A stretch of DNA of 64,000 bases. It comes from a virus. Lineage: Duplodnaviria > Heunggongvirae > Uroviricota > Caudoviricetes. The first letter of the stretch is position 1; each line of letters begins with the position of its first letter. Under the pieces are notes generated by a model. It was not told the DNA's origin and made no database searches. It saw only the letters and a list, made by a program, of their open reading frames with translations. Positions 1-64,000 of the stretch are shown here, piece by piece. Where the stretch lies: the IMG/VR virus record IMGVR_UViG_3300021399_000096; one strand, 5' to 3'. Both the position numbers and the translations under genes were made by a program.

Positions 1-563
1 AAATCACATTGTTCTATATCTCCAAGAAATATATATTTACTATTATATCCAATGCGCGTTATTAAAGATTTAAATATATCCATTGTAATATTCTAAGCTT
101 CATCCATTATTAAACCTGCATTATCAAATTGACAACCACGTATAAATGCTAATGGGACAACTTTAATTTTGTTCTATTCTATTAATTTTTTTCTTTGTTC
201 TTCACCAATTAATTTGTCAATATTATGAAAATATGATTGCATTGATGGCGATAATTTTTCTTCTAATGATCCTTTTAAAAATCCAACTTCTTCATGAGGA
301 ATTTGCGTAACAGATTTAACTAATAAAATTTGTTCTATTTGATTTTTTTCCAGCATTTTTAAAAATGAATACAAAGATAAAAATGTTTTTCCTGAACCTG
401 GTGTACCAGAACAAATAGTTACCTCATGTGTTTCGATAGATTTTAAAAATTCTTTTTGGCGAGGGTTCATGCATTTAATTTGTTTAACATGAAGCTTTTT
501 CTCTTCCTCAACAAATTCTAAAGTTTGTTTAGTTCCGTGAACTTTTTTACTTTTTCCACTCAT
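1..563 (-). CDS. phoH: PhoH-like ATPase. The gene is partial: it runs past the window start. It has 3 in-frame TAG sense codons at 174-176, 93-95 and 15-17.
   Basis: Walker A motif GTPGSGKTF is present. Reading through the TAGs in frame gives IRGCQFDNAGLIMDEA[TAG]NIT and FLGDIE[TAG]CD. These align with the PhoH motifs VDEAQN and GDIEQID, with each TAG on the conserved Gln. Confidence 0.8.
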
Positions 564-693
564 ATATAATTAAAATAATTTTGTTAATTTAGTTACCACT
601 GTAACTAAAATAAGTCAAATTTTATTATCAAAATATTTATTTTAATGTTTATAGAAAAACCAATCTCTATTTTTACTTTATAATATAAAATAT

Positions 694-1632
694 TTGTATA
701 TATTAAAAATGAAAAAAGAAATTAGTGTAGTTTTTATAGGGTTTTGGCCAACATTTAATATGAATGATAATATATTTCTCAATGTGCTAAAAATAAGATA
801 TGATGTAAATGTTTTAACTGAAGTAAATGAAAATACTAAAATAGATTTATTAATATATTCTTGTTTTTATAATAAAGACCAATATAATTTTATTAAAAAT
901 ACTAATTGTAAAAAATTATATTATTCTGGAGAAAATGATTTTCCTAATTTTAATGTTTGCGATTATGCAATGACGCAAAACAGGTTTGAATTCAATAATA
1001 GACATTTTTATCTTCCATACTGGTTTATGAGCCAATTACATTATGAAAATAATACATTATATGTTGATATAGATACCAATGGAGTAGATGATAGAAATTT
1101 ATTAAATCGAGATTTTTGCTCTTTTGTTGTTTCTAATAATTTTTGTTCTATGCCTATTAGAACTAAAATATTTAATGAAATTTCTAAATATAAACAAGTT
1201 GCAAGTGGTGGAAAATATTTGAATAATATAGGCAGTCTGGTTGATGACAAGAAAGAGTTTTTACAAAAATACAAATTTAATATTGCATCTGAAAATTCAA
1301 TAGTTAATGGATATATAACAGAAAAATTAATAGATGCATTTAATGCACATACTGTTCCAATTTATGCAGGGCCAAATGATGTTATAGATGAATTTAATCC
1401 GGATGCATTTATTAATTTGAATGACTTTGCTTCATTTGAAGAGATGCTTATGTATATTGAAAGAATTGATACAGATGATGAATTATATATGAATATGTTA
1501 AAAGCACCAAAAATTAAAGATAGAGTAATAGAATCTTTACAAAGACAATTTACAGATTTCCTGTTTTTTGTAGTTGAAGATAAAAGAAAATTCAATCATA
1601 AATACGGTCGAATTGGAATAATGAATAGATAA
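694..1632 (+). CDS. Glycosyltransferase family 10 (alpha-1,3-fucosyltransferase-like).
   Basis: The C-terminal motif FNIASENSIVNGYITEKLIDAF matches the GT10 signature FxxAFENS...DYVTEKL. The start may be the internal ATG at 709. Confidence 0.5.
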   Translation: MYILKMKKEISVVFIGFWPTFNMNDNIFLNVLKIRYDVNVLTEVNENTKIDLLIYSCFYNKDQYNFIKNTNCKKLYYSGENDFPNFNVCDYAMTQNRFEFNNRHFYLPYWFMSQLHYENNTLYVDIDTNGVDDRNLLNRDFCSFVVSNNFCSMPIRTKIFNEISKYKQVASGGKYLNNIGSLVDDKKEFLQKYKFNIASENSIVNGYITEKLIDAFNAHTVPIYAGPNDVIDEFNPDAFINLNDFASFEEMLMYIERIDTDDELYMNMLKAPKIKDRVIESLQRQFTDFLFFVVEDKRKFNHKYGRIGIMNR

Positions 1633-1876
1633 TAAACTTTATTTTTATAAATAAATATAATAATAAAACAGATAAACCAACGCAGAACTTTTTATTGGTT
1701 CTTGCAACTGGTTTTGATGTTTAGATTTAATGATTTGAGTGATTTATTTTATTTAAGTTTTTTGAATTTTATTTTAATAAGAATTTTTAAGTTTAAGTTT
1801 AATTTTATTGAACCTTTTTTGAAATATTTTATATAATTATTAAGTCGAAAATAATAAAAATTAATTTATATTTAAA

Positions 1877-2992
1877 ATGCAAGATTTTGATTCATTTTTT
1901 AATGCAAAACCAGTTGTTCAAGAACAACAACCAACACAATTAACAGAGTTTCGTCCTAATCCTAAAAAGGGGCAAAATGGAGTTTTTGAGGCGGTAGTTC
2001 GCTTCCTCCCTAATCCAAAGGATCCAGCAAACAAGTCTATTATTACTAAGTATTATGCTTATTTGACTCACCCGGTTTCACAAGTAAAGAAGACTATTGA
2101 TTGTCCTTCTACAGTTGGACAACAAGACCCAATTCAAAACACATTCTTTGCACTTCGCAATGCTGCTAATCCAGTTCTTCAAGAGAATTCTAAACAATTT
2201 TCTCGTAAGCAACAATTTGCGTCACTTGTTCAAGTTATCTCTTGTAAATCAGACCCAAGCCTCGTAAATAAGATTTTGGTTTGGAAATATGGTGTAAAGA
2301 TTTCTGAAAAGATTAATCAAGAAATGAATCCGCCTATGGGTGAAGGACATAACCCATTCAATCTTTTCACAGGACGTCCATTTAGCGTTCAGGTAAAAGA
2401 GGTTAGTGGATACCCAAATTATGACGCATGCCAATTTTTTGATTTAGCTCTCGAACAATCAGGTATGCGTATTGTAACGCCTAATGTGCAAGGTCAACCT
2501 CAAGTTTCTGTAGTAACTACTGCTACTATAGCAACGGAACAAGGTAAAGCTGCTGTATTTAATTATCTTAAGGAGAACGCTCCTGATACAGACAAATATG
2601 AATATCATCCTTGGACTACTGAGGAAACAGAATTTGTAAATGAGTGTATTCGAATTTATTCTAATCCTCAAGCATCTATTCAAGCTGCAGCAGCTGCTCA
2701 AAATCCTGGTGCACCACAAGTTGCAACACAACCAATGGCCGCTCAAACGGCTCAAGCACCAGTTCAACTTCCACAGATGCCAACACAAGTTGCTCAAGCA
2801 CCAACTCAAGCTACACCAGCACCACAATTTGGTCTTGACACTCTTGGTGTTGCACAAACTTCACCAGCAGGTTTCCAACCTACTAACATCCCTGGTGTAG
2901 ATGATTTGCTTAATCAAGCACCTCAACAAACAAATGCGGCACCAACTATGGCTCTTGATTTGAATGACGTTCTTAATGGACAGATTCTCTGA
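1877..2992 (+). CDS. ssDNA-binding protein, T4 gp32-like, with a Q/A/P-rich low-complexity C-terminal tail.
   Basis: GVFEAVVRFLPNPKDP...TIDCPS resembles the gp32 region AVIRFLPSKNDE plus the zinc-binding Cys cluster. The ORF is intact and GC-richer with biased codon usage, as expected for a highly expressed gene. Confidence 0.65.
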   Translation: MQDFDSFFNAKPVVQEQQPTQLTEFRPNPKKGQNGVFEAVVRFLPNPKDPANKSIITKYYAYLTHPVSQVKKTIDCPSTVGQQDPIQNTFFALRNAANPVLQENSKQFSRKQQFASLVQVISCKSDPSLVNKILVWKYGVKISEKINQEMNPPMGEGHNPFNLFTGRPFSVQVKEVSGYPNYDACQFFDLALEQSGMRIVTPNVQGQPQVSVVTTATIATEQGKAAVFNYLKENAPDTDKYEYHPWTTEETEFVNECIRIYSNPQASIQAAAAAQNPGAPQVATQPMAAQTAQAPVQLPQMPTQVAQAPTQATPAPQFGLDTLGVAQTSPAGFQPTNIPGVDDLLNQAPQQTNAAPTMALDLNDVLNGQIL

Positions 2993-3015
2993 TAATTGTT
3001 TTTAATAATTTATAA

Positions 3016-3050
3016 AAGACCCACTTAATAAAAGTGGGTCTTTATTTTTA
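3016..3050 (+). terminator. Rho-independent terminator.
   Basis: Perfect 11-bp stem aagacccactt / aagtgggtctt with loop aataa, followed by a T-rich tract. Confidence 0.7.
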
Positions 3051-3085
3051 ATAAATATATTGAAAAACAAGTAAATAAGATTATT

Positions 3086-5020
3086 ATGCAAAACTTTATT
3101 CCAGAAGAAGAAATACGAAGAGATTAGAAAATAGTTGATGATGGTTTTTATAATGAAGCATATTTAAGAGAAACTACTCCAATTGTTATAAAGAGAGAAA
3201 TTGGTCAGAAATATGGTCTTAACCCTAAGCAATGTTCAAAAGCAGAAACAATTGCACATGCAATATTATTATATTTAAGAACAATTAGAAATCAAAAAAC
3301 AATATTTACTTTAGATGATATTCATGATTTTTATAAATTGACTGACAATCTTGGTTCATATGACAAATTAAAACCATTTTTAGAATTAGAATCTAAATCA
3401 TTTATAGAATTTGTATTAAAGCACCAATATGATTATATTTTATCTAAATGTCCTGGAATTAAACCATACACATTAGATAATATAGATAAAATTACAATTA
3501 GCCGAGATCTCACTAATGGTTCTAGCAATGTTCGATTTTAGTTAGAACGATATAAAGCTATTAAAAAATATTATGATGAAACTTATGGAATAAAATAGAA
3601 TATAGCTAAAGAAACAAATAAATCTAAATATGATTTAGAAGTTTTATTTTCAGAAGAAACTTATGAAATTAGAGAATAGCTTGAAGAGATACTTGAAGAT
3701 TTTATAAATATGTGTTATGACACTTATGTATATTAGTCTCCTACACATATGAAAATATTACAATTATCTAAAAAATATAGAGAATTGCGTCGTGAAAAAA
3801 ATCCATATTACCATCCAAACCATATTCCAGATGAAGAAGAACAAAGATATATTAAATATAGTAATGCTTTATATCCTGTAACAGTTTTATATAATCATTT
3901 TGAGGATATTAATAAAAAAGAATAGAGAATAGAATACTCTATTAAATATTTTAATAAACAATTTAATGATTTAATTAATAAGAAAATTATTAGAACTTTA
4001 TTAGATAAGAATGTAAATATAGATGATATTAATATAAGTGAATTAAAGAAAGCTGATTTTGGATATTATTTTATTATTAATTATAGAAACGGAAAATTAT
4101 ATGCAAATTTTTTAATTTAGCCAGAGAGTTTAGATGTTTCAGATATGGATGAATACGTTAGAACAGCACATCATTTATTTCCAGAACATATTCATGGAGA
4201 TGCAATTAACTACGTGATGAAAGTAACAGTTAGACCTCTAAATAAAAGTTTAAATGAAGGTTTTGATTTTAATTAGATAAACTTAGCATTAGATGATTTT
4301 GATGATGAAGAACAAGTTCAACATGTAAAATCTAAACAAGTCTAGAATAGAGATTATACTAAAGAATATTTAGATTTGATGAATGCTGTTGTTGATTTAG
4401 GGCTTCCATCAGGTACTTTATGGTGCAAATATAATCTCGGTGTTAATCCAAATAAATTAAAATCTGCCAAAAAATGGTATGGTGATTTTTACGCATGGGG
4501 AGAAACAGAACCTAATAAATTAAAATATACATGGGATACATACACATTAGGAAATGAACAATTTGATTTATTTAAATATATGCGAGATAATTTTTATTCA
4601 AAATCTGGAAAAGCTGATAAATTATTAGCATTATTACCAGAAGATGATGCAGCTTATTAGAATATGCATATTGGCAATTATAAATTTCATATACCAACTA
4701 AAGAATAGTTTGAAGAACTAATATCTAATACAACTCATGAATATATTAAAAACTATAATGGGATTAATAAATTAAATGGGATGGCATTTATCAGTAAAAA
4801 TGGAAATACATTATTTTTACCGGGTAGTGGTATGATTGAGGAAAAATATTATGATAACCAATGCGGTTATTATTGGACATCGACTCTTGATGAAATTTCA
4901 TGTCATATGGCATTTAGATATTGGTTTAACCAAAATAGCATTTTTTATAGTTAGCGAAGAGACTATGAAGATCCAAGATATTATGGGTTTAATATCCGTC
5001 CGGTAATAAATTTAAGATAA
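3086..5020 (+). CDS. Large recoded protein of about 644 aa with about 12 in-frame TAG codons. It has a unique N-terminal region and a C-terminal FISUMP/DUF1566-like domain.
   Basis: A single frame is open from the ATG at 3086 to the TAA at 5018, apart from the TAGs. The motifs LGLPSGTLWCKYNLG, YGDFYAWGETE, YYWTSTL and GFNIRPV match the Fibrobacter-succinogenes-major-paralogous (DUF1566) domain. The ORF track shows only fragments 3338-3541 and 4376-4660. Confidence 0.65.
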
Positions 5021-5024
5021 AATT

Positions 5025-5798
5025 ATGAAAAAATATAAACAAATATTAGAAGCAATTAATAGAGGCATCTAGTTAGCACTAGATGATTTTGATGATGAAG
5101 AACCTATTATAAAAAATATTAAATCTAAACAAGTATAGAATAGAGACTATACTAAGGAATATTTAGATTTAATGAAAGAAGTTGTTGATTTAGGTTTGCC
5201 ATCAGGAACTTTATGGTGTAAATATAATCTTGGGTGTGATTGGAGGTTTTTAAATAAAGATCCTTATTATACTACATATTTAGATTGGTATGGTGATTAC
5301 TTTGCTTGGGGTGAAACAGAATTAGGGACAAAGCCAGAATATTCATGGGAAACATATAAATTTGGAAAAGAATTAACTAAATATAATAATAAAGATAATT
5401 TAAATACATTACTATCTGAAGATGATGCTGCGTATTAGAATAGTAATTTAAAGTTTTGCATACCAACACCTGAATAGTTTAATGAATTAATAAAAAATAC
5501 AATAAATAAACCAGTTGAAAAATATAGAAATGTATATTATTTAGATGGCTGGTTATTTATAGGGAAAAATGGTAATGAATTATTTTTTCCAGCATGTAAA
5601 AAATGTGGAGAAAAAGATGTAAATGAATATCCTACAAATGGAAATTATTGGACTAATACAGTTATTAATTCTAAAATTAATAATATGCAATATGGCATGA
5701 CATTAAATTTTAATACTAATAAATTAAAACCTGAAATTTTTTGTGCTTAGTGCGCTCGTTACAAAGGGCTTCCAATTCGTCCAGTAATAAATTTGTAA
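5025..5798 (+). CDS. Tandem paralog of the C-terminal half of the preceding gene: a FISUMP/DUF1566-like domain protein with 5 in-frame TAG codons.
   Basis: A single frame is open from the ATG at 5025 to the TAA at 5796. It carries LGLPSGTLWCKYNLG, GDYFAWGETE and GLPIRPVINL. Nucleotides 5087-5240 are a near-duplicate of 4293-4450. Confidence 0.65.
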
Positions 5799-5845
5799 AA
5801 ACAAAATTCTCTTTCATCATATAATTATTAACTAAATAATTAAAA

Positions 5846-7009
5846 ATGGAAGAGAATAATTTTTTAAAAATAGATTTTGATTCGTCAAGTTTGACAGCTG
5901 CTAATATAACTGAAGAACAATTTGAAGCTGGTATTCAAGAAAAAGTTCAGTTAATTCTACAAAAAGAATTTCCAGAAACTCGTCAAAAACAATATATTAA
6001 AAAGGAGACAACAGGAATTAATTTTGCTTGTCCTATTTGTCATGATTCTGCATTTGATCCAAGAAAGAAACGTGGGCATATTGCATTTAGAGGCCGTCAT
6101 GCAGGACTTTATACTTGTTTTAATAGTTGTGGATCTATGTCTCTAAAAAAGTTTTTTAAGTATTTCGGGACAGATCTTTCTTTGACAGATATAAATTATA
6201 TTTCAAATAATTATACTAATCCTGAAGCAAATTCTCAAGAACTTTCAAATAATATAACATCTAACATTATTAATAAAGAGGAAGCTTATAAATGGGCTAT
6301 AGACAGAAATTACATTAGGGATGTTTTAGGTTTGCAAGATATCGGGCGTGTAACAACACCAGTTGCATATAACTATTTAATTAATAGGTGTCAATATCAA
6401 AATCATGAGAGATTTTTATATTCAGACAAATATAATCAAATTCTTATATTGAATCTTGTTGATGACAGAGTTCTTGGAATGCAAATTAGAAATTTAACAC
6501 CAAGGCAAGGCCAACCTAAATATTTGACAATGACTATTGAAAAGATGCGTCAAACAATGCTTGGTGATAAAACACCAGTTCCAGAAACTATTCTCAAGCT
6601 CTCATTAATATTCAATATATTTAATGTTGATTTTGCACATACTTCATTTAAACCAATATTTGTGTGCGAAGGTCCATTTGATGCATTTTTATTACCAAAT
6701 TGTATAGCACTTGCTGGTGCTGGAAAAAACTTTGCAATGCAATTTCCATTTTGGTATATATTTGATAAAGATGATACTGGCAATGAACATGCAATGGATA
6801 AAATGAAACAGGGGTATAATGTTTTCTTATGGAGAAAATTTATGACAGAATTTAATATTCCGGAAATTAATCCATATATATCATCTGGAAATAAAAAGAA
6901 ATGGGATATAACAGATATTAAAAAGTATTTTAGAGATATAAAACTAAATCCACGAATAATATGGAGTAACTATTTTTCAAATAATTTATTAGATGCATTA
7001 AATGTTTAA
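5846..7009 (+). CDS. DNA primase, T4 gp61-like, with an N-terminal zinc ribbon and a TOPRIM domain.
   Basis: The CPICH...C motif forms the zinc ribbon. FVCEGPFDAFLL...DKDDTGNE gives the TOPRIM acidic residues. Confidence 0.6.
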   Translation: MEENNFLKIDFDSSSLTAANITEEQFEAGIQEKVQLILQKEFPETRQKQYIKKETTGINFACPICHDSAFDPRKKRGHIAFRGRHAGLYTCFNSCGSMSLKKFFKYFGTDLSLTDINYISNNYTNPEANSQELSNNITSNIINKEEAYKWAIDRNYIRDVLGLQDIGRVTTPVAYNYLINRCQYQNHERFLYSDKYNQILILNLVDDRVLGMQIRNLTPRQGQPKYLTMTIEKMRQTMLGDKTPVPETILKLSLIFNIFNVDFAHTSFKPIFVCEGPFDAFLLPNCIALAGAGKNFAMQFPFWYIFDKDDTGNEHAMDKMKQGYNVFLWRKFMTEFNIPEINPYISSGNKKKWDITDIKKYFRDIKLNPRIIWSNYFSNNLLDALNV

Positions 7010-7010
7010 A

Positions 7011-7047
7011 AGTGATTCAAAAATAACTGAATCACTTTTTATTTTTT
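7011..7047 (+). terminator. Rho-independent terminator.
   Basis: Stem agtgattca / tgaatcact followed by ttttatttttt. Confidence 0.65.
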
Positions 7048-7169
7048 CATTTTTCAAATAAAAATAAATAATAAAAGTATGATAATGCTTTAATTGCATA
7101 ATTGTATTTTTAATAGTTGTATATCTAAATAAATATAAAAAATAAAGATAAAAATATAAATTTAAAAAT

Positions 7170-10100
7170 ATGGGTAAAATTTCTATTGATTTAAATTCAT
7201 TTAAAGCTGCTGGTATTTATACTCTTGAGATTGATAATACTGCCAGAGTTGCAGATGAATCAGCTGAATCATTACGCATGTTAGTCGGTTTTTCTAATAA
7301 AGGCCCGTTCAATAGGCCCGTTCTTCTTACTGAAGATGCTGACCGACTTCGTATTTTTGGTGATGCTGATACAAAATTAGAGCATAAAGGCTGCTTCTTT
7401 AATAGAATGTTAAGAACCCTCGTAGCAGGCGGCCCTGTTATTGCACTTAATTTATTAAATGTTGACAAATCATATTCAGGTCCAGATCAAGTTAACCTTG
7501 CTGCAATGTCTATGGATGCAGGAACTGCAAATCCACGTGTTGCTGATGCAGGAACATATGGTGAATATGACTATTTAGCAGAGTCTATCGACAGTTCAGT
7601 ATATGGGACTAAAAAAGGCGATAATCTTCCTTATGTTGGTAAAACTCCATTTGCAAGTGTATATAACAGATCACGTTTCTGGGTTCCAGATAAAGATTTG
7701 TTAAATGCTGAAGCTGCGCGTTTATTAAATGCATAGGAAAATCCAACATCATACTCATTTGAAAATAGCAACTTGCTTAATTTTGTAAATGTTGGTACAG
7801 AAGAAATTTCTATTTTGGTATTTAAACCAACTAGTATGCCTGGGTATGAAGTAACTGCTGAATCATGGTTTGGCGGTCGTGAAAATATTCCATTTGGATG
7901 GGTTCGTCCATATGATAATATTTCTGATTACTTCCTTCAAGTAGTTTGTGTTAAAGGTAACTGGTCTAATTATCCAGTTCTTTCTACAGACCCAATATGG
8001 AAAGGATTCTTTAATAAGAACGGTATTATTAAGAGCCGTATTAATCAATTCATGAGTGCAGAAGGTGTTACTGTTTTAGGTTCATGGACAGGATGCATTA
8101 TTCCAGACTTTACTGACAAGCAAGGTAATATGCTTAACCTTGAAAAGAAAGTCAATGCTGCTACTGAAAGAACCGGTTTGTTAATGGCATTTAATAATGA
8201 TTTGGCAAATGTTCTTACATACGACTATTCTGGACTTGATACTACTTCTACAAATCCTGGTAAAGGATGTTGGGGATTAGATATTGATGGCAATAGCGAA
8301 GTCGGTGGCGGTGAAACTGAAGCTAAATATATCGTTGATATGGTTGGCCACCAAGTATTTATGGGTGCTGATAATATTTCTGGAGAAGATTGGAGTGAAG
8401 ATGCATCTGCAATTGCAAATGATCCTTCAATTAGTTCAGAATATAATTGGGTACTTAATAAATCCCGTAATAAACGTATTCATGTAGATCCTTCATTGTT
8501 TATATTTGAGATAACAGATTCATCTGTAGATATTAGTGTATATAATGCATCTACTGAAGGTAATTCAAATAAGCTAAATCCGGGTATTTATGTAAATAGT
8601 TCATTATTTTATAATCCAGCTCCAAAAAATGCAGATGATACATCAGTACAATATTCAGCAGCTGCAATTTTAGATAAAATTATGGTGTCTAAAATATATG
8701 TTATTGCTAATAGTGGTACTGTTTCTAAACCTTCTGCATTAAATATTACTAAAGTGGATAAAGTAAAGACACCAACTGGTGTAGATGCTTCTGTATTCTT
8801 TACATTAAATGAAAAAGAATATTGTCAATTACTTACTATTAATATTGATGGTAGCACTAATATTATTAATAGTGTTAATGGTAATGGATTAAAAAAGAAA
8901 AAAGAAACTGTTGATGGATCTGTTAATGGTATTAATTTCTTATCATACAATTATGTTGCAAATGCTTCTAATAGTATTCAAGAAACTATTAATGCCGTTA
9001 AATATTTCAATGATCCTTCACTTTGGACTATTAATGGTTCGGTAGGTGAAATGCCTATTTCAGAAGATACTAAAAATATGTTTATCATATATAGTGCAGA
9101 AGAATGGGTAGACAGCAAAATTAAATTAGGTGATTATGTAAAAAATATTACATATGAAAATAATGAAGGTGAAACTGAAGAATATCAACTTATCCCAGGT
9201 TTAACAAAAGTAATTAGAAAACAATTTGTTACTTTTAATGACGGAGAAATTACATATCAAGGTAAAAAATATAAATTTAATGCAGAGTACACTGATGTAA
9301 TTAATAATAAAAAAGGATTCTACTTAATTACTTGTACATCTCCAGTATTGATTAAAAAAGATAATAATAGTATTGATCGTTAGCTTCCAATTTCTGATGA
9401 TAGAATTTCAGGTTCATTGAGATTTATTCCAATGAAAGGTTTGACAATTACTTCTAAACATCGTCCTGGATATGATGCTAATGGTAATCTTAATATCGAA
9501 GAAGGTATTGAAAAAGTTTATTCAGTATTGAATGATGAAGGTATCAAACGTGGTTTAATGAATCCTGCAATGGTTGATTATCGCTACATTATCGACTCAA
9601 TGTCATATGGTCTTGCACCAGAACTTGGTGGTAAAGTATGGTTATCAAGAATAGCTGAAGAAAGAGGCAAATGTACTGCAATTCTTAACTTGCCATCAGC
9701 AAAACAATTTGCAGTAAGTTCTAATCCTTACTTCTGCGATACTTATACTCCAGGTGCTGAAGCTCGTCCATCAATGAATACTAAATATATTCCTGAAGGC
9801 GGTAATACTGAAATGGGTTCAACTGTTATTTTCAGCTTACCAAGTGAAGAAGATGGTGCTAAGTTTACTGCTTGCTTCTGGCCACACTTGATTTACCAAG
9901 AGAATGGTAAAGAGATTGTAGTTCCGCCAGCAGCTGATGTAGCAAATGTTTTGAATCGTAAATTTAATGGTATCAATGATCCATACGCAATTAGTGCTAA
10001 CCAAAATGGTATATTATCTAACAGATATCTCAAAGGTCTTGAGTTCTTAGCGGATTTAACAGATCGTGAATATCTTGAACCATTCGGTGTTAATACAATT

Positions 10101-10478
10101 ATTAAGGATCAAGGTTCTATCATGATTTATGGTAATCAAACAGCTTATCAGGCAATGAAGTCAGACTTTAATAAACTTCATGTTCGTGAAAATCTTAACA
10201 CTGCTGAAATTGAATGTGAGAAAGTTCTTAAGAAATATAACTTTAAATACAATACTCCTGCAGTTCGTGCAAATATTGTTCAACAGCTTACTCCAGTTCT
10301 TTCTGCAATGCAAATTTCTGGAGCATTAGTTAAATATGAAATTATTTGTGATGAAACTAATAACACTCCAGATGTTATTGAAGCAGATGCATGTGTTGTA
10401 GAAATCAACTTGTGGATGAATCACGGAATGGAGAAAATTATTCAAAAGTTCACACTTCAACGTTTATCGGATCAATAA
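7170..10478 (+). CDS. Contractile tail sheath protein, T4 gp18-like, about 1102 aa, with large insertions and two in-frame TAG codons at 7734-7736 and 9381-9383.
   Basis: Three ORF-track pieces (7170-7736, 7773-9383, 9417-10478) lie in one frame and are separated only by TAG. No ATG or RBS follows the TAGs. The C-terminus YEIICDETNNTPDVIEADACVVEINLW aligns with gp18 YRVVCDTTNNTPSVIDRNEFVATFYIQ. Confidence 0.75.
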
Positions 10479-10597
10479 TTCTGAAAAACATAATAAAGAA
10501 AAGAGAATCAAAGAAATTTGGTTCTCTTTTTATTTTATTAAAATTAAACTAAAATTAAAAATAAAGGAACCAAATTAAATGATTCCTTTTATTTTAA

Positions 10598-11044
10598 TTA
10601 AATATCAATATTTATTAGTGTAGAATTAATACCATATTCTTCAAGTGTTGTAGTCCAATCACATTCTCTCCATTCATATGGAAATGTATACCAGCCTTTA
10701 TTTGCTACATATAAATTTAATTCATAATATTCACTAATTAATTTTTTTAATGAAGGAATAATACCGCATGGTTTATCATCACCATAATAATTACGTGTCA
10801 TAAAACAACTGGGGTGTTCTTGATGAATAATTTCTCCATTTTTAATAACATAAAGGTATGCTGCATCACATGATAAATGATCACTATACACAAAATATAT
10901 TCCATCTCCATTTTCAATAAGTTGTTTTTTAATATCATTTAATGAATCTCTTAATGAAGTTGTCTCATTCAATGCTTTCTTAACTTCTTTAGCCACTGAT
11001 GCCATAATGCTTTCATATAAAGCTTTTTTGCTATCTTTTTTCAT
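10598..11044 (-). CDS. Leader-family paralog: a small protein with a conserved N-terminal motif ending in LNE.
   Basis: The N-terminus MKKDSKKALYESIMASVAKEVKKALNE is shared with the genes at 13234, 13666 and 52695. The ORF is intact and ends in TAA. Confidence 0.55.
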   Translation of the reverse strand: MKKDSKKALYESIMASVAKEVKKALNETTSLRDSLNDIKKQLIENGDGIYFVYSDHLSCDAAYLYVIKNGEIIHQEHPSCFMTRNYYGDDKPCGIIPSLKKLISEYYELNLYVANKGWYTFPYEWRECDWTTTLEEYGINSTLINIDI

Positions 11045-11144
11045 ATATTTAATTATGTTTTTTATTTATACAATATATTTATTTAGATTAAACCATTCCA
11101 AATTTTTGTATATAATTTATAATATAAAAATGTTTTATTAAATA

Positions 11145-12266
11145 ATGGAAACAAAACAAATAGATATTAAAGCATCACATATTTTAATGATTTCTGATAT
11201 TCATTTTGGCACTCATGTTAATTCAGAAGAGTGGCAAGAGAATATGAAAAACTATTTCTATGACTTTTTTATTCCAAAGGTTAAAGAACTTAAAACCTCA
11301 TTAAAAGATGGTGAGAGAATGATTCTGGTGAACCTTGGAGATACTTTTAATGATCGCAGAGCCACTGATATTAATGTTTATAATTTAGCAATTGATGTAT
11401 TTGAAGATATTGCTAAAGAAATAGAAACTTATATTATAAATGGAAATCATGATTTAGCAAAGAAAACTAATACAGGAAATACTTCACTTCGTGCAATTCA
11501 ATATATAAATAATGTTCATCTTATTACTGAACCAACTATATTGAATATAAATTATGAGGGTGTAAAACATACTAAAATAATTGCAATTCCATATTTAGGC
11601 GATCATTCACAAGAAACAAATTGTTTAATAGAAAACAATAAAGCCAAATATGCATTTATGCATACAGATTTAGCAAAAATGAGATTTGATAACGGAATGC
11701 TTATTACAGAAGGTGTAAATACAGATGCATTTAACGGAGTTGTTTATTCCGGACATATTCATAAACGGCAAGAAACAAAGAAATGTATATATGTTGGTTC
11801 ACCATATCATATGGATAAAAAAGATATTGGAAATCAAAAAGGATTATATTTGCTTAATCTTAAAACTAATAAACATGAATTTATTGAAAATCATTATAGC
11901 CCAATATATCACAGTTTATTAATGGAAAAATATGTTGAAATGTCTATTGGAGAACGACAAGAATTCCTAAACAACAATTATAATTATATTATCATTAAAG
12001 AAGAAAACATTCCAGAATATAAAAAGAAATTTGATATTTATAATTTAGGAATTGGAACAACTGCAAAATTTGTTAAACCTGTTATCAGCAAACAAACACT
12101 AAATATTAATGTTGATGAAAATATAGAATATAAAGAAAAAACGACAGCTGAACTAATAAACGAATCTATTAATGATTTAGATGTCAGTGAAGAATTCAAA
12201 TTGCAATTAATAAAAACAAGTGATCAGTATTTGAAAGATGCAGAAGCAGAAATTGCGAATGATTAA
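11145..12266 (+). CDS. Mre11/SbcD-like recombination nuclease, T4 gp47-like.
   Basis: The metallophosphoesterase motifs DIHFG, GDTFND, GNHD and GHIH are present. Confidence 0.75.
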   Translation: METKQIDIKASHILMISDIHFGTHVNSEEWQENMKNYFYDFFIPKVKELKTSLKDGERMILVNLGDTFNDRRATDINVYNLAIDVFEDIAKEIETYIINGNHDLAKKTNTGNTSLRAIQYINNVHLITEPTILNINYEGVKHTKIIAIPYLGDHSQETNCLIENNKAKYAFMHTDLAKMRFDNGMLITEGVNTDAFNGVVYSGHIHKRQETKKCIYVGSPYHMDKKDIGNQKGLYLLNLKTNKHEFIENHYSPIYHSLLMEKYVEMSIGERQEFLNNNYNYIIIKEENIPEYKKKFDIYNLGIGTTAKFVKPVISKQTLNINVDENIEYKEKTTAELINESINDLDVSEEFKLQLIKTSDQYLKDAEAEIAND

Positions 12267-12304
12267 AAATAAAGGAACCTTTGAATTGAGGCTCCTTTTA
12301 ATTA

Positions 12305-13234
12305 TTATCTAAATGTTGTTTTCTTTCCGGAGTTAACTATAGATTCAATATAAGATTTATCATCTCTAGTTAATCTGTTAGTTGGAGATTCTGTAAAGCC
12401 CATATGCCATCCAAGCCATTGAACCAAATCTGCATACTGCTATCCATTATCATAATGTATATAATATTTAAAAGAATAGCGTTTTTCTTCAATATTTACA
12501 CTAATACCATGGTTTCTTAACCATTTGATATGATTTTCTGCTGCAGCCATTGGAGAAGCAAATTCTCCAGCATCATAATTATAAGGAGAATATACAAAAT
12601 CTGTTATAAAATCTCCAGATTTTTCTTCAACAGAAGTAATCTCTTTAAATTCACAGGTTCTTCTCAAAATCATATTAACATCCATTTGAATTTGAGCTTC
12701 AGAACGGGTTTCCCATTTCCCAGATTTATCAATTTCTGCACGAATTGCTTCTGGTGTTGCTGGAATTTCTCCATTATTAATTTTTTGAATTATTTCAAAT
12801 TTAACTCTCTGACGTGGTGTTTTAATTTTATCAATTTGAATATATTGTTTCATTATATTCTATTTGTTCTCATTAACAGAATCATTAACAGAATTCTTAT
12901 TAACTTTTTGAATTGAAATTCTAGGAGATTGCCCAAGAGAATTATCAATATCTAAAACATTTGAATTAACTAATAAAGAAATAACTTTAATAACTTCTTC
13001 ATGAGTTTTGCATGTTACTCTGATAGAGCCAGAACCATAATTGTCAAATGCTGGTAATTTAGAAGATAATGCATCTAATGTTTTCTTATTCATTCCGTCA
13101 CAACGAACTAAATAAATTTCGCCTGAAACTTCTTGGCTAACTGGAGCAATATCATCAACTTCATTCAAAGAACGTTTAACTTCTTTGGCAACTTGCTCCA
13201 TTATTCTATTATATAAATCAGAATTTTTTTGCAT
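12305..13234 (-). CDS. Leader-family paralog of about 309 aa with two in-frame TAG codons at 12860-12862 and 12440-12442.
   Basis: Track ORFs 12860-13234 and 12440-12853 lie in one frame and are separated by TAG plus two codons. The frame continues to the TAA at 12302-12304. The N-terminus MQKNSDLYNRIMEQVAKEVKRSLNEV matches the family leader. Confidence 0.55.
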
Positions 13235-13330
13235 AATTATAATATATACTTTATTTCTTTTATTATTTATTTAAGAAATAATTAAACAAAATAAAAAGAG
13301 AACCAAATTTCTTCGATTCTCTTTTTAATA

Positions 13331-13666
13331 TTAAAGATCATCTTTATCTATTGTTCTATAGCATAATGGATATAAAATAGCATTAATTGCAAAAATTGGA
13401 GATACATGATGATCCAAATATACTCCATCAGTAATAGCATTCAACATAACTTGTAACTATCTTTCTGGTAGATTTTCTTTTATTATTTTTGCAATATTTA
13501 ATCCAATTTCATTAATTTCATATCTTGAATCTGGAGATTTATCAATTTTCTATCCACGTTCATTTGTATAAACTTCTGGATATTCACCTTCATTCAATGC
13601 CTTTTTAACTTCTTTAGCAACAGAAGCCATAATGCTTTCATATAAAGCTTTTTTGTCTCTTTTCAT
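13331..13666 (-). CDS. Leader-family paralog of 111 aa with two in-frame TAG codons.
   Basis: Manual translation gives MKRDKKALYESIMASVAKEVKKALNEGEYPEV..., a frame that is open only if TAG is read as sense. The gene was missed by the ORF track. Confidence 0.5.
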
Positions 13667-13756
13667 ATTCTATTATATTTTTTTTATACAATATATTTAT
13701 TTAAGAAACAATTCATTATTTTTATATATAATAATTAAGTAAAATTATAATTAGAT

Positions 13757-15427
13757 ATGAAATTTAAATCAATTGAGTGGAAAAATATTAGATCATTTGG
13801 GGAAGAAATCCAAAAAGTTGAATTTATTGATGGAGAATTAGTCTTATTAAAAGGAATTTCTGGTTCTGGAAAATCTACAATTCTCTCTCTTCCATGTATA
13901 GCATTATTTGGAAAAACTCCTGGATTGACAAAATCTGCAATTCATAATCGAATTAATAAACACGGCTGGATTAAAGCAGTTATTGAAAAGGGAGGGCATG
14001 AATATATTATTGAACGCTCATTCACACCCAATGATTTGCAGGTTTTCCGAGATGGTGTCAATATTAATTCATATGGCACTTCATCTGCACAAGATTATAT
14101 TGATAAAGAAATTGCAGATATTCCAATTAAAGCATTTTCTAATATGATTTCTATTTCTATGAAGAAATTCAAATCATTTTTAACTATGTCTCCGGCAGAT
14201 CGAAAAGAAATTATTGATAGAGTTTTCAATCTTGAAGTTGTCAATATTGCATTTGAAAAAATTAAAAAAGATGCTCGTGAAATTGGAAATATGATTAATT
14301 CCAATAATAATTCATTGTATCAATTAACTCAAACATTAAATAATGCTAATATTGAATTATCAAAACTTCAACAGTCTTCACAAACTGAAGAGAATAAAGA
14401 AATTATACGAACAAATACTGAAAAGATTTCAAAAGATAATGAGAATATTAAAAAATTGACAGATGCGTTGTCAACTTATACTCAAAAACAAACTGAAGCA
14501 TTAGGAAGCATTACAGAAATCAAGCAAAAACAATATGAGAATAATTACAATATTCAAGTTATTCAACAAAAAATAGATTTGTATTCTCAAGACAAATGTC
14601 CAACATGTGGAATGTCATTCTCTACAGAATCTGTTAAAGATTTGAAAACCAAACTTCTCAATCTTAAAATAGAAAAAGATAATATAACTACAGAACTTAA
14701 TGGACAATTAGAAAAAGCAAATGCAGATTATAATGCAATAACCGAATATATTGGAAAATTAAATACTGCAATATATCAATTAAATTCTGATATTCAACAA
14801 TTAACTGCACAAAATAATGCATTGAATGAACAACTTAAGAATAATGCAGAGTTCCAGGGAATTAATAATATTATCAATAATACAACAAAACAAATTGAAG
14901 ATATTAACAAACAACTTTCTGAAGATTCTGCAAAATTAAAAGAACTTCAAACATTGGCTATTGTTTATTCTATTGATGGAGTCAAACAAAAAGTTATTGT
15001 AAATTATTTGCCAATTTTGAATAAAGAAATTGAAGATAATTTGGATTTGGTTAATTTTCCGTATCAATTGGAAATTGACACTAAATTTGAACCACACCTT
15101 AAAGAACTTGGGGTTGAATTGACTCCAGAATCATTGTCAGACGGTGAAGAGACACGAGTTGATTTAATAGTTCTTTGTAGTTTATTTAAATTATTGAAGA
15201 GAAGATTTCCATCAATTAATATATTATCTATTGATGAAGTATTATCTTCACTTGACAATGAAACATCCGGATTAGTTCTTGATTTCTTGAGACATTTTGC
15301 ACAAGAAAATAATCTAAGTTGTTTTATTGTTTCACACACAGATTTGTATCTTGATAATTTTAATAAAATCATTAGTGTAACAAAAGACGGTTTTTCAAAA
15401 ATAGAAATAACAAAAGCAATTAACTAA
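13757..15427 (+). CDS. Rad50/SbcC-like ATPase, T4 gp46-like.
   Basis: Walker A GISGSGKST at the N-terminus, a long coiled-coil middle with a CPTCG zinc hook, and a C-terminal signature/Walker B LSIDEVLSSLD. Confidence 0.75.
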   Translation: MKFKSIEWKNIRSFGEEIQKVEFIDGELVLLKGISGSGKSTILSLPCIALFGKTPGLTKSAIHNRINKHGWIKAVIEKGGHEYIIERSFTPNDLQVFRDGVNINSYGTSSAQDYIDKEIADIPIKAFSNMISISMKKFKSFLTMSPADRKEIIDRVFNLEVVNIAFEKIKKDAREIGNMINSNNNSLYQLTQTLNNANIELSKLQQSSQTEENKEIIRTNTEKISKDNENIKKLTDALSTYTQKQTEALGSITEIKQKQYENNYNIQVIQQKIDLYSQDKCPTCGMSFSTESVKDLKTKLLNLKIEKDNITTELNGQLEKANADYNAITEYIGKLNTAIYQLNSDIQQLTAQNNALNEQLKNNAEFQGINNIINNTTKQIEDINKQLSEDSAKLKELQTLAIVYSIDGVKQKVIVNYLPILNKEIEDNLDLVNFPYQLEIDTKFEPHLKELGVELTPESLSDGEETRVDLIVLCSLFKLLKRRFPSINILSIDEVLSSLDNETSGLVLDFLRHFAQENNLSCFIVSHTDLYLDNFNKIISVTKDGFSKIEITKAIN

Positions 15428-15441
15428 AAACATTAAATATT

Positions 15442-16203
15442 ATGGAAACAAAAATGATTGAACAAAAAATTAAAGTTTCTGGATGGGATGAAATGTGTGA
15501 AACAACTATCAAATATCCAGAAGATTTAGAGTTTTATTATACTGCTGGTGAAATTGGCAAATGTAAGCATATTGAATGTGAGCATTATTATGCAATTTTT
15601 GAAAAATCCAGATATTCAGAAGAGATTATTAACGAAATTGTAAATAGTACGTGGCATATGTCAAAACGAGAATTTGGTGATTATATTATTTTAATAGTTA
15701 CTGAAGTCCATAATGATACACCACTTCCGAATATTAGTCGAGACGAATATTTCAAAAAATATAATATTGATTTTTCAAAATATACAGCAGTGTTATATAC
15801 AGAAGATATGTATGTTGCAAATCTGGCCAGAATTGTCAATTTTGAAAACCCGTATAGAATTGATACATTAAGCATCACCACAAAAAATTTATGGGATAGT
15901 TCAAGAAAAATTTTACAAATGGGAAAAGATACAATTGAGCTTTCTGCAATGATGCTTGACACATCTTCTCAGGCTTTTTCTAAATATAAAGTTGAAGTTC
16001 TTAATAATGATGAAAACGGAGATATTGTATGGAATATCGCATTGCGTGATGCTATGAAAGAATTTGGTTATAATCCGGATATTTTGAATCGTGTTGAAGA
16101 TGAATCTAAATATAATTTAGATTTAAAATATGAAAAAGAACATGAAGTAATTAAATTATGGGATAAACTACAAATTAAACAATTAGAACAAACAGATAAG
16201 TAA
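15442..16203 (+). CDS. Hypothetical protein.
   Basis: Intact ORF, tightly packed in the + strand operon with no overlap. Confidence 0.4.
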   Translation: METKMIEQKIKVSGWDEMCETTIKYPEDLEFYYTAGEIGKCKHIECEHYYAIFEKSRYSEEIINEIVNSTWHMSKREFGDYIILIVTEVHNDTPLPNISRDEYFKKYNIDFSKYTAVLYTEDMYVANLARIVNFENPYRIDTLSITTKNLWDSSRKILQMGKDTIELSAMMLDTSSQAFSKYKVEVLNNDENGDIVWNIALRDAMKEFGYNPDILNRVEDESKYNLDLKYEKEHEVIKLWDKLQIKQLEQTDK

Positions 16204-16208
16204 TAATT

Positions 16209-16676
16209 ATGAAAAAAGTATCAATCGAAATAGCTAAATTATTGCAAAAAGTTGGTTTTCACGAAAAAACCAATAGTTTCTATTTAGCAAAAACATCAAA
16301 TGCAGAATATGAATTATATGAAGAAGGCGAATATAGAGACTGGAATGAAGAATGTGAAAATGCAATCTATAATACAGTAATGTCTGCACCAACTTTATCA
16401 CAAATATGTGATTGGTTGAGAGAAAATAAAAATATGAAAATATGGGTTGAACCGCATAGGTTTATTGAAAGAAAAGAAATAGAAACTACTGAATATTTTT
16501 TTCCACTTTGGCATGGAATATGGTGGGTAAGTGAAAATGAAATATATAAATGTTCATGTCAAACATATAATGATTCAATGGAATCTATTGTTCTATTTGC
16601 ACTTAAAAAATTAGCAGAAGATAATAATGAAACTAAACAAAATATAGAGGGAACAAATTTGGAACAAATACAATAA
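16209..16676 (+). CDS. Hypothetical protein.
   Basis: Intact ORF in the operon. Confidence 0.4.
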   Translation: MKKVSIEIAKLLQKVGFHEKTNSFYLAKTSNAEYELYEEGEYRDWNEECENAIYNTVMSAPTLSQICDWLRENKNMKIWVEPHRFIERKEIETTEYFFPLWHGIWWVSENEIYKCSCQTYNDSMESIVLFALKKLAEDNNETKQNIEGTNLEQIQ

Positions 16677-17013
16677 ACACTGCGCATATTGTGGATGCGA
16701 ATTGGATTATAAAGATATGCAGGTAGATCACATTAAACCTGTATTTCATAATTGGTCTGAAAAAGATAAAGAAAAATTATTACCAAAAGATTATACAGGT
16801 GATGATTCTATAGAAAATCTAAATCCATCATGCAGAGCATGTAATTTTAGAAAAGGCTCCAATGATATAGAAGGATTTAGAGAAGAATTACAACATGGAT
16901 TGATATGTTGCTAGCGAAATTTTACATATCGAATGATGATTAAGTATGGTTTAGTAGAAGAACATCCGCAAGAAATAAAATTTTATTTTGAGAAATATAA
17001 TGGAAACAATTGA
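16627..17013 (+). CDS. HNH endonuclease. It probably extends through two in-frame TAGs at 16645 and 16912; the minimal core is 16702-16914.
   Basis: HCAYCGC...DHIKP...NLNPSCRACNFRKG gives the HNH motif with flanking CxxC zinc knuckles. The upstream Cys pair lies outside track ORF 16702-16914, so the real gene must start earlier, across a TAG. Confidence 0.5.
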
Positions 17014-17170
17014 TTTAGATTATTTTAAACAAAAAATATATGAGATTTCTGGAGTTCCAAAATCTAGTTTAGAAAAAATAGACGAAACATATAATGAAGT
17101 TTTACTTGAACATCGTTTTTGGAAGTTTATTGAATATTTAATTAAAACAAAAAGTAATAAAAACATATAA
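17000..17170 (+). CDS. Small hypothetical protein.
   Basis: ATG-initiated ORF between the HNH gene and the polymerase gene. Confidence 0.3.
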   Translation: METIDLDYFKQKIYEISGVPKSSLEKIDETYNEVLLEHRFWKFIEYLIKTKSNKNI

Positions 17171-17198
17171 TTATAAAATAAAAAATTAATAAAATTAC

Positions 17199-18746
17199 AT
17201 GGCAGTTTATAAGAGCAAATTTATAGAAATTGATCCAGATACTTGTTCTAAAGAAGAACTTTATAATGCAATTAAAGAGTGTAAGGATCTTTCTGGATAT
17301 TATGAAACCAAACAGCTTGCAGTTAAAACATTTATTAATTCAGTATATGGAGCTTGCGCTAGTAAGTATTTCGTTGGGCATAATACGGCAGTTGCAGAAT
17401 CAATTACACTTCAAGGACAGGATTTGAATCACTATTCAGAAAACTGTGTCAATAAGTATTTTAGAGGAATTTTTCAATCACAAGAGGAATATAATAGAGT
17501 TATTTATGTTCCTTTATTCGAGTGGATGGAAAAATATGATATTGAAACCACTGATGAATTTTATGCTAAAACACCGGATAAACAATGGGTTTTAGTTAAA
17601 TTGCCATTAAGCAAAAATGAAATTAAAGATCAAGATAATTTGTCAAAAGAAATGAAGGCTTTACTTAAAAAAGTTTCGGTTAAAACCACTTTTGGCGAGT
17701 ATCTTGGAGCACCATATGAAAAAATAAAAGAATTTGAAATCAATAAAGGAAAGATTACTCAAAATGAACCACTTAATTCTTTGGCATTAAAAGCTAAGAA
17801 TCCATTAGATTCTAAAGAAAACCCATTTGCATATATGGGTAAAACAACATATTTGGAAGATGATCCAACATGTAGTTGTACGGTGAATGGGGATACTGAC
17901 TCCATTTATGTCGAGTTTGGGAGGGTTACTACGTTTTTAGGAATACATGATTTTAATAAGGCTACTCGTTTTGTTGTTGATATGTGGAATTATGGAATCG
18001 GACCATATATGGATAAAAAATATGACGAATATGCACAAAAATATAATTGTGATGAAAATATAGAAAATCTTGAACTTGAAAAAATTGCAGATACCGCAAT
18101 ATTAATAGCAAAAAAACATTATGCAATGTCTGAATGTTGGAAAGAACCAAATATATATTTAAATCCAGGTGAAGAAGTTGCATATAAAGGTCTTGAATTA
18201 GTTCAAGGATCTACACCTCCATTTGCAAGAAAATGCCAAGATGAATTTATGAAATATGTTATGAATTGGTATATAAATCATAATGAATCTCCGGAATTTG
18301 ATGAAATTTATTCATTACTCAAAAAATTCAAAGATGATTTTATTAAACAAAACCCGGAAGATATTTGTAAAAGTGTATCAATTTCTGATTATGACAAATT
18401 TATTCTTGATGATAAAAATCAATTAGTGATTGCTGATAAATGTCCTATTCATGTTAGAGCAGCTGGAATTTATAATTATATTTTGAATAATCCAAAGAAT
18501 AAAAAATATAAAATGAAATATAATTCAATAAAGACCCGTGATAAAGTTAAATTTTATAAAACAACAGATCCAAATTATCCTGTCTTTGGTTTTATTCCGG
18601 GCAAATATTCTTTAGAGTTTGCACTTCCAATGGATTATAATCAACAATTTGAAGATTTGGTTTTGAAACCATTAAATCGTGTTATTGAGATTTTAGGTTA
18701 TCAACCATTTACATCAGATTTATGTTATGTTTCATCATTATTTTAA
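17199..18746 (+). CDS. Family B DNA polymerase, C-terminal half (motif B, motif C, thumb). This is a separate gene of a split polymerase.
   Basis: KTFINSVYGACAS is motif B (KxxxNSxYG). VNGDTDSIYV is motif C (YGDTDS). Confidence 0.8.
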   Translation: MAVYKSKFIEIDPDTCSKEELYNAIKECKDLSGYYETKQLAVKTFINSVYGACASKYFVGHNTAVAESITLQGQDLNHYSENCVNKYFRGIFQSQEEYNRVIYVPLFEWMEKYDIETTDEFYAKTPDKQWVLVKLPLSKNEIKDQDNLSKEMKALLKKVSVKTTFGEYLGAPYEKIKEFEINKGKITQNEPLNSLALKAKNPLDSKENPFAYMGKTTYLEDDPTCSCTVNGDTDSIYVEFGRVTTFLGIHDFNKATRFVVDMWNYGIGPYMDKKYDEYAQKYNCDENIENLELEKIADTAILIAKKHYAMSECWKEPNIYLNPGEEVAYKGLELVQGSTPPFARKCQDEFMKYVMNWYINHNESPEFDEIYSLLKKFKDDFIKQNPEDICKSVSISDYDKFILDDKNQLVIADKCPIHVRAAGIYNYILNNPKNKKYKMKYNSIKTRDKVKFYKTTDPNYPVFGFIPGKYSLEFALPMDYNQQFEDLVLKPLNRVIEILGYQPFTSDLCYVSSLF

Positions 18747-18778
18747 AACAAATAGAAAAAGAAATATAAAAAATATAC

Positions 18779-20308
18779 ATGATAATTAGTAAAGAACAAA
18801 TAGATAGCAATGATTCTAATGGAAATCCAATAAAATTATTGGTTATTTCATATGTCAATAAAGAAGGAAAGATTTCATATTTGAAATGGCAAATTCCAGC
18901 AACAGAAATGTTTGAATGGGTTTATACAAATAGGGCTAATGCAGATAAACCATTTCCAGCATATGATGTGAATACTCGTCAACCTATTATTGATGAAGTT
19001 ACTGGACAACCAAAAATAGTACAATGGAAATCTTATGACAATAAATGGGTTAGACGAAATCCAACTATTAAAAATCTTTCAGAAGGAAGATTGAATGAAA
19101 TTATTAATAGTTGGGGGAAAATTGCAGATCCTTTATTTGAAGCTAATACTCCAATAACATGGTTTTGTGATATTGAGGTAGATGTTTCTCCAGAAGGATT
19201 TCCGGATCCAGATTCTGCATCTATGCCAATTAATACAATAGCAATAACAAAATTTCCAAAAACTATTGTTTTTGGACGTAAGCATTTATCTGAAAAAGAA
19301 ATAAATGGTATTCAAGAAAATCTTAGAAATTATTCAGATTTAACAAAAGATTATGAATTTGAATATAGATATTATGAAACTGAATATCAAATGATTGAAG
19401 CCTTTATAGAATTTATAAAGGATATTCCTGCTATAACTGGATGGAACTTTTTAGGATATGACTGGAAATATATTAAAAATCGTTGTGAAAATATTGGAAT
19501 AACGGATTTAATTAAAATTTGTCCAACACAAGCATATACACGATTTAAATTAAATAGAAAAAATGTAATAGATGTTCAAGTTCCATTGCATAAAATCATA
19601 TATGACTATATGTTAGTTTATAGACAATGGGACAGATCAGTAGAAATTAAAGAAAGTGATACATTGGACTGGGTTTCTAACAAAGTTCTTGGAATTAAGA
19701 AAGTTGAACATGAATGGGGGTTTGAGGAATTTTATAGAGATCATTATATGGAATATGTTTTCTATAATGCTGTTGATACTATATTGGTTGAAAAAATCGA
19801 TGAGAAACTTAAAACCGCACAAATTTGGTATATGTTGGCAAGTGAACTTCGTGTATCATTAAATGATGCTTTTTCAACTATTTTGCCAACTGAAGTTGTT
19901 ATGACTAACTTTATTTATCCACAATATAAAGTGGTTCCAAAAAAGATTAATAATAACGATGATGTTGATACAGATTATGAAGGAGCTTTTGTTTGGCCAA
20001 CACAACCTGGAGTTTACAAATATATTGGTGGGCTAGATTTCGCTTCACTTTATCCTTCAACGATGATCCAATTTCAAATATCGCCAGAATCATTTTTATT
20101 TAAAGATCCAACATATGTTCCAAAAGATAATGAAATCAAAACAATTTCTGGGGCAGTTTATCAAAAAAGAGCTGATGCTATTCTTCCAGCTATTCTTAGA
20201 CACTATTTTGCTAAACGTAAAGCAGCTAAGGCAGATCGAAAAAGTGTAGATGTAGATATGGAAGTATTAATTAAAAAATATGAAGAACGATTTGGAAAAT
20301 TTGAATAA
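18779..20308 (+). CDS. Family B DNA polymerase, N-terminal half (3'-5' exonuclease domain plus motif A). It is encoded downstream of the C-terminal half.
   Basis: FCDIEVD is the Exo I motif. YIGGLDFASLYPSTMIQ is motif A (DxxSLYPS). The C-terminus ILPAILRHYFAKRK aligns with the T4 gp43 segment that immediately precedes motif B. Confidence 0.8.
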   Translation: MIISKEQIDSNDSNGNPIKLLVISYVNKEGKISYLKWQIPATEMFEWVYTNRANADKPFPAYDVNTRQPIIDEVTGQPKIVQWKSYDNKWVRRNPTIKNLSEGRLNEIINSWGKIADPLFEANTPITWFCDIEVDVSPEGFPDPDSASMPINTIAITKFPKTIVFGRKHLSEKEINGIQENLRNYSDLTKDYEFEYRYYETEYQMIEAFIEFIKDIPAITGWNFLGYDWKYIKNRCENIGITDLIKICPTQAYTRFKLNRKNVIDVQVPLHKIIYDYMLVYRQWDRSVEIKESDTLDWVSNKVLGIKKVEHEWGFEEFYRDHYMEYVFYNAVDTILVEKIDEKLKTAQIWYMLASELRVSLNDAFSTILPTEVVMTNFIYPQYKVVPKKINNNDDVDTDYEGAFVWPTQPGVYKYIGGLDFASLYPSTMIQFQISPESFLFKDPTYVPKDNEIKTISGAVYQKRADAILPAILRHYFAKRKAAKADRKSVDVDMEVLIKKYEERFGKFE

Positions 20309-20310
20309 TT

Positions 20311-21069
20311 ATGACATTAGATTTTAGTACATATAAGAATTTAATATTCATTGGGGACATTCATCATAAATTAAATGATGTAGTTAAACAAATGATTAAT
20401 TATTCTGATACTTTGTTTATTTCTACTGGAGATTGCAATATTGGAGTAAAGCCATTTGAAACTGATACAGATATGTTTGAAAATATTGAATATATTTTGG
20501 CATCTCATAATAATATGTTTTTAATTATTAGAGGTAATCATGATAATCCAAAATATTTCAAAAAGAATTCTTCAATGCGTTTATTCTTAGAGAATAATAC
20601 ATCGCATATTATATTAGTTCCGGATTATTCAGTTATTAAAACTGCTAATTATAATATATTATGTATAGGCGGTGCAAGATCCATTGACAGAGTTTTTAAT
20701 GTGAAGAATCTAGATTGGTTTCAAAATGAGAATATTCAAAAGCCAGATGATAATTTCTTTAATCAAAATGACAATATAGATATTATTGTTTCTCATTCTG
20801 CACCATTATTTGCACAACCACTTGAATTTTCAGATGAATTAAAATTTTATAATTCCTTTATTGTCAATTCATATGCACTATATGACAAAACAATGAAGAA
20901 TGATATTTATAAAGAACGTTTATTGCTTAAAGGTATATATGAAAAACTGAATAATAAACACCATATTCAATATTTGATATATGGACATTATCATAAACAT
21001 ATAGAAAGCCAATATAATAAAACTAAGTGTATTAGTTTAGAAATAGGAGAACTAAAACAAATTAATTAA
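20311..21069 (+). CDS. Calcineurin-like metallophosphoesterase.
   Basis: The motifs GDIHHK, GDCN, RGNHD and GHYH are present. Confidence 0.55.
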   Translation: MTLDFSTYKNLIFIGDIHHKLNDVVKQMINYSDTLFISTGDCNIGVKPFETDTDMFENIEYILASHNNMFLIIRGNHDNPKYFKKNSSMRLFLENNTSHIILVPDYSVIKTANYNILCIGGARSIDRVFNVKNLDWFQNENIQKPDDNFFNQNDNIDIIVSHSAPLFAQPLEFSDELKFYNSFIVNSYALYDKTMKNDIYKERLLLKGIYEKLNNKHHIQYLIYGHYHKHIESQYNKTKCISLEIGELKQIN

Positions 21070-21073
21070 AGTT

Positions 21074-21433
21074 ATGATTATTTATAAAATTTTTTACAAA
21101 GAACATCAAGTGTTTGATATTGAATTATTATTGAATGAATCTGATTATTCTGGCAGATATTATTCAGATTTACATATAATGCCATGTATTCCAGGTGTTG
21201 CACATTATATTTTTGAAAATGTAAAAACGCCAGAAGATTTAGAAATTGCAAGTGCAAGATGTGAACAAATTGCAGATATGCGTGTTATTTTATGGGAAGA
21301 TCCCGAATATGATAATTCACCATTGCCAGAAAAAGAGGCAGAAGAACGCCATTATAAAATTGTTAAACCAAGAGTTGAAGAGAATTTGAAAAATTTCTGC
21401 AAAACTATGAGTTTTTCAATGTTTACTGACTAA
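21074..21433 (+). CDS. Hypothetical protein.
   Basis: Intact ORF. Confidence 0.35.
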   Translation: MIIYKIFYKEHQVFDIELLLNESDYSGRYYSDLHIMPCIPGVAHYIFENVKTPEDLEIASARCEQIADMRVILWEDPEYDNSPLPEKEAEERHYKIVKPRVEENLKNFCKTMSFSMFTD

Positions 21434-21484
21434 AAAACAATAAGAAAAATTTAAAATAAAATAGATAAAAAATTAAATATATAA

Positions 21485-22039
21485 ATGGAAACTAATAGAA
21501 AAATTCAATTTACTAAAATTCGTGATGTGAAAACACCAAACAGAGCAAATCTTAATGATGCTGGAATGGATTTTTATATTCCTAGTTATTCAGAAGAATT
21601 TTTGAATGATTTGAAAGAAAAGAATAAAGCTAATAACCTTCAATATATTCTTGATGGTGAAGATGGAGAAAATCCAAATTATACTTTAAGAATTATTATT
21701 CCAGCTGGCGAACAAATCAATATTCCGTCAGGAATCAAAGTTAATATTCTTGATAAAAATACATATCTTGAAGCAAATAACAAATCTGGTATAGCAACTA
21801 AATATCATTTAGTGGTTGGCGCAAGTGTAGTTGATGCAGATTATCAAGGTGAAGTGCATCTTAATTTAATTAATACTGGAAATACAGATATTGAAGTTTT
21901 TTCTGGAATGAAAATTGTTCAATTTATTCATAAGTATTATATTCATACAGACCTTGAAGAAATTTCAGTAAATGAATATAATAATTTAAAAACCAGTGAT
22001 CGTGGGGATGGAGCTTTTGGACATAGCGGAATTAAATAA
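21485..22039 (+). CDS. dut: dUTPase (dUTP pyrophosphatase) / dCTP deaminase-fold protein.
   Basis: AGMDFYIP, GIATKYHLVVGASVVDADYQGEVHLNLINTG and SDRGDGAFGHSG are dUTPase motifs 1 to 5. Confidence 0.6.
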   Translation: METNRKIQFTKIRDVKTPNRANLNDAGMDFYIPSYSEEFLNDLKEKNKANNLQYILDGEDGENPNYTLRIIIPAGEQINIPSGIKVNILDKNTYLEANNKSGIATKYHLVVGASVVDADYQGEVHLNLINTGNTDIEVFSGMKIVQFIHKYYIHTDLEEISVNEYNNLKTSDRGDGAFGHSGIK

Positions 22040-22064
22040 TTAAATATTATTTTTATATTATTAT

Positions 22065-22100
22065 GAAAATGACTGAAGAAATTCAGTCATTTTTTGTTTT
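22065..22100 (+). terminator. Rho-independent terminator.
   Basis: Stem atgactgaa / ttcagtcat followed by tttttgtttt. Confidence 0.6.
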
Positions 22101-22174
22101 ATATTTTTTCATTTTTTATTCTTTAATAAATAATAAAAGAAAGAATATTTTAATCAACAAAATATCAATATCAC

Positions 22175-22903
22175 ATGGAAACAAAAATATCTGAGAATTT
22201 TTTAACAAAAGTGTTTGATAAATGGGGTGATAAATGGTGGTTCAAAACACTTTTCACTATTGCTGTGGTGTGGATCTTAATGGGCCCAGTAGTAACTTCC
22301 TTTATAAATAATTCAATGCAACAAAAATCTGTATCTGAAGCAGTAACTAATTCATTAGATGACAGAGATGAAAGAAATAAAGCTTCACATAGAGCAAATT
22401 TTGAAGCATCTCGTTAGGCATATGCATTAGCAAAACATACAATGCAAGAATATATTTCATTGACTAATTCAGAATATATATTTTTAATTGAATACCATAA
22501 TGGTTCTGAAAACGTAATGACTGGTGTTCAATTCTGTCGTTTTGATATGACTCTTGAAGTAGCAACAGATAATGCAAAATATGTAGCTATTGAAAAATTC
22601 CGTGATGATATTGTTGCACGTTATGATATTTTGTTATCAGAAGATTTAGGTAAAAATAAATTGCTTTATTATACACAAGAAGAATTTGAAAAAGCAGATA
22701 GATATTTAGCACAACAAATGGATTATGTAAATGCTAAATCATATGCAGTATTAAATCTTAAAGATATTCATGGTAAGGCCTTTGGTTCTATTCTATGCAT
22801 TTCTACAGATGATGAACAAATAAATTTATTAGCTGTTCGTGAATTAGCTATTGATTTAGAGAATATATTCAATAATGGTGGTATTGAAGATGAAGAAGAA
22901 TAA
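22175..22903 (+). CDS. Membrane-anchored protein of about 242 aa with one in-frame TAG at 22415-22417.
   Basis: Track ORFs 22175-22417 and 22442-22903 are in the same frame and joined through TAG. There is an N-terminal TM helix WWFKTLFTIAVVWILMGPVV. Confidence 0.5.
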
Positions 22904-23172
22904 AAATATGCATTTTTGCAATTTTAACGTTTTTTAAGAAAATAAATAAATAAAATACAAATATAATTATCTTTCTGTCTTAATTAATATGAAAGAGTAA
23001 TGTAAGAAACAAAAACACATCTCGTTCATTTTAGGGATTTATTAGTATAGAGAAAATAAATTTACGAAATAGACATATTAAATGATTAAGATTAATTAAA
23101 GATTTGAAAAATGATTATCCGTTACTTTATTATAGGTAACACATTAAATAAAAAATAACTAGAAAAAATAAT

Positions 23173-25080
23173 ATGAAAGTAAACAATCAAAAAGCTACTG
23201 CTAAAAATGCAGAGCAAATGATCAATGAAGCTTGGGCTCCAATGATTACTCGTACAACTGGTGTTAAGGATCCAGAAAAGCTTGCTTGGATGAGTCAACT
23301 TGCTCATAATACAGCTAAATCCTTAAATGAATCTGCTCCTGTAATGGGTGCAAACGACTTCTCTGAATTTGGCGGTGCTTATGCTCCATATAATAACCTT
23401 TATAACACTCTTGGTGTTGGTAACGTAGTTGCTCCATCACGTGTTGCTATGTCTGGTTCTGCATAGGCAGATGATCAAATTCTTGGTTCTGGCGATAAGT
23501 TCCCTGCACTTCTTCCATTAGCAATGAAAGTTGCTGCTAAAACTATTGGTTTTGAACTTGTAAATACTACTCCTCTTGCAGGTCCTAGCGGTGTTCTTCC
23601 TTATATGGACTATGTATACAGTGGTAGCAAACAACCATATGGTGCAACTCCTGCATATGATCCAAAATCTGCAAATCCTGCATATGCTCATAGTGCGCGT
23701 GTTCCAGAAGGTGGTGTAGGCCAAAATCCTGCATTTGCTCTTTATGGTCTTCCTCATGCGTTCAAAGCTACTCTTCTTCCTGCTAACAGCAATGCAGATC
23801 CAATGGTTAAATATAAACATGATCTTGAAGTAGCAGGTTTGAAAGCTGGTGTAGCATTTAGAATTGGTGGTGGACAATCTGGCGCTGGTGCTCTTGAAGT
23901 TGAATTCATTGGTTGGAGCCGTATTGATGGATGCCCAATGTTCAAAGTTGTTAATGGAGCTAAATCTCTTGGTGAATATTTCATGGAAGGTACAGTTGAA
24001 GCCGTTAGTGAAATTGCTACATTGAAACTTCAAGGTCCTAAATTAGTATCTATGTTGGAAGATTCACTTCTTGGTTTCGCTGGTGCTGGTGAAGTTGATA
24101 AAGATGCTTGGGCTGGTACATATCAAGATGGTACTGTTCTTTATGAACCAATGAGTCGTGCAACAGGTGAATTAACTCCTGCCCGTCAAATCTCATTACA
24201 ACTCTTCACAAAGAACATCGCAGTTGGTACAATCCAAGTTGCTTGTGCTGTTACACAAGAACAAGTTACTGACCTTCAAAAACAATGGGGTATTGATGTA
24301 TTGAAGATCGTTGAGAACGCTGGCGTAAACGAACTTTCTCAAACTATCAACCGTCACATCACATCTCGTTTGTTTGCTCTTGGTTGGAAGAACCATGCTA
24401 AGATGGTAGAAGTTGAAGGTCTTGAAGCTTGCTTGAATATGACTTTCCAACCTTGGGATAAAAATGATAATGGTACAGTAGATAATGGAGAAATCCAAAC
24501 TCGTGCATTTGCAATTCCTGAAGGACAATATCTTGAAACTGAACAACGTTATGAATCTCAAAAATTAGTTGAACTTCCTTTAATGCCTATGGGTGTTATT
24601 GAAGGCGCTAACTTCGAGAACCGTGACACTCTTATCAAGAGAATCTTTACAAATATCTTAGCTGCTTCTAACTGGATCCAACAACGTGGTCGTTACGGTG
24701 CTGCTACATTCGTTGTAACTAACATCCGTGTTGCTACATTGTTACAATCTGATGCGCACTATAGCTTCTCACCAATTGAGAATACTGTTAAACAAACTGC
24801 TGGTCAACTTTACCCAATCGGTACTGTATGCGGTTTAACTGTTTACGTTGATCCATTGATGAAGGCTAATGATACTCGTGTATTAGTTGGACGTAAAGGT
24901 GCTAAAGATGAACCAGGTGTTCACTTCTGCCCATACGTAATGGCTGAGGTTGTACGTATCATCGCTGAAGGTACAATGGCTCCAAAACTTATGATTAAAT
25001 CTCGTTACGCACTTGTAGATGCAGGTTTTTATCCAGAAACACAATATATTACATTCTTCGTAGATTGTCGTGGTCTTTAA
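23173..25080 (+). CDS. Major capsid protein, T4 gp23-like, about 635 aa, with one in-frame TAG at 23464-23466.
   Basis: Track ORFs 23173-23466 and 23524-25080 are in the same frame and joined by TAG. FPALLPLAMKVAAKTIGFELVNTTPLAGPSGVL aligns with the gp23 region around IPNLIAFDICGVQPMNSPTGQVFAL. AATFVVTNIRVATLL aligns with the gp23 segment GNFIIASRNVVNVLA. The gene has strong codon bias and GC enrichment. A 270-nt AT-rich leader lies upstream. Confidence 0.75.
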
Positions 25081-25126
25081 TTAATAAGTTAAAGCTTAAG
25101 AAATTATATAATAATTTCGATAATAA

Positions 25127-25160
25127 AAAGAGGAAACTCGAAATAGTTTCCTCTTTTTAT
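25127..25160 (+). terminator. Rho-independent terminator.
   Basis: Perfect stem aaagaggaaact / agtttcctcttt followed by a T-run. Confidence 0.65.
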
Positions 25161-25267
25161 TATGATTTTATTTAACTTATGTATTTGTTAATATATAATT
25201 CTATCTATTTATTAAAAAACTTTTTAAATAAATATAATATAATATATAAAGAAATATAATTTAAATT

Positions 25268-27424
25268 ATGACTATACTAGAAGAAACATTAGAAGAATTA
25301 AAAGCAGGTAAAATTTCGCAACGCCAATTTATTGGATATTGTAAATCAGATAATAACATTTATGGAGAAATTATAGAAAAAACTAAATTCCTAGATCAAT
25401 ATAATCCAGATATTCTTGAACGTCTTTATTATATAATTAATAATATTAATGAAGTAGTTAAATGTAAATATTGTAATAATAAAGCAATATGGACAGGACG
25501 TATAAATAATGGGTATAAAGATATTTGTAATTCTAAAGAATGTCGTACAAAACAATTAGCAGATGTTCATAAAGGAAAAACAATTATATCAAATAATAGA
25601 GATAATGATTTTATTATTAAACAATCAGCAATAGAAGAAGTTAATGATGATATTATAAAAGACATATTGAAATATGATAAATTTTTAGATTTAATTACAA
25701 ATGAAAATATTTTAAAATATCTCGATAATAGATTTAGTGATAGCTCATCTAGATTAGAATCTCTTCAACGTATTAGATTTGGAATAGAAGAAAAACCAAA
25801 ATGTCCAACATGTGGAAAACCTGTAGTGTGGGTAGGTAAAAAATCTAAAATGTTTACAACTTATTGTTGTAATGAATGCCGAGCACAAAATAAAGAAACT
25901 CATAAGAAAATGAAACAAACCCAACTAGAAAATTGGGGAAATGAATGTTGTTATCAATCAGAAAAATATAAACAAAAAATGCGTGAGAAATATGGTGTTG
26001 ATTATTATTGGCAACGTTCAGATATAAAAGAAAAAAGAAAAGTAGGTTTAATAGAACATTATGGCACAACAAAATTATATCAAGTAGAAGAAATTAGAAA
26101 TAAAATAATTGCTACTAATAGAGAAAAATTTGGATATGATAATCCAATGCAAAATCCAGAAATTAAACAGAAAACTTATGAGGCTATCAAAAAATCAATG
26201 AGATTTGGAACATCTAATGCTGAAGATAATGTATATAATTGGTTAATTGAGCTTGGATATAATGTAGAAAGATTTGTAAGATCTGAAAAATTCCCATTTA
26301 ATGTGGATTTTTATTTAAAAGAATATGATTTATATATTGAATATCAAGGTTCTCAATATCATCATGGATATTCTTTTCTCGGAACAAAAGATGATTTTAT
26401 TGAATTAGAAAATTTAAAGCAAAAGAATGAAAAATCTATATTAGAAAGTGGTAAAACTAAATCACAATATCAATCTATTATAGATACTTGGTCAATATAT
26501 GATGTAAATAAAAGAAATTATGCAAAAACCCATAATATAAAATTTTTGGAAATTTATAAATGTAATTCAAAAGAAGATTTACAATACCAATTAAATTTTT
26601 ATTTATGTTGTTTATATAATGAAAATATATTAAATTATAATAAAGAATTATTACAGAATGAATTTAATTTTTATAAAAAATTAAAAACTGAAAATTTATC
26701 AAATTCTGTAGGAAAATATCATATGATTATTAAGCAGTTCCAATGCAATAATTTCTTTAAACATGAAATAGAATTATTTGTTAATGATCCAATCATACGT
26801 AGAAAACTTATTCAAAACCGTGTAAAATATCTTAATAAAGAAGAAATACAACTTACACCAGAAGAAATTTTAACCGGCTTTAAAAAATCTGGGATTTATT
26901 ATGGTTATTCTCATTTTAATCCAAAATGGACAAATTGGTTTATTAACAAATATAATATTAAAACTATATATGATCCTTGTGGTGGATGGGGGCATCACTT
27001 ATTAGGAATGCTTTCATGTAATAAAATAATATATAATGATTTTTCACAATCAACCGTTGAAGGAGTTCAACAAATAAAAGATTATTTTAATATAGATAAC
27101 TTAGAAGTTCATTATGGAGATGGAACTGAATATATTCCAGAAGAGGTTGATGGATGGTTTATGTGTCCGCCTTATTATAATTTAGAACATTATGAATGCG
27201 GTGATTTTAAGTCATTAGAAGAATATAAAATATTCTTAAATAAAATTATTAAACTATGGCAAAATAGTTCATCTAGAGTCTTTGGAGTTATATTGAGAGA
27301 AGATTTAATAGATTATATAGATATTAAACCAAATGAAATACGTGATATGAAAATTCATAAAACATATTTAAATGGTGGAAAGAAAAACTTAGATGAAAAA
27401 TTTTATATTTTCAAAAAATAGTGA
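25268..27424 (+). CDS. Large multidomain protein: N-terminal Cys4 zinc ribbons, a central PD-(D/E)xK-like nuclease-fold segment, and a C-terminal SAM-dependent methyltransferase-like region.
   Basis: CKYCNN...CNSKEC and CPTCG...CCNECR are the zinc ribbons. VDFYLKEYDLYIEYQGSQYH is the nuclease-like segment. YDPCGGWGHHLL resembles MTase motif I. FMCPPYY resembles MTase motif IV, (D/N/S)PPY-like. The gene ends in tandem TAG-TGA. Confidence 0.4.
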
Positions 27425-27457
27425 GGAAATTCGAAAGAGTTTCCTCTTTTATTTTTT
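27423..27457 (+). terminator. Rho-independent terminator, nearly identical to the hairpin at 25127.
   Basis: gaggaaattcgaaagagtttcctc followed by ttttatttttt. Confidence 0.65.
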
Positions 27458-27514
27458 AACTTCTATTTTTTAGTTTGAAATAATTTTATTAATTTTGCAT
27501 CGTAATTAAAAATA
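27458..27514 (+). promoter_or_regulatory. Conserved promoter-like element, copy 1 of 6.
   Basis: aacttctattttttagtttgaaataattttattaattttgcatcgtaattaaaaataa lies about 10 nt upstream of the ATG at 27523. It contains a TAatTTTG element. Confidence 0.5.
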
Positions 27515-27522
27515 ATATAGTT

Positions 27523-28011
27523 ATGAGAACAACAGTTTATACACTTCTACCAAATGTTTTAAATAAAGAAGATTATGAAGAAATATATTTAAATAATGAA
27601 TATATTTATTTAGATATACGATTCGGATATATTAGAAAATTTAAATTAGAGTCAGATGATTCTAAACTTCGGTGTGTTGGAATTTTTGAAGAAAATAAAA
27701 TAGAATATTTTATTTTCAAAAAAGAAAATGATTCTAATTTATTGTTATGCAAAAATGATGGTATTCTTGAAAATGGTGATAAAATTATATGTTTGTCAAC
27801 AGGTTTTGAAAAAGGTGATTATGTTGCAAATGCACGTTTGGCAGGAATTGTAAAATTAACTATTATGGGCGAATCTTATTTAGAATATGCAGTAAACACT
27901 GCAAATCTATCGCCAGAATGGGAAACTGTTCATACAGATCATTGTTATCGTCTTGCAACAGAAGATGAAATAAAAGCAATTAATGAATTTAAAGAAGTTT
28001 TTAGCAAATAA
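27523..28011 (+). CDS. Hypothetical protein.
   Basis: Intact ORF immediately downstream of the conserved promoter element. Confidence 0.4.
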   Translation: MRTTVYTLLPNVLNKEDYEEIYLNNEYIYLDIRFGYIRKFKLESDDSKLRCVGIFEENKIEYFIFKKENDSNLLLCKNDGILENGDKIICLSTGFEKGDYVANARLAGIVKLTIMGESYLEYAVNTANLSPEWETVHTDHCYRLATEDEIKAINEFKEVFSK

Positions 28012-28022
28012 TTTATAGTTAT

Positions 28023-28460
28023 ATGGCACAACTAATTCAAAGAGACAGTGATGGAAAGAATCTTGCATTCCAATACAATGATGGAGGCAGATCACAGTAT
28101 TTTAAAGCACAAAAAGTCGGTGATTGTGTAACTCGCGCATTTGCAATTGCATCTGGTAAAGATTATAAAGAAGTATATAATCTTATATTCAAGACTGCAA
28201 AAGAAACACCACGCAATGGCGTCAAACGGACTATTTGTAAAAAAATTGCAAAACAACTCGGCGGTACATGGCATCCATTAATGGGTATTGGAACCGGTTG
28301 TAAAGCACACCTTCGTGTTAATGAAGTTCCTATGAAAGGAAAAATCGTATGTAGTGTCAGTAAGCACTTGACCGCGGTTATTGATGGTGTTATTAATGAT
28401 ACATATGATTGTGGCCGTGATGGTGAGCGTTGTGTTTACGGATATTGGGAATTCAAATAA
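28023..28460 (+). CDS. Hypothetical protein.
   Basis: Intact ORF. Confidence 0.4.
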   Translation: MAQLIQRDSDGKNLAFQYNDGGRSQYFKAQKVGDCVTRAFAIASGKDYKEVYNLIFKTAKETPRNGVKRTICKKIAKQLGGTWHPLMGIGTGCKAHLRVNEVPMKGKIVCSVSKHLTAVIDGVINDTYDCGRDGERCVYGYWEFK

Positions 28461-28508
28461 TTAGAAACTTTTTTGAATTTTGAAATAAAATTATAAACAA
28501 TAAAATTC

Positions 28509-28853
28509 ATGAAAACAATTGAAACCACATCTGCACAAGAAATCGCAGAATATTTGGAATATTTATATAATATAGCACGTGATAAAGCTTTTGAAAATAA
28601 TCATGATTATAGTAAAATATATAATGATACTGCATGGGAAAAATTATATCATAAAGTATTTTCAGATGAAATATCTCGAGTTATATGCAAAAGATTTCCT
28701 AATTTTGACTGGTATGATCCAGACACTTCATATTATGAAGATGTGAATGCATTTATTGAAGCATTTAAAAAATATGCAAAAAATATTAACAATGAAAATG
28801 ATGGGGAATTATTTCCAAGTATAAATACATATTTTGAAAATAAAAATATTTAA
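28509..28853 (+). CDS. Hypothetical protein.
   Basis: Intact ORF. Confidence 0.4.
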   Translation: MKTIETTSAQEIAEYLEYLYNIARDKAFENNHDYSKIYNDTAWEKLYHKVFSDEISRVICKRFPNFDWYDPDTSYYEDVNAFIEAFKKYAKNINNENDGELFPSINTYFENKNI

Positions 28854-28856
28854 AAC

Positions 28857-29624
28857 ATGAAAAGTCAAGTATTAAGTGAAAAAGGCATCAAAAGATTTAA
28901 TCTTGAAAATGCTAAACAATCAATTGAAAAAGCTAAAGAGGCTGTTCCGGTTAAGGAATGGACTAGTTTTGATGATTATTTTAAAGATGATTTTGAAGAT
29001 CGTCATAATAATAAAAAATGGTATGAAAAGATAAAAGATTTTTTTGTATTCAGTATTGGTTGGAATGTAAGAGATTGGTGGATTGATACAAAATGGTATT
29101 TTAGTAATTTGAAACGTTTTCAACCAATGATTAAATCATGGCGTTCATGGAGTTATGAATACCAATTGGATTTATTTGTATTTGGACTTAAACAACTTGC
29201 AAATACAATTGAATATTATGGTTATGAAGAAGAAACATCTCGTAATAAAAAAATAGCAGCAATTAAAGAGTTAATTGCCGAAATTAAGCGAGATTATGAA
29301 TTAGAAGTAGATGAGCGTTTTCCTCGAGATACATATCTTGAAAAAATCATAAAATATTCAGATGGTTCAGTATCATTCAATTATAAAGATGATGAAACCG
29401 TTGCAAAAGCTAAAGAACGTCATGCTAATGCATTAAAGAAAGCACGTAAAGCTCATTATGATAAAATATTTAAATTAATTCTCGGGCAAGATAATGATAA
29501 ACTTGGCCAAATGGTTAAAGAAAAATATGAATCATTATCTGAAGAGGAAAAGAAGAACTTTAGTTCTTATGATGCACAGGTAGAATTATTTGATGGATCT
29601 GGAATTGAAGGTTGGTGGGACTAA
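28857..29624 (+). CDS. Hypothetical protein.
   Basis: Intact ORF. Confidence 0.4.
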   Translation: MKSQVLSEKGIKRFNLENAKQSIEKAKEAVPVKEWTSFDDYFKDDFEDRHNNKKWYEKIKDFFVFSIGWNVRDWWIDTKWYFSNLKRFQPMIKSWRSWSYEYQLDLFVFGLKQLANTIEYYGYEEETSRNKKIAAIKELIAEIKRDYELEVDERFPRDTYLEKIIKYSDGSVSFNYKDDETVAKAKERHANALKKARKAHYDKIFKLILGQDNDKLGQMVKEKYESLSEEEKKNFSSYDAQVELFDGSGIEGWWD

Positions 29625-29691
29625 AAATAAATAAAAATTAAAATAAAAATATATGATTAGAACACTAGATTAGGCAGAAAAGGAATATTAT

Positions 29692-30105
29692 ATGACATAT
29701 TATAAATGTCATTGTGAATATTGTAATAGAGATTTTGTTGCAAGCATTGATGATATGCATGAGTCTGCTTTACAATTTGGAATGCCAAAAGTTGCAAATG
29801 ATGAATATGTATGGAAATGCCCAATATGTGGGCATCCAAATACCGGAAAAAATATTGATTTGGAACCATGTTATCAAAATGGTAAAACTAATAAAGTATT
29901 TGAATTGACTGATAATGAAACTAAAGCAGCCATGGAATTTGAAAATGCACATTGTCATATTAAAGATCCAGAACAATGTAAAACATTTTTATCTGCAGCG
30001 AAACAGCAATTTACATATGAAATTACTCTCGGAGGATTAGGACATTGCATAAGTATTAAATGCAATGAATGCGGAGAAACAAAAGATATTACAAATAATA
30101 ATTAA
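29692..30105 (+). CDS. Zinc-finger protein with three CxxC pairs. A possible alternative start at 29653 crosses a TAG.
   Basis: CHCEYCN, CPICGHPN and CNECGE are present. Confidence 0.4.
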   Translation: MTYYKCHCEYCNRDFVASIDDMHESALQFGMPKVANDEYVWKCPICGHPNTGKNIDLEPCYQNGKTNKVFELTDNETKAAMEFENAHCHIKDPEQCKTFLSAAKQQFTYEITLGGLGHCISIKCNECGETKDITNNN

Positions 30106-30132
30106 TTATAAATTTTAAAATTTTAAAAATTT

Positions 30133-30918
30133 ATGGGAAAATCCAAATTCAAAGTTGGCGATAAAGTTCGCTATAAAGGTAAAATATACACAATCGGTTG
30201 TGTAAAATATGATAATGGTGATAAACGAAATGTATATACACTTAAAGGGTTCCCAAATATATATTTCATTTATTCATACCAACTAGAGAAAGTAGATAAT
30301 TTTATACCTAAATCTAATAATGGAACTGTTAATTCTACTGTAACTTTGGAGTTTGATAAAACTACATTAAATACTATTGATGCTACAAATAAATTTAAAA
30401 ATTGTGCAAACAAAGTTATGGTAGATGGAGTAGTTATTAAAAATCGATATGGTGATGTAGATGAAAATACACGGGCATTTAAACTTACATTGGAAGAAGC
30501 ACAAGAAATGTATAATGCTGGTGGAAAACTTCGTGAATTTGCTCTTAGAGTTTTTACCGAAGATGAATTAAAGCCAAAATATCCAAAAACATGGGATGAT
30601 TACTGCGATAATTTTTATCCATATGAAAAGCATATGCATTATATTCCAAAATTTGCACATGGTTTTGATGGGGATGATGCAGATGCATTTATTGCATTTG
30701 GACGTTTAATTAGGTTACGTAAAGCATGGATTCGTGATTGGAAGCCTGTTTGGAATAATGTTGAAGTATACTGGTGTATTGGTTATCGGCTCAACAAAAT
30801 TAATATTATGCAGTATTCTTCAATATCACAACCATTATCTTTTCCAACAAAAGAAATGGCAGAGAATTTTATGAATTGTTTTAAAGATTTGTTAGAAAAA
30901 GCAAAAACATTAATTTAA
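30133..30918 (+). CDS. Hypothetical protein.
   Basis: Intact ORF. Confidence 0.4.
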   Translation: MGKSKFKVGDKVRYKGKIYTIGCVKYDNGDKRNVYTLKGFPNIYFIYSYQLEKVDNFIPKSNNGTVNSTVTLEFDKTTLNTIDATNKFKNCANKVMVDGVVIKNRYGDVDENTRAFKLTLEEAQEMYNAGGKLREFALRVFTEDELKPKYPKTWDDYCDNFYPYEKHMHYIPKFAHGFDGDDADAFIAFGRLIRLRKAWIRDWKPVWNNVEVYWCIGYRLNKINIMQYSSISQPLSFPTKEMAENFMNCFKDLLEKAKTLI

Positions 30919-30920
30919 TT

Positions 30921-31583
30921 ATGGAAAATAAGATTAAAGTTTTAGTAGTAGTTGATGCACAGAATGATTTTATTACTGGTACATTAGCAAATAAAGAGGC
31001 TCAACAGGCTGTTCCAAATATTGTTGACAAAATTTTATCATTTGATGGCGATGCAATTTATCTAACAATGGACACTCATTATTTTGATTATCTTAATACA
31101 TCTGAAGGTAAAAAACTTCCGGTTGAACATTGTATGGTCAATAGTGAAGGGTGGCGAATTGAAGAATCTATTTATCAAGCAGTCTTAGTAAAAGCTAAAC
31201 AAGGATGTGAAATTAAATATATTCGTAAAAATACATTTGGTTCTGTTGATCCAGTTTATATTGAAGATGGTGAAATTGCATCAACTCTTAAAGACGCCGT
31301 TTTAAATTTTGAAAAAGACCGAACATTTCAACATATTAAAAACAATGGATTTATTAATCATATTATTAAAAATAATGGGCATATTAATTATATTCCAATG
31401 GAAATTGAAATGTGTGGATTCTGTACAGATATTTGTGTAGTTTCTAATGCACTTATTCTTAAAGCATATACATATAATTTTGCAGAGATTACAGTGGATA
31501 GCAAATGTTGTGCTGGAGTTACTCCAGAAAAACATGAAGCTGCACTTGAAGTAATGAAATCATGTCAAATTAATATTATTTAA
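30921..31583 (+). CDS. pncA: Isochorismatase-family hydrolase, probably nicotinamidase (PncA).
   Basis: The N-terminus VLVVVDAQNDFITGTLAN matches the nicotinamidase VDxQNDF motif. A conserved Cys lies in CGFCTDICV. Confidence 0.6.
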   Translation: MENKIKVLVVVDAQNDFITGTLANKEAQQAVPNIVDKILSFDGDAIYLTMDTHYFDYLNTSEGKKLPVEHCMVNSEGWRIEESIYQAVLVKAKQGCEIKYIRKNTFGSVDPVYIEDGEIASTLKDAVLNFEKDRTFQHIKNNGFINHIIKNNGHINYIPMEIEMCGFCTDICVVSNALILKAYTYNFAEITVDSKCCAGVTPEKHEAALEVMKSCQINII

Positions 31584-31606
31584 AAACAATAAAATTTATT
31601 TTAATT

Positions 31607-32431
31607 ATGAAGAAAATTTTTTATTTTTTCAGTATTGCAGTATTTGCAATATTTACTTTGTCTTCATGTCATTCAGTAGAGGTTAATGCTGATGAGGAAG
31701 CTGTACTTGTTATGCAACCCTGGTTTTTTGGCCATGGCGGTGTAGATAAATCACCTGTTAGTACTGGTCTGGAATGGTGTGCAGTAACTACATATGGTGT
31801 TCCTTTTAAAATTGTTCCAGTACAATATGATGAAACATTTGATGATATTTTTTCAAATGATAATACTCCTTTGGATTTTAGTACCTATATTGTTATTCAG
31901 GTCGAGAAAGGTAAAACACCAATTCTATTACAAAATTATGGAAGCGATTGGTATAAAAATAATATTCAACAGGTTTATCGAAATAAAGTAAGGGATTGTG
32001 TTTCATTGTATAGCCCATTCGATTTGATTTCTAATCGTGAAGTAAATGCAAAAATTGACTCTATTGTATTAGAATATATGCGCAAATATGTCGAGTATAA
32101 ATCACAAGATGCTGATATGCCAATTAGAATTATTTCTGTCACAACAGGAAAAGCTAGTCCTAATGAGGAACAAAAGAAAGAAATGAATCTTACCGCGGCT
32201 GCTATTCAGAAAACTAAAACTCAAGAACGTTTAAAAGAAATGGAAACTGTTCGAGAATCAGCGGAAAAACAACGTGCAAAAGCTGATAAAGCGTATATGC
32301 GTGAAATGAATTTGTCTCCGGATCAATATATTCAATTACGTGCATGGTCTATTATCGAACAAAAGCAAGGCGCAAATATTGATGTATTGTTTGATGGTTC
32401 TTCACAACATATGTGGAATATTAGACGATAA
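31607..32431 (+). CDS. Lipoprotein with an SPFH/band-7-like region and a C-terminal coiled coil.
   Basis: Signal peptide plus lipobox FTLSSC. The C-terminal part is rich in charged heptad repeats. Confidence 0.45.
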   Translation: MKKIFYFFSIAVFAIFTLSSCHSVEVNADEEAVLVMQPWFFGHGGVDKSPVSTGLEWCAVTTYGVPFKIVPVQYDETFDDIFSNDNTPLDFSTYIVIQVEKGKTPILLQNYGSDWYKNNIQQVYRNKVRDCVSLYSPFDLISNREVNAKIDSIVLEYMRKYVEYKSQDADMPIRIISVTTGKASPNEEQKKEMNLTAAAIQKTKTQERLKEMETVRESAEKQRAKADKAYMREMNLSPDQYIQLRAWSIIEQKQGANIDVLFDGSSQHMWNIRR

Positions 32432-32454
32432 TGAAATAATTAATAGATAATAAA

Positions 32455-32484
32455 ACACTACCTAAAATTAGGTAGTGTTTTTTG
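32455..32484 (+). terminator. Rho-independent terminator.
   Basis: Stem acactacct / aggtagtgt followed by tttttt. Confidence 0.65.
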
Positions 32485-32494
32485 ATAATTTATT

Positions 32495-32552
32495 AACTTC
32501 TATTTTTTAATTTGAATAAAAAGTATTAATTTTGCATTGTAATTAAAAATAA
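32495..32552 (+). promoter_or_regulatory. Conserved promoter-like element, copy 2 of 6.
   Basis: aacttctattttttaatttgaataaaaagtattaattttgcattgtaattaaaaataa lies upstream of the ATG at 32561. Confidence 0.5.
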
Positions 32553-32560
32553 TATCAACT

Positions 32561-33169
32561 ATGGCAACAATTAAAACATTCGGAGAACAAGAAGTTTTCA
32601 CTACAAAAGAACTTAAAAAACTTCAAACAACTGAAGAAACCCGTAAGTATGTAATTCCATTGGAAATTAATATTTATGGAAATATTCTTCTTCATCATTA
32701 TTGGCCAACTGGAATGTTTAGAACGGTTAATGCTAAATATTTGCATGGCAATGTTAAATTTCATGATTTGAAATTGTATGATGAAGATAATAATAGTAAT
32801 GATACAATTACTATCAAATGTGGAAATTGCTTGCAAGAGATGCCATTGGTATTTGACCTTCAAATGACCAATGATAGCGCAAATATATTTAGTAATATTC
32901 TTTATAATATTGCGCGTTTTACCAAAACCTCTCATTATCCTGCAATCGGTATCGTAGAAGTTCCTGTTGGTACAAAATATGTAGATGTAACTGGTGTAGA
33001 CGGTTGTATGATGATTGCCGACAGTGAAATTAAAATAACTAATATTATTTGCGGTTTTGGTAATGAACCTGATTATTATAAACATTTTGCATTTACTGGA
33101 TATGATCAGGAAAATGTAAAAAAATTGCCTAAAGTTGTAAAGCTTCCATTAAATCACAATATGTATTAA
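32561..33169 (+). CDS. Hypothetical protein.
   Basis: Intact ORF. The antisense track ORF 32555-33085 is rejected. Confidence 0.4.
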   Translation: MATIKTFGEQEVFTTKELKKLQTTEETRKYVIPLEINIYGNILLHHYWPTGMFRTVNAKYLHGNVKFHDLKLYDEDNNSNDTITIKCGNCLQEMPLVFDLQMTNDSANIFSNILYNIARFTKTSHYPAIGIVEVPVGTKYVDVTGVDGCMMIADSEIKITNIICGFGNEPDYYKHFAFTGYDQENVKKLPKVVKLPLNHNMY

Positions 33170-33188
33170 ATTCAAAAATGTTATTATT

Positions 33189-33425
33189 ATGAATACAGAA
33201 AACAAAAAAGAGATTTACGATTTACTTTGTGAATTGAAAGAAAAAGGCAAGGTATTTAATGTGCTGACTGGTTCATTATATTCAAGCATATGCGCAGATG
33301 AAATGAACGATATCTATAATACATTAAAAGATAAACATTCAATTGATGTACAATTTTATCAACCTTGTGAAGGGAGAGTTGTATTCTATAATCTTGACGA
33401 GTTAATTAACGAATATAAATCGTGA
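33189..33425 (+). CDS. Hypothetical protein.
   Basis: Intact ORF. Confidence 0.35.
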   Translation: MNTENKKEIYDLLCELKEKGKVFNVLTGSLYSSICADEMNDIYNTLKDKHSIDVQFYQPCEGRVVFYNLDELINEYKS

Positions 33426-33432
33426 AACACAT

Positions 33433-33723
33433 ATGGAATCAAAGTATCAAATTAAAAATTTTGTGCTAAACATTGCACTTTTACAAACCAAGAGTAATGG
33501 TTTTAATCATAAACTGTCTATACACATACAAGATGTAATTCCTAACTTTGTAATTACTTGGATATGTGTAAACAATGGAGAGTTATCTTTTGATGGTATA
33601 AAATACGATATAGAAAAAAAGATATGGGTTGATGGACAAAATATCAAATCAACTGAAATTGCAAAAGAACAACTTGATAAAATATTGGACATATTAAAAT
33701 CAATAGATTTTTTTAAATATTAA
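33433..33723 (+). CDS. Hypothetical protein.
   Basis: Intact ORF. Confidence 0.35.
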   Translation: MESKYQIKNFVLNIALLQTKSNGFNHKLSIHIQDVIPNFVITWICVNNGELSFDGIKYDIEKKIWVDGQNIKSTEIAKEQLDKILDILKSIDFFKY

Positions 33724-33765
33724 ACATTATAGAAAACAAATTAAAAAATTCAATTATAATTTAAT

Positions 33766-35223
33766 ATGTTAACACAATTTGATAAAAATACAATTCTAAA
33801 AGAAATTCAAAAAACTCCAGATATTTTTGGGGTTCTTTGTAATATCCGAAAGGTTGCTGACACTTTACAATATCCATGTTATGTTGTCGGTGGTTATGTT
33901 CGTGATTTAATTCTTGGCAGGCCTAATGATGATATTGATGTTGTAGTAGTTGGAAAGGGACAGAAAATTGCAGAGGATTTTACAGAATATTTGAAGAGAG
34001 AATCAAATTTTGACAATATTAAATTATCAATATTTGAAAATTTTGGTACAGCCCAGGTTCATTTTGGAAATTGGGAAGTAGAATTTGTTGGTGCGCGTAA
34101 AGAATCATACGAGCGAGGTTCTCGTAAACCTATTGTAGAGGATGGAACTCTTGAAGACGATCAGCTTCGTCGTGATTTTACAATTAATGCGATGGCTATT
34201 CAACTTAATGCTGAACATTTTGGTGAGTTGATTGATCCATTTAACGGAATTGAAGATCTGAAGAATAAAATTATTCGGACTCCTGTAGATCCTGATACTA
34301 CATTCAGCGATGACCCACTACGTATGCTTCGGGCAGTTCGCTTTATGTGCAAGCTTGATTTCGGAATTGATCAGAAAACTCAAGATGGAATTATACGAAA
34401 TGTAGATCGTCTTGATATTATTTCCGCTGAGCGAATTACTACGGAGTTTATGAAAATCATGGCATCTGACCATGCAAAAGACGGAATTGAAATTCTGAAA
34501 AATTTTGGTTTGCTTAAAAAGTTTTTACCAGAATTGGTAGAAATGGATACTACTGGAGCTTCAACCGTATCTGAGTATGTACGCGGCCATAAAAATATTT
34601 TCTGGCATACATTATTTGTACTTGACAATGTTGTCAAACAGTCTGATAATGTATGGCTTCGTATTGCTGCTTTATTCCATGATATTGGTAAAATGAAAAC
34701 CAGATCTTGGAATGTCCATAAAGGTTGGTCTTTTGACAACCACGAATATGTAGGAGCTAAGATGATGAAATCTATATTTAGTCGTATGAAGATGCCTCTG
34801 GATGAAAATATGGATTTTGTAGAGACTATGGTTCGTATGCACATGAGACCTCAGGCTATTTGTGATGAAGGCGTAACTGATGCTGCTGTACGTCGTCTTG
34901 TTCATGATGCAAATGGTTATATTGATGAGCTACTTATTTTAGCTAAGGCTGATATTACAACAAAGCATGAAGATAAAAAGAAAAACTTCTGGAAGCAATA
35001 TGACGAATTGAAACAACGAATTGAAGAGTTGAAACAAAAAGATTATGTACGTTTATTCCAGCCATGTGTTTCAGGTGATGATATTATGATTCATTATCAT
35101 TTGACACCAAGTCGGCAAGTCGGTGAAATTAAACAACTTATTAAAGATGCTGTTCTTGATAATGTAGTTGAAAATACTCCAGATGCATTATATAAGTATA
35201 TTGATGAATATTACAAATTTTAA
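33766..35223 (+). CDS. cca: tRNA nucleotidyltransferase (CCA-adding enzyme) with a C-terminal HD domain.
   Basis: GGYVRDLILGRPNDDIDVVV is the pol-beta head motif GGxVRD...DxD. RRDFTINAMA is present. The HD domain shows HTLFVLD...AALFHDIGK. Confidence 0.8.
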   Translation: MLTQFDKNTILKEIQKTPDIFGVLCNIRKVADTLQYPCYVVGGYVRDLILGRPNDDIDVVVVGKGQKIAEDFTEYLKRESNFDNIKLSIFENFGTAQVHFGNWEVEFVGARKESYERGSRKPIVEDGTLEDDQLRRDFTINAMAIQLNAEHFGELIDPFNGIEDLKNKIIRTPVDPDTTFSDDPLRMLRAVRFMCKLDFGIDQKTQDGIIRNVDRLDIISAERITTEFMKIMASDHAKDGIEILKNFGLLKKFLPELVEMDTTGASTVSEYVRGHKNIFWHTLFVLDNVVKQSDNVWLRIAALFHDIGKMKTRSWNVHKGWSFDNHEYVGAKMMKSIFSRMKMPLDENMDFVETMVRMHMRPQAICDEGVTDAAVRRLVHDANGYIDELLILAKADITTKHEDKKKNFWKQYDELKQRIEELKQKDYVRLFQPCVSGDDIMIHYHLTPSRQVGEIKQLIKDAVLDNVVENTPDALYKYIDEYYKF

Positions 35224-35228
35224 AAAGT

Positions 35229-35510
35229 ATGAGTTATGAAGTTATTCCTGTAAAAATTGCAAAGTATGTAATGACTGCAAAAGAAATTGCAAAGTTTTTT
35301 AATAAAGGAGAAAAGTGGTATACATATGCAACACGAATACCATTGCCCGGTGAAATGATTCGGGTTAATGGAAAAACCACCGTTATTAATGATGGAGATG
35401 CACATTATATTAAGGATTGTTATTATGCTAAAGAACGTCGTAAATATTATGTATTGACGCGGAGAAAAACTTGGCATATGATATATAAAGTAATTTATGT
35501 AAATTTTTAA
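35229..35510 (+). CDS. Hypothetical protein.
   Basis: Intact ORF. Confidence 0.35.
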   Translation: MSYEVIPVKIAKYVMTAKEIAKFFNKGEKWYTYATRIPLPGEMIRVNGKTTVINDGDAHYIKDCYYAKERRKYYVLTRRKTWHMIYKVIYVNF

Positions 35511-35523
35511 AAATAATATTATT

Positions 35524-35784
35524 ATGATTAGAGGATTTGTAGAAATATCAAATAGAACTAAACAAATTATTTCCGCACAACGTTCAGAAGATGATATGTA
35601 TGTACATTGTCAATGCGGTGGGTCTGATGTGCGGGAGGCAACATATGAAGAAATGTTTGAAAACGCAGATTACTACGCAACACACGGCAAATGTAAATTT
35701 CATATCTTTGAAGATACACCAACCGGATGTGGATATTATAGTCGGGATTGTTTGGTTTGCGGTGAACATATTGGTTTAATCTAA
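35524..35784 (+). CDS. Hypothetical Cys-rich protein.
   Basis: Intact ORF. CQCGG...CKFH...CGYYSRDCLVCGEH is present. Confidence 0.35.
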   Translation: MIRGFVEISNRTKQIISAQRSEDDMYVHCQCGGSDVREATYEEMFENADYYATHGKCKFHIFEDTPTGCGYYSRDCLVCGEHIGLI

Positions 35785-35827
35785 AAACATTGGTAAACAT
35801 TATAAATTTTAAAAATTAAAGTTAATA

Positions 35828-36502
35828 ATGGAAAATTTAATTGAAGTTGATCCTAAAAATTTTGCGACATTTTCTCCAAAAGATTTATGTCCATATATTA
35901 AAGAGTTTGTATATAATTACATGCCTCCTGTTTGTGGACATGGATTTATTATTAGTGGTAAAAAACATATAGATTTATATATTAAAGAACGAGAAAATGA
36001 CGTAAATGCATTTTGCAAATATGTAAGTCTTGTTACTGGTATTTCAGCAGATATTATTAAGAATAATCTAACAAGTGATATATGGTCAATATATAAAAAT
36101 AGCAATAATGAAGCTGACAAATTGCACACAACATATAAATTTATAAATGTTGAATGCACAGAACCAATTTTTGTTGGCCATTATTATACTGAAAAATATT
36201 TTGGAAATAAATGGCTATATGGCAGTGATTATATAGAACGGATGGAATTCAAGTATTTTCAAGATATTGTATTGGATCATTCATGTGATTTGGGCATTAA
36301 TGCAAATATACAGGTTGTTGGATACAAACTTGATGAGTTTGATAAGTATATTAATAAACTAAAAACTGAAATATATGAATATCGTGTTGATGAATTAACA
36401 CATAAAATAAAGCAGTTAAATAAAATTATACGTAAAGCTGAGAATGCAAAAATACAACTTAAAAAAGTTGAAAATGAATTGAATGCATTAAAAGAAAAAT
36501 AA
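35828..36502 (+). CDS. Hypothetical protein with a C-terminal coiled coil.
   Basis: Intact ORF. Confidence 0.4.
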   Translation: MENLIEVDPKNFATFSPKDLCPYIKEFVYNYMPPVCGHGFIISGKKHIDLYIKERENDVNAFCKYVSLVTGISADIIKNNLTSDIWSIYKNSNNEADKLHTTYKFINVECTEPIFVGHYYTEKYFGNKWLYGSDYIERMEFKYFQDIVLDHSCDLGINANIQVVGYKLDEFDKYINKLKTEIYEYRVDELTHKIKQLNKIIRKAENAKIQLKKVENELNALKEK

Positions 36503-36519
36503 TTTAAATAAAGTGATTT

Positions 36520-37686
36520 ATGGGAGTAATTAAAAGTATTTTAGACACAGATTTGTATAAACTCAGTATGAGTTATGCATATATGAAGCTTTATCCTGAA
36601 GCTGAAGGAGTATTTGAGTTTTGTGATCGTAATCGAGTTAAACGGACGCAATCTGATGTAGAACAAATCCTTAATGAAATTAAAAAACTTGAGGATTTGC
36701 ATTTAACAGAAGATGAGTTTAATTGGTGTGTAAAACATATTCCTTATATTCCTGAATTTTACTGGGAGTGGCTTCGTGGTTTTAGATTTGATGCAAGTAA
36801 AGTTAAGGTATATCTTGATGATAATAAAATTCTTCATATCGAGGCAACCGATAAATTATATCGTCTGACTTTTTGGGAAATTGCATGTCTTGCTATTGTT
36901 TCCGAAGTATCAAATCGTGTTCATATAATTAATATGGCAGATATGTTGAAACGGCTTGATGCAAAGATTGCATTGTCAAATGAGTATAGCTTGGTATTTA
37001 GCGAGTTTGGTACCCGCCGCCGTTTTAGTTATAATGTTCAAGATGCTGTAGTAAAACGTCTTAAAGAAAATGCGCTTTATTGTGTAGGAACATCTAATGT
37101 TCATCTTGCAATGAAGTATGATATGAAACCGATTGGAACTGTTGCACATGAATGGATTATGTTCCATGCAGCACAGTTTGGTTATCGAAATGCGAATTAT
37201 AAATCATATGAAGATTGGGTTTCTGTTTATGATGGAAATCTTGGAATTGCATTAACTGATACATATGGTTCTAAAGCATTCTTTGATACATTTACAATGA
37301 AACATGCAAAATTATTTGATGGTGTTCGTCATGATTCTGGGGATGAATATGAATACACACAAATGGTAATTGATGCATATAAATCTAAGGGAATTGATCC
37401 TAAAGATAAAACTATTGTATTTTCAAATGCATTGACATTCCCGAAATATAAAGAGATTGCCGATTATTGTAAAGGTAAAATTAAATGTTCTGCCGGTATT
37501 GGAACAAATCTTACATGTGATACGAATACGCCAAGCCAGAATATTGTAATGAAATTAATGCAATGCAGAATGAATGCAAATAGTCCATGGGTTCATTGCA
37601 TTAAAGTGAGTGATGATGCCGGAAAGGTAATGGGAGATGAAACAGAAATCCAACAATGTTTTCATGATTTGAATATCAAAAAGTGA
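36520..37686 (+). CDS. pncB: Nicotinate phosphoribosyltransferase.
   Basis: ILDTDLYKLSM, FGTRRRFS, GTSNVHLA, GTVAHEW, GIALTDTYG and GVRHDSGD match conserved PncB blocks. Confidence 0.8.
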   Translation: MGVIKSILDTDLYKLSMSYAYMKLYPEAEGVFEFCDRNRVKRTQSDVEQILNEIKKLEDLHLTEDEFNWCVKHIPYIPEFYWEWLRGFRFDASKVKVYLDDNKILHIEATDKLYRLTFWEIACLAIVSEVSNRVHIINMADMLKRLDAKIALSNEYSLVFSEFGTRRRFSYNVQDAVVKRLKENALYCVGTSNVHLAMKYDMKPIGTVAHEWIMFHAAQFGYRNANYKSYEDWVSVYDGNLGIALTDTYGSKAFFDTFTMKHAKLFDGVRHDSGDEYEYTQMVIDAYKSKGIDPKDKTIVFSNALTFPKYKEIADYCKGKIKCSAGIGTNLTCDTNTPSQNIVMKLMQCRMNANSPWVHCIKVSDDAGKVMGDETEIQQCFHDLNIKK

Positions 37687-37718
37687 AAAATGATATTATT
37701 TTTAATTATATATTGGGT

Positions 37719-37750
37719 GGGAAGATGTTGTGAAACATTTTCCCATTTTA
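37719..37750 (+). terminator. Putative rho-independent terminator.
   Basis: Stem gggaagatgtt / aacattttccc with one G-U pair, followed by a weak T-run. Confidence 0.45.
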
Positions 37751-37772
37751 AATTATAATAATTAAAATAATA

Positions 37773-37830
37773 AACTTCTATTTTTTAATTTAAATAAAAA
37801 GTATTATTTTTGCAACATAAAAATTATAAA
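37773..37830 (+). promoter_or_regulatory. Conserved promoter-like element, copy 3 of 6 (more divergent).
   Basis: aacttctattttttaatttaaataaaaagtattatttttgcaacataaaaatta lies upstream of the ATG at 37843. Confidence 0.45.
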
Positions 37831-37842
37831 AAATTATAAAAT

Positions 37843-38130
37843 ATGATAATACAAAAATTAATAGCAATACTTGGATTTATAACTTTTATTATTATATGTA
37901 TTACTACTATTAAAGATCATATATGGTATGAAGAAGAATATAAAATTCAAGGCTGGAAATATTGTGGCCCTATTGGAAAAATAACTATACATTGTAGTGA
38001 TGAGGAAAGAAAAAGATTAATTGAAAAACATAATAAAATTAATAAAGAACGTGCTGAACAATATAGAAAAAGTCAAGAACGCAAAGAAAAATTTTGTAAA
38101 AAATTTTGTAAATTTATTTGTGGAAAATAA
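37843..38130 (+). CDS. Small membrane protein with an N-terminal TM helix and a K/R/E-rich tail.
   Basis: ILGFITFIIICITTI forms the TM helix. This is the first ORF after the conserved element. Confidence 0.4.
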   Translation: MIIQKLIAILGFITFIIICITTIKDHIWYEEEYKIQGWKYCGPIGKITIHCSDEERKRLIEKHNKINKERAEQYRKSQERKEKFCKKFCKFICGK

Positions 38131-38163
38131 AAAATACAATATATTAAAAAGAAAACATGCTTT

Positions 38164-38805
38164 ATGAGTTTTAATGTATACACTGGAATTAAATTCCGAA
38201 CAAAGAGTTTTGAAAAGGCAGTAGATTCTTTGAAATCTATTAGAAAGCAGGCCTTAAAAAATATGGCCAATTCATTATTACATGGTAATTATATCAGTCT
38301 TCTTGTGGGACTTGACTATAAAATGAATCAATACCTTAAAGAAGATATTATTGCATATAAAAATGATCCATCTGAACAAAACCTTTTAAAAGCAAAGTTT
38401 GAAATTATTCGATATCTGGGTAGTCGTAAAGATGATGAAGCACGGTTAAATGGTGATTTAGATTATTCTTTCCAAGTAATGATATATCCATACCATGGAA
38501 ATTTATATGGAAATTATTTTGGATGTGATCATTGCCAAGAAAATAAAGATTTACTAATGACTATTGTTGATGATTATTGGTATGGTGATTCTGGAGATCC
38601 CGACCCAAATTTATCATGGAAACAATGGGGGCAACGCAGTAAAGTTTGGAATGGAATTTTTGACGAATATTGGAAACCGACAGAAAACGGAGCAGTATTT
38701 TATATTGCAAAATGGGATTGGCTTGATTGGCATGATATTTCAGATGAACTGATAGAAAGATTAGCAAAAGTTCCGATGTTTAATGAAACTAATGAAGAAA
38801 AATGA
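38164..38805 (+). CDS. Hypothetical protein.
   Basis: Intact ORF. Confidence 0.4.
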   Translation: MSFNVYTGIKFRTKSFEKAVDSLKSIRKQALKNMANSLLHGNYISLLVGLDYKMNQYLKEDIIAYKNDPSEQNLLKAKFEIIRYLGSRKDDEARLNGDLDYSFQVMIYPYHGNLYGNYFGCDHCQENKDLLMTIVDDYWYGDSGDPDPNLSWKQWGQRSKVWNGIFDEYWKPTENGAVFYIAKWDWLDWHDISDELIERLAKVPMFNETNEEK

Positions 38806-39383
38806 CTATAATTTATTCAAATTTTGGCGATCAAGATACTCAACTTCTTCAATTAATATGGGAGGGTTTGAATCCTGATCGAATTATTGAAATAACTCAT
38901 GACACAGAAGATTATGAGGATATTGTTGATGCGGCCCTTATGTCAGAAAATGATACATTAATTATGTGTGGACATGGAACCACACAAGGATTGCTTCATC
39001 CAAATTTGAATTCAGGACAATACATTATTCATGAAAATAATGTGCATTTAATTCATGCACGGAATGTTATTGGTTCATGGTGTTATGCAGCAGATTTTGC
39101 CGAAACACATCATTTGCATGGGTTTTTTACTGGAATGTTTATTTCAAATAAAAGTGAAGCAGAACAATACGGAATAACATTTGCACAAAGTGAATACGAT
39201 GACATTAATATAGAAATTACTCAATATGAAACATATTTTAATTTAATGATTCATAATTTTTTAGAAAGCGGTGTTCCATTATCTGAATGGGTAAATATGT
39301 TAAATAATGATGGAATAAACCATAGCAATATAATTGGATATTTTAATTTTAATAGAATGCGGTATTTTAATAATGAAATATGA
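38802..39383 (+). CDS. Hypothetical protein.
   Basis: Intact ORF with an ATGA overlap to the upstream gene. Confidence 0.4.
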   Translation: MTIIYSNFGDQDTQLLQLIWEGLNPDRIIEITHDTEDYEDIVDAALMSENDTLIMCGHGTTQGLLHPNLNSGQYIIHENNVHLIHARNVIGSWCYAADFAETHHLHGFFTGMFISNKSEAEQYGITFAQSEYDDINIEITQYETYFNLMIHNFLESGVPLSEWVNMLNNDGINHSNIIGYFNFNRMRYFNNEI

Positions 39384-39676
39384 AACAAGAAAATGAATAT
39401 TACTATCAAGAATTACACTCATATCATGCTGGTATGAAAAGAATGCTTTACGGGAAATTAGAAGTATTAAAACACGTATTGATGTTTTTAAATGATCCTG
39501 CATGTTTGCATATAGAAATAAAAAAATTAAATAACTATGAAATTAAACCAAATCAGTGGTTTGATGAAAAACATAACTTGATTGAAGATTGTGGAGATTT
39601 AGAAAAAACCGGAACCATTGATGAAAATGGAAATCTTATAACAGAAAAATATGGAGTGTTAACTAAAATATTGTAA
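39380..39676 (+). CDS. Hypothetical protein.
   Basis: Intact ORF with a 4-nt overlap. Confidence 0.35.
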   Translation: MKQENEYYYQELHSYHAGMKRMLYGKLEVLKHVLMFLNDPACLHIEIKKLNNYEIKPNQWFDEKHNLIEDCGDLEKTGTIDENGNLITEKYGVLTKIL

Positions 39677-39679
39677 ATT

Positions 39680-40147
39680 ATGACGTATAATAAAATGCTT
39701 AAAGAAATTCGTCAACTTGCCATACAATTTGGTGAGGATTTTGAGGTTATTTGGTTAATTGATACTTGGGGTATTAGTTATACTGGAAATATGGGTATTA
39801 AACGAACAAATGATTTACGAGAGATTATTACCATTGCTGATTTATATGCACAGTTTGTTGAAAAGGCAGGTGAATTTTATGAAAAATATAAGTTTACTGA
39901 TAAATTTAGAGAATTTTCTAAAATGATTCAAGACAAATACTTTGAACCTATCCAAGTTCCGAAGATTTATCAAGATTCTCATAATAAGTTTATTGAAGAA
40001 TGGAACAAAATTCATCCAGAAATATCTTATACTGATTATCTTAAGAAAGATGCAGAAATGAATCATAGAAGATTTGATTATATGAATGCAATGCTTGGGG
40101 AACCATACCCGGTATATTCAACATATTTTATAAAAAATTACAATTAA
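39680..40147 (+). CDS. Hypothetical protein.
   Basis: Intact ORF. Confidence 0.4.
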   Translation: MTYNKMLKEIRQLAIQFGEDFEVIWLIDTWGISYTGNMGIKRTNDLREIITIADLYAQFVEKAGEFYEKYKFTDKFREFSKMIQDKYFEPIQVPKIYQDSHNKFIEEWNKIHPEISYTDYLKKDAEMNHRRFDYMNAMLGEPYPVYSTYFIKNYN

Positions 40148-40149
40148 TT

Positions 40150-40548
40150 ATGATTAATGGAAAAAAGATAAATCTTCCTATTGAAGATATGGATGAAGAA
40201 TGTATTGAGTTGTGTGAGAAACTTAATTCATTAGATGGTATTGAAACTTGGGAAAGTTGTTGTGGACATTTAAAAGAAAGATATATGATATTTTTCTTTT
40301 GTAATGATTTTGTTAGACTTGGAAAACTTTCTCGGTGTGTAAATAGAAATTATAGTGATGGAAAATGGGAAATATTAGTAGATGATTCAGATCATTATCC
40401 TTCATATCTATTTTGGTTACGAAGTAAAAAGCCATTTAGAAGTTATAAAGCAATGGAAAAATCTGTTAAAAGTCTAATTGATAATATCAATTGGTGGGAA
40501 CAGGAAAAATTTGATAATTATTTTAAAACAAATCCAACAGAAAAATGA
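40150..40548 (+). CDS. Hypothetical protein.
   Basis: Intact ORF. Confidence 0.35.
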   Translation: MINGKKINLPIEDMDEECIELCEKLNSLDGIETWESCCGHLKERYMIFFFCNDFVRLGKLSRCVNRNYSDGKWEILVDDSDHYPSYLFWLRSKKPFRSYKAMEKSVKSLIDNINWWEQEKFDNYFKTNPTEK

Positions 40549-40922
40549 AAACAAATATTAAACATTATAGTGAAAAAACAAAGCAATCATTGTTTGCTCA
40601 GTTGCATTCATTAATTCCTGAAAAGCATAATGGTTTACAAAATATTGTAGATGTTTGTGAAGATATTATTATTAATGGAGATGATAATATGCAATATTGG
40701 TTTATTAATATATTTTCTAAAATTATTCATGAAACGGGTATATATTATAATTGCCTTCCGAAAAATGTTAGACATTATTATAGAGATGCATTTATTGAAA
40801 AGCTAAATTGCAAATTTTTTAAACATTTAGAAAATAATATTACTGATAAAAATGCATTAACACATTTTAAATGTTTATTAAATGCATATTTACAAGAAAA
40901 CATTTACAAGTATAAAAAATAA
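40545..40922 (+). CDS. Hypothetical protein.
   Basis: Intact ORF with a 4-nt overlap. Confidence 0.35.
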   Translation: MKTNIKHYSEKTKQSLFAQLHSLIPEKHNGLQNIVDVCEDIIINGDDNMQYWFINIFSKIIHETGIYYNCLPKNVRHYYRDAFIEKLNCKFFKHLENNITDKNALTHFKCLLNAYLQENIYKYKK

Positions 40923-40933
40923 AATTAAATAAA

Positions 40934-41236
40934 ATGATACAAATAGATAATAAATATGATTTTAACCAACATGTAAATTATCATATTTGGGAACCATTAG
41001 CACAAAAATATAGTAATTATTCAGGACATATTGTTGGGATAAATTACATAAATATGCAGAATCGTATTACTATAATGTATGGACTTATAGAGGATATTGA
41101 TTGGACAAATGATGAAGAAATAAAATCACTTGGTGTTCATTCTGATTATGAATATTATATGAAATATTGTGTAAATAGTAATGAACGTCCGAATGTTAAA
41201 ATAGATTGGGTTGAAGAAAATGGTATATGGGAATGA
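40934..41236 (+). CDS. Hypothetical protein.
   Basis: Intact ORF. Confidence 0.35.
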   Translation: MIQIDNKYDFNQHVNYHIWEPLAQKYSNYSGHIVGINYINMQNRITIMYGLIEDIDWTNDEEIKSLGVHSDYEYYMKYCVNSNERPNVKIDWVEENGIWE

Positions 41237-42333
41237 AAATGTTAAATTCAAATATTAATGTTAAAGAACTTCGAAAGCGATTTGAATATTTAAAAAATTG
41301 TATCCAATTTGAAGATAAAAAGAATCAAGAAAATGAGCTGAATATGCGAATGCACGATCCAGCTTTTTGGAATGATGCAAAAATGGCAGAAAAAATTTCG
41401 AAAGATTGGAAAAATTTATCTAAATTGATATGTGATATTAATTTAACTGATGATGACATTACATATTTAGAATTATTATCTGATGAAGAATTATCTCAAG
41501 ACTGGGCAAAAACATTATATAATACATGTATAGAAACAATTTCTAAATATGAAATGCAAACCATGCTAAATAAGGACGAGGATAAGATGCCGGCAGTTTT
41601 AAAAATTGTGGCTGGAGCCGGTGGAACTGAAGCACAAGATTGGGCTGAAATGTTAATGCGGATGTATCTATCTTATTTTGCAAATCATAATTTTACAGGA
41701 GAAATAACAAACTATCAAAAAGGTGATACGGCAGGAATTAAAACTGTTTCATTTAATGTATATGGAGATTTTGCATATGGGTATCTTAAAAGCGAAACTG
41801 GAATACACCGATTAGTAAGAGTAAGTCCATATAATGCACAAGGAAAACGTATGACAAGTTTTGCAAGTGTATTTGTGTGTCCATTGGTAGATGACTCCAT
41901 TGAAGTTAATATTAATCCTGCAAATATTACAATGGATACATTTAGATCTTCTGGCGCAGGCGGACAGAATGTTAATAAAGTTGAATCTGGAGTAAGACTT
42001 CATTATAAGTTTATTAATCTATTAACAGGACAGGAAGATGAATTAGTAGCAGAAAGTACAGAATCTAGAGATCAACCTAAAAACAGAGAAATTGCAATGC
42101 AACATTTGCGCAGTCAATTGTATGAATTAGAACTTGAAAAACGACGTCAAATTCAAGCAGAAATAGAAAATAAAAAGATGCCAATTGGCTGGGGTGCACA
42201 AATTAGAAGTTATGTTTTTGATGATAAACGTGTAAAAGATCATAGAACAAATTATCAGACATCTGATGTAAGTTCAGTAATGAATGGGCATATTGATGAA
42301 TTTATTAAAGCATATTTAATGGAAACTAATTAA
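41227..42333 (+). CDS. prfB: Peptide chain release factor 2. The gene is uninterrupted, with no programmed frameshift site.
   Basis: The GGQ motif is in SSGAGGQNVNKVESGVRL. The RF2-type tripeptide region LVRVSPYNAQGKRMTSFASVFV carries an SPY variant of SPF. AGAGGTEAQDWAEMLMRMY and GWGAQIRSYVFDD are also present. Confidence 0.85.
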   Translation: MGMKMLNSNINVKELRKRFEYLKNCIQFEDKKNQENELNMRMHDPAFWNDAKMAEKISKDWKNLSKLICDINLTDDDITYLELLSDEELSQDWAKTLYNTCIETISKYEMQTMLNKDEDKMPAVLKIVAGAGGTEAQDWAEMLMRMYLSYFANHNFTGEITNYQKGDTAGIKTVSFNVYGDFAYGYLKSETGIHRLVRVSPYNAQGKRMTSFASVFVCPLVDDSIEVNINPANITMDTFRSSGAGGQNVNKVESGVRLHYKFINLLTGQEDELVAESTESRDQPKNREIAMQHLRSQLYELELEKRRQIQAEIENKKMPIGWGAQIRSYVFDDKRVKDHRTNYQTSDVSSVMNGHIDEFIKAYLMETN

Positions 42334-42390
42334 GCTTCTATTTTTTAATTTAAGAAAAATGTATTAAATTTGCATCGAAATTAAAAATAA
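42334..42390 (+). promoter_or_regulatory. Conserved promoter-like element, copy 4 of 6.
   Basis: agcttctattttttaatttaagaaaaatgtattaaatttgcatcgaaattaaaaataa lies upstream of the ATG at 42400. Confidence 0.5.
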
Positions 42391-42399
42391 AGTAATTTT

Positions 42400-44388
42400 A
42401 TGGATAACAATATTGAAAAATATCAAAGTAAAGAATTAGTTACAAGAGACGCGCAGATTGCAAATGCTCTTGAAACTCATCCAAAAGACTGGCAGAAGGA
42501 TATTCAGCCTGGCAATTATATTATTGATATGTCTTGGCATGATCCGCGTTGTTATCGTATTGTATCTATTGAACCAGAAAAAGACATCAAATTAGAATTT
42601 GAAAATGGTGAACGTAAAGAAATTGAATTAGATACATATCACCTTAATGTAAAGGGTGTAGGATTTGATCCATTTATAGATAAAGAATATGAAGTTGGTT
42701 CTGGAGGTTATAATCCTGAAAGAACCGAAGTTAGAGCATTGTCAATTAATGGCACAGATTATGGAAGAAATTATTTGGTTTTTAAAAATAAAGAGGAATT
42801 AGTTGCATATGTAAATCGAGGTATGGATGCAATTAATGGTAAAGATGATGAGTTTTTACAAACAGATAATATAAGTGATGATGACACCAACGAGGAAAGT
42901 ACAGCGCTTGTTAGTATGTCTGCATCAAAACAAACATATTTAAATGCACAAAATACTACACTTGCTCTTAAAGAAGAAATGGATCGAAAGCTCGCTATTG
43001 TTAAAATGTGTATTGCAGAACAACGTGAAAAAGTTGAAGCAATACAACGTAAATATAGAGATGCAATAATGGTTGTTGAACGTAAGTTGACACGTATTCG
43101 CAGGGTTCTTGGTCAGCTTGAATTGTATACAGGTGTCAATGAAGATGTTATTCAAATTCAAGAAGGTACGCCTGCGCCGATTGATGAACCTATTCAATTC
43201 TTCCAAGAGGTTCTTTATATGGATGAAGAGGTTGGTGATTGGAAAGATGGCGGTCTTGATTTTACAAAAATTGAGCAATTTGACGAATGGCTTCTTAGAA
43301 ATAACCACCTTGATTTATTTGTATCTAAGAAAGGTGTTCGCGTATTCCGTGTTCGCAGAAATGGAAAACAAGGCGGTGAAATTAAATATGGACATCATTA
43401 TGTTTATAATCCATATTTAATAAATGAATTAGATGAGAATGATGTAAAAACATATATTATTGTTAGAAACGGCGATAACGTATATCGAATTTGGGCAGAT
43501 TTAATTATCCATCCATATTTGTTTCCAAAGCAAGATGAGCTTCAAAAACTTGTAGATGAATTGGAGAAGGAAGGTATACACTATATAAGAAAAAATAAAC
43601 AAGAACAAATTGAAGATTTTATAGACAGATATAAATTTAATTTCTGTTTACTTCAGGGTTTGCTTGATCATTCAGATGTTTTGGCTCCGCATAATCCAGT
43701 TAACCTATTCAAAGAAGGATTAGAATCTCCATATGTTGAATTTGTGTATGATGCCGAATATAAACGTGTTAGCGATGGACATCCTGATTATTGGCATTTT
43801 GTAACAGAAATTAATAAAGACATTAAAGTTGGTTCTCGTATATTATTTTTACAAAATTATGTAATGGGTGTTCAAGATCGTTTTGATGAAAGATATTATT
43901 CTTGGAACCGTGATAAAGATGACACATGGGGTCTTCCGAATGTTCCAGACACCGGTTTATATACGATAGAGAAAAATTCGCATGGTGATTTTGTAATTAA
44001 ATACATGCCAGATAAAACATGGCATTATGATCCAGATAGAAAAAACCGTATATCATTTAAGGTTTATACTGATGCGCGTGAAGTTCTTAATTATGATGCA
44101 TTAGATATTGAAACAGTAGAATATTACCTTAATAATAGAATTAATCGTGCAGATTATCTAAGCATTATGCCAATGTTGGAAAATGTTCATAAACAATTAT
44201 TAGAAGAAATGAAACAAGAGGAATCTTTTATACTATTATTAAAGGGACAAGTTCCTAATGTAAGTGACGAGCTTATTAAAGAAACCATTAAATGGTGGAA
44301 ACTTAAAAATAAGGTTAAACGTCCTATTACATCTAATGATGCATTGGCATATAAACAAATTTTAAACAAACTTCAAAAATTCAATTAA
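42400..44388 (+). CDS. Large hypothetical protein of 662 aa.
   Basis: Intact ORF immediately after the conserved element. Its central coiled-coil segment is visible. Confidence 0.45.
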   Translation: MDNNIEKYQSKELVTRDAQIANALETHPKDWQKDIQPGNYIIDMSWHDPRCYRIVSIEPEKDIKLEFENGERKEIELDTYHLNVKGVGFDPFIDKEYEVGSGGYNPERTEVRALSINGTDYGRNYLVFKNKEELVAYVNRGMDAINGKDDEFLQTDNISDDDTNEESTALVSMSASKQTYLNAQNTTLALKEEMDRKLAIVKMCIAEQREKVEAIQRKYRDAIMVVERKLTRIRRVLGQLELYTGVNEDVIQIQEGTPAPIDEPIQFFQEVLYMDEEVGDWKDGGLDFTKIEQFDEWLLRNNHLDLFVSKKGVRVFRVRRNGKQGGEIKYGHHYVYNPYLINELDENDVKTYIIVRNGDNVYRIWADLIIHPYLFPKQDELQKLVDELEKEGIHYIRKNKQEQIEDFIDRYKFNFCLLQGLLDHSDVLAPHNPVNLFKEGLESPYVEFVYDAEYKRVSDGHPDYWHFVTEINKDIKVGSRILFLQNYVMGVQDRFDERYYSWNRDKDDTWGLPNVPDTGLYTIEKNSHGDFVIKYMPDKTWHYDPDRKNRISFKVYTDAREVLNYDALDIETVEYYLNNRINRADYLSIMPMLENVHKQLLEEMKQEESFILLLKGQVPNVSDELIKETIKWWKLKNKVKRPITSNDALAYKQILNKLQKFN

Positions 44389-44542
44389 TATGAAGGTAGA
44401 ACAAATTGATGCAGAGTTTGCATTTAAAGAAATTCTTAATGAAATAATAAACAGTAAATTTGATATGTCTATTAATTTGAATCAAAAATTTAAAGAAAAA
44501 TTAAATTATTTTGGTACACAACGTTCAAATGATGATTAAACC

Positions 44543-44803
44543 ATGACAAAAGAAGAATTTAAAACGCTGAAAAGGGGAGATATTATCTCTAATAAATATG
44601 AAACTCATAAAGGTTCTATTTGTGGTTATGATTATTTAGTTGATTCTGATTATGTATGGGATGAAGTTAAACAGGATGGATATATTTTATATAGAATCAT
44701 TTTGGAAATTAATGGGAAAATTGAATATGGAAATCAAAATCAATTATATGAATCCGGAATAGAAAAATGTTTGAATATGCATATTAAAGTACATGGATTA
44801 TGA
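44543..44803 (+). CDS. Hypothetical protein.
   Basis: Intact ORF. Confidence 0.35.
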   Translation: MTKEEFKTLKRGDIISNKYETHKGSICGYDYLVDSDYVWDEVKQDGYILYRIILEINGKIEYGNQNQLYESGIEKCLNMHIKVHGL

Positions 44804-44919
44804 AAAAGGTAAAATTTGAATTTGAATTCCCTGTGTGGGTATTGGCAATTCTATATATTTTAGGTTGCGGGGCAATTGGAGCAATATTAGGTGTAATTGT
44901 GGGTTTATTTTTGGGTTAA
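44800..44919 (+). CDS. Small hydrophobic peptide of 39 aa, possibly a membrane protein.
   Basis: ATGA start/stop overlap with the upstream gene. The sequence is MKKVKFEFEFPVWVLAILYILGCGAIGAILGVIVGLFLG. Confidence 0.3.
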   Translation: MKKVKFEFEFPVWVLAILYILGCGAIGAILGVIVGLFLG

Positions 44920-44936
44920 AATAATTTAATAAAGTT

Positions 44937-45158
44937 ATGAAATATATTGTTGAATATCTTGAACAAGAAATGAATATTCATCCTATCGGTGATGTTACAT
45001 TTATACCATGTGCAGAGGGTGAAGAAGTTGGTTATACTATTGTTATTGGTGGAAAAACTACAACTCTTAATGTTTGGTGGACTGATTATGCTACATGGCT
45101 TGAAAAAAAGTTAAAAGAAGAAAAAAGCTATATGAAAATTACAGGGCCTAATAAATAA
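44937..45158 (+). CDS. Hypothetical protein.
   Basis: Intact ORF. Confidence 0.35.
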   Translation: MKYIVEYLEQEMNIHPIGDVTFIPCAEGEEVGYTIVIGGKTTTLNVWWTDYATWLEKKLKEEKSYMKITGPNK

Positions 45159-45163
45159 AAATT

Positions 45164-45745
45164 ATGAAGCATAAAATTACATTAAAAAATACATTAGCGC
45201 ATTTTAAGAAAATTTGTGTACATAAATTCTGGGTAGCATATTATTGCTTTAAGGCTGGATTGTATTGGCAAGGTATTACTCACGATTTGTCTAAATTTTC
45301 ATGGGTTGAATTTTGGGAATCTGTAAGATATTATCAAGGAACAAGTTCGCCAATCAATGTATGTAAGGCAGATAAAGGGTATTCATTAGCATGGCAGCAT
45401 CATAAAGGCCGTAATCCTCATCATTATGAATATTGGACAGATAGATATGATGAAGGCACGGTTTGCATAAAAATGCCCTATAAATATGCAGTTGAGATGG
45501 TTTGCGATTATATTGGTGCGGCAAAAGCATATCTTGGTAACAATTTTACATATAAAGGCGAATTTGAGTGGTGGGAAAACAAAAAGAAAATTGCAAAAAT
45601 GCATAAAGATACCGCACACTTTTTGACAGTGGTATTTAATGATTTAGCTGAAAAGGAAATATTAGGATTAGATCCTGAATCATACATTAATAAAAAATGT
45701 ATTAAAGAAATATGGGATTTTGCTGAGCTCAGAATACGTAAATAA
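45164..45745 (+). CDS. Hypothetical protein.
   Basis: Intact ORF. Confidence 0.4.
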   Translation: MKHKITLKNTLAHFKKICVHKFWVAYYCFKAGLYWQGITHDLSKFSWVEFWESVRYYQGTSSPINVCKADKGYSLAWQHHKGRNPHHYEYWTDRYDEGTVCIKMPYKYAVEMVCDYIGAAKAYLGNNFTYKGEFEWWENKKKIAKMHKDTAHFLTVVFNDLAEKEILGLDPESYINKKCIKEIWDFAELRIRK

Positions 45746-45894
45746 TAAAATTAAAATACAATAATTAATTATGGAATCTCAGTATTGTAAAATATGCAAC
45801 TTATTTAATAACTGCAAAAAATCAAAAAATTGTAGTTGTGAATTATTTGAAACTAATGTTAGTTTAAAACCTGAAAGAAAACAAAGAAATTATT

Positions 45895-45945
45895 AACTTC
45901 CATTTTTATTATTTTTACGTTGTAATTAAAAAATATTAACAATTT
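45895..45945 (+). promoter_or_regulatory. Conserved promoter-like element, copy 5 of 6 (degenerate).
   Basis: aacttccatttttattatttttacgttgtaattaaaaaata lies upstream of the ATG at 45961. Confidence 0.35.
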
Positions 45946-45960
45946 AAATAGTTTAAAATT

Positions 45961-46191
45961 ATGAATTGGAAAAACCCAGCAATAGATGAACCAGAACCCA
46001 ATAAAGATTATTTAGTTCGTATGTGGTTTAGAGATGGGTCTTATACTGATGTTGTTGAGACTTGGAGGCCGGCCTATCAAATTTGGTGTAATCAAGATAA
46101 AAGAGATACATGTGAACGTACGCGATATTGTGAAATACCTGAATTTGATGGTGAACCAGTAAGTACTTGGGCAATTAATTTTGAATATTAA
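45961..46191 (+). CDS. Hypothetical protein.
   Basis: Intact ORF. Confidence 0.35.
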   Translation: MNWKNPAIDEPEPNKDYLVRMWFRDGSYTDVVETWRPAYQIWCNQDKRDTCERTRYCEIPEFDGEPVSTWAINFEY

Positions 46192-46301
46192 GAAACTAAA
46201 AAAGAGAATAAGAATTATGAAAGAAGAACAAAAGTGGTTAAAAACATCAGAGCAATTACCAAAAAAAGGTTAATGGACGAATACGATCAAATGCAGTATT
46301 A

Positions 46302-46868
46302 GTGTCAATTACAGGAAATGATTGGACAGTTGCAGAATATCATTTTGGTGATAAACGTTGGATAAACTTGCTCGGTGAAAGAGAAACTATTGAACCAAAA
46401 TATTGGCAAGAAGTTAATTTACCTGAAGAAATTTTAAGTATGCAAAATAAAAATCAAGAATTTGTAAATACTGTTTGGGATAAAACAGTTGAGGATATAA
46501 GTAAAAATCCTGACATAAAGAATTGGTTTGATGGATTACATAGTGAAGACAAAGCTGCATTAGAAGCAATTACAAAAGGTATTGCAATGACAACAAGACA
46601 ACCCGAGTTGTTACCTATTGATATTGAAAACTGTCCGAAAGCTGATATAAAATATTTTGATTGTAAAATTATGGAAGATAATTTTATATTAACAATAGAA
46701 TGGAAAAATGCAGATGTTTATTTTCCAGAATTAGAAAATGAACCCATTATTTATTGTACTGCAAATAAAAAGATAGGAACTCTTAAATCAGTAGAAAATC
46801 ATTGGAGTTGGCTTAAAGAAAAATACAATATCAAATGGTGGTGTTATCAATGGAAAATAGTACCATAA
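46302..46868 (+). CDS. Hypothetical protein with a GTG start.
   Basis: Intact ORF. A short 18-codon uORF lies upstream. Confidence 0.35.
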   Translation: MSITGNDWTVAEYHFGDKRWINLLGERETIEPKYWQEVNLPEEILSMQNKNQEFVNTVWDKTVEDISKNPDIKNWFDGLHSEDKAALEAITKGIAMTTRQPELLPIDIENCPKADIKYFDCKIMEDNFILTIEWKNADVYFPELENEPIIYCTANKKIGTLKSVENHWSWLKEKYNIKWWCYQWKIVP

Positions 46869-46896
46869 TAATAATTATAAAAAGAGAAAATAAGAT

Positions 46897-47172
46897 ATGA
46901 CATTAACTGATTATAATAATTTATATTTGGAATTTTGTGAATTCGAAACTAAACCAATGTCTCTTGTATATGAAAAATTATCAACATTGACAGAAGGCAA
47001 AGATTATGATTTTGATTATGAAAAAGAACATTTATTTTGTGAACCAGAATATCCAGAAGATACAAAAGTAATTATTCATAGTTATAAATTTTATCTTGAT
47101 GATTATGATAAGCCTGCTTGCATGAGGTTTTGGTATGGCAATAATACTAAAATTTTAGGAGTTGTCGATTAA
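46897..47172 (+). CDS. Hypothetical protein.
   Basis: Intact ORF. Confidence 0.35.
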   Translation: MTLTDYNNLYLEFCEFETKPMSLVYEKLSTLTEGKDYDFDYEKEHLFCEPEYPEDTKVIIHSYKFYLDDYDKPACMRFWYGNNTKILGVVD

Positions 47173-47289
47173 TGAATGTAATAAACCGATTGAAACAAAA
47201 TATAAATAATAATTATAATAATAAATTGCGATAAAAATATCGTTGGTGGCGGAGAAAATAAAAATTAACAATTAAAAACATTTAAAATT

Positions 47290-48972
47290 ATGAGAAATTT
47301 ACTATCACAATCTAAAGACATGTCACATGAATATTGTGCCACTGTTGTTCAATTGGGTGAATTGACTCCAATTGAAGAAACTGATTTTCTCGCCACTGTA
47401 ATGGTTGAAGGTCGAGAAATTGTAGTTCGTAAAGATCGCGTTAAAGAGGGCGATATTATGATTTATGTATCTAATGAGTGTCAGCTTGATCAACTTTTTT
47501 TGCATTATAACAATGAGTTCCAGGATGAAGAGCTTAATGCAAATTATTCTGAAGTCCAAAAACATGTTGAGCAAATGAAATCTGAAGGTGCATCTGAAGA
47601 TGATATTAAATCATATATTGCAGCTAATCGTGGATACTTTGATAAGAAATGCCGTGTTCGTATGAAGCGAATTAAAGGTGTTATGTCAATGGGTTATCTT
47701 ATTTCACCTGATCAAATGAGCACATATAATGAACAATTTCTTATAGAGCATTTTGATTGGGCTCAACATATCGGTGAGGATTTTGATACTATTGATGGAG
47801 AACTATTTGTAAAGGCATATGTTCCTGAAGTTAAAGAAGAAAAACGTAGAAATCGAGTTGGACGATATGAAAAACAAATTAAAAAATATGATCGTATGAT
47901 TCCTGGACAATTTGCATTCCACTATGATACTCAACAACTTCAACGTGAGATTGGAAGATTGCAGCCTGAAACTTCAGTTGCAATTTCAGTAAAGCTTCAT
48001 GGAACATCAGCAATTTTTGGTAATGTAAAAGTTAATAAGCCGAAATATGGAGGGTTATATTCAAAACTATTTGTATATTTGCCAAAGTTCTTGCAATTTA
48101 CTACTGAAGATTATGATGTAATTTATAGTTCTCGTAGTGTAATTAAAAATCAAAATATGCTTGCAACTGTATATCAATACATTTATACTTGGTATAATCA
48201 TATTACACGTACGCTGCATTCATTGTTTAAGAAAAACAAACGTGTATTGAATGAAGACGGAACACCTAAAACTTTCTGGGATAAAATTAAAGATTTGTTT
48301 AAAAATCCTATTCAATCTAAAAAAGACGGTTTTTATGGAGTTGATGTATGGAAGCAATACTATGATATCCTTAAAGGTATTATTCCACAAGGAATGACTT
48401 TATATGGTGAAATTGTAGGCTATCTTCCTGACAGTACTTCTGGTATTCAATCTCTTGGAGGTAAGGTTTACGATTATGGTTGCAAACCAGGTGAGAATAA
48501 ACTTATGATTTATCGTATCAAACGAGTAATGGAAGATGGACAAGTATTTGAGTTCAACGTTCAAGATGTTCATGATTATACTGAGCGATCACTTATTTTT
48601 ACTCTTAAAGAGCTTGATAATATGCATGGAACTCATTATGCAGATCAAATTATTCCTATTCCGATTTTGTATAATGGAGATATGAAGAATTTGTATCCTG
48701 AAATTGATATTAAAAATCATTGGCATGAAAATATTTTGAATGCAATGAAATCCGATAAGAAATTCTGTATGGAAATGGATGAGCCATTGTGTAAAAACAA
48801 ACTTCCTCGCGAGGGCATTGTTCTTCGAATTAATGATGATCCAATGGCAGAGGCATTTAAACTTAAGTGCTTAAAGTTCCTCGGAAAAGAAGCAGAAGAT
48901 ATTGATAAAGGACGTTCTAATGATATTGAAATGCAAGAACGATACACGGACGATTCTTCTGAAGAAAATTAA
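47290..48972 (+). CDS. RNA ligase, T4 Rnl2-like nucleotidyltransferase domain, with an N-terminal extension of about 230 aa.
   Basis: SVKLHGTSAIFGN is motif I (KxHGT, as in Rnl2 KIHGTN). EGIVLRIND is motif IV (EGYVLK). AFKLKC is motif V (K-x-K). Confidence 0.6.
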   Translation: MRNLLSQSKDMSHEYCATVVQLGELTPIEETDFLATVMVEGREIVVRKDRVKEGDIMIYVSNECQLDQLFLHYNNEFQDEELNANYSEVQKHVEQMKSEGASEDDIKSYIAANRGYFDKKCRVRMKRIKGVMSMGYLISPDQMSTYNEQFLIEHFDWAQHIGEDFDTIDGELFVKAYVPEVKEEKRRNRVGRYEKQIKKYDRMIPGQFAFHYDTQQLQREIGRLQPETSVAISVKLHGTSAIFGNVKVNKPKYGGLYSKLFVYLPKFLQFTTEDYDVIYSSRSVIKNQNMLATVYQYIYTWYNHITRTLHSLFKKNKRVLNEDGTPKTFWDKIKDLFKNPIQSKKDGFYGVDVWKQYYDILKGIIPQGMTLYGEIVGYLPDSTSGIQSLGGKVYDYGCKPGENKLMIYRIKRVMEDGQVFEFNVQDVHDYTERSLIFTLKELDNMHGTHYADQIIPIPILYNGDMKNLYPEIDIKNHWHENILNAMKSDKKFCMEMDEPLCKNKLPREGIVLRINDDPMAEAFKLKCLKFLGKEAEDIDKGRSNDIEMQERYTDDSSEEN

Positions 48973-48975
48973 ATG

Positions 48976-49004
48976 AAGGGTGGGTAATTCCACCTTTTAT
49001 TTTT
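48976..49004 (+). terminator. Rho-independent terminator.
   Basis: Stem aagggtgg / ccaccttt with loop gtaatt, followed by tttatttttt. Confidence 0.55.
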
Positions 49005-49062
49005 AACTTCTATTTTTTAATTTAAGAAAAAAGTATTAATTTTGCATCGTAATTAAAAAAGA
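49005..49062 (+). promoter_or_regulatory. Conserved promoter-like element, copy 6 of 6.
   Basis: aacttctattttttaatttaagaaaaaagtattaattttgcatcgtaattaaaaaaga lies upstream of the ATG at 49090. Confidence 0.5.
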
Positions 49063-49089
49063 TAGTATTAACATTTAAATATTAAAAGT

Positions 49090-49239
49090 ATGAAAACCCT
49101 TAAATTTTTAAGTCTTATAACAATTGCAATTTCTATTTTTGCTATTGGATGTTTTTTAATAGATAAAGAATGGCAATCAGCCGCATGGACAGCAAATACA
49201 TTATTTTGGGCTTTTGTATTTTTTATTTTAAGTAAATAA
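49090..49239 (+). CDS. Small membrane protein of 49 aa.
   Basis: MKTLKFLSLITIAISIFAIGCFLIDKEWQSAAWTANTLFWAFVFFILSK has two hydrophobic segments. It is the first ORF after the conserved element. Confidence 0.3.
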   Translation: MKTLKFLSLITIAISIFAIGCFLIDKEWQSAAWTANTLFWAFVFFILSK

Positions 49240-49256
49240 TTTTAATTTTATATAAA

Positions 49257-49625
49257 ATGATACAAAACATATTTTTTGATAACTCATTTAGATTATTGTC
49301 TGAGATAATTAAGTGGTATGAAGATGGTTCATTTATTGCAGATGACCAATATAATATTCCGGAAGTGTTATCACATCTTTCTGATGATGATTTCAAAATA
49401 ATGTTCTATGGAGGACTTATTAGAATATTTGGTGTACAAGATAATAAAGGATATGTGCATATTAATAAAAATGATATTGAAAAATTAATTGCCTTTAAAA
49501 ATGACTCAAATATAAACATAGGTGAACGAAATCTGAGAGCAAGAACAACGGTTCAATGTGTTTTCATTGATTATAACAGTGATGAAGATATAAAGAAACA
49601 TTTTTTTGAACGTATTTTAAAATAA
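49257..49625 (+). CDS. Hypothetical protein.
   Basis: Intact ORF. Confidence 0.4.
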   Translation: MIQNIFFDNSFRLLSEIIKWYEDGSFIADDQYNIPEVLSHLSDDDFKIMFYGGLIRIFGVQDNKGYVHINKNDIEKLIAFKNDSNINIGERNLRARTTVQCVFIDYNSDEDIKKHFFERILK

Positions 49626-49627
49626 TT

Positions 49628-49999
49628 ATGGCTAATCAATCATTTTACGATATGAAAGATGTTCCTCAATTTCAAGAGGATGTTTGTAAGAAAACATGCA
49701 TAATGAAAGGTAAATGCATTGAAGAGGGGCAAGATACGCATTGGTTTTTAATGTGCCCGCACTATCATAGTTGGAAACTTGGTTATGGAAGTTTTGTATG
49801 GGACCAAATTCAATGGGAACGTGAACATCCTAAGGAAGCTGAACAAAAACATAAAGAACTTGTAGAAAGAGCAAAGGAGTGGGGTGATAAACAACGAAAG
49901 TTGAAACGTGAAGCTAAGGCTAAAGAAAAAGCAGAAAAGATTGCTAAAGGTGAAATTGAAGAAAAACCAAAGAAAACAAGAACTAAAAAATCAAAATAA
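49628..49999 (+). CDS. Hypothetical protein with a highly charged K/E-rich C-terminus.
   Basis: Intact ORF. Confidence 0.4.
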   Translation: MANQSFYDMKDVPQFQEDVCKKTCIMKGKCIEEGQDTHWFLMCPHYHSWKLGYGSFVWDQIQWEREHPKEAEQKHKELVERAKEWGDKQRKLKREAKAKEKAEKIAKGEIEEKPKKTRTKKSK

Positions 50000-50000
50000 T

Positions 50001-50303
50001 ATGAAGAAAATTTTTATTTTAATAAGTATTTTATTTGCAATGGTTTCTTGCAGTGAACAACCTGATACGAATATATATCATGAAGTTGAAAAAACAAATG
50101 ATGTATATAAAGTAAAAGCAGATATTATTAATGTAAATGAACAATACGGAGACCTTTGTCTTAGAACTGTAGTTATTGATAGTTGTGAGTATCTTATTGG
50201 TAATAGATACGAGCCGGGTACTGGCTATGGATATTTGGCTCACAAAGGCAATTGTAAATACTGTGCAGAACGTAGAAAACGCGAATTACAAAATCTTAAA
50301 TAA
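50001..50303 (+). CDS. Small lipoprotein.
   Basis: Signal peptide MKKIFILISILFAMVSC with lipobox. The track ORF 49908-50303 is an upstream read-through of the same frame. Confidence 0.45.
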   Translation: MKKIFILISILFAMVSCSEQPDTNIYHEVEKTNDVYKVKADIINVNEQYGDLCLRTVVIDSCEYLIGNRYEPGTGYGYLAHKGNCKYCAERRKRELQNLK

Positions 50304-50305
50304 TT

Positions 50306-50923
50306 ATGAAAGAAATTAATAACTTTGACAAACTAAGACGATTCCTTTGTGATGACACTACATTTGTAGCAGATAATAAGAAATCCATTATTTGGATTTG
50401 GGTTGTTATGCGTGCAAAGGATAACACAGAACATAAAGAGCGAACTATTAAATCTTATCATATTCAAAGTCTTGAGGATTTTGATTATAAAAAAGATGAG
50501 ATTATTGAACTTTGTAAGCATTATCAGTGCCGGGCATATATTTGTGTTAATCCGAAACCAATTCTTAATGTTCTTTTTTCGTTGCAATCTATTGTAATGG
50601 AAAATATTAAGAATGAGGTTAATGGCGGTTCTTCAATGCTTCTTAAAGGAATGCTTGATTCTGCTGTTATGAAATCCGGTTCGAACGGAAACAAATTTTG
50701 GGTTATTGATGTTGATTCTGAAGATGAAACAATTCAAATTGAAATTATTAATAAAGTAAATCGTGCACAATCCGGACATGACTATAATATTATTGAATGT
50801 GTAAAAACAGTTCATGGTGTGCATTTTATTACACATCCATTTGATACTAGAGTTTTGGAAGGTACTGGTGTCGAAGCTAAAAAAGAAGGTTTAACTTTGC
50901 TTTATGCATATTTAAATAAGTAA
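50306..50923 (+). CDS. Hypothetical protein.
   Basis: Intact ORF. Confidence 0.4.
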   Translation: MKEINNFDKLRRFLCDDTTFVADNKKSIIWIWVVMRAKDNTEHKERTIKSYHIQSLEDFDYKKDEIIELCKHYQCRAYICVNPKPILNVLFSLQSIVMENIKNEVNGGSSMLLKGMLDSAVMKSGSNGNKFWVIDVDSEDETIQIEIINKVNRAQSGHDYNIIECVKTVHGVHFITHPFDTRVLEGTGVEAKKEGLTLLYAYLNK

Positions 50924-50929
50924 TAAATT

Positions 50930-51133
50930 ATGTCAACGAATTGGAAAATATTTTTAGGTATTGTATTTGTTATAATTGGAATTCTATTATTTATGATTTT
51001 TGAAATTGCAATAGATAGCCATAATATTGCTATTGAAAACCAAAATAAAGTAGATTCACTTGAACATAAGATTGTTTTATTAGAAGAAATGCAAAAACAA
51101 AATACAACAATTAAAGTAATAATGGTGAAGTAA
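50930..51133 (+). CDS. Small membrane protein.
   Basis: TM helix IFLGIVFVIIGILLFMIFEIAI. Confidence 0.35.
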   Translation: MSTNWKIFLGIVFVIIGILLFMIFEIAIDSHNIAIENQNKVDSLEHKIVLLEEMQKQNTTIKVIMVK

Positions 51134-51136
51134 GTT

Positions 51137-51499
51137 ATGACAAAGCCAGAAAAAACAATGGAACAATTCGAGAAATTATCTCAAGATAAAAAAGATAGAA
51201 TTGTAAAACATCATCTTGAAAGACTTGAACAAGAAGCTAAGAATATTGAAAAGAGAGAACAATTGTTAGCAGATCCAAACCAAAATAAACTAGCAAAAGA
51301 ACTTCAAAACCGATTGGTTCAATGTTGTATTGACTATATTAAAGAAACTGGAGATACAAATATTGATCGAGTAACATTTACTGTAGATGCATTGCAAGAA
51401 TCTTCAAAATATGGAAGTTGGCAACCATGCACGGATTCTACATGTGAATTAGAAAAATTGACAGATGATGGATATGAAACTATAAGTTTTAGTGCGTAA
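51137..51499 (+). CDS. Hypothetical protein.
   Basis: Intact ORF. Confidence 0.4.
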   Translation: MTKPEKTMEQFEKLSQDKKDRIVKHHLERLEQEAKNIEKREQLLADPNQNKLAKELQNRLVQCCIDYIKETGDTNIDRVTFTVDALQESSKYGSWQPCTDSTCELEKLTDDGYETISFSA

Positions 51500-51502
51500 G
51501 AA

Positions 51503-51536
51503 AAGGTTGAAAAATTAATTCCAACCTTTGTTTTTT
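51503..51536. terminator. Bidirectional terminator hairpin between convergent genes.
   Basis: Stem aaggttg / caacctt flanked by an A-run upstream and a T-run downstream. Confidence 0.55.
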
Positions 51537-52695
51537 AATCTTCTTCATCAAAACACCATTTTAATGTATGAACATCAGATGTTGCATTAAATAGCCGTTT
51601 ATAATCATCAAAATCATATAATGTAATTTTGCTTTTATAAAAACGTCCAACAAAGTTTCCAGCTTTTTGTCTATATACATAATATAATTCTACTTCAGAA
51701 TTATCAAAAAGCTCAAAAGTTACTTTAGCCTAATCTATAGTTCCCTGAGGAACCATTTTATATCTATATCTTTGAGTTCTATATTCTTTTACTGGTGCAG
51801 AATCAATTAATTCAATTTTATAAGAATTAATTTTATTATTCTAATGTATATATTTTTTAAGATTTTCTGGGAATATTTCAGAATGTGCGGCTTCATTAAA
51901 TCCACCCTTTCCGTCATATTCTTGAAGATCATCTATTAATTCTTTTATATCTTCAGGAATATTATATGTTGCATATTTTCTTCTATATGCTTCAAGCTGT
52001 GCATCATTTAATATATTCAACTCATATATTCTATCTTTAAATGCTTTAACTGCTTCTTTCCAACCTAATGTATTTGCAATAATATATCTGGCAACTATTT
52101 TATTATTATCTTTGCATGAATTTGCAACTCTTTCTGGATTTGAATGTCTATTTTTATAATCAATCATCTTCATCCAGTCTCTTACAGTTGGGGCATATTC
52201 ATCAGTATTAGTTGCATCAACTTCCATATCAAATTTTCTTTCGGCATCTGCTAGTGCAAGTTGTAAATCATCATCCTTTTTAAAATTATATTCAACTTGT
52301 ATTTGCTGTATTGTTTGAATTTTAGAAGATATAATTTTAAATTCTTTATGTTTTTTAATATATTCTTGAATTTTCTATAAATCTTCTCTAATATTATAAT
52401 AACCAAACTAAGGAGAGATTGTTAGTCTTATAGGTTGATTTGAATATACCGAACCAATATAAAGAGTCAATTTGCCATAAGGTTCATATGTAAAACTATA
52501 AAATCTATTTGTTAAATTTGGAATAGATGTAAATTTTTTATAAATCCATTCCTGTATAGTCATTTTTAAAAATTGTTTAAGATCTGCTATATCTATATTA
52601 TGTTCAGGCGTGGCAGTTCTATACTCATTAAGAGCGGTTTTTACTTGCTTAGCAACTGACCTCATTATGTTTTCATATAATATATTTTTATTCAT
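51535..52695 (-). CDS. Leader-family paralog of about 386 aa with four in-frame TAG codons at 52408, 52375, 51841 and 51730.
   Basis: Track ORFs 52408-52695 and 51841-52227 lie in one frame. The whole interval 51538-52695 has no TAA or TGA in that frame. The N-terminus MNKNILYENIMRSVAKQVKTALNEY matches the family leader. The C-terminus reads ...HTLKWCFDEED. Confidence 0.55.
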
Positions 52696-52793
52696 AATTT
52701 TAATAATAATTTTTCAATATATTTATTAAAAAATGAAACAATTTTATTATTACTTATAAAATATTTAAACACAAAAAATAATTTAAAGAAAAT

Positions 52794-53111
52794 ATGAAAA
52801 CATTAATTGTAAAAGCGACAACACAAGACAGAGAAAAAATTACTACATTTATTAAAAAACTAGAAAAATACGCAGACCGTCAAATTAAAGATGCAGTTAT
52901 TTGTACACGTTATCTTAATACCGATAATTACAATACTATTACTGGTGAATTGAAAGATGCAACTAGTTTAGATGACTATGATTTGTTTATTATAGGTTCA
53001 GTAAATCCAACTCTTGAGGTTCTTTCACTTCAAACTATCAATCGTGCACATACTCTTGTTTGTGAAGATAATGATCTTGATTCTGCTAAAAACTTTGTTA
53101 TTATGATCTAA
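52794..53111 (+). CDS. Hypothetical protein.
   Basis: Intact ORF. Confidence 0.35.
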   Translation: MKTLIVKATTQDREKITTFIKKLEKYADRQIKDAVICTRYLNTDNYNTITGELKDATSLDDYDLFIIGSVNPTLEVLSLQTINRAHTLVCEDNDLDSAKNFVIMI

Positions 53112-53121
53112 TAAGATATAT

Positions 53122-54222
53122 ATGAATTATAATTATCCAAATATAGAAGAATCAAGAAACAAAATAAATGATTTGTTTAATGGAAAATCTATAGTATATT
53201 TTCCAATTGTTTCTATGCAAAACAGAGAAACTGGAAATTATAAATTAGATCAAGATGGAAATGTTAATAGATTTATTACATTTTTTTCAAAATGCAACAC
53301 AATGAAACAATTATATATTACACTTCCATCTAATAAAGAAAGCTGCAAATATTATACAGATTTTACTAAATCTAAAAATAATATTACAACAATTTATAAT
53401 ACTAATTTTGGACAACATGCATTAGATCAAAGAGTAAATAAAGATATTATTACTGATCAATATAATGCAAGTAAAGAAATAATAGATCATTCTGATATTA
53501 TAATAGTTGAAAGTCAAGGATTGGCAAATTTGATATTGTCTAATAATCAAAATAAAACCATTATATATTGGTGCCCAGTTTCAGTAACTAATAAAAAATC
53601 TAGATCATTTATTGAGCAATATCGAGAAATAGATAAAGAACTGTTTAATAAAGTAAATTATATAATTGTTGTATCTCCAGAACAATATGATTATTTGATA
53701 GAATTAGGAATCAATTCAGAAAAAATATTATATTATTATGAATTGATGGATCGAAGTCTCCCAGTTTTTAATCGCTATAATCATATAGATACAATATCAT
53801 CTAAGAAAATAATATATCTTCCATTCAGACTTACAGATGAAGGTTACAAATCTGAACAAATTTTAGATATTTTAGAACAATTATCTATTAAATACCCAAA
53901 TAAATTTGTTATTGTTTATTCGGATCCAAATAATTCAAAATTCGAGAGAGTAACAAAAAATCCAAATTTATATTTTAAAATATCTTCAGACAGAGATACA
54001 TATTATTCATATTTGGATTCCAAAAATGTATTGATTCCATATTTTGAAGATATTAATTATGTTAATCATGCATCAATTCATGAGTTTAATAATGAGCAAT
54101 CTAAATGTACAGTTCTATTAAACAATACTGAATATCATGCATATAATATAAAACGAAAAGATATATTATATATTGACTTCGAAGACCTTTATAAAAATTT
54201 AGAGAAATTTATAAATGAATAA
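53122..54222 (+). CDS. Hypothetical protein, possibly a glycosyltransferase-like Rossmann-fold protein.
   Basis: Intact ORF. It alternates beta-alpha patterns, but no diagnostic motif is seen. Confidence 0.35.
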   Translation: MNYNYPNIEESRNKINDLFNGKSIVYFPIVSMQNRETGNYKLDQDGNVNRFITFFSKCNTMKQLYITLPSNKESCKYYTDFTKSKNNITTIYNTNFGQHALDQRVNKDIITDQYNASKEIIDHSDIIIVESQGLANLILSNNQNKTIIYWCPVSVTNKKSRSFIEQYREIDKELFNKVNYIIVVSPEQYDYLIELGINSEKILYYYELMDRSLPVFNRYNHIDTISSKKIIYLPFRLTDEGYKSEQILDILEQLSIKYPNKFVIVYSDPNNSKFERVTKNPNLYFKISSDRDTYYSYLDSKNVLIPYFEDINYVNHASIHEFNNEQSKCTVLLNNTEYHAYNIKRKDILYIDFEDLYKNLEKFINE

Positions 54223-55246
54223 GAATAAAATAATTTGTGGACCGTGTTCAGCAGAAACTAGAGAACAAATCTTAGAAACTGCTATGTAGCTGACATCTTT
54301 AGGATATTATAATTTTAGAGCTGGTGTATGGAAGCCAAGAACTAAACCAGGCGGTTTTGAAGGTCATGGCGAAGAAGCATTAAAATGGTTGGTAGAAGCC
54401 AGAAAACTATATAATATTATTCCATATGTTGAAGTTGCAAATCCATCTCATGTTGAATTATGTAAAAAATATGGAATTAATCATTTGTGGGTTGGTGCAA
54501 GAACATCATCAGATCCATTTGCCACTCAAGAACTTGCTAATTCATTAGTAGATTTTGATTGTGAAGTTTTAGTTAAAAATCCGGTTTCTGCTGATTTAGA
54601 ATTATGGATTGGTGCAATTCAAAGAATCAAAAATGCCGGTGTAAAAACAGTTAAAGCAATTCATAGAGGATTTTCTGATTATAATGAAAAGATTTATAGA
54701 AATAGTCCAATATGGACAATTCCTCTTGAATTAAAATCAAGAATGCCTGAATTAGAAATATATTGTGATCCATCACATATATCTGGAAATTCTCAATTGA
54801 TTCCAAGTTTAATAAATCAAGCATATAATTATGGATTTGATGGATTTATTATTGAATCTCATTGTGATCCAAAAGCAGCTTGGACTGATGCAAAACAACA
54901 ATTGGTTCCATCTGATATGAATACATTAATTTCAGCATTGGAAGAAAAACCAGAAATTTCTTTGGATGAGTATGATAAATTATTATTAAGTTCATATCGT
55001 GAAACTATTAATAATATTGATACGCAACTAATTAAATTCTTTAGTGAGCGAATGAAAATTAGTAAAGAAATTGGAGAATTGAAAGGTGAACATAATATGC
55101 CAGCTTTACAATATGACAGATGGAAAGAATTGTTATCAAAAAATATTGAGTTAGGTAAAACATATAATTTAGATGAAGAATTTATTTCAAAGATTTGGAA
55201 TATTATTCATGAGGAATCTATTAAAATTCAATCAACACAAAAATAA
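54215..55246 (+). CDS. 3-deoxy-7-phosphoheptulonate (DAHP) synthase, KDO8PS-like class I-beta, fused to a C-terminal chorismate mutase. It has one in-frame TAG at 54287-54289.
   Basis: The N-terminus MNKNKIICGPCSAETREQILETAM[TAG]LTSLG...PRTKPGGFEGHGEEALKWL lies upstream of track ORF 54389-55246 in the same frame. IAGPCS-type motif, CDPSH, and a C-terminal AroQ-class CM segment LIKFFSERMKISKEIGELK are present. Confidence 0.7.
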
Positions 55247-55259
55247 AAAATATTAATAT

Positions 55260-56369
55260 ATGAATTTATATAAAGTAGGATGTAATTTTGATTTTGAACT
55301 AATTAAAATAGTCAAAAATCTAAATGAAAAATATAAAGGCAAAGCCCAAGTAAAAGAATTTTTTGGATCTGATGCGGCACATGAAGAAATCACAGCTAGA
55401 CCAGGTTGGAGACTTCCAGATATTTCAATGACCGATTTAGAAAAATTTGTAAAAGAAGCTAAAGAAGCTGGAATATTGTTTAATTATACAATGAATAGTA
55501 TTCAACCATATGGAAGCAAAATTGAAATGATCAATCATAAACAAGATATTCAAAATTTTGTTAAATGGCTTGAAGAAATTGGTGTATATCGTATTACAAT
55601 TGCAAATCCAATGATGGCATTGTTTATTCGTGAAGTATCTAATATTGAATTGGAATGTTCAACTATAATGCATATTGATACTGTTACTCAACTAAAATAT
55701 TATCATGAGACTTTTGGAATTAATAAATTCTGTTGTTCTATTCTTAAGAATCGTAATAAAAAATTCTTAGAGAATGCTGCAAAATATTGTAATGATAATG
55801 GTTTAATATTTGAGCTGCTTTGTCAAGAATTTTGTGGAGTTGCTGGCGAGGATAAAAATGGTGTACCATATGCAACACATTGTGCTTTTAGAGATTCTTG
55901 TTATTTGTGCCATGCAACTAATAGAACTAAAGATGATTCAATGGCATATAATAATTATCCAATGGGATATTGTATGATGGCCAGAGCTAAGAACGAACAA
56001 AATTGGTTAAGAATGAGATGGATTCGTCCAGAAGATCAAAAAGTATATAATGAAATTGGAATTAATTATTTCAAAGTGAGCGGAAGAACTGGAACTACTG
56101 AATATTTAAAAACCGTATTAGAGGCATACATGTCTGAAAACTTTGACGGAAATCTATTAACATTATGGAAGCCTCTTCAAACAATTTTCTCAAAAGAAGC
56201 AGAATTAACATATCAACATCCAGAATATATTGATAATAAAAAACTAGATGGTTTTATAGATCATTGGTTCAAAGGCGATGGATTTGAATGTGAAAATGAA
56301 ATGTGTGGAGTGACATGTAAATATTGCGAAAATTTTTGGAACTCTCATTTTAAAAAAGATGTTGAATAA
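55260..56369 (+). CDS. Hypothetical Cys-rich protein embedded in the aromatic-pathway cluster.
   Basis: Intact ORF with CQEFCG, HCAFRDSCYLCH and CENEMCGVTCKYCE clusters. There is no confident family assignment. Confidence 0.4.
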   Translation: MNLYKVGCNFDFELIKIVKNLNEKYKGKAQVKEFFGSDAAHEEITARPGWRLPDISMTDLEKFVKEAKEAGILFNYTMNSIQPYGSKIEMINHKQDIQNFVKWLEEIGVYRITIANPMMALFIREVSNIELECSTIMHIDTVTQLKYYHETFGINKFCCSILKNRNKKFLENAAKYCNDNGLIFELLCQEFCGVAGEDKNGVPYATHCAFRDSCYLCHATNRTKDDSMAYNNYPMGYCMMARAKNEQNWLRMRWIRPEDQKVYNEIGINYFKVSGRTGTTEYLKTVLEAYMSENFDGNLLTLWKPLQTIFSKEAELTYQHPEYIDNKKLDGFIDHWFKGDGFECENEMCGVTCKYCENFWNSHFKKDVE

Positions 56370-56375
56370 TTAAAA

Positions 56376-56404
56376 AGAACCATTAAAACTAATGGTTCTT
56401 TTTG
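56376..56404 (+). terminator. Rho-independent terminator.
   Basis: Stem agaaccatt / aatggttct followed by a T-run. Confidence 0.65.
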
Positions 56405-56436
56405 CTATAAAATATACAAAATTAATTAAATTAGTA

Positions 56437-56967
56437 ATGACAAATTTATTTGTTATAGAAGGTCAAGATAGAGCCGGTAAAGATACATTACTTCATGATT
56501 TAGAAAAAATAGGATTAACAATATTTAGTCCAGATACAAGTTATCTTCCAAATTATCATAATGCTGATGAATTTAGAGCTGCATTAAAATTATATTTGGA
56601 AAAACAAACTAATGATATGATTAATCTAAATGTAAAAGATTTATATATTGCAAGGTATCAATTGAGTGAATATGTTTATGCTGAATTATTTAATCGACCA
56701 AATTTGTTTGAAGATTATATTAATGGTATATTAAAGGATCATTTTAAAATCAAAAACATTATTTTATTATGGGATACATATCAAGATTATTTGGATAGAT
56801 TAAAAATGATTAATGATGATTATATTGAATATACTGAAGAAGATTTTAATAAAATTAAAAATTTATATTTAAAATATAAACAACCTAATGATGTTGTTAT
56901 TTATGTAAAAACAAATACAACTCGTGAAGATTTAATAACAAAAGCAAAGTAGATAATATGCATGTAA
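56437..56967 (+). CDS. Deoxynucleoside monophosphate kinase, T4 gp1-like / thymidylate kinase-like P-loop kinase. It reads through a TAG at 56950-56952.
   Basis: VIEGQDRAGKDTL resembles T4 gp1 LSGVKRSGKDT and Tmk EGxDGAGKTT. The start is moved to the ATG after the terminator. Confidence 0.5.
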
Positions 56968-57470
56968 GAACATATGGCCATCATGGTTTTGGATCAAAAT
57001 TATTTGATGGAGAATTATCAGAAAAAACTATTTTAGATTTTTTAAGTAAATTAGCTATTGGTGATTGGACATCTGCTAATAATTTGCCAATTATTGGTTA
57101 TTTAGATGGAATTGTATTAAAGCCACATATATATTCTCAATTTTCAAAACCATATACAAGCAGAAACAAATTGAGAACTGGATTTCATACATTAAAACTA
57201 ATTGGACGCATAATAAATTTGAGAGCTGCCACTGGTTCCTGTACAGAAATAGAATTTGACAATGAAGAAGATGCATTAAAGATATGGCAAATGAAATTTC
57301 CAAATGCAGAAATTTGTACAAATGACAATTATATATTTGGAAATATAATAAATGGAAAGGAAGCTGGATTTAAATTTAATGGAAATATATTTGAAATGCC
57401 AGAATGGGACATTAATGTAATTAAAACCCATGGTTATGCAAGAATATATATTGGAAATGCAATTATCTAA
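56958..57470 (+). CDS. Hypothetical protein.
   Basis: Intact ORF. Confidence 0.4.
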   Translation: MHVRTYGHHGFGSKLFDGELSEKTILDFLSKLAIGDWTSANNLPIIGYLDGIVLKPHIYSQFSKPYTSRNKLRTGFHTLKLIGRIINLRAATGSCTEIEFDNEEDALKIWQMKFPNAEICTNDNYIFGNIINGKEAGFKFNGNIFEMPEWDINVIKTHGYARIYIGNAII

Positions 57471-57486
57471 AATAATTAATTAGAAC

Positions 57487-58473
57487 ATGAATTTTGAAGA
57501 AACAATAAAGAAATATATAAATGAACCAAATACTTTTGTATTTGTGGATCAAAATGTTTATAATTTTTGGAAAGATGGATTAGAATTGAATAATGTAATA
57601 ATTATAAAATCATCTGAAGAAAATAAAACATTAAAAACTATTGAAGAACTTTATAGTAAAGTTATGGAAGTTGGTGCTAATAGAGCATCAACTTTTATTG
57701 GAATTGGTGGAGGCATAGTGACAGATATGGTTGGGTATTTAGCTTCTACTTATATGCGTGGTATAAAATTTAAATTTATTCCAACTACTTTATTAGCAAT
57801 GGTGGATGCGGCAATTGGAGGAAAGAATGGCGTAAATTTCAATGGATATAAAAATATGATAGGAACTATTAACCAACCATCTGATGTTCTTGTATATACA
57901 GAATTTTTAGAAACCTTGCCAATTGAAGAAATATATTCGGCTTTTGGAGAAATATTAAAATATGGAATTGGCTTTGACAAAGATATATTTGATATATTAG
58001 AATCACATACTATTACTGAAATAATAAATGACAAAGAACTTTTATCAGAACTAATAGATAAATGCATTTATATAAAGAAAAATATAGTTAAACAAGATGA
58101 AACTGAGCATGAATTGAATGGGCGTCGTCTTTTGAATCTTGGACATACAATGGGACACGCACTTGAAAAATTCTATTCAGAAAATAAGCAATATTCAGAA
58201 TTAAAACATCATGGTTATGCAGTAATATTAGGATTATATTATATTGCTAGATTTATTGAAGACGAAACATATAAAAAACAGGTTATAAAATTATTAAACA
58301 AATATATTAGTGAAATTGGATTTGAAATTGAAGATATAGAACAATTATACAAAGATTCTATTAAATATATGATTAATGACAAAAAGAAAATAGATAATCA
58401 TTTGGTTAATTTTATAATTCCAATTTCAAAAGGAGAATGTAAAGAAAAAATAATAGATACTAATTCATTATGA
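57487..58473 (+). CDS. aroB: 3-dehydroquinate synthase.
   Basis: GIGGGIVTDMVGYLASTYMRGIKFKFIPTTLLAMVDAAIGGKNGVNF matches the AroB nucleotide-binding and metal-binding region. Confidence 0.8.
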   Translation: MNFEETIKKYINEPNTFVFVDQNVYNFWKDGLELNNVIIIKSSEENKTLKTIEELYSKVMEVGANRASTFIGIGGGIVTDMVGYLASTYMRGIKFKFIPTTLLAMVDAAIGGKNGVNFNGYKNMIGTINQPSDVLVYTEFLETLPIEEIYSAFGEILKYGIGFDKDIFDILESHTITEIINDKELLSELIDKCIYIKKNIVKQDETEHELNGRRLLNLGHTMGHALEKFYSENKQYSELKHHGYAVILGLYYIARFIEDETYKKQVIKLLNKYISEIGFEIEDIEQLYKDSIKYMINDKKKIDNHLVNFIIPISKGECKEKIIDTNSL

Positions 58474-58964
58474 TATTCTTTTTTATAGGATATATGGGCT
58501 GTGGAAAATCATATGTGGTTAATAAACTTGCTAATGATTTTAAAGATGCCAAAGTTATTGATATGGATTCAGAAATTGAAAAGCAAGAAGGAAAATCAAT
58601 AACTGAAATATTTGAAACAAAGGGTGAAAAATATTTTAGGAAGAAAGAAACTAAATTTATAGAATCTTTAATTGGATCTAAACCACAAGAAATAATATTT
58701 GTGGCAACTGGCGGTGGAGCACCAATTAAAAATATAGATTTAATGAATGAGATAGGAACTACAATTTATATAAAACTAACCCCAGAAGAAATATATAATA
58801 ATTTAAAGAATGATGATTTAAACAAAAGGCCATTACTAAAAAATCTTAGTGATGAAGAACTTATGAATAAAATCAAAAATGATTTAAAGAAACGAGAAAA
58901 GTATTATAAAAAAGCTAAATACACATATGAAGAAACCAAAAATTCTAATTTTAAATGGCCCTAA
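58470..58964 (+). CDS. aroK: Shikimate kinase.
   Basis: Walker A FFIGYMGCGKS, with ATGGG in the LID region, and a small size of 164 aa. Confidence 0.7.
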   Translation: MIFFFIGYMGCGKSYVVNKLANDFKDAKVIDMDSEIEKQEGKSITEIFETKGEKYFRKKETKFIESLIGSKPQEIIFVATGGGAPIKNIDLMNEIGTTIYIKLTPEEIYNNLKNDDLNKRPLLKNLSDEELMNKIKNDLKKREKYYKKAKYTYEETKNSNFKWP

Positions 58965-60756
58965 TCTAAATTATTTAGGAAAACGAGAACCGGATATATA
59001 TGGCAAAGGATCTTTTATTGATTATTTGAATAATCTTAGAAATCAATATAAAGATATAGATATTAAATATTTCCAAAATAATATTGAGGGAGAATTAATC
59101 AATAAACTTTATGAAGTGAATGAATTTAAAAACTATATTGGTGTAGTTTTTAATGCTGGAGCATATACTCATACATCAATTGCACTTCATGATTGTATAA
59201 AGGCAATTAGTATTCCAGTTATTGAGGTTCATATATCTAATGTAGCAGCCAGAGAAGATTATAGAAAGGTTTCTTATTTGTCTGATGTTTGTAAAGGAAC
59301 AATAACTGGATTTGGTTATGATTCATATAAATTAGGAATTGAGTATTTAGCTAGTAAAATAGATAAGAAAATATATAAACCACTTGAATTAGTAATGCCA
59401 ACATCTAAAAGTGAATTACAAAGAGCATTATTAATTGGAGCTTGTGAAAATACTAAAGTATCTGTTTTAGCATTAAATATAAATTTTCCATTATGTGATG
59501 ATGTATATTCATGTTTAAATACATTATCAAATATGGATTGCAAATCTGCTTTATTAGAAAACAGAATTGTAATTCATGGTGGAAATATTATCAATAGCGG
59601 AAAAGAATATAATGTAAATGTTGGAGAATCTGGAACAACTCTTAGAATGCTAATTGGCATTATGATATTTTCTAAATCTAAAATTACTATTCATCGTGAA
59701 GGAACTTTGGCAAAAAGAAATATTGCATATGCAGAAACATTGGCAAATACTTTTGGAGCTAAATTAGAATATAATGGAGATGATGTAATATTATATGGCT
59801 TACAACATGAAGAGAATAAAAGTACTTTTGGAGATATTTTATCTAAACATGAATTTATATTAGATGGTTCAAAATCATCTCAATACATTTCAGGAATTTT
59901 AATTGGATTTACATTTTGTAATTTATTCAAAGAAATAAATTTATCAATCAAAAATGTAGTATCTCGAGAATATATTGATATAACAAAGACAATGTTGCAA
60001 ACAAATAATAACATCATCAATATTGATAAAAGTGATAATAATGATATGAATTTATATTTGCGTTTTGATATAGAATCAATTGCTCAATCAAGATACAAAC
60101 AAATTATAATAAATCCAGATTTTAGTTCTATAGCGGCAATTACTACAGCAGCATATGGATTAAAAGTTGACAATTTTAAAATAACTCAAAACCCATCTAT
60201 AGGATATTTGCCAGATTTATCTATGTGTGAACAACCAGATAAAATATTTTTAGGAATTTTAAAAGAACATAATTTATTAAATATTGAACTTAATGGATTT
60301 ATGAAAACAGAAATGGAGATAACATATAATGGACAGAATGAAACTCCATTTGAGATATCAATTAAACAATTCCCAGATTTATTTCCATATTTGGCAACTA
60401 TTGCAATATTATCTAATAGAGGCATATATATAATTCATGATATAGATAGATTAGCTAATAAAGAAAGTAATAGAGCTTTAGCTATATTAAATGAATTTAA
60501 TAAATTTGGTGCTAATTGTACTATTGAAAATAATGATTTTATCATTAAACCATTAAACAAAGAATTATTAATTCCAGACAATTATATAATTAATACATAT
60601 AATGATCATAGAATTGCAATGGCTTTAGCAATATTAATATTGTCAATAACTAATAATTTTGACAAAATAAAATTTGATAATGAAAAATGTCTGAATAAAA
60701 GCTACCCATCTTTTATGGAAGATCTGAAAAAATTATTTGAATACAAAAATGCATAA
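58927..60756 (+). CDS. aroA: Bifunctional type II 3-dehydroquinate dehydratase (N-terminal) fused to EPSP synthase (C-terminal).
   Basis: ILILNGPNLNYLGKREPDIYG and HISNV are AroQ type II motifs. GESGTTLRMLIG, the KSSQYISGILIG-like segment and NDHRIAMALAIL are EPSP synthase motifs. Confidence 0.8.
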   Translation: MKKPKILILNGPNLNYLGKREPDIYGKGSFIDYLNNLRNQYKDIDIKYFQNNIEGELINKLYEVNEFKNYIGVVFNAGAYTHTSIALHDCIKAISIPVIEVHISNVAAREDYRKVSYLSDVCKGTITGFGYDSYKLGIEYLASKIDKKIYKPLELVMPTSKSELQRALLIGACENTKVSVLALNINFPLCDDVYSCLNTLSNMDCKSALLENRIVIHGGNIINSGKEYNVNVGESGTTLRMLIGIMIFSKSKITIHREGTLAKRNIAYAETLANTFGAKLEYNGDDVILYGLQHEENKSTFGDILSKHEFILDGSKSSQYISGILIGFTFCNLFKEINLSIKNVVSREYIDITKTMLQTNNNIINIDKSDNNDMNLYLRFDIESIAQSRYKQIIINPDFSSIAAITTAAYGLKVDNFKITQNPSIGYLPDLSMCEQPDKIFLGILKEHNLLNIELNGFMKTEMEITYNGQNETPFEISIKQFPDLFPYLATIAILSNRGIYIIHDIDRLANKESNRALAILNEFNKFGANCTIENNDFIIKPLNKELLIPDNYIINTYNDHRIAMALAILILSITNNFDKIKFDNEKCLNKSYPSFMEDLKKLFEYKNA

Positions 60757-61714
60757 TAGTTTTGGACAAAATATTAAAATAGAAATTTATGGAGGTTCAC
60801 ATACTAAAACTTTAGGAATTAAAGTATATGGACTTCCAAAAGATTTTACAATAGAATTATCAGAATTTGAATTTGATTTAAGCAGGCGGCGTCCAGGTGC
60901 ATTAGGGACCACTAATAGAATTGAATCAGACATTCCGTGTTTAATATGGAATGATGATAATTTACAGATAGAATTTTTGAATGAAAACATTGATGATAGT
61001 GCATATTTGAAATTTGTGGATCATCCACGTCCATCTCATGCAGATTTAGTTCAATATAAAAAATATGGAACAGAATATAATATGTATGGTGGAGGAATGG
61101 CAAGTGGAAGAATGACATTGCCATTAGTTGCTCTTGGAGTAATATGTAAAAAACTATTAAAAGAAAAATATCCAAATATTTCTATAGATGCAAATATTAT
61201 TCAAATCAAAGATGAAACCAATCCAGATAATTTTGAATCTATTATTTCAAAGGCAATTAAAGAAAAAACTTCATTGGGTGCTATTATCAAATGTGTAGTT
61301 TCTAATATGCCAAAATATGTTGGAGAACCATTTTTTGATTCATTAGAAAGTATTATATCTCATTTAGTATTTAGTATTCCGGGAATTAAAGGAATAGAAT
61401 TTGGAGATGGATTTGGTGGAGTTCTAAAAACTGGAATAGAACGAAATGATTTGATTATTGATAAAGATGGAAAAACATTAACAAATAATGAAGGTGGAAT
61501 AAATGGCGGAATCAGTAATGGAATGCCAGTAGAATTTAATGTAGCAGTAAAACCTACTGCATCTATATATAATCCACAAGATACTTTTAATTTCAAAGAT
61601 AATAAAATAGAATCATTACAAATAACTGGACGTCATGATATTTGTTTTGCAAGACGGGTTTCGGTAATTATTGAAGCCATTACAGCATATGCAATATTAG
61701 AATTAATTAGTTGA
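60737..61714 (+). CDS. aroC: Chorismate synthase.
   Basis: FGQNIKIEIYGGSHT, DLSRRRPG, GGGMASGR and ITGRHDICFA match AroC blocks. Confidence 0.75.
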   Translation: MNTKMHNSFGQNIKIEIYGGSHTKTLGIKVYGLPKDFTIELSEFEFDLSRRRPGALGTTNRIESDIPCLIWNDDNLQIEFLNENIDDSAYLKFVDHPRPSHADLVQYKKYGTEYNMYGGGMASGRMTLPLVALGVICKKLLKEKYPNISIDANIIQIKDETNPDNFESIISKAIKEKTSLGAIIKCVVSNMPKYVGEPFFDSLESIISHLVFSIPGIKGIEFGDGFGGVLKTGIERNDLIIDKDGKTLTNNEGGINGGISNGMPVEFNVAVKPTASIYNPQDTFNFKDNKIESLQITGRHDICFARRVSVIIEAITAYAILELIS

Positions 61715-62475
61715 TTATGAAGAAATATGGTTTAATAGGAAAAAATATTAGTTATTCATTATCTAAAGAAATATTTGATAATAATTGTTTTAAAGATAGT
61801 GAATATTTTTTATATAGCATTTCAGAAGATGAAATCACTAAAGAATTTTTAAATCAGTTTAATGGACTGAATGTAACGATTCCATATAAAAATGTGGTAG
61901 GACAATTTCTTGATGAAATTAGAATCCCAAAAATAAATGGAGTTGAATTTAATGCAATTAATTGTATATCTAATGAAAATGGAAAATTGATTGGATATAA
62001 TACTGATGTATATGGAATAGAAAAAACATTAGACCAATTTATCAAATCTGATAAAAAAGCATTAATATGTGGAAATGGAGGAGCATCTGAAGCACTTCAA
62101 TATTATTTTACTAGTAATAATATAAAATATATTGTGGTAACTAGAAGTGAATATACTCCAATTTCATGTTTTGGCTTTAGTATAACATATGATGAATTGT
62201 TTGAATGCAATTCAGAGTTTTTCGAAAATATCAATATTGTTGTTAATGCAACTCCAGTAGGAACAATAAATTATCTAGGCAAAGTAAATATTCCATATGA
62301 AAAATTTAAAAATATTGATATTGCATTTGATTTAGTTTATAATCCATGGGAAACAGAATTTTTAAAAACTTTTAAAGATTTAGGAAAACAAATAATAAAT
62401 GGGTACACAATGCTTCAAAATCAAGCATTAAAGTCATATAAAATTTGGAAATTGCTGAAAAACAAATCCATTTAA
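61711..62475 (+). CDS. aroE: Shikimate dehydrogenase.
   Basis: The N-terminus YGLIGKNISYSLSKEIF is a substrate-binding motif. GYNTDVYG and GNGGASEA (NADP-binding) are present. Confidence 0.65.
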   Translation: MIMKKYGLIGKNISYSLSKEIFDNNCFKDSEYFLYSISEDEITKEFLNQFNGLNVTIPYKNVVGQFLDEIRIPKINGVEFNAINCISNENGKLIGYNTDVYGIEKTLDQFIKSDKKALICGNGGASEALQYYFTSNNIKYIVVTRSEYTPISCFGFSITYDELFECNSEFFENINIVVNATPVGTINYLGKVNIPYEKFKNIDIAFDLVYNPWETEFLKTFKDLGKQIINGYTMLQNQALKSYKIWKLLKNKSI

Positions 62476-62514
62476 AAACTCTATAATAGTTAGAAAAAGA
62501 AATAAAATATCAAA

Positions 62515-63189
62515 ATGGAAACTAATTTGAAGATTAAGATTAATACAATGTTTCAAATGCTTGATGATTTAATTGATAGTAAGGAATACAATCAAATTAA
62601 AGATTATGCATTTAATATTTGGAAAGAAACTGGAAAATTCCCTCATTTTATTTTAGCTGGTGTAGGAAAGAATTGGTATATTTGTGAAAAAGTAGAAAAG
62701 ACATTTATTTCTATGGGATTGAAATGTACAGCATTAGATTGCACACATGCATTACATGGTGATTTAGGTTTAATTACTTTGACAGATGAACCAAAGATCA
62801 TTATTTTTATTTCTAAATCAGGAACAACAGAAGAACTTATAAAGCTTGTAAAGATTTGCAATTATCTTAAAAATGAAAATAGAATTAAAAATAGTTTGTT
62901 TGTATCATTTTATTTGAATGTTGAAGCTGCTGAAAAGTATAATGATTTATATGATATTTGTTTACATCCAGATATTACTAAATATAATGGTATGCATCTT
63001 TCTGAATTTGATTCCAGAAATTTGGTTCCAAGTTTATCAATTAATATTATGCAATTGACACTGGATTCTCTTGGAGTTGCATTATTTGAAGCAGATAAAA
63101 AATTAATAGAAAATTATAAATATAACCATTTAGCTGGTAATAATGGGAAAATACTTGGTGGTGATAAAATTATAAATTCTATAAAATGA
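62515..63189 (+). CDS. SIS-domain phosphosugar isomerase, GmhA/KpsF-like.
   Basis: HFILAGVGKNWYICEKV...LHGDLGLIT...IIIFISKSGTTEEL is the SIS-domain pattern. Confidence 0.5.
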   Translation: METNLKIKINTMFQMLDDLIDSKEYNQIKDYAFNIWKETGKFPHFILAGVGKNWYICEKVEKTFISMGLKCTALDCTHALHGDLGLITLTDEPKIIIFISKSGTTEELIKLVKICNYLKNENRIKNSLFVSFYLNVEAAEKYNDLYDICLHPDITKYNGMHLSEFDSRNLVPSLSINIMQLTLDSLGVALFEADKKLIENYKYNHLAGNNGKILGGDKIINSIK

Positions 63190-63250
63190 AAACATAAACA
63201 TTTTAAATTTTATCAATATAATTATTATATTAAGAAACTAATTTGAAAAT

Positions 63251-64000
63251 ATGAGTAAGACAAATATCGTTATTGTGGCTGGCGGTCTTGGAACTCGTTT
63301 TAATGAGTTATCGGTATTTCCAAAGATTTTATTGCCAACAAGTACACATAATTCTATCTTGAATGAAATTCAGGATAGTTTTTGTGATTATACAGGAACC
63401 ATATCATTAATTATCAATGAGAAATTTTATGATATGGTTGACAATTATATTAAAGTCAATGGAATTAAAAATATAAATCTTATTAAATCTACAAAGATTA
63501 ATGGTTCTTTGAACAGTATAATGGATGTTTATAATGAACTTCCAAAAAAGAATGTGTTGTTTATTTGGTCTGATTTGATTTTTGATAAAGAAACTTCATC
63601 ATTTATTTTAGATACATGTGAAAAAACCAATAAAGATTATATTGTATTTTGTTATGAAAATGGACAATACCGATATAATTTAACTGATGATTTAGTTTTT
63701 GAAGCTAATGTAAAGGATGGAAACATTCCTGGCATTTACTATATTAATAATTTTGAATATGTGTATAATAATTTGAATATGCTTCAAAAGAAAGATAATT
63801 TAGATTTATTAGATTTTATTATTAATGATTTTGAACATACAGATTGTAATCTTGAAAAACAAAATATTGAAAAATTAACAGAATATCGTGATCTTGATAC
63901 TTATATTGATATATTAAAAAATCATAAAAGAGAATTGGCACAAACTAGATTCTTTAATAAACTTATTATTGATAAAGAAAATAAAATTGTTACTAAACAA
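63251..64000 (+). CDS. Sugar-phosphate nucleotidyltransferase. The gene is partial and continues past the window end.
   Basis: The N-terminus NIVIVAGGLGTRFNEL gives the GGxGTR(L/F) signature. The frame is open to position 64000. Confidence 0.5.
   Translation, partial: MSKTNIVIVAGGLGTRFNELSVFPKILLPTSTHNSILNEIQDSFCDYTGTISLIINEKFYDMVDNYIKVNGIKNINLIKSTKINGSLNSIMDVYNELPKKNVLFIWSDLIFDKETSSFILDTCEKTNKDYIVFCYENGQYRYNLTDDLVFEANVKDGNIPGIYYINNFEYVYNNLNMLQKKDNLDLLDFIINDFEHTDCNLEKQNIEKLTEYRDLDTYIDILKNHKRELAQTRFFNKLIIDKENKIVTKQ

What the first reader, a model, noticed from the sequence alone, without database searches (positions are those of the whole stretch)
1..64000. TAG is a sense codon (most likely Gln) throughout this phage; TAA and TGA are the true stops
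The window shows two kinds of direct evidence for TAG being read as an amino acid. (1) In the PhoH gene on the minus strand, reading through TAG gives LIMDEA[TAG]NIT and FLGDIE[TAG]CD. These two TAGs sit exactly on the invariant Gln of the PhoH DEAQN and GDIEQ motifs. (2) At least 12 loci have track ORFs in the same frame separated only by TAG, with no start codon or RBS after the TAG. The tail sheath at 7170-10478 has 2 TAGs and the capsid protein at 23173-25080 has 1. The gene at 3086-5020 has about 12 and the gene at 5025-5798 has 5. The minus-strand genes at 12305-13234, 13331-13666 and 51535-52695 have 2, 2 and 4. The gene at 22175-22903 has 1, DAHP synthase at 54215 has 1, and the HNH endonuclease and dNMP kinase also carry TAGs. 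Every reconstructed gene finally ends in TAA or TGA; one ends in tandem TAG-TGA. Standard-code gene callers therefore fragment or miss these genes.
Basis: seen in the sequence. Interest (0 to 1): 0.9.

Follow-up and report, generated by a model that had tools for sequence, protein, structure and literature searches.

The report
Lak-type megaphage reads TAG as glutamine
This stretch comes from a relative of the giant gut 'Lak' phages, a group already known to read the stop codon TAG as glutamine.

Summary
The core observation holds. After a TAG the frame stays open for a median of 119 codons, against 3 after TAA and 9 after TGA (p=3e-6). Segments downstream of TAGs evolve like coding DNA. One headline detail is wrong: the PhoH GDIEQ glutamine is CAA. 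The second PhoH TAG lies elsewhere, at 174-176.

Across 73 alignment columns with syntenic relatives, Gln is by far the best-fitting residue and CAA is the commonest partner codon. TAG falls on the invariant Q of PhoH DEAQN. It also matches a Q that is CAA in 5 of 5 sheath orthologues and a Q in 62 of 91 bacterial-type DUF1566 homologues.

The window is Lak-clade (28% GC; capsid gene 71% nt identical to Lak-A/B/C). No tRNA lies in the window, but a CUA-anticodon tRNA sits on a relative's contig whose genes are mostly 90-100% identical.

TAG use is patchy: a 22-kb block that includes RF2 has none. One TAG (27419) occupies the orthologous stop position, backed up by TGA.

All of this was published for Lak phages (Devoto 2018/19, Crisci 2021, Borges 2021/22). 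Verdict: real, correctly interpreted, already known.

The parts
1..563 (-). PhoH-like ATPase (runs off the window start). In-frame TAGs at 93-95 (the Q of the Walker-B motif DEAQN) and 174-176 (a variable site).
   Evidence: Pfam PhoH E=3.4e-44. Alignment to PDB 3b85. Sequence read. Relative L009 has CAA at the DEAQN site.
3086..5020 (+). 644-aa protein with a DUF1566/Lcl-like C-terminal domain and 12 in-frame TAGs; TAG makes up 46% of the Gln+TAG codons.
   Evidence: Full-length homologues of 636-660 aa among those retrieved. The site 'IPTKE[TAG]FEEL' is Q in 62 of 91 bacterial-type homologues.
5025..5798 (+). 257-aa paralogue of the C-terminal domain of the preceding gene, with 5 in-frame TAGs. 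Three of them lie in sequence contexts shared with TAGs of the 3086 gene (KSKQV[TAG]NRDYTKEY, DDAAY[TAG]N, IPT.E[TAG]F.ELI).
   Evidence: repeat family D3.
7170..10478 (+). Tail sheath, 1102 aa, with TAGs at 7734 and 9381. The standard code splits it into 188 + 536 + 353 aa pieces in one frame.
   Evidence: Pfam Phage_sheath_1C. The TAG at 9381 is CAA in 5 of 5 orthologues. Nucleotide differences in the last segment fall 6/5/55 at codon positions 1/2/3.
12305..13234 (-). 309-aa protein of the paralogue family with a shared N-terminus; 2 TAGs.
13331..13666 (-). 111-aa member of the same N-terminal family; 2 TAGs.
16627..17013 (+). HNH endonuclease with 2 TAGs (16645, 16912).
   Evidence: the CxxC...DH...N...CxxC motifs are intact only if TAG is read through. 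The standard-code ORF would start at a TTG inside the first CxxC.
22175..22903 (+). 242-aa protein upstream of the capsid gene, with 1 TAG (22415).
   Evidence: CAA in 4 of 4 orthologues.
23173..25080 (+). Major capsid protein (gp23 family) with 1 TAG (23464).
   Evidence: Pfam Gp23 E=1.3e-34. At the aligned site relatives have TAG, CAA, CAG or TAY. Relative L012 carries a TAG at a site that is Gln in the nine other sequences.
25268..27424 (+). 718-aa DUF7487 protein ending ...FYIFKK-TAG-TGA. The TAG occupies the position where orthologues have their stop.
51535..52695 (-). 386-aa member of the N-terminal family, with 4 TAGs.
   Evidence: two reciprocal TAG/CAG exchanges with relative L031.
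54215..55246 (+). DAHP synthase fused to chorismate mutase, with 1 TAG (54287) downstream of the conserved N-terminal IIxGPCSxES motif.
   Evidence: CAA in relative L044. Public gene calls give 343 aa or 285 aa depending on the code used.
56392..56967 (+). Thymidylate-kinase-like protein with a TAG five codons before its TAA. Whether this TAG is sense or stop is undecided.
41227..42333 (+). Peptide chain release factor 2 (recognises UAA and UGA, not UAG). It is TAG-free, ends in TAA, and reads as a single ORF without the bacterial +1 frameshift.
   Evidence: Pfam PCRF + RF-1. TIGR00020 prfB scores 415 bits against a cut-off of 370, while the RF1 models fall below their cut-offs. PDB RF2 scores 282 bits against 147 for RF1. 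The SPY and GGQ motifs are present, and SPY occurs in all 80 retrieved Bacteroidales RF2 loci.
33766..35223 (+). CCA-adding tRNA nucleotidyltransferase (tRNA maturation); TAG-free.
29674..51729 (.). 22-kb block of genes with no in-frame TAG. It contains RF2, the CCA-adding enzyme and NAPRTase.
   Evidence: Relatives L031 and L032 are almost TAG-free across the same block, with one TAG column.
27441..27517 (+). Copy 1 of a five-copy intergenic element. The other copies are at 32478-32554, 37756-37832, 42316-42392 and 48988-49064. It contains TAATTTTG and is a candidate early, host-type promoter.
   Evidence: Its function is inferred, not shown.

Best explanation
The window is part of a Lak-clade megaphage that uses genetic code 15. 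UAG is decoded as an amino acid, most probably glutamine, by a phage tRNA with a CUA anticodon encoded outside this window. Termination relies on UAA and UGA and is reinforced by a phage-encoded RF2, which cannot read UAG.

Shown here: TAG interrupts conserved genes whose downstream parts are under coding selection; Gln is the residue that best matches TAG sites; the window holds an RF2 gene; close relatives hold a tRNA(CUA).

Inferred: the tRNA is charged with Gln by the host GlnRS. Also inferred is that recoding is conditional. On this view the TAG-free genes (including RF2 and the CCA-adding enzyme, which sit behind a repeated host-like promoter element) can be translated at once in a standard-code host. 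The TAG-bearing genes (sheath, capsid, DUF1566-like proteins and others) would give full-length protein only once the suppressor tRNA is present.
For: (1) Frame continuity. A median of 119 open codons follows TAG, against 3 after TAA and 9 after TGA (p=3.4e-6). Coding density is 86.3% under code 11 and 91.0% under code 15; code 4 gives 85.8%.

(2) Coding selection downstream of TAG. In the last sheath segment, nucleotide differences fall 6/5/55 at codon positions 1/2/3. Conserved domains span TAGs in the sheath, gp23 capsid, DAHP synthase, PhoH and HNH genes.

(3) Amino-acid identity. There are 73 TAG-containing columns in 12 orthologue groups. Q is present in 28 of them against a background frequency of 3.7%. 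CAA, which is two mutations from TAG, is the commonest opposite codon. Q beats the next residue (E) by 171 lnL on pair counts and 35 lnL on one count per column. Specific sites: the Q of PhoH DEAQN; sheath 9381 is CAA in 5 of 5 orthologues; 22415 is CAA in 4 of 4; TAG and CAG exchange reciprocally in the 51535 gene; 'PTKE[TAG]F' is Q in 62 of 91 bacterial-type homologues.

(4) Machinery. RF2 lies at 41227-42333, with orthologues in relatives. A CCA-adding enzyme is present. A tRNA(CUA) is found in L009 and in L029. L029 is on the same 204-kb IMG/VR contig as L015 and L031, whose genes are mostly 90-100% identical to the window's.

(5) Clade. The window is 28% GC and its capsid gene is 71% nt / 62% aa identical to Lak-A/B/C. 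Code 15, a Sup-tRNA(CTA), RF2 and TAG-free regions longer than 5 kb are published for Lak phages.

(6) Patchiness. The 38 TAGs fall in 15 genes where about 26 would be expected if they were spread at random among Gln sites; no permutation in 10,000 gave 15 or fewer.
Against: No tRNA is found in the window or in the 10 kb to its right, so the decoder of this particular genome has not been seen. There is no peptide evidence.

Of the 25 window TAG sites with an informative partner, 11 show no Gln in any relative. Some align with Tyr, Trp or Leu codons that are one mutation from TAG, for example capsid 23464 against TAC/TAT in Lak-A/B/C-type genomes.

The TAG at 27419 lies at the orthologous stop position. 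The TAG at 56950 is undecided. The early/late partition rests only on promoter-like motifs. One of those motifs is not over-represented across the window (23 matches against 22.5 expected).
Confidence: 0.88

Rival explanations
1. TAG is translated, but as a residue other than Gln (Tyr, Trp, Lys or Glu), or ambiguously as several.
For: Several TAG sites align only with non-Gln residues. Examples are the 3086 gene at columns 17 and 156 (Tyr/Leu/Trp) and the capsid site, which is TAY in Lak-A/B/C-type genomes. The tRNA(CUA) has an A73 discriminator and C3:G70, unlike E. coli tRNA-Gln as I recall it from general knowledge (sequence). Devoto et al. report that tRNAscan ranked Gln only third for the Lak Sup-tRNA.
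Against: The likelihood ranks Q far above every other residue; Y, W and L rank 12th or lower. At functionally constrained sites the partner is Gln: PhoH DEAQN, sheath 9381, gene 22415, capsid column 773 and DUF1566 'PTKEQ'. The non-Gln partners sit in variable columns.
Confidence: 0.06
2. TAG is not uniformly a sense codon. In some (early) genes it still serves as the working terminator, with a downstream TAA or TGA as back-up, so its meaning depends on the time of infection or on the gene. This is not exclusive of the best explanation.
For: 25268-27424 ends ...FYIFKK-TAG-TGA, whereas four orthologues end ...FYIFKK-TAA/TGA. 56392 has a TAG five codons before its TAA. A standard-code host would supply RF1 until the suppressor tRNA accumulates (general knowledge, and the model).
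Against: There are only two such cases. About 0.7 would be expected by chance from the overall TAG frequency (my estimate from the counts). Distant homologues of the 56392 protein run 4-9 residues past the TAG position. A single TAA-to-TAG transition in front of a fortuitous TGA would look the same.
Confidence: 0.3
3. The standard code applies, and the interrupted genes are pseudogenes, genuinely split genes, or sequencing or assembly errors.
For: Most genes (61 of 76) are intact under code 11, and density rises only 5 points under code 15.
Against: The interruptions are always TAG and never TAA or TGA. The same TAGs are conserved in independently assembled relatives. Essential virion genes (sheath, capsid) are affected. 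Downstream segments show differences biased to the third codon position. The HNH and DAHP synthase genes would lose catalytic or N-terminal motifs.
Confidence: 0.01
4. A second stop codon (TGA or TAA) is also reassigned.
For: Crisci et al. report a TAA-anticodon suppressor tRNA in 51 of 51 Lak genomes.
Against: Frames close within a median of 3 codons after TAA and 9 after TGA, and code 4 gives no density gain. Orthologues end at the same residue with TAA or TGA used interchangeably. The phage carries an RF2 that reads both.
Confidence: 0.02

Closest known systems
Lak megaphages of Prevotella (Lak-A/B/C; Devoto et al. 2018/2019, Crisci et al. 2021; proposed order 'Grandevirales')
   Same: Shared features: low GC (26-28%), a gp23-type capsid protein (62% aa identity), TAG-to-Gln recoding, patchy TAG use with TAG-free stretches longer than 5 kb, structural genes that carry TAG, and phage-encoded RF2 and CCA-adding enzyme.
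   Different: The lineage is more distant. The best hit in the GenBank phage collection is only 71% nt identical over the capsid gene, with little synteny around it. The closest relatives are unannotated IMG/VR and ENA contigs of 204-380 kb. The RF2 is 45-48% identical to that of the Lak-A/B/C-type contigs.
Code-15 crAss-like phages (Ivanova 2014; Peters et al. 2022, PMC9523058)
   Same: TAG is read as Gln in a phage of a Bacteroidota host, and late genes carry the recoded codon.
   Different: For crAss-like phages the reassignment has been confirmed by metaproteomics (abstract seen). For the Lak clade, a 2024 paper still notes that there is no protein-level validation. The phage lineage and genome size are unrelated.
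The 'code-change module' model of Borges et al. 2021/22, e.g. TGA-recoded Jade phages with Sup-tRNA + TrpRS + RF1
   Same: The code-change genes are themselves written in the standard code. Here RF2 and the CCA-adding enzyme lie in a TAG-free block, and the recoded codon is concentrated in other genes.
   Different: Here the release factor is RF2 and the codon is TAG. No aminoacyl-tRNA synthetase or tRNA is seen next to RF2 in the window. TAG also occurs in non-structural genes (PhoH, HNH, DAHP synthase).
Bacteroidales chromosomal RF2 (prfB)
   Same: 55-62% identity; the same RVSPYNAQGKRMTSF recognition loop and GGQ motif.
   Different: It is phage-borne and reads as one uninterrupted ORF from its ATG. 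The bacterial autoregulatory +1 frameshift site (my own knowledge) is not needed to read it.

Membership tests
Genetic code 15 (TAG = Gln) phage | In-frame TAG inside conserved genes, with coding sequence continuing downstream | tested here: met
Genetic code 15 (TAG = Gln) phage | TAG positions align preferentially with Gln in homologues | tested here: met
   Q is best by 171 lnL (pair counts) and 35 lnL (per column). Also DEAQN, CAA in 5 of 5 and 4 of 4 orthologues, and Q in 62 of 91 bacterial-type homologues.
Genetic code 15 (TAG = Gln) phage | TAA and TGA remain terminators | tested here: met
   Frames close within a median of 3 and 9 codons. Orthologues end at the same residue with TAA or TGA.
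Genetic code 15 (TAG = Gln) phage | A tRNA with a CUA anticodon in the genome | tested here: inconclusive
   None in the window or its right flank. Present in relatives L009 and L029; L029 is on a contig whose genes are mostly 90-100% identical to the window's. The rest of this genome was not available.
Genetic code 15 (TAG = Gln) phage | Peptides with Gln at TAG positions | not testable with these tools
   Needs metaproteomics.
Lak megaphage clade | Capsid and core-gene similarity to Lak-A/B/C | tested here: met
   The capsid gene is 71% nt / 62% aa identical. 15 of the 16 matching records in the phage collection are Prevotella Lak phages.
Lak megaphage clade | Low GC (about 26%) and a phage-encoded RF2 | tested here: met
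   GC is 28.0%. RF2.
Lak megaphage clade | Genome larger than about 400 kb; Prevotella host | not tested
   Only 64 kb is in hand. Related contigs reach 380 kb, and exact-match proteins occur on contigs of 0.2-1 Mb. The RF2 is of Bacteroidales type, which fits the expected host but does not prove it.
Release factor 2 (prfB) | Scores above the curated RF2 model cut-off and below the RF1 cut-offs; has the recognition tripeptide and GGQ | tested here: met
   TIGR00020 scores 415.5 against a cut-off of 370. The RF1 models score 228 and 204 against cut-offs of 400 and 423. SPY aligns to E. coli SPF, and GGQ is present. SPY occurs in all 80 Bacteroidales RF2 loci retrieved; retrieval may have favoured that motif.

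The most novel reading that the evidence does not exclude
The window may hold a clean, directly testable layout of a translational timer. On one side is a 22-kb TAG-free block, which carries RF2 and the CCA-adding enzyme, punctuated by five copies of a conserved element with a Bacteroidetes-type TAnnTTTG promoter box. On the other side are TAG-bearing genes, several of which are preceded at -25 to -45 by a TAAATAAATATA motif that resembles the T4 late promoter. If this reading is right, promoter class and codon choice act together. UAG would be a stop early in infection (host RF1) and Gln late, and the terminal TAG-TGA of gene 25268 would be a visible trace of that dual meaning.
Probability: 0.35. 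Interest if true: 0.5.

Novelty: already known. Interest (0 to 1): 0.2.

Why it matters
The main consequence is practical. Standard-code gene callers truncate or split the sheath, capsid, HNH, DAHP synthase and other genes of this phage. Public assemblies of the very same proteins carry both versions, for example DAHP synthase at 343 aa and at 285 aa.

Scientifically the finding adds a further, more distant Lak-clade lineage with the same code and machinery. That agrees with the published view that recoding goes back to the Lak ancestor. It does not open a new question. The unresolved points are protein-level proof for the Lak clade, who charges the tRNA, and whether recoding times late gene expression. 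These are already posed in the literature, and this locus is merely a convenient place to test them.

Tried and rejected
(1) Synteny with GenBank Lak-A1, Lak-B1 and Lak-C1 around the capsid gene gave only the capsid gene and two or three neighbours, too few for codon statistics. I replaced it with closer ENA and IMG/VR relatives.

(2) The capsid TAG aligned with Tyr (TAC) in Lak-A/B/C, which briefly suggested TAG = Tyr. Closer relatives have CAA, CAG or TAG there, and the global likelihood rejects Tyr.

(3) The SPY in place of SPF in the RF2 recognition loop looked like a possible phage-specific change in specificity. I rejected this because SPY is present in all 80 Bacteroidales RF2 loci retrieved. 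One of the search patterns contained that motif, so the sample is biased, but it includes named Bacteroides, Parabacteroides and Prevotella species.

(4) A DAHP synthase query against IMG/VR found no relatives. A metagenome scan with the neighbouring U32-like gene gave only distant ones (31-74% identity), which did not settle the 56950 TAG.

(5) tRNA scans of the window and of 17 related loci (including the 10 kb to the window's right, L133) found only one CUA tRNA, in L009, before the pattern search.

(6) Pfam and PHROGs gave nothing for the TAG-rich genes 3086, 5025, 12305, 22175 and 51535, so their late or structural role is unproven.

(7) The TAAATAAATAWA motif is not enriched across the window. 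Only its placement is suggestive.

Full report
WHAT IS IN THE SEQUENCE

The window is 28.0% GC and holds no tRNA gene. With TAA and TGA as the only stops, a simple greedy ORF model gives 74 genes. After hand curation, which restored 16209-16676, re-delimited the HNH gene and added the partial PhoH, the count is 76. Coding density is 91.0%, against 86.3% with the standard code and 85.8% if TGA rather than TAG is opened.

There are 38 in-frame TAGs in 15 genes.
- 3086-5020: 12
- 5025-5798: 5
- sheath 7170-10478: 2
- capsid 23173-25080: 1
- 12305-13234(-), 13331-13666(-), 51535-52695(-): 2, 2 and 4
- 22175-22903: 1
- DAHP synthase 54215-55246: 1

The HNH endonuclease (16627-17013) has 2 TAGs. Under the standard code its ORF would begin at a TTG inside the first CxxC motif. 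The thymidylate-kinase-like gene 56392-56967 has 1 TAG. Gene 25268-27424 ends TAG-TGA.

One headline statement is wrong. In PhoH (563..1, minus strand) the Gln of GDIEQCD is CAA (9-11). The two real TAGs are at 93-95, on DEA[TAG]N, and at 174-176, in IE[TAG]NKIKVVPLAFIRG.

IS IT MORE THAN CHANCE?

After ORFs that end in TAG, the same frame stays free of TAA and TGA for a median of 119 codons. The figure is 3 after TAA and 9 after TGA (Mann-Whitney p=3.4e-6).

Pfam domains span the TAGs: sheath C-terminal domain, Gp23, DAHP_synth_1 + CM_2 and PhoH. The DAHP synthase TAG lies after the conserved N-terminal IIxGPCSxES strand, so the protein must start upstream of it.

Against orthologues, every segment between TAGs is conserved, and the differences concentrate at third codon positions. 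In the last sheath segment they fall 6/5/55 at positions 1/2/3. The same TAGs recur in independently assembled relatives. Pseudogenes, split genes and assembly errors are therefore excluded.

WHICH AMINO ACID?

I fetched syntenic relatives from ENA assemblies, IMG/VR and JGI metagenomes. I aligned the orthologues with TAG masked and read back the codons.

In the first 12 orthologue groups, 73 columns hold a TAG together with another residue:
- Gln occurs in 28 of these columns, against a background frequency of 3.7%.
- The commonest partner codon is CAA (73 pair counts), which is two mutations from TAG, so mutational proximity does not explain the association.
- Using substitution frequencies estimated from the same alignments, Gln beats the next candidate (Glu) by 171 lnL on pair counts and by 35 lnL when each column counts once. 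Tyr, Trp and Leu rank 12th or lower.

The site-level evidence is strongest where constraint is strongest:
- The invariant Q of the PhoH Walker-B motif DEAQN (PDB 3b85; CAA in relative L009).
- Sheath 9381 is CAA in 5 of 5 orthologues.
- 22415 is CAA in 4 of 4 orthologues.
- A relative's capsid TAG faces Gln in all nine other sequences.
- TAG and CAG exchange reciprocally in gene 51535.
- 'IPTKE[TAG]FEEL' in the DUF1566-like domain is Q in 62 and E in 28 of 91 bacterial-type homologues.

Of 34 alignment columns where the window has TAG, 25 have an informative partner. Of those, 14 show Gln in at least one relative and 11 do not. The 11 lie in variable columns and include Tyr and Trp codons that are one step from TAG. 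For example, the capsid TAG is TAY in Lak-A/B/C-type genomes but CAA or CAG in two others. A minor or ambiguous second reading cannot be ruled out without peptides.

WHAT THE PHAGE IS, AND THE MACHINERY

The capsid gene is about 71% nt (62% aa) identical to Prevotella Lak-A/B/C, and 15 of the 16 matching phage records are Lak phages.

- It has Pfam PCRF + RF-1 domains.
- NCBIfam prfB (RF2) scores 415 bits, above its cut-off of 370, while both RF1 models fall far below theirs.
- The best PDB matches are RF2 (282 bits) rather than RF1 (147 bits).
- It carries GGQ and an SPY tripeptide at the position of E. coli SPF.

SPY is not a phage peculiarity. The protein is 55-62% identical to Bacteroidales RF2, and all 80 retrieved bacterial loci read RVSPYNAQGKRMTSF. 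The gene is one uninterrupted ORF, has no TAG and ends in TAA. Orthologues exist in close relatives (92-95% identity) and in Lak-A/B/C-type contigs (45-48%). A CCA-adding enzyme lies at 33766-35223.

No tRNA is present in the window or in the 10 kb beyond its right end. A tRNA with a CUA anticodon occurs in relative L009. A near-identical copy (one difference) occurs in L029. L029 is on the same 204-kb IMG/VR contig as L015 and L031, whose genes are mostly 90-100% identical to those of the window. That tRNA has U1:A72 and G2:C71 and encodes its own CCA. I did not establish its charging identity.

DISTRIBUTION OF TAG

TAG accounts for 38 of 683 Gln+TAG codons and is strongly clustered. It occurs in 15 genes, where about 26 would be expected if TAGs were spread at random among Gln sites (0 of 10,000 permutations gave 15 or fewer). 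Seventeen of the 38 sit in the adjacent paralogous genes 3086 and 5025.

There is no TAG between 29671 and 51730. That 22-kb stretch includes RF2, the CCA-adding enzyme and NAPRTase. Two relatives are almost TAG-free across the same stretch, with a single TAG column.

The block running from about 27.4 to 51.7 kb is punctuated by five + strand copies of a 60-77-nt intergenic element. No shuffle reached this count. The first four copies end 5-10 nt before gene starts. The element contains TAATTTTG, which matches the Bacteroidetes -7 promoter box TAnnTTTG as I know it from the literature.

Several TAG-bearing genes (3086, 7170, 13234-, 13666-, 52695-), along with 25268 and 11044-, have a TAAATAAATATA-like motif 25-45 nt upstream of the start. 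That motif is not over-represented across the window (23 matches against 22.5 expected), so only its placement is suggestive.

These observations fit the published model. In that model the standard-code-compatible genes, including the code-change machinery, are translated first, and the TAG-bearing genes follow once the suppressor tRNA is available. This step is inference.

CAVEATS TO 'THROUGHOUT'

- The TAGs at 29671 and 57481 lie just upstream of good standard ATG starts. For DHQ synthase, the Pfam domain begins 38 residues after the ATG at 57487. They are probably not coding.
- The TAG at 27419 sits exactly where four orthologues have TAA or TGA after ...FYIFKK, and a TGA follows it directly. 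It is equally explained by a harmless one-residue extension.
- The TAG at 56950 is undecided.

COMPARISON WITH WHAT IS KNOWN

Every element found here is described for Lak phages in the literature:
- code 15 with TAG read as Gln;
- a rise in coding density on re-prediction;
- uneven TAG use, with TAG-free regions longer than 5 kb;
- structural genes that are rich in TAG;
- a Sup-tRNA with a CTA anticodon;
- RF2 in all complete genomes;
- CCA addition;
- TAG/Gln alignment statistics of 75-85%;
- the late-gene regulation hypothesis.

A 2024 taxonomy paper notes that protein-level validation is still missing for this clade, whereas it exists for crAss-like phages. The database behind one search already stores these proteins translated with Q at the TAG positions.

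The lineage is not in the GenBank phage collection at better than 71% nt identity over the capsid gene. That makes it at most another member of a known kind.

VERDICT

The phenomenon is already known. Interest is low (0.2).

Noticed in passing
window 54215-62475 (+): An apparently complete shikimate pathway in one gene row. It comprises DAHP synthase fused to chorismate mutase (54215), DHQ synthase (57487), shikimate kinase (58470), a type II dehydroquinase-EPSP synthase fusion (58927), chorismate synthase (60749) and shikimate dehydrogenase (61717). The same row occurs on other metagenomic contigs. No paper in the searched library mentions both 'Lak phage' and 'shikimate'.
   Followed up: partly
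window 17199-20308 (+): The family-B DNA polymerase is split into two ORFs in swapped order. The first ORF (17199-18746) matches the polymerase profile from position 136 onward. The second (18779-20308) holds the exonuclease domain plus polymerase profile positions 22-141. Relative L012 has both ORFs in the same order; L015 has the first. An HNH endonuclease lies about 190 nt upstream (16627-17013), with a small ORF in between.
   Followed up: partly
window 27441-27517, 32478-32554, 37756-37832, 42316-42392, 48988-49064 (+): Five copies of a conserved intergenic element (AACTTCTATTTTTTAATTT ... GTATTAATTTTGCATCGTAATTAAAAA), spaced about 5 kb apart. All lie inside or at the edge of the TAG-free block, two of them just after hairpins (27523, 32561), and the first four end 5-10 nt before a gene start. 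A 95% identical copy lies near the tRNA(CUA) in relative L029. It is a candidate early promoter.
   Followed up: partly
window 3048, 7126, 11074(-), 13262(-), 13692(-), 25225, 52718(-): A TAAATAAATATA-like motif lies 25-45 nt upstream of the start codons of mostly TAG-bearing genes. It resembles the T4 late promoter TATAAATA (my own knowledge). It is not enriched across the window; only its placement is non-random.
   Followed up: partly
window 10598-11044, 12305-13234, 13331-13666, 51535-52695 (all minus strand): A paralogue family that shares only an N-terminal ~25 residues (LYxxIMxxVAKxVKxxLNE) and its upstream region. The same N-terminus occurs in Lak-A/B/C (family D2). There are no Pfam or PHROG hits. 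The function of the shared N-terminus is unknown.
   Followed up: no
window 3086-5798 (+): Tandem paralogues with a DUF1566/Lcl-like C-terminal domain that is shared with large Bacteroidales surface-type proteins (PF07603, Big_2). Relatives carry one to four copies. They have the highest TAG density in the window: 46-62% of Gln+TAG codons.
   Followed up: partly
window 36520-37686, 31607-32431, 55260-56369, 709-1632: Other host-like genes are present: nicotinate phosphoribosyltransferase, an SPFH/Band-7 protein and a peptidase-U32-like protein. There is also a fucosyltransferase-like gene, identified from the Pfam annotation of its 85-90% identical orthologues in relatives L006 and L011.
   Followed up: no
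L133, L134, L135 (public contigs carrying proteins identical to window 62515-63189): The same phage genes are called differently on different public contigs: DAHP synthase at 343 or 285 aa, the thymidylate-kinase-like protein at 191 or 186 aa, and DHQ synthase at 345 or 328 aa. This shows that public assemblies mix code-15 and code-11 gene calls for this lineage.
   Followed up: no

What the first reader, a model, noticed from the sequence alone, without database searches (positions are those of the whole stretch)
3086..5798. Tandem FISUMP/DUF1566-domain genes that are the most heavily TAG-recoded genes in the window
The gene at 3086-5020 has about 12 in-frame TAGs in 644 codons. The gene at 5025-5798 has 5 in-frame TAGs in 257 codons. 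Both end in a domain with the hallmarks of the Fibrobacter-succinogenes-major-paralogous/DUF1566 family: GLPSGTLW, AWGE, YWTST and GFxxRPV. The second gene is a duplicate of the first gene's C-terminal half, with about 80% nucleotide identity over 150 nt around position 4293 versus 5087. Such domains are typical of cell-surface proteins of Bacteroidetes and Fibrobacter and of Legionella Lcl. In a phage they are candidates for receptor-binding or host-surface-interacting proteins. The high TAG density makes them invisible to standard annotation and suggests tight dependence on the recoding machinery.
Basis: partly seen in the sequence, partly recalled or inferred. Interest (0 to 1): 0.6.

Follow-up and report, generated by a model that had tools for sequence, protein, structure and literature searches.

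The report
TAG-rich phage lectin-like gene pair
Two adjacent late genes of a large gut phage that reads the TAG stop codon as glutamine encode lectin-like binding domains; they belong to a big undescribed family of phage proteins that share a 50-residue front end and may help the phage stick to its targets.

Summary
Gene 1 (3086-5020) has 12 in-frame TAGs in 644 codons and gene 2 (5025-5798) has 5 in 257. Together they hold half of the window's in-frame TAGs in 4.7% of its codons. TAG aligns with ordinary Gln codons in homologues, and no gene ends in TAG.

New findings:
- Gene 2 belongs to a large multi-copy family, with up to about 23 genes per 380-kb phage contig. A conserved 50-residue N-terminal leader carries either this lectin-like domain or a DUF285 repeat domain.
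- Gene 1 fuses a clade-specific 397-residue helical protein to one such module. That protein has no tail-fibre or depolymerase fold.
- The pair forms its own unit behind a terminator and a conserved motif, TAATAAATATATTG, related to the motif upstream of structural genes.

Best reading: late, TAG-gated, modular binding proteins, probably attached to the virion. This is not shown.

The parts
3015..3043 (+). Intrinsic-terminator-like hairpin (12-bp stem followed by a T run) that closes the upstream gp32-like ssb gene
   Evidence: Equivalent hairpins lie at the same place in the orthologous loci L007 and L008.
3049..3062 (+). Promoter-like motif TAATAAATATATTG, 23 nt before the gene 1 start codon. 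Inferred late-class promoter of the gene 1-gene 2 unit
   Evidence: The window holds 2 exact matches and 3 with one mismatch. Four of the five lie just upstream of correctly oriented genes that carry a conserved N-terminal leader. The motif is identical upstream of gene 1 orthologues in L007 and L008. It also lies upstream of family and DUF285 genes in many other contigs. It is related to the AAATAAATATAAAAA motif upstream of sheath, portal and gp13 genes.
3086..5020 (+). Gene 1: 644 codons, 12 in-frame TAG (Gln), TAA stop
3086..4276 (+). Gene 1 N-terminal domain (codons 1-397). Helical over residues 1-307 with a small beta subdomain at 315-381. Clade-specific with no known relatives; holds 8 of the 12 TAGs
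4277..4387 (+). Leader-derived segment inside gene 1 (codons 398-434: INLALDDFDDEEQVQHVKSKQVQNRDYTKEYLDLMNA). It equals residues 16-52 of the family leader
4388..5017 (+). Gene 1 C-terminal C-type-lectin-like (Lcl_C/FISUMP-related) domain, codons 435-644
5025..5798 (+). Gene 2: 257 codons, 5 in-frame TAG (Gln), TAA stop; starts 4 nt after gene 1 ends
5025..5180 (+). Gene 2 N-terminal leader (codons 1-52): amphipathic helix, acidic LALDDFDDEE motif, linker, short helix. TAG at codons 16 and 38
5181..5795 (+). Gene 2 C-type-lectin-like domain (codons 53-257). Residues 191-250 are the hypervariable part of the family
5820..5832 (+). Motif TATAATTATTAAC ahead of the primase gene (5846-7009). It is of the type found upstream of gp32 and primase genes and marks the downstream edge of the unit
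   Evidence: L008 gp32 and primase carry TATACAATTATTAAG.

Best explanation
The two genes form one late transcription unit of a large T4-related, TAG=Gln-recoded phage of Bacteroidota. Each ends in a C-type-lectin-like ligand-binding domain, remotely related to Lcl_C/DUF1566 and FISUMP.

Gene 2 is a standard member of a large phage paralogue family. Family members have a conserved 50-residue N-terminal leader followed by a swappable binding domain, either this lectin-like domain or DUF285 repeats. The leader consists of an amphipathic helix, an acidic LDDFDDEE motif, a linker and a short helix. Gene 1 is a clade-specific 397-residue helical protein fused to such a module.

I infer three things:
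1. The leader, especially its acidic motif, attaches the binding domains to a virion component. The gene 1 N-domain may be that component, because it is found fused to the module.
2. The hypervariable C-terminal third of the lectin-like domain binds host-surface or gut glycans. The proteins would then act as accessory adhesins or receptor-binding modules.
3. The many TAG codons, often already at codon 14-16, keep the proteins untranslated until the phage has switched the cell to TAG read-through.

Shown: the gene structure, TAG=Gln, the fold and remote homology, the modular family, and the conserved promoter-like motif. Inferred: late timing, virion attachment, glycan binding and gating.
For: TAG=Gln:
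- TAG positions align with CAA/CAG-encoded Gln in homologues, and the reverse.
- At the conserved columns AAYQN and KEQFEEL, TAG alternates almost only with Gln.
- No window gene ends in TAG: 60 use TAA and 12 use TGA.

Fold and homology:
- AF2 model pLDDT 80.6.
- hhalign E 7.5e-31 to a Bacteroidales lipoprotein that hits Lcl_C at E 2.3e-8.

Modular family:
- A leader-only profile finds 270 cluster representatives. The leader is at residue 1 in nearly all of the 150 listed; a few start 2-30 residues in, and P0277 carries it internally at residues 100-135.
- Cargo is the lectin-like domain or DUF285 (E down to 1e-108).
- One 380-kb contig carries 11 loci with at least 23 leader-bearing genes, often in tandem arrays.
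- Variability is concentrated in residues 191-250, while the leader is nearly invariant.
- A Lak phage homologue has an analogous leader, with TAG at the same two Gln positions.

Late unit:
- A terminator is followed by TAATAAATATATTG, a motif conserved in orthologous loci and upstream of other family genes.
- The motif is related to the one upstream of sheath, portal and gp13 genes. The gp32 and primase genes carry a different motif.
- In the window, TAGs occur in the major head and sheath genes but not in ssb, primase, SbcCD or DNA polymerase. This matches the pattern described by Borges et al. (10.1101/2021.08.26.457843).

Heavy TAG use is a family trait:
- 128 TAG against 209 CAA+CAG in 35 members.
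- 16 and 9 TAGs in the L008 orthologues.
- Codon 16 is TAG in 38 of 48 Gln-coded leaders.

There is no signal peptide or membrane segment, so any extracellular role needs the virion or lysis.
Against: - There is no proteomic, structural or expression data. Virion association, late timing and ligand are all inferred.
- A 50-residue leader with a disordered acidic linker is unlike known receptor-binding-protein anchor domains, and there is no fibre shaft.
- Twenty or more paralogues per genome would need many docking sites.
- The genes lie among replication genes, not tail genes.
- MCP and sheath have far fewer TAGs (3-8% of Gln codons against about 50%). So 'late structural' alone does not explain the density.
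- Conserved non-structural genes such as PhoH are also TAG-rich in relatives.
- No suppressor tRNA lies in this window.
Confidence: 0.4

Rival explanations
1. The leader is a capsid-targeting sequence of the T4 internal-protein type. The family would be a polymorphic set of proteins packed inside the very large head. The prohead protease would cut them after the invariant I-L-E near residue 9. They would then be injected with the DNA to bind host factors such as defence proteins.
For: - The leader start MK(N/T)Y..ILE|A resembles the T4 capsid-targeting sequence MKTYQEFIAE|A and the (L/I)xE cleavage rule of T4 gp21. Both are cited from my own knowledge of T4 biology.
- L8, E9 and A10 are invariant in 46 members.
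- All 6 genes with a conserved N-terminal leader, or fused to one, in the window have [IL]xE within residues 3-15, against 12 of 66 other genes. The Lak homologue has LIE|S.
- The phage has a T4-type portal, gp13, terminase and major head protein.
- The only shared part of otherwise different proteins is the N-terminus, as in T4 internal proteins.
- Late-type promoter.
Against: - Conservation runs far past the putative cut site. G14, I15, A18, L19, D20 and D21 are invariant, and residues 16-50 are strongly conserved.
- Fusions such as gene 1 and P0277 drop residues 1-15 but keep 16-50.
- The proteins are acidic (pI 5.8-6.0), unlike the basic T4 internal proteins.
- The cargo domains are adhesin-type.
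- [IL]xE is a weak motif, with an 18% background.
Confidence: 0.25
2. The proteins are soluble late proteins that are not part of the virion. Examples would be lectins released at lysis that mask receptors or bind debris or mucus, or cytoplasmic binders that act in the lysis phase. The TAG load would exist because early expression is harmful.
For: - TAG density is much higher than in MCP or sheath. It resembles the strongest bias that Borges et al. report, which is for lysis-related genes rather than structural ones.
- A prophage of Bacteroidales carries the same domain on an exported lipoprotein next to lysis genes.
- One relative is fused to a Pol-beta-type nucleotidyltransferase, a cytoplasmic kind of domain.
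Against: - There is no membrane segment, signal peptide or catalytic domain.
- A nearly invariant leader shared by more than 270 clusters argues for a specific partner.
- There is no link to holin, endolysin or spanin genes in the window.
Confidence: 0.15
3. The high TAG density is not a regulatory device. It would be the mutational equilibrium reached by fast-evolving, frequently duplicated genes in a genome where TAG is a free synonym of CAA/CAG.
For: - The family is highly divergent: paralogues are about 50% identical and the C-terminal third is hypervariable.
- TAG and CAA interchange freely at conserved Gln columns.
- TAG and CAA have the same G+C content.
Against: - Slowly evolving genes such as PhoH are also TAG-rich in relatives, while other variable genes are not.
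- Replication genes have none at all.
- TAG is 79% of Gln codons at leader codon 16, against 38% overall.
- TAG-rich genes share a particular upstream motif.
Confidence: 0.2
4. The genes are targets of a diversity-generating retroelement, like Mtd of Bordetella phage BPP-1. The variable C-terminal third would be the mutagenised region.
Against: In 64 kb, no template-repeat copy of either 3' region was found. The only repeat involving these genes is the leader region. No reverse transcriptase was noticed among the genes that were scanned. Variation between paralogues includes many indels.
Confidence: 0.03

Closest known systems
Lcl C-terminal domain (Pfam PF07603 Lcl_C, formerly DUF1566; structure 8q4e) of the Legionella collagen-like adhesin
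   Different: No direct Pfam hit. The domain is about 205 residues with large insertions, against 117 in the Pfam profile. There is no collagen-like stalk and no secretion signal. It is phage-encoded, behind a phage-specific leader.
Fibrobacter succinogenes major paralogous domain (PF09603 / FISUMP)
   Same: Sub-threshold hits in 6 of 46 family members (best E 0.0083) and in the intermediate lipoprotein (E 0.0026). Also a multi-copy paralogous family.
   Different: Below threshold everywhere. FISUMP proteins are exported bacterial proteins, whereas these have no signal peptide.
C-terminal adhesin-type domains of Bacteroidales surface lipoproteins (e.g. L005 2122-3645)
   Same: Closest sequence relatives outside phages: 35% identity over the whole domain, hhalign E 7.5e-31. 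The likely host phylum is the same.
   Different: The bacterial proteins have a lipoprotein signal and a long N-terminal stalk. The phage proteins have the 50-residue leader instead.
Phage and predator receptor-binding tips with a C-type-lectin fold: Mtd of Bordetella phage BPP-1 (1yu0) and the Bdellovibrio fibre tip Bd2740 (8oks)
   Different: Sequence identity is 6-11%. There is no retroelement here and no fibre or pyramid-forming N-terminal part. Trimer formation is untested.
T4 internal proteins with a capsid-targeting sequence, and T2-type gp38 adhesins (compared from my own knowledge)
   Same: In both, unrelated or variable cargo shares only a conserved N-terminal part. gp38 is also about 260 residues, with a conserved N-terminal attachment part and a variable C-terminal receptor-recognition part.
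   Different: No sequence similarity was tested or found. The leader is five times longer than the T4 targeting sequence, and the proteins are acidic.
Preferentially recoded late and lysis gene families of stop-codon-recoded phages (Borges et al., 10.1101/2021.08.26.457843)
   Same: In-frame recoded stops are concentrated in a few late genes and absent from replication genes.
   Different: This family is not among those named in the passages I read, which list spanin, tail tube, an intron endonuclease and transmembrane proteins. In Lak itself replication genes are said to be mostly recoded, unlike here.

Membership tests
Pfam Lcl_C (PF07603, DUF1566) | Match to the family HMM at or above the gathering score | tested here: not met
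   No hit at E<=1 for either window protein. 4 of 46 family members hit, best E 0.052.
Pfam Lcl_C (PF07603, DUF1566) | Homology shown through an intermediate sequence or profile | tested here: met
   The C-domain profile matches the L005 lipoprotein at hhalign probability 99.9%, E 7.5e-31. That protein hits Lcl_C at E 2.3e-8, 34.8 bits against a cut-off of 34.9.
Pfam Lcl_C (PF07603, DUF1566) | Fold of the solved Lcl C-terminal domain | tested here: met
Fib_succ_major (PF09603 / FISUMP) | Match to the family HMM at or above the gathering score | tested here: not met
   No Pfam or NCBIfam hit for the window proteins. 6 of 46 members hit, best E 0.0083.
Fib_succ_major (PF09603 / FISUMP) | Exported or lipoprotein context | tested here: not met
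   No hydrophobic segment (maximum Kyte-Doolittle 19-residue window below 1.0). The N-terminus is acidic and helical.
C-type-lectin-like fold superfamily | Characteristic alpha/beta fold | tested here: met
C-type-lectin-like fold superfamily | Calcium and sugar-binding motif (EPN/QPD type) | not tested
   No residue-level superposition was available.
TAG-to-Gln recoded phage genes (genetic code 15) | In-frame TAGs align with Gln in homologues, and TAG is not used as a stop | tested here: met
TAG-to-Gln recoded phage genes (genetic code 15) | Phage-encoded suppressor tRNA(CUA) or other code-change genes | tested here: inconclusive
   No tRNA in the 64-kb window. The rest of the genome was not available.
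DGR variable proteins | Template/variable repeat pair and a reverse transcriptase nearby | tested here: not met
   No repeat of the 3' regions in the window.
Tail fibre or depolymerase (gene 1 N-terminal 397 residues) | Beta-helix, fibre or other known receptor-binding-protein fold | tested here: not met
T4-type capsid-targeted internal proteins | N-terminal (L/I)xE protease site within a short conserved targeting sequence | tested here: inconclusive
   The motif is present in all 6 genes of the window that carry or are fused to a conserved N-terminal leader, against an 18% background. Conservation extends far beyond it.
T4-type capsid-targeted internal proteins | Cleavage by the prohead protease and presence inside heads | not testable with these tools
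   Needs virion proteomics.

The most novel reading that the evidence does not exclude
The 50-residue leader is a general virion-incorporation signal of a clade of huge TAG-recoded gut phages. It would load each particle, on its surface or inside the head, with a polymorphic set of 10-25 different binding proteins (lectin-like, DUF285 repeat and others). Their synthesis would be locked by early in-frame TAG codons until the code switch. The gene 1 N-domain would be the hub they dock to, as the fusion suggests.
Probability: 0.25. Interest if true: 0.75.

Novelty: new variant of a known kind. Interest (0 to 1): 0.5.

Why it matters
Huge recoded gut phages are uncultured, and most of their genes have no assigned role. 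This work defines one of their largest paralogue families as 'shared leader plus exchangeable binding domain'. It ties the family to a conserved promoter-like motif and to the highest TAG load seen here.

If the leader is a docking or packaging signal, three things follow:
- It gives a handle on how these phages diversify what they bind to.
- It gives a tag that could direct foreign proteins into such virions.
- It gives a concrete gene set for testing the idea that stop-codon recoding times late gene expression.

The closest non-phage relatives are Bacteroidales surface lipoproteins, which supports a Bacteroidota host.

Tried and rejected
- Direct family searches of both proteins (Pfam, NCBIfam, PHROGs) gave nothing.
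- A PDB sequence search with the family profile, and another with the Bacteroidales intermediate, gave nothing meaningful.
- Foldseek against the PDB gave nothing. The AlphaFold-database library was not available.
- Megablast of 25 kb against GenBank phages gave no match. tblastn found only Lak phages, and only for the domain, not the leader.
- DGR target was rejected: no template repeat.
- Pseudogene remnant was rejected: full-length homologues and conserved synteny.
- A conserved RNA or DNA hairpin at 5066-5085 was rejected. It is a by-product of the codons ATC TAG ... CTA GAT and is not conserved in other members.
- Gene conversion as the cause of leader conservation is not supported. Identical-codon use at identical residues is 77% in the leader and 69% in the rest.
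- A profile search for distant relatives of the gene 1 N-domain returned the same 26 clusters.
- Jug phages were considered as the source. They are reported to use the standard code.
- Literature searches found no description of this family or leader.
Full report
**Observation.**
The window is 28% G+C and has no tRNA gene. Read in frame, 3086-5020 has 644 sense codons with 12 internal TAGs. Read in frame, 5025-5798 has 257 codons with 5 internal TAGs. Both end in TAA, and no other stop codon interrupts them.

I compared the 72 plausible genes that appear when TAG is read through. These two have the highest TAG density, 18.6 and 19.5 per 1000 codons. Only the small gene 13331-13666(-) comes close, at 18.0. 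The two genes use TAG 17 times, CAA 16 times and CAG once. The other 70 genes use TAG 17, CAA 542 and CAG 68 times (Fisher p about 2e-15). Thus 4.7% of the codons hold half of the in-frame TAGs.

The duplication is real. An ungapped stretch of 121 nt is 87% identical (4320-4440 against 5113-5233). The proteins align from gene 1 residue 398 to the end.

**TAG is Gln.**
No window gene ends in TAG; 60 end in TAA and 12 in TGA. In homologous genes from other contigs, the TAG positions of the window genes carry CAA/CAG-encoded Gln, and the reverse also holds. I aligned 32 family members with TAG masked. At the two best-conserved Gln columns (AAYQN and KEQFEEL), 29 of 32 and 30 of 32 members carry either TAG or an ordinary Gln codon. 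Public protein sets already hold near-identical products, differing by one or two residues, translated with Gln at every TAG position (P0001, P0121).

**The C-terminal domain.**
Neither protein hits any Pfam, NCBIfam or PHROG model at E<=1. Scanning 46 family members one by one gives only sub-threshold hits.

Two further lines establish remote homology:
- A scan of 185,579 species genomes with the domain profile found three Bacteroidales loci. One encodes a 507-residue lipoprotein. Its last 213 residues align with the phage domain profile over the full length (hhalign probability 99.9%, E 7.5e-31, 35% identity). That lipoprotein hits Lcl_C at E 2.3e-8 (34.8 bits, cut-off 34.9) and Fib_succ_major at E 0.0026.

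The domain is therefore a divergent member of the Lcl_C/FISUMP branch of the C-type-lectin-like fold. It is not a member of either Pfam family by their own thresholds.

**A modular family with a shared leader.**
Gene 2 has 1773 database relatives at E<=0.001. The 120 best listed are mostly 245-287 residues long and about 50% identical, none with a Pfam annotation. All share an almost invariant N-terminal 50 residues: MKNYNKILEAVNRGIQLALDDFDDEEQVQNIKSKQVQNRDYTKEYLDLM. M1, L8, E9, A10, G14, I15, A18, L19, D20 and D21 are invariant in 46 sequences. The model shows a helix at 2-23, a disordered acidic stretch and a short helix at 42-50 before the domain.

Column entropy is 0.3-0.9 bits in the leader and 2.5-2.9 bits in residues 191-250. 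That variable stretch is the last third of the lectin-like domain. From my own knowledge, this is where the binding surface lies in C-type-lectin-fold variable proteins such as Mtd.

The same leader heads proteins whose body is not lectin-like but DUF285 (BspA-type repeats). A leader-only profile searched against 1.84 billion representatives finds 270 clusters. The leader is at residue 1 in nearly all of the 150 listed; a few start 2-30 residues in, and P0277 carries it internally at residues 100-135. Pfam confirms DUF285 in seven of ten sampled non-lectin members (E down to 4e-108). One relative is fused to a Pol-beta-type nucleotidyltransferase.

In IMG/VR the family is dispersed and often in tandem arrays. 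One 380-kb contig has 11 loci with at least 23 leader-bearing genes. A 204-kb contig has 8 loci and a 263-kb contig has 7. Lak-A1 has a 252-residue homologue with an analogous leader (MSLLYNKLIESIKTAIYESLFDDIDDD) and TAG at the same two Gln positions. No hit to the leader was seen in GenBank phage records.

**Gene 1 is a fusion.**
Its first 397 residues have only 26 homologue clusters, with either a single-sequence or a profile query. Most of these are 636-665 residues long and have the same two-part architecture. Three are stand-alone proteins of 393-408 residues.

Synteny is conserved. In a 204-kb contig (L008) the order is gp32, terminator, motif, gene 1 orthologue, gene 2 orthologue, primase, tail sheath. 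A more distant 113-kb contig (L007) has only the stand-alone 393-residue protein at that position and no lectin module. So a family member was fused to a resident gene. It lost leader residues 1-15 and kept 16-52.

**Expression signals.**
The upstream gene (1877-2992) is a gp32-type ssb. The downstream genes are a primase (5846-7009) and a 1102-residue tail sheath. SbcCD, a split DNA polymerase and the major head protein follow.

After ssb comes a 12-bp terminator hairpin (3015-3043) and then TAATAAATATATTG (3049-3062). The window holds 2 exact copies of this 14-mer and 3 with one mismatch. Four of the five lie just upstream of correctly oriented genes. The other three genes belong to a second family with its own conserved N-terminal leader (...ALYESIMASVAKEVKKALNE), and two of those three carry in-frame TAGs.

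The motif is letter-for-letter conserved upstream of the gene 1 orthologues in L007 and L008, although the proteins are only 45-85% identical. It sits 0-25 nt before the start codon of the first gene of many family and DUF285 units in other contigs. Sheath, portal and gp13 genes carry the related AAATAAATATAAAAA. The gp32 and primase genes carry a different motif, TATA(C)AATTATTAAG, which also precedes the window's primase (5820-5832).

Five TAG-free operons in the window are preceded by a 77-nt repeat. From my own knowledge, this repeat contains a Bacteroidota-type TAnnTTTG element. I infer that gene 1 and gene 2 are one late-class unit inserted between two replication genes.

In the window, TAG occurs in the head and sheath genes (3-8% of Gln codons). 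It does not occur in ssb, primase, SbcCD or DNA polymerase. This is the pattern Borges et al. describe for recoded phages.

Heavy TAG use is a trait of the family:
- 38% of Gln codons are TAG in 35 IMG/VR members.
- The L008 orthologues carry 16 and 9 TAGs.
- At leader codon 16, TAG is used in 38 of 48 Gln-coded cases. Translation without suppression would then stop after 15 residues.

**Mechanism.**
I commit to the following, at about 0.4 confidence.
- These are late, TAG-gated, modular binding proteins.
- The lectin-like domain, through its hypervariable last third, is the ligand-binding part.
- The leader, above all the LDDFDDEE core that survives even in fusions, attaches the module to a virion component.
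- Because the gene 1 N-domain is found fused to such a module, it is a candidate for that component.

The adhesin-type relatives of the domain support an external, adhesive role. These are Lcl, the Bdellovibrio fibre tip, Mtd and the Bacteroidales surface lipoproteins. The alternative DUF285 cargo points the same way. The proteins have no signal peptide or membrane segment and are acidic (pI 5.8-6.0), so they can reach the outside only on the particle or at lysis.

The main rival, at about 0.25, is that the first ten residues are a T4-style capsid-targeting sequence cut after I-L-E. The family would then be packed into the head and injected. In its favour: the resemblance to MKTYQEFIAE|A, the T4-type head genes, and [IL]xE near the N-terminus in all 6 such genes of the window (those that carry or are fused to a conserved N-terminal leader), against 18% of the others. 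Against it: conservation extends to residue 50, residues 16-50 are retained in fusions that lack the N-terminus, and the proteins are acidic.

Lesser rivals are non-virion late lectins (0.15) and DGR targets (0.03; no template repeat). On a separate axis, TAG enrichment could arise by drift rather than selection (0.2).

**Comparison and novelty.**
Several elements are already known: the C-type-lectin-like and Lcl_C/FISUMP domains, phage receptor-binding proteins with this fold, and the concentration of recoded stops in late genes. Four things appear to be undescribed in the libraries and papers I could search:
- the leader and its use on interchangeable binding domains;
- the size and genome-wide spread of the family in huge recoded phages;
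- its dedicated promoter-like motif;
- its extreme TAG load.

I rate this a new variant of a known kind, of moderate interest. The functional claims remain inferences.

**Limits.**
- There is no expression or proteomic evidence.
- The promoter class is inferred from motif sharing.
- The genome outside the window, including the suppressor tRNA and the prohead protease, was not seen.

Noticed in passing
window 10598-11044(-), 12305-13234(-), 13331-13666(-), 51535-52695(-): A second paralogue family with its own conserved N-terminal leader (M..ALYESIMASVAKEVKKALNE) and unrelated bodies. It appears as repeat family D2. Three of the four genes have TAATAAATATATTG (at most 1 mismatch) just upstream, and three carry in-frame TAGs (2, 2 and 4). 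No PHROG hit.
   Followed up: partly
window 27441-27517, 32478-32554, 37756-37832, 42316-42392, 48988-49064: Five copies of a 77-nt intergenic repeat, each ahead of a TAG-free operon. The repeat contains TTTG and TAnnTTTG elements like Bacteroidota promoters. It is probably the early or middle promoter class, and it is a host clue.
   Followed up: partly
window 17199-18746 and 18779-20308: The family B DNA polymerase is split into two genes in permuted order. The upstream gene matches the C-terminal part of the profile (positions 574-841) and the downstream gene matches the N-terminal exonuclease part (111-488).
   Followed up: no
window 25268-27424: A 718-residue gene directly after the major head protein gene. 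It has a homing-endonuclease-like region and one in-frame TAG, and is preceded by the AAATAAATATAA motif.
   Followed up: no
window 54215-55246 and 57430-58473: Possible aromatic amino-acid pathway genes. The first is DAHP-synthase-like by PHROG hit. The second looks like 3-dehydroquinate synthase from its sequence only, which is unverified. Each has one in-frame TAG.
   Followed up: no
L002 10804-11367, and upstream of the family gene in L020: A TnsA-like endonuclease gene (4 in-frame TAGs) sits between or just before family members in two different contigs. It may be linked to the spread of the family.
   Followed up: no
L007 2623-3336(-) and 3410-4474(-); L008 2691-3428(-): PhoH-like and DUF7487 genes near the orthologous loci are also very TAG-rich (5-13 TAG, up to 72% of Gln codons). 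They have AAATAAATAT(A/T)(A/T)TGA-type motifs upstream. High TAG load may therefore track a promoter subclass rather than structural function.
   Followed up: partly
L064 500-3091: In a Bacteroidales prophage-like contig, the same lectin-like domain ends an 863-residue exported lipoprotein. The gene lies next to a putative endolysin and an integrase. This phage context for the domain is different, and it uses the standard code.
   Followed up: no
window 5066-5085: A perfect 7-bp inverted repeat (CATCTAG...CTAGATG) lies inside the gene 2 leader and includes the TAG at codon 16. It is not conserved in other family members, so it is probably a by-product of codon choice.
   Followed up: yes

Follow-up and report, generated by a model that had tools for sequence, protein, structure and literature searches.

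The question raised by this locus is what a short N-terminal leader, repeated on genes that otherwise differ, does for the proteins that carry it. The window (the whole stretch of 64,000 nucleotides that was analysed) contains four minus-strand genes, A, B, C and D, with the common leader consensus (K/N)xxLYExIMxSVAK(E/Q)VKxxLNE, which is 24-27 residues long and ends in Leu-Asn-Glu. An earlier note on this DNA had reported four genes with a conserved N-terminus of about 25 residues, three clustered and one at 51535-52695, and a six-frame scan agreed with it: with up to 9 substitutions tolerated, the 19-residue core occurs exactly four times in the window (with 0, 0, 4 and 6 substitutions), each time at the N-terminal end of a minus-strand ORF, and the four leaders agree in 13 invariant columns. 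The genes and their flanking elements are the following.

10598..11044, minus strand: gene A, 148 aa, 0 TAG; leader at residues 1-27 (10964-11044), cargo of 121 aa
11071..11087, minus strand: late-type promoter motif TCTAAATAAATATATTG of gene A, with the AATAAATA core at 11076-11083
10563..10589, minus strand: intrinsic terminator hairpin of gene A, directly past the stop codon
12305..13234, minus strand: gene B, 309 aa, 2 in-frame TAGs read as sense; leader at residues 1-25 (13160-13234)
12869..12877, minus strand: V120-N121-E122 codons of gene B, part of the invariant NDSVNE motif; a further candidate protease site, located between the two domains
13264..13271, minus strand: promoter core AATAAATA upstream of gene B
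12271..12298, minus strand: intrinsic terminator 3' of gene B
13331..13666, minus strand: gene C, 111 aa, 2 TAGs; leader at residues 1-26 (13589-13666)
13689..13705, minus strand: late-type promoter motif CTTAAATAAATATATTG of gene C
13292..13327, minus strand: intrinsic terminator 3' of gene C
51535..52695, minus strand: gene D, 386 aa, 4 TAGs; leader at residues 1-24 (52624-52695)
52715..52731, minus strand: late-type promoter motif TTTTAATAAATATATTG of gene D

The lengths past LNE (121, 284, 85 and 362 aa for cargos A, B, C and D) match the unrelated C-terminal domains of 85 to 360 aa described in the note, and no similarity was found among the four cargos (best BLASTP E = 0.13). The remaining 69 called ORFs of the window all lie on the plus strand, as had been stated for nearly all other genes. 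The interval 10598-13666, presented as a cluster of leader genes, does contain A, B and C, but the plus-strand gp47/SbcD-like gene (11145-12266) falls within it as well. Antisense orientation was rejected as a general trait of the leader family, since about one in two related loci lacks it.

The window derives from a TAG-recoded, T4-like gut megaphage, a relative of the Lak phages of Prevotella; an origin from the 'Jug' gut jumbo phages was rejected since these use the standard code. Megaphages of the Lak type, which are frequent in human and animal guts, rank among the largest known phages, and the majority of their genes lack annotation. Tenacibaculum phage PTm1, a T4-like phage of Bacteroidota with a homologous capsid protein and protease, is a cultured relative. 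The recoding is real: there are 12 in-frame TAGs in gene 3086-5020, 5 in gene 5025-5798 and 2 in the tail sheath gene, and three of the four leader genes contain them, as had been claimed (0, 2, 2 and 4 in A to D). Both TAG positions of gene B are read through in its 22 full-length homologues (300-324 aa), an 89%-identical homologue has Gln at the first of these positions, and the TAGs within leaders occupy sites that are Gln in other leaders (LYEqIM versus LYEQIM). A suppressor tRNA was sought within the 64-kb window and none was found.

Related phages, in which the earlier note had proposed to look for the leader, proved rich in it: at least 153 distinct metagenomic proteins are headed by the same leader, and about 12 genes carry it in the complete genome Lak-B5. 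A profile built from the four window leaders retrieved 167 proteins at E <= 10, the best 120 of which all have E below 1.2e-6, with the best matches at E = 3e-17 against 5.8 billion proteins. Orthologues of gene D were found as N-terminal fragments (P0001, P0003, P0004 and P0006). The leader is not mentioned in the Lak phage papers that were consulted. The Lys-rich start, which is that of many signal peptides, and the genomic G+C content of ~27% might bring to mind a signal for secretion or for lipoproteins, or a similarity that arose by chance or from low complexity in an AT-rich genome. However, the leader is charged along its whole length and has neither a hydrophobic core nor a lipobox, and the only six-frame matches are the four at ORF starts; together with the profile E-values and the LNE boundary, these matches effectively refute such an origin, the probability of which we regard as negligible.

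The end of the leader is sharply defined. Across 153 non-redundant leader-cargo junctions, anchored by a regular expression that fixes some positions, L-x-E among them, each position through the Glu carries 2-4.3 bits of information, and this falls to ~0.5 bits once the second cargo residue is reached. P2 of LNE was left free in the search pattern and is Asn in 148 of the 153 junctions, and the LNE ending was also returned by the profile search, in which no residue was forced. The last residues of the leader thus fit the gp21 cleavage consensus, hydrophobic-x-Glu, and the leader is a short segment common to otherwise unrelated proteins, in the four window genes as in the 153 junctions. In the AlphaFold2 model of P0129, which is 89% identical to B, a leader helix (residues 3-23) is followed by a disordered stretch with pLDDT <50 (23-38), and a second disordered stretch (113-131) is found in this two-domain protein. 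The NDSVNE motif also lies in a stretch with pLDDT <50; it is invariant in 20/20 members of the gene B family, and the linker after it has many insertions and deletions. The gene A model is a single helix (residues 3-44) that passes straight across LNE, which should therefore be a poorer protease substrate there than in B. A homologue of cargo A, P0126, has no leader at all. From the drop in conservation after LNE, this leaderless homologue and the helix and linker of the B model, the leader is a detachable module and not, as the earlier note had named as a counter-indication, part of a structured domain.

The conservation extends upstream of the coding sequence. The AATAAATA motif is common to the leader genes and to the sheath and protease genes, as is the use of TAG, and in the window the presence of the motif upstream is associated with in-frame TAG (Fisher p = 8e-6). 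In Lak-B5, [AGT]ATAAATA was found upstream of 13/13 genes checked (the protease gene, 10 clear leader genes and two more divergent ones at 197032 and 494384); when the distance was restricted to 12-60 nt, 24% of all ORFs had it upstream, and TAG-bearing genes were enriched for it (odds ratio 6.7, p = 3e-18). This distribution suggests that the leader genes may be co-expressed late with the head genes. Genes A, B and C each have their own terminator (four terminator-like sites in 10400-13800 versus 0.7 expected), and B and C are placed between the conserved genes gp47 and gp46, so that promoter, terminator and position are those of autonomous cassettes. The slot between gp46 and B was compared in five genomes that share 85-99% identity in their gp46, gp47 and sheath genes; it contains no cassette, one or two, and the cargos differ. 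The conserved unit might then be the cassette itself (late promoter, 5' UTR and ~80 coding bases), kept for strong late transcription and translation initiation and for homology in gene swaps, with a peptide that has no targeting role. The conservation of promoter and upstream region along with the leader, the exchange of cargos between near-identical genomes while the 5' module stays constant, and the A-rich first codons would all fit. However, the invariant residues are spread over many synonymous codons (five for Leu, both codon families for Ser), and between leaders A and C, identical in the amino acids of the 19-residue core, there are 6 synonymous codon changes and 0 non-synonymous ones, so that selection acts on the amino acids. 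In addition, conservation spans 19-27 codons and halts exactly at the protease-type motif, and the promoter motif is present in 25/34 leader genes from IMG/VR whereas the other 9/34 keep the leader without it. A role as a mere expression or recombination cassette is therefore quite improbable.

The LNE ending was then compared with the head proteins, as the earlier note, which had described the structural genes as T4-like, had proposed for the capsid protein and scaffold. The capsid protein of the window hits phrog_138 (5e-31), the family of T4-like major head proteins; a sequence search with it against solved structures gave no match. Protease and portal genes were found neither in the 64-kb window nor beside the Lak-B5 capsid gene, and a whole-genome scan of Lak-B5 located both away from that gene. 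The Lak-B5 protease belongs to the gp21 family (Pfam Peptidase_S77, 9.6e-15) and is fused to an acidic scaffold region; its protease domain is encoded at 493317-491575 on the minus strand of MK250024.1. The phage type thus combines a gp23-type capsid protein, seen in the window, with a gp21-family protease whose gene, seen in Lak-B5, lies outside it. In the capsid protein the following site was noted, the slash marking here and below the predicted cut.

23323..23331, plus strand: L51-N52-E53 codons of the major capsid protein (gene 23173-25080), predicted maturation site ...HNTAKSLNE/SAPV

The end of the capsid N-terminal segment is (L/V)NE in 12 distinct Lak-clade proteins with differing flanking residues (...AKSLNE/S in the window, ...AKLNE/D in Lak-B5, AMALNE/A, GFGSLNE/A and NNMVNE/D in other members), and LYE/D stands at this position in a more distant clade; these cleavage sites are predictions, and they align just roughly with the gp23 site of T4. 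The Lak-B5 protease-scaffold protein contains 6 [LIV]NE versus 0.99 expected (P = 6e-4), a roughly 6-fold enrichment, and 4 [LIV]NE[SNDG] versus 0.28 expected (P = 2e-4), including LTLNE/S, RVNE/S, YLNE/S and PVNE/S. Motif enrichment and conservation are the two features from which a specificity of the Lak protease for LNE would be predicted.

The leader is probably a T4-type capsid-targeting propeptide that would be removed by the prohead protease. Each gene would be a self-contained late cassette made of late promoter, leader, variable cargo and terminator. The basic amphipathic helix (net charge of about +2.5) would dock the protein on the scaffolding core of the prohead, a likely partner being the strongly acidic scaffold portion of the protease-scaffold protein. 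The gp21-family protease would then cut after the invariant Leu-Asn-Glu, the leader would be let go and the cargo retained in the head, from which it would enter the next host cell with the DNA. Fast cargo exchange behind a fixed promoter and leader would provide each strain with its own set of pre-made proteins. Docking on the core, cleavage, packaging, ejection and the roles of the cargos are all steps that we infer. The idea of capsid-targeted, ejected proteins put forward in the earlier note fared well in each of its predictions that could be examined computationally: it is consistent with the protease family, the (L/V)NE of the capsid protein, the promoter and the detachable leader; the charge of the cargos, which are mostly acidic (pI <5 in 22/43, >9 in 0/43), speaks against it.

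The leader could also be a pro-sequence or docking helix, removable or permanent, with a role other than loading the head interior: it might keep the protein inactive until cleavage, tether it to a membrane or assembly site, or attach it to another part of the virion. Pro-sigma factors of sporulating Bacillus are kept inactive in this way until they are cleaved. An amphipathic, basic helix would suit such a role, as would acidic cargos, which are ill-suited to a DNA-filled capsid. The leader genes of Lak-B5, about a dozen, include one for a sigma-70 factor that is conserved in 15/15 Lak genomes and one for a lysozyme that has a membrane segment, two activities that suit regulated activation. 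On the other hand, the terminal LNE equals the conserved capsid site and the motif enriched in the protease-scaffold protein, and one tag on dozens of unrelated orphans points to a common destination rather than to protein-specific regulation. The T4 protease gp21 works on proteins assembled into the prohead core (PMC9026906). We regard such an alternative role of the leader as rather unlikely, and capsid targeting as the better explanation.

The cargos themselves were largely unrecognisable. Nothing above noise was obtained for proteins A-D against Pfam and PHROGs, and Pfam searches with 36 cargos from related loci gave single weak matches only (Hexapep, Lcl_C and SprT-like). Structure prediction, which the earlier note had proposed for the C-terminal domains with anti-restriction folds in mind, gave only generic folds, and a role of the cargos as anti-defence effectors is a guess. 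Leader-bearing cytoplasmic enzymes had been named as evidence against ejection; the sigma-70 factor and the lysozyme do bear the leader, and both could be ejected proteins, although the lysozyme could be simply an endolysin. These two cargos normally act late in infection, in the cytoplasm or at the envelope of the cell, which counts against head loading.

Beyond capsid targeting as such, we propose tentatively, and with less than even confidence, that Lak-type megaphages load a strain-specific 'injectome' of at least 12 proteins (a complete sigma-70-family factor, a lysozyme and metalloprotease-like proteins) by means of a 27-residue tag, and thereby arm their entry into Prevotella or other Bacteroidota with a transcription take-over factor and a counter-defence set. 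If this is true, the leader tells, for dozens of orphan genes in each genome, where and when their products act, and flags those with the fastest arms-race turnover as counter-defence candidates. It would also predict the delivery of a sigma factor with phage DNA, for which we know of no example in any phage. The T4 principle of capsid targeting would reach a distant lineage that infects Bacteroidota and uses a different tag, the ejected proteome of uncultivated megaphages would be readable from sequence through the leader, and the leader would be usable as a packaging tag for engineering.

The closest known system is the capsid-targeting sequence of T4, MKTYQEFIAE (PMC8442874), in which residues 4 and 7 (Tyr and Phe) serve targeting and residues 8 and 10 (Ile and Glu) processing (PMC9026906). 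On IPI, IPII, IPIII and Alt, which are cleaved by gp21, it is likewise a short N-terminal tag of unrelated, fast-diversifying proteins, and like the leader it ends in hydrophobic-x-Glu. Both phage types have a gp23-type capsid and a gp21-family protease (Peptidase_S77, here from Lak-B5), the promoter of the leader genes is close to the T4-type late promoter TATAAATA, and the cargo loci of both are variation hot-spots. Compared by eye, the invariant Tyr of the leader and the invariant Ile three residues on have the spacing of Tyr4 and Phe7 in T4. No homology to MKTYQEFIAE was detectable beyond this Tyr-x-x-hydrophobic spacing, and none is claimed for a segment this short and this different. The leader differs from the T4 tag in its length (24-27 versus 10-19 residues), its fixed L-N-E and the number of tagged genes per genome (about 12 in Lak-B5 versus 4-5). 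The T4 internal proteins are highly basic (PMC8442874), whereas the leader cargos are mostly acidic, depart from the small, highly basic, DNA-associated type of IPI-III and include a sigma-70 factor and a lysozyme.

The phages phiKZ, 201phi2-1 and SPN3US, which belong to a separate lineage (chimalliviruses), have giant capsids with many packaged and ejected proteins, as proposed here for Lak-type phages. A diverged gp21-like protease (gp175, gp245) cuts these proteins after Glu, and the virion RNA polymerase of these phages, which travels with the DNA, is a precedent for packaged transcription proteins. However, their propeptides are long and protein-specific, unlike the one common tag of the Lak type, and their cleavage motif is (S/A/G)-x-E rather than LNE. 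Encapsulin cargo peptides and the N-terminal modules of polymorphic toxins similarly combine a short conserved targeting module, a flexible linker and interchangeable cargo, and neither showed homology to the leader; encapsulin tags are mostly C-terminal and uncleaved, whereas the leader is N-terminal, and the toxin modules are large secretion domains, whereas it is short. The PeSL mobile promoter-terminator cassettes ('morons') of T4-type phages, reportedly described by Arbiol, Comeau and Krisch in 2010, resemble the leader genes in having their own promoter and terminator, in often lying antisense within a block of conserved genes, as B and C do between gp47 and gp46, and in a content that differs between near-identical genomes. 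The PeSL cassettes have early promoters and no common coding leader, whereas the leader genes have a late-type promoter and a conserved module that reaches into the protein.

A six-frame scan of the window for the 19-residue core of the leader, the N-terminal segment of about 24-27 residues ending in LNE, found exactly four copies, all on the minus strand and each at most 8 residues from an ORF start, in agreement with the four minus-strand paralogs of the earlier note; almost all genes of the window lie on the plus strand, as it had also stated. The leader genes, named A to D, and two genes read by eye, both conserved in related genomes, are the following:
10598-11044, minus strand, gene A, 148 aa, no in-frame TAG
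11145-12266, gp47/SbcD-like gene
12305-13234, minus strand, gene B, 309 aa, two in-frame TAGs
13331-13666, minus strand, gene C, 111 aa, two in-frame TAGs
13757-15427, gp46/SbcC-like gene
51535-52695, minus strand, gene D, 386 aa, four in-frame TAGs

TAGs in three of the four genes and unrelated C-terminal domains had been proposed as well, and both hold: the four cargos (the protein parts after LNE) show no relation to one another, and A-D matched no Pfam or PHROG family. Reading B as three proteins was ruled out, since 22 full-length homologues (300-324 aa) cross both TAG positions; the closest has Gln at the first. All four genes have the sequence (C/T)T(T/A)AATAAATA(T/A) some 30-40 nt ahead of their start codons, and a hairpin terminator directly follows each of A, B and C, in a region with 4 terminator-like sites versus 0.7 expected. 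Two near-identical hairpins, AAAGAGAATC[A/G]AAGAAATTTGGTTCTCTTTTT, at 10498-10531 (plus strand) and 13292-13327 (minus strand), end the sheath gene and leader gene C, respectively.

The window is AT-rich (23-33% G+C). Reading TAG as sense raised its coding coverage from 85.5% to 90.7% and merged fragments into its two most TAG-rich genes, at 3086-5020 and 5025-5798 (plus strand; 12 and 5 in-frame TAGs); the tail sheath of 1102 residues contains 2. PHROG matches were obtained for a gp32-like single-strand-binding protein, a primase, the tail sheath, a DNA polymerase and a gp23-type major capsid protein, the last being 62% identical to the capsid protein of the Prevotella Lak megaphages and 29% to its counterpart in Tenacibaculum phage PTm1, which is cultured. 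Judged by its TAG recoding, PHROG matches and capsid identities, the source of the window is a Lak-related, TAG-recoded, T4-like megaphage of Bacteroidota. Another type of promoter in the window agrees with the Bacteroidota TTTG...TAnnTTTG pattern: five cassettes of ~50 nt on the plus strand, AACTTCTATTTTTTAATTTGAA...TATTAATTTTGCATCGTAATTAAAAATAA, match the TTTG / TAnnTTTG consensus, each about 70 nt ahead of a TAG-free gene (gene starts 27523, 32561, 37843, 42400 and 45961), and are probably early promoters. Other features of the window are:
16537-17013, plus strand, ORF, HNH-like by eye, just upstream of the split DNA polymerase
17199-18746, plus strand, C-terminal part of the DNA polymerase, preceding the N-terminal part
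18779-20308, plus strand, N-terminal part of the DNA polymerase, following the C-terminal part
25268-27424, plus strand, 718-aa ORF adjoining the 3' side of the capsid gene
54215-62475, plus strand, complete seven-step shikimate/chorismate pathway

The DNA polymerase (16537-20308 with the HNH-like ORF) is thus encoded in two ORFs in swapped order. The 718-aa ORF includes a region resembling homing endonucleases (phrog_3339, 4e-13), contains one TAG and is preceded by a late-type promoter motif; in PTm1, too, a homing endonuclease follows the capsid gene, with one small ORF between. The shikimate set comprises a DAHP synthase-chorismate mutase fusion, DHQ synthase, shikimate kinase, a type II dehydroquinase-EPSP synthase fusion, chorismate synthase (3e-79) and shikimate dehydrogenase, and a Peptidase_U32-like gene lies among them.

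A search of related phages, suggested by the earlier note, recovered the leader widely: a profile of the four leaders matched 167 proteins at E <= 10, each of the top 120 having E < 1.2e-6, and 47 leader genes were found in the fetched related loci. All profile matches come from metagenomes, and standard-code gene calling has truncated most of them at TAG; on IMG/VR contigs of 200-416 kb, as many as five leader copies were recognised per contig. The 153 non-redundant junctions, anchored by a regular expression that itself fixes some leader positions, gave the consensus MK(K/R)DNKKALYESIM(T/A)SVAKEVKKALNE; each position through the Glu carries 2-4.3 bits of information, the residue after it (Asn, Ser, Asp, Gly or Tyr) 1.2 bits and later ones ~0.5 bits. 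Positions left unforced are also strongly conserved, such as Asn at P2 (148/153), and the conservation boundary after LNE is sharp. Codon choice for the invariant leader residues varies among many synonyms, with serine drawn from both of its codon families; between leaders A and C there are six synonymous and zero non-synonymous codon differences. Read from these codons, the peptide is the target of selection on the leader; that the leader is purely a nucleic-acid expression cassette is very improbable.

Lak-B5, a complete related Lak megaphage genome (MK250024.1), encodes on the minus strand (493317-491575; ~41575-43317 of locus L044) a fusion of a prohead protease with a very long scaffold-like region rich in Asp, Glu and Ser. 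This protein shares 44% identity with the PTm1 'prohead core scaffolding protein and protease' and 31% with T4 gp21, and matches Pfam Peptidase_S77, the gp21 family (9.6e-15). It contains six [LIV]NE versus 0.99 expected (P = 6e-4), four of them before a small polar residue versus 0.28 (P = 2e-4). Its LTLNE↓S (the arrow marks the candidate cut after Glu), 19 residues from the N-terminus, suggests self-processing, which has been proposed for T4 gp21 (PMC9026906). When capsid and scaffold N-termini were compared for LxE, as the earlier note had advised, LNE was a candidate site in both. The window capsid protein reads ...HNTAKSLNE↓SAPV and that of Lak-B5 ...HNTAKLNE↓DAFV; (L/V)NE also occupies this place, with changed flanks, in ten other distinct clade members (AMALNE, GFGSLNE, NNMVNE), and a more distant clade has LYE there. 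In T4, the gp21 cleavage site follows hydrophobic-x-Glu, and gp23 loses its N-terminal segment to this protease (PMC9026906). From this specificity, the capsid conservation and the [LIV]NE enrichment, the final tripeptide of the leader appears to be one that these phages use in head maturation.

The AATAAATA motif precedes ten window genes, of which eight contain TAG, the sheath gene included (Fisher p = 8e-6), and 25/34 leader genes of the IMG/VR loci. In Lak-B5, [AGT]ATAAATA was present upstream of 13/13 genes checked (10 with clear leaders; the two at 197032 and 494384, whose leader-like N-termini are more divergent; and the protease gene). Within a stricter 12-60 nt it precedes 24% of ORFs >= 80 aa, and its presence goes strongly with in-frame TAG (odds ratio 6.7, p = 3e-18). 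The leader-gene motif differs by one base from the T4 late promoter, TATAAATA. As TAG is used mainly in structural-protein regions (Devoto et al., PMC6784885), this resemblance and the link to TAG genes make late expression of the leader genes a computationally well-supported prediction.

Leader and cargo behave as separate modules. P0126, a homologue of cargo A, begins straight at the cargo, and no leader remnant was found upstream of it. In five genomes with gp46, gp47 and sheath genes 85-99% identical to those of the window, 0, 1 or 2 leader cassettes lie between gp46 and the B orthologue, with different cargos and near-identical promoter and leader, and the content of the A slot varies too. 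Leader remnants of a few codons followed by a stop occur in L012 (3960-5114) and at ~199.5 kb of MK250024.1 (L037); they look like decayed cassettes, which points to gain and loss of leader genes. AlphaFold2 models of the B family have a leader helix (3-23), pLDDT < 50 at 23-38, a first domain (39-112), a second low-confidence stretch (113-131) and a second domain (132-309). NDSVNE within the second stretch is invariant in 20/20 aligned members, and the linker after it has many insertions and deletions, so that B may be cut twice. In the model of protein A, the helix runs on through LNE up to residue 44.

Lak-B5 has about 12 leader genes. One (193464-194474, minus strand; L037 43464-44474) fuses the leader to a full sigma-70-family factor (Sigma70_r2, 1.3e-11, with weaker matches to regions 1.2, 3 and 4); the fusion is present in 15/15 Lak genomes, and non-Lak homologues align from about residue 52 on, without the first ~50 residues. 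A leader-like protein has a membrane segment and a Phage_lysozyme domain, and another leader protein, encoded directly upstream of the protease gene, has an HExxH motif by eye and no Pfam match. The genes at 3086-5020 and 5025-5798 have in common the segment LALDDFDDEE and a C-terminal domain (DLGLPSGTLWCKYNLG...YFAWGE), which is the cargo of leader proteins in L005 and L007; a candidate protease site, PLNKSLNE↓G, precedes this domain in the 644-aa protein, and gene 3086 has the promoter motif of the leader genes.

The proposal of internal head proteins with a T4-like tag stands in part: the LNE boundary, the protease and the late motif agree with it, whereas the acidic cargos weigh against it. 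The sigma factor and lysozyme cargos also fit it less well and could point to a general pro-sequence; such a pro-sequence or other docking role is rather unlikely. A predicted T4-type capsid-targeting propeptide remains the best reading of the leader and a reasonably probable one. The leader is basic and the Lak scaffold region extremely acidic, which suggests the latter as docking partner. If the leader is a packaging tag, the sigma factor would be delivered together with the DNA.

In the Lak genome papers searched, a shared leader, a protease and paralogous N-termini go unmentioned. The targeting principle is already known from T4; what appears new is the leader tag, how widely Lak-type megaphages carry it, how many cargos it has and how they turn over, and its presence on a sigma factor. 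T4 internal proteins have in common only the short N-terminal tag MKTYQEFIAE, which docks them on the scaffolding core before gp21 cuts it off; the mature proteins differ widely from one another (PMC3012670, PMC8442874, PMC9026906). The Lak-type leader is longer and homology to this tag is not demonstrable, but it repeats the Tyr-x-x-hydrophobic spacing that matters in T4 targeting.

Follow-up and report, generated by a model that had tools for sequence, protein, structure and literature searches.

Family B DNA polymerases encoded by two separate genes have been described in several phages and in cellular organisms. The T4-related phages 44RR, 25, 31, 65 and 133 possess a bicistronic gp43 that is split at the fingertip (Petrov et al. 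2006, 2010, via PMC3061061), with 43A located upstream of 43B at a distance of 2 bp to 3 kb. In the jumbo phage PhiKZ, a chimallivirus, gp82 (DNAP-N) and gp50 (DNAP-C) form a stable 1:1 complex by experiment, with a composite active site to which the N subunit contributes the motif A Asp and the C subunit the motif C Asp (PMC13648687). In PhiKZ the chain is interrupted within a large insertion of the palm, which leaves the whole fingers domain in DNAP-C. Among cellular enzymes, both examples being archaeal, the halves PolB1 and PolB2 of Methanothermobacter thermautotrophicus are encoded 85 kb apart (PMC3061061), indicating that linkage and order are dispensable; the break in this enzyme is within the palm, ~83 residues past the fingertip in the C-terminal direction. 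The halves of the Nanoarchaeum equitans polymerase are instead rejoined by a split intein (cited in PMC3061061, PMC2677866). An engineered fingertip-split Pfu polymerase is functional and provides a precedent for such splits; its isolated C fragment is insoluble without the N fragment (PMC3061061). According to the "fractured genes" model, free-standing endonuclease genes break essential phage genes, the parts of which are later uncoupled (Dassa et al. 2009, PMC2677866). In the literature on Lak phages no description of a polymerase split was found.

The locus considered here lies on a 64,000-nucleotide stretch of viral DNA (hereafter the window), and its swapped polymerase halves are a variation on the split polymerases known from other phages, involving no new mechanism. 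The original prediction had recognized two ORFs, the first carrying motifs B and C of a family B polymerase and the second Exo I and motif A, and both ORFs and their motifs are present exactly as claimed. We consider it very probable that their products are the subunits of one replicative gp43-like polymerase, broken at the fingertip and belonging to a Lak-like, TAG-recoding megaphage, and that these associate, most likely, in a non-covalent manner. The polymerase locus comprises the following features:

17199..18746, plus strand: PolB C-half gene, 515 aa, stop codon TAA
17325..17351, plus strand: motif B KTFINSVYG, C-half aa 43-51
17481..17885, plus strand: lineage-specific palm insertion of ~135 aa (C-half aa 95-229), directly before motif C
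17889..17903, plus strand: motif C GDTDS, C-half aa 231-235, invariant in 39 homologues
18747..18778, plus strand: A-rich spacer of 32 nt, from the C-half stop to the N-half start
18779..20308, plus strand: PolB N-half gene, 509 aa, stop codon TAA
19169..19183, plus strand: Exo I DIEVD, N-half aa 131-135
20036..20059, plus strand: motif A DFASLYPS, N-half aa 420-427

The N-half encompasses the N-terminal domain, the 3'-5' exonuclease (with Exo II GWNFLGYD and Exo III YNAVD in addition to Exo I), palm motif A and the first finger helix. The latter bears R480 and K484, which align with R482 and K486 of RB69; these residues of RB69, along with the motif B K and N, touch the dNTP phosphates (PMC3061061). 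The C-half is comprised of the second finger helix with motif B, the palm with motif C and the KKxY motif (an invariant KKHYA at aa 305-309), the thumb and a conserved L..LF tail at its C-terminal end. Across 45 N-half homologues the Exo I residues D131, I132 and E133, the further exonuclease residues N223, D228, Y329 and D333, and D420, S423, L424, Y425 and P426 of motif A are invariant, as are K43, N47, Y50 and G51 of motif B across 39 C-half homologues. Pfam profile searches recovered DNA_pol_B_exo1 (E 7e-15) and positions 22-141 of the DNA_pol_B profile with the N-half, and the same profile from position 136 onward with the C-half. The best Foldseek matches of the AF2 models (mean pLDDT 87.6 for the N-half and 87.4 for the C-half) are to RB69 gp43, with E ~1e-21 and a query-normalised TM-score of 0.67-0.69 for the former, and E ~4e-11 over ~300 columns at 3.4-4 A for the latter. 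Given this complement of motifs (A, B, C, KKxY and Exo I-III) and the RB69-like fold, the two halves jointly constitute one complete family B polymerase, as had been proposed. The palm insertion is predicted to adopt a compact alpha/beta module (pLDDT 87-97); at the same place Lak-A/B have ~55 aa and T4 ~15 aa. Motif C itself is uninterrupted in the window, whereas many relatives have a mini-intein or a split intein between its D and S. The low-confidence stretches of the models are the finger helix of the C-half (aa 1-70) and the motif A strand of the N-half (aa 392-424), the very parts for which the partner half would be needed.

Residues 111-498 of T4 gp43 map to window positions 19166-20275, 535-611 to 17259-17489 and 617-809 to 17889-18476 (identity ~24-25%), and the permuted colinearity is directly apparent from the order of the T4 segments when set against that of the window. 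The ends of the two halves meet at T4 gp43 residue ~508 without overlap or loss, bearing out the earlier claim that they are contiguous between motifs A and B, and the break falls in the loop at the fingertip, between the two finger helices. In a three-way alignment the 43A/43B break of 44RR (T4 ~510) is only two columns away. The C-terminal half is indeed encoded first, 32 nt upstream of the N-half; the two genes lie in different reading frames and have separate starts and TAA stops, with a further in-frame TAA at 18767-18769 ahead of the N-half ATG. The polymerase is hence specified by two ORFs and not as a single polypeptide; the TAA stop, the 32-nt spacer, the frame change and the in-frame TAA speak against a circularly permuted single chain. 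Between the two genes no terminator-like site was predicted and no Rfam intron was found. Neither window half has a Pfam Intein_splicing match, and no Hint/intein sequence was found at the C-terminus of the N-half or the N-terminus of the C-half. Likewise, no other polB fragments, remnants or duplicated segments were found elsewhere in the 64-kb window. The halves might be co-transcribed, as suggested solely by the lack of terminator predictions; the scan for promoters does not extend to those of the Bacteroidota type.

Thus, the locus shares with the 44RR type a family B replicative polymerase broken in the fingertip loop without an intein at the break, an N-half of ~500 aa accompanied by a C-half cistron, and a T4-like surrounding module. 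It differs from that type in the reversed order of the halves, the unlinked halves of its relatives, its Lak/Mahaphage lineage, the 135-aa palm insertion and the reading of TAG as sense. With PhiKZ it shares the production of a jumbo phage family B polymerase from two genes that are not in the natural adjacent order, but the PhiKZ subunits are larger (638 + 731 aa), belong to a divergent polymerase clade and function with a clamp-like third subunit, Rhc. The original prediction had not recognized the permuted order from any known system: it is indeed reversed relative to 44RR, but unlinked halves are documented in the Methanothermobacter PolB and in PhiKZ. The closest relatives among the described phages are Prevotella Lak-A/-B/-C and Wendovervirus sonii (56-70% aa identity), which have the same fingertip split and TAG recoding; in Lak-B and Sonny the C-half sequence is also upstream of the N-half. 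In the Lak phages, however, a split intein accompanied by endonuclease-like ORFs breaks the C-half once more at motif C, and a distance of 2-9 kb separates the halves (~225 kb in Lak-A and Lak-C, on opposite strands in Lak-A), whereas the C-half of the window is intein-free and directly adjoins the N-half.

The swapped order is genuine and conserved, and not an artefact of assembly. At least 9 contigs encode identical proteins in identical order; they comprise ENA scaffolds and a SPAdes-style NODE contig as well as Logan and JGI assemblies, the largest being a 320-kb scaffold in which the polymerase genes are 110 kb from its end. The C-then-N order recurs in the related contigs L004 (87% identity), L003 (84%) and L011 (72%), in Lak-B1 and in Lak Sonny, and both ORFs are intact in every relative. 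More generally, no fused protein occurs among the best 120 homologues of either half, every one of which is half-length or an intein-bearing fragment, and the close homologues of either half, spanning 40-93% identity, are all half-length, implying that the split is clade-wide and old. It extends to distant Mahaphage genomes (29-35% identity) and to the polymerase genes of the cultured jumbo phages PAU and MA9V-2. Gene order is not uniform across the clade: distant relatives have N followed by C, Lak-B and the window lineage C followed by N. Both halves are under purifying selection, with dN/dS values of 0.11-0.24 that are similar to those of the neighboring sbcC-like gene, and every catalytic residue is retained.

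The window derives from a giant phage of the gut or rumen, a Lak-like megaphage in which TAG is a sense codon, an identity missed in the original prediction. Its genes contain up to 12 in-frame TAG codons each; in comparisons with relatives the TAG at 22415 aligns with a CAA (Gln) in L004, while the in-frame TAG of the MCP gene is preserved as TAG. A phage-encoded release factor 2 gene supports the recoded code; a search for a suppressor tRNA for TAG recovered no tRNA gene within the 64-kb window. The window also holds T4-like gp32-, gp46- and gp23-like genes. The features relevant to the genomic context are:

13757..15427, plus strand: SbcC/gp46-like ATPase gene, at the upstream edge of the plus-strand replication/recombination block containing the polymerase genes
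16627..17013, plus strand: free-standing HNH endonuclease gene, 128 aa, stop codon TGA, strain-specific
17000..17170, plus strand: conserved short ORF of 56 aa (counted from its ATG), immediately preceding the C-half and kept in L003 and L004
41215..42333, plus strand: phage-encoded release factor 2 gene (prfB)

The HNH gene is located where the original prediction had placed it, and its product matches the full Pfam HNH profile PF01844 (positions 1-46; 34.6 bits, cut-off 21.4) and covers 95-98% of phage HNH proteins. However, it holds two in-frame TAG codons (16645-16647 and 16912-16914) and is broken under the standard code; the 128-aa product is intact only if TAG is a sense codon, and the recoded code thus renders the gene readable. 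Unrelated siphophages encode its nearest homologues, which are small HNH proteins; a homing role therefore remains putative. The position directly upstream of the C-half is taken up by a Vsr-like ORF in L004 and by the SbcC/gp46-like gene in L011. Mom-like/DUF7487 DNA-modification-type genes recurrently adjoin the N-half.

The original prediction had regarded the locus as consistent with an endonuclease-mediated event; on this view, taken here as a recent event, the adjacent HNH enzyme would have fragmented a previously whole polymerase gene and reshuffled the two parts. There is some precedent for such a process, since free-standing endonucleases do break genes (e.g. gp43 of Aeromonas phage 25; PMC2677866); moreover, the HNH gene lies only 185 nt upstream of the C-half, and the locus draws such elements, as the Vsr-like ORF and the motif C inteins of relatives indicate. 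Indeed, at motif C the relatives display exactly the arrangement envisaged by the "fractured genes" model. In the window, however, the HNH gene is outside the interval between the halves, the fingertip break has neither an intein half nor an endonuclease gene between the parts, and there are no flanking polB remnants or duplications. Among close relatives the HNH gene is sporadic at a locus that is itself conserved: L003, L004 and L011, whose polymerase genes are likewise in C-then-N order, lack it there, and all Lak-A/B/C genomes lack it altogether. It cannot be the cause of the split. Being common to homologues down to ~40-45% identity, to distant huge phages and to PAU and MA9V-2, the split is also far older than the HNH gene. 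Thus, the proposed endonuclease-mediated event does not hold up and is very unlikely to account for this locus. An artefact of assembly or circular permutation, with the true genome having the natural order or a single ORF, was a legitimate concern given that the window is derived from a metagenome and that the original prediction was made without read-level data. Its probability is now next to nil: the contigs that agree come from different pipelines, nine complete circular Lak-B genomes and independent relatives at 72-87% identity also have C upstream of N, and the genes have the separate starts, TAA stops and different frames of two distinct ORFs.

It might also be argued that the halves are decaying pseudogene fragments, with another polymerase copying the genome, of which the window shows only 64 kb; for jumbo phages of this group a further enzyme, minimal, split and Pol III alpha-like, has been reported (PMC7824862). 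This appears highly improbable in the face of the low dN/dS values, the invariance of the catalytic residues in 39-45 homologues and the intact ORFs of every relative. A search for a second polymerase, covering the 64-kb window and the complete Lak relatives of a phage whose own genome is probably >300 kb, recovered no full-length polB, and just one N-half locus in the complete Lak genomes. Finally, the halves could be covalently rejoined by a split intein or RNA trans-splicing, or be read as one permuted chain through recoding. The relatives do have a split intein in this very polymerase, at motif C, and the phage does recode TAG, but such rejoining is scarcely credible here: the half ends lack an intein and the extein ends abut on the T4 sequence, the spacers (28-32 nt) lack an Rfam intron, both stops are TAA rather than the recoded TAG, and in relatives the distance between the halves is 4 kb to 225 kb.

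The purifying selection, the invariant residues and the partner-dependent low-confidence segments of the structural models lend indirect support to an active complex of both products. Sequence, gene order, break point, conservation and selection are direct observations, whereas the binding of the halves, their activity and their co-transcription are inferences. In this non-covalent two-subunit enzyme, the halves would be translated separately, independent of any intein, intron or frame continuity, and would most likely bind each other via the finger helical hairpin and a shared palm sheet. Within the fingers, the first helix (R480, K484) would belong to the N-half and the second (motif B K43, N47) to the C-half; of the carboxylates, that of motif A would come from the former and those of motif C from the latter. 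The N-half would further provide the N-terminal domain and the proofreading exonuclease, and the C-half the thumb and the C-terminal tail. Binding of the two halves would generate a composite active site, and neither half alone could polymerise. As the products would be independent proteins, gene order would be free. Since the isolated Pfu C fragment is insoluble, there is no obvious benefit from translating the C-half first. The ancient split would have preceded the gene shuffling by which the halves became directly adjacent in the window lineage. The HNH gene would have arrived afterwards as a sporadic mobile insertion, the locus being one to which endonuclease genes and inteins are repeatedly drawn.

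A further, rather doubtful proposal is that the fingertip break is not a neutral scar but a maintained functional feature of the replicases of Lak/Mahaphages and PAU-like jumbo phages. Open fingers formed from two pieces may loosen the nucleotide pocket and thereby permit the use of modified dNTPs; alternatively, separately regulated subunits might allow replication to be controlled at the level of assembly. In that case the tight C-then-N operon would represent a secondary re-linkage, favored by selection for balanced expression. The hints in this direction are that fingertip-split Pfu gained tolerance for gamma-phosphate-modified nucleotides (PMC3061061) and that Mom-like/DUF7487 genes are found beside the N-half.

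These observations imply that in Lak-type megaphages, among which are the largest phage genomes known, the replicative polymerase is a multi-piece enzyme, with two pieces in the window and three in many relatives, where a trans-splicing intein is present at motif C. The pieces act as independent genes that can be reordered and separated by hundreds of kilobases. Annotation pipelines label them only as "DNA polymerase" fragments; polB marker phylogenies need the correct pieces to be concatenated, and completeness checks may mis-score such genomes. The locus also provides a natural and deeply conserved case for the family B fingertip as a permissive break point, which is useful in polymerase engineering.

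The polymerase of the window is encoded by two adjacent genes, preceded by a small ORF and an HNH endonuclease gene:

Polymerase locus of the window
16627-17013, + strand: HNH endonuclease gene
17000-17170, + strand: small ORF of 56 aa, directly upstream of the C-half
17199-18746: C-half of a family B DNA polymerase, 515 aa; motif B (KTFINSVYG, aa 43-51), motif C (GDTDS, aa 231-235), KKHYA
18779-20308: N-half, 509 aa; Exo I (DIEVD), Exo II, Exo III, motif A (DFASLYPS, aa 420-427)

Both ORFs lie exactly where the original prediction had placed them. In Pfam searches the N-half spans DNA_pol_B_exo1 and positions 22-141 of the DNA_pol_B profile, which the C-half takes up from position 136 onward. 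Alignment with solved structures matched N-half residues 131-485 to RB69 gp43 114-487, and C-half residues 19-94 and 230-425 to T4 gp43 533-608 and 616-808; C-half residues 95-229 constitute a palm insertion of 135 aa. A tblastn search with T4 gp43 recovered its segments in permuted order (residues 111-498 at 19166-20275, 535-611 at 17259-17489 and 617-809 at 17889-18476), confirming that the C-half is encoded ahead of the N-half. The possibility that a second, full-length polymerase renders these genes pseudogenic found no support: the window holds no polB-like sequence besides the two halves, and complete Lak genomes have one N-half locus each. The window polymerase is complete and split once, with the C-half encoded first.

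A three-way alignment with T4 and Aeromonas phage 44RR places the break of the window polymerase at T4 gp43 residue ~508 and that of 44RR 43A/43B at ~510, both within the fingertip loop. A long helix (aa 468-505), predicted with confidence, ends the N-half and bears R480 and K484, which correspond to RB69 R482 and K486, and the C-half opens with the motif B helix bearing K43 and N47; in RB69 the counterparts of these four residues touch the dNTP phosphates (PMC3061061). The catalytic aspartates are divided between the subunits, with motif A on the N-half and motif C on the C-half, which makes the active site composite. AF2 models of the two halves had mean pLDDT values of 87.4 and 87.6, with RB69 gp43 as the top match of both. 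Confidence is low along the motif A strand region in the N-half (aa 392-424, pLDDT <50) and along the C-half finger helix (aa 1-70), segments that would presumably depend on the other subunit.

The arrangement is not a product of assembly. At least nine contigs (ENA, Logan and JGI), one of them a 320-kb scaffold, encode an identical N-half protein directly after the 515-aa C-half gene, and the order recurs in three independent relatives:

Loci of relatives sharing the C-then-N order
L004: N-half 87% identical; C-half ends 22 nt ahead of the N-half
L011: N-half 72% identical; sbcC, C-half, N-half, with a 20-nt gap
L003: N-half 84% identical; C-half, then 4.1 kb of opposite-strand genes, then N-half

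The observed split and order are real and robust. Amino-acid identity between the window (13757-22039) and L004 is mosaic (sbcC-like gene 97%, orf253 87%, C-half 86%, N-half 87%, metallophosphatase 96%, dUTPase 79%), a pattern suggestive of exchange between related phages by recombination. DUF7487/Mom-like genes lie repeatedly just downstream of the N-half in relatives (L011 11627-13198, L025 11521-13401, L026 11518-13549).

Both halves have dN/dS values of 0.11-0.24 against relatives, similar to the neighboring sbcC-like gene, and no catalytic residue varies among the homologues compared (39 for the C-half, 45 for the N-half), which reach as low as ~45% identity. The two halves would very probably operate as an ordinary non-covalent two-subunit family B polymerase. 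Joining at the RNA level, through introns or a trans-splicing RNA, was rejected since an Rfam scan of 12-24 kb detected no intron and gave just a sub-threshold CRISPR-repeat match; neither window ORF contains an intein domain. Fusion by readthrough or frameshifting into a circularly permuted chain is ruled out by the change of frame between the halves, the TAA stop on each, and an extra in-frame TAA ahead of the N-half ATG. Within the block, a terminator-like site on the plus strand is predicted only after the dUTPase gene, a position compatible with possible co-transcription of the halves; a promoter scan found fewer sigma-70-like sites than in shuffled controls and so is uninformative for a Bacteroidota-type host. 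That these huge phages keep the open fingertip through functional selection, for instance for modified nucleotides, appears improbable.

A megablast search of the locus against a phage collection gave no nucleotide-level match, relatives surfacing by protein-level searches only. Both halves are 56-61% identical to homologues from Prevotella Lak megaphages, and a homologue at 70% identity carries the NCBI name 'DNA polymerase [Wendovervirus sonii]'. The G+C content of the window is 27-30%, and several of its long ORFs are broken by TAG alone (12 times in 3032-5020 and 5 times in 5016-5798).

Genes of the window with in-frame TAGs (at most 12 per gene), and other genes observed
3032-5020: TAG-recoded
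5016-5798: TAG-recoded
7152-10478: TAG-recoded
12305-13270, - strand: TAG-recoded
22154-22903: TAG-recoded
23152-25080: TAG-recoded
51535-52713, - strand: TAG-recoded
25265-27424: DUF7487/Mom-like type
33760-35223, + strand: CCA-adding enzyme/poly(A) polymerase-family protein with HD domain
36517-37686, + strand: nicotinate phosphoribosyltransferase
41215-42333, + strand: prfB (release factor 2), one unbroken ORF; NCBIfam score 415 bits (cut-off 370)
58888-60756, + strand: 622-aa fusion of type II 3-dehydroquinate dehydratase (AroQ) and EPSP synthase (AroA), a phage-borne shikimate-pathway fusion

In-frame TAGs occur in structural genes (tail sheath and major capsid protein), whereas replication genes, the polymerase halves among them, have none. 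The TAG at 22415 corresponds to CAA (Gln) in L004, and a TAG in the capsid gene is kept as TAG. The phage's own release factor 2 is consistent with TAG not being treated as a stop; a tRNA scan of the 64-kb window found no tRNA and hence no suppressor tRNA. TAG is a sense codon in the window, a recoding already published for Lak phages (PMC8346664). The genes at 3032-5020 and 5016-5798 belong to a heavily TAG-recoded paralogous family whose members share a conserved N-terminal ILEA(I/V)NRGIQLALDD segment and vary at the C-terminus, which has either DUF285/BspA-like NWDVSNV repeats or a DLGLPSGTLWCKYNLG domain; in L003 five copies of the family occupy the stretch that separates the polymerase halves (5932-9889, - strand). 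The CCA-adding enzyme-type and nicotinate phosphoribosyltransferase genes are auxiliary genes typical of huge phages.

The split had been attributed to fragmentation and rearrangement driven by the adjacent HNH endonuclease. An HNH gene is indeed present near the C-half, but under the standard code it is interrupted by two in-frame TAGs and it is intact under the TAG-sense code only; the recoded product covers the Pfam HNH profile completely (34.6 bits) and aligns with phage HNH proteins over 95-98% of its length. The order is HNH gene, small conserved ORF and C-half, with the HNH gene outside the gap between the halves. The locus lacks the HNH gene in L003, L004 and L011, and none of the Lak-A, Lak-B and Lak-C genomes has it. 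Because the split is older than these HNH-free lineages, the HNH protein cannot be its cause and is a putative homing enzyme at most. The small ORF is kept in L003 and L004 and has only a weak Portal_T4 Pfam match, as has a 96-aa ORF adjoining the N-half in another relative (L024).

In L004 the position directly upstream of the C-half is occupied by a 554-aa Vsr-like ORF (6725-8389), which matches Vsr endonucleases weakly and contains the motif GIECNGIFWHN; thus, with HNH in the window and this ORF in its 87%-identical relative, two endonuclease families have inserted at one locus. Further elements interrupt motif C itself:

Motif C inteins (DTD/S)
L003: 4504-4994
L002 (Lak-A2): 7980-8801 and 9142-10131
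L001 (Lak-B1): 25963-25145 and 23185-22181
L016 (LR756500): 8199-7414 and 5737-4784

That of L003 is a contiguous mini-intein of ~163 aa (GDTD/S...HN/SIYVEFGR). In Lak-A2, Lak-B1, Lak Sonny and LR756500 the intein is split over two genes with endonuclease-like ORFs (Vsr-like or other) between them, so that in those Lak phages three genes make up the polymerase; the first and second C-pieces of Lak Sonny are >10 kb apart. A split intein with intervening endonuclease ORFs corresponds to what Dassa et al. (PMC2677866) call 'fractured genes'. The window C-half is an intein-free allele. Among N-half homologues P0074-P0076, P0078, P0080, P0081, P0092, P0097, P0105 and P0116, some end at ~residue 425 (motif A) and others, of 757-823 aa, have Intein_splicing domains at motif A, which suggests a second intein site there in part of the clade. 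The polymerase locus is a mobile-element hotspot and, given the fractured-gene inteins and endonuclease ORFs that relatives show at it, endonuclease-driven breakage is a reasonable general model for the polymerase coming apart.

Natural fingertip splits of gp43 are known from the T4-related phages 44RR, 25, 31, 65 and 133, in natural order and with 2 bp to 3 kb between the halves; a Pfu polymerase engineered with a fingertip split has full activity, and the Methanothermobacter PolB halves lie 85 kb apart (PMC3061061). PhiKZ PolB, composed of gp82 (N) and gp50 (C), is described in a 2026 preprint as a stable, active 1:1 complex (PMC13648687), but is split in a palm insertion, unlike the fingertip break of the window. 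With the 44RR type the window polymerase has its break site in common, and it differs in gene order and linkage, lineage, its 135-aa palm insertion and the recoded genome. The unfamiliarity of a permuted order stands for described fingertip-split gp43 genes, all of which are in natural order, but not for non-adjacent halves in general, as Methanothermobacter and PhiKZ illustrate. No published account of a split or multi-piece Lak/Mahaphage polymerase was found within an incomplete journal coverage.

All of the best 120 N-half homologues (42-90% identity) are 400-540 aa long except three intein carriers, and the best 120 for the C-half comprise whole C-halves and pieces of C-halves bearing intein halves, with no fusion to an N-half among them. 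The N-halves of the distant genomes LR756500, LR756501 and LR756502 (29-35% identity), of the clade named Mahaphage (PMC7162821), end at the same point, as do the N-half-only genes labeled 'DNA polymerase' in the cultured jumbo phages Sphingomonas PAU (gp105, 487 aa, L028 2462-3925) and Chryseobacterium MA9V-2 (496 aa, L027 2459-3946), near which no C-half occurs within 2.5 kb.

Order of the halves, with identity to the window
P0115 locus (human gut), 44%: N then C, 4.4 kb apart
LR756500, 35%: N then C, ~10 kb apart
Nine Lak-B genomes, 56%: C then N, ~6 kb apart
Lak Sonny, 70%: C then N
P0019 locus, 68%: C then N, 9.3 kb apart
Window lineage, 72-100%: C then N, 20-32 nt apart (4.1 kb in L003)
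Lak-A and Lak-C, 58%: ~220-230 kb apart, opposite strands
Four other loci, 48-57%: no C-half within 10 kb

The split, judged from these comparisons, is clade-wide and old, with gene order as the trait that varies. The C-then-N order might have originated by translocation, inversion, or duplication and loss; tblastn searches (E <=10) for tandem-duplication remnants, an N-half upstream of the C-half or a C-half downstream of the N-half, gave noise only. Read most simply, the polymerase was split first, its halves then moved as independent genes, and the C-then-N order arose within the Lak lineage. The reversed gene order is a genuine and conserved, if mechanistically minor, variation.
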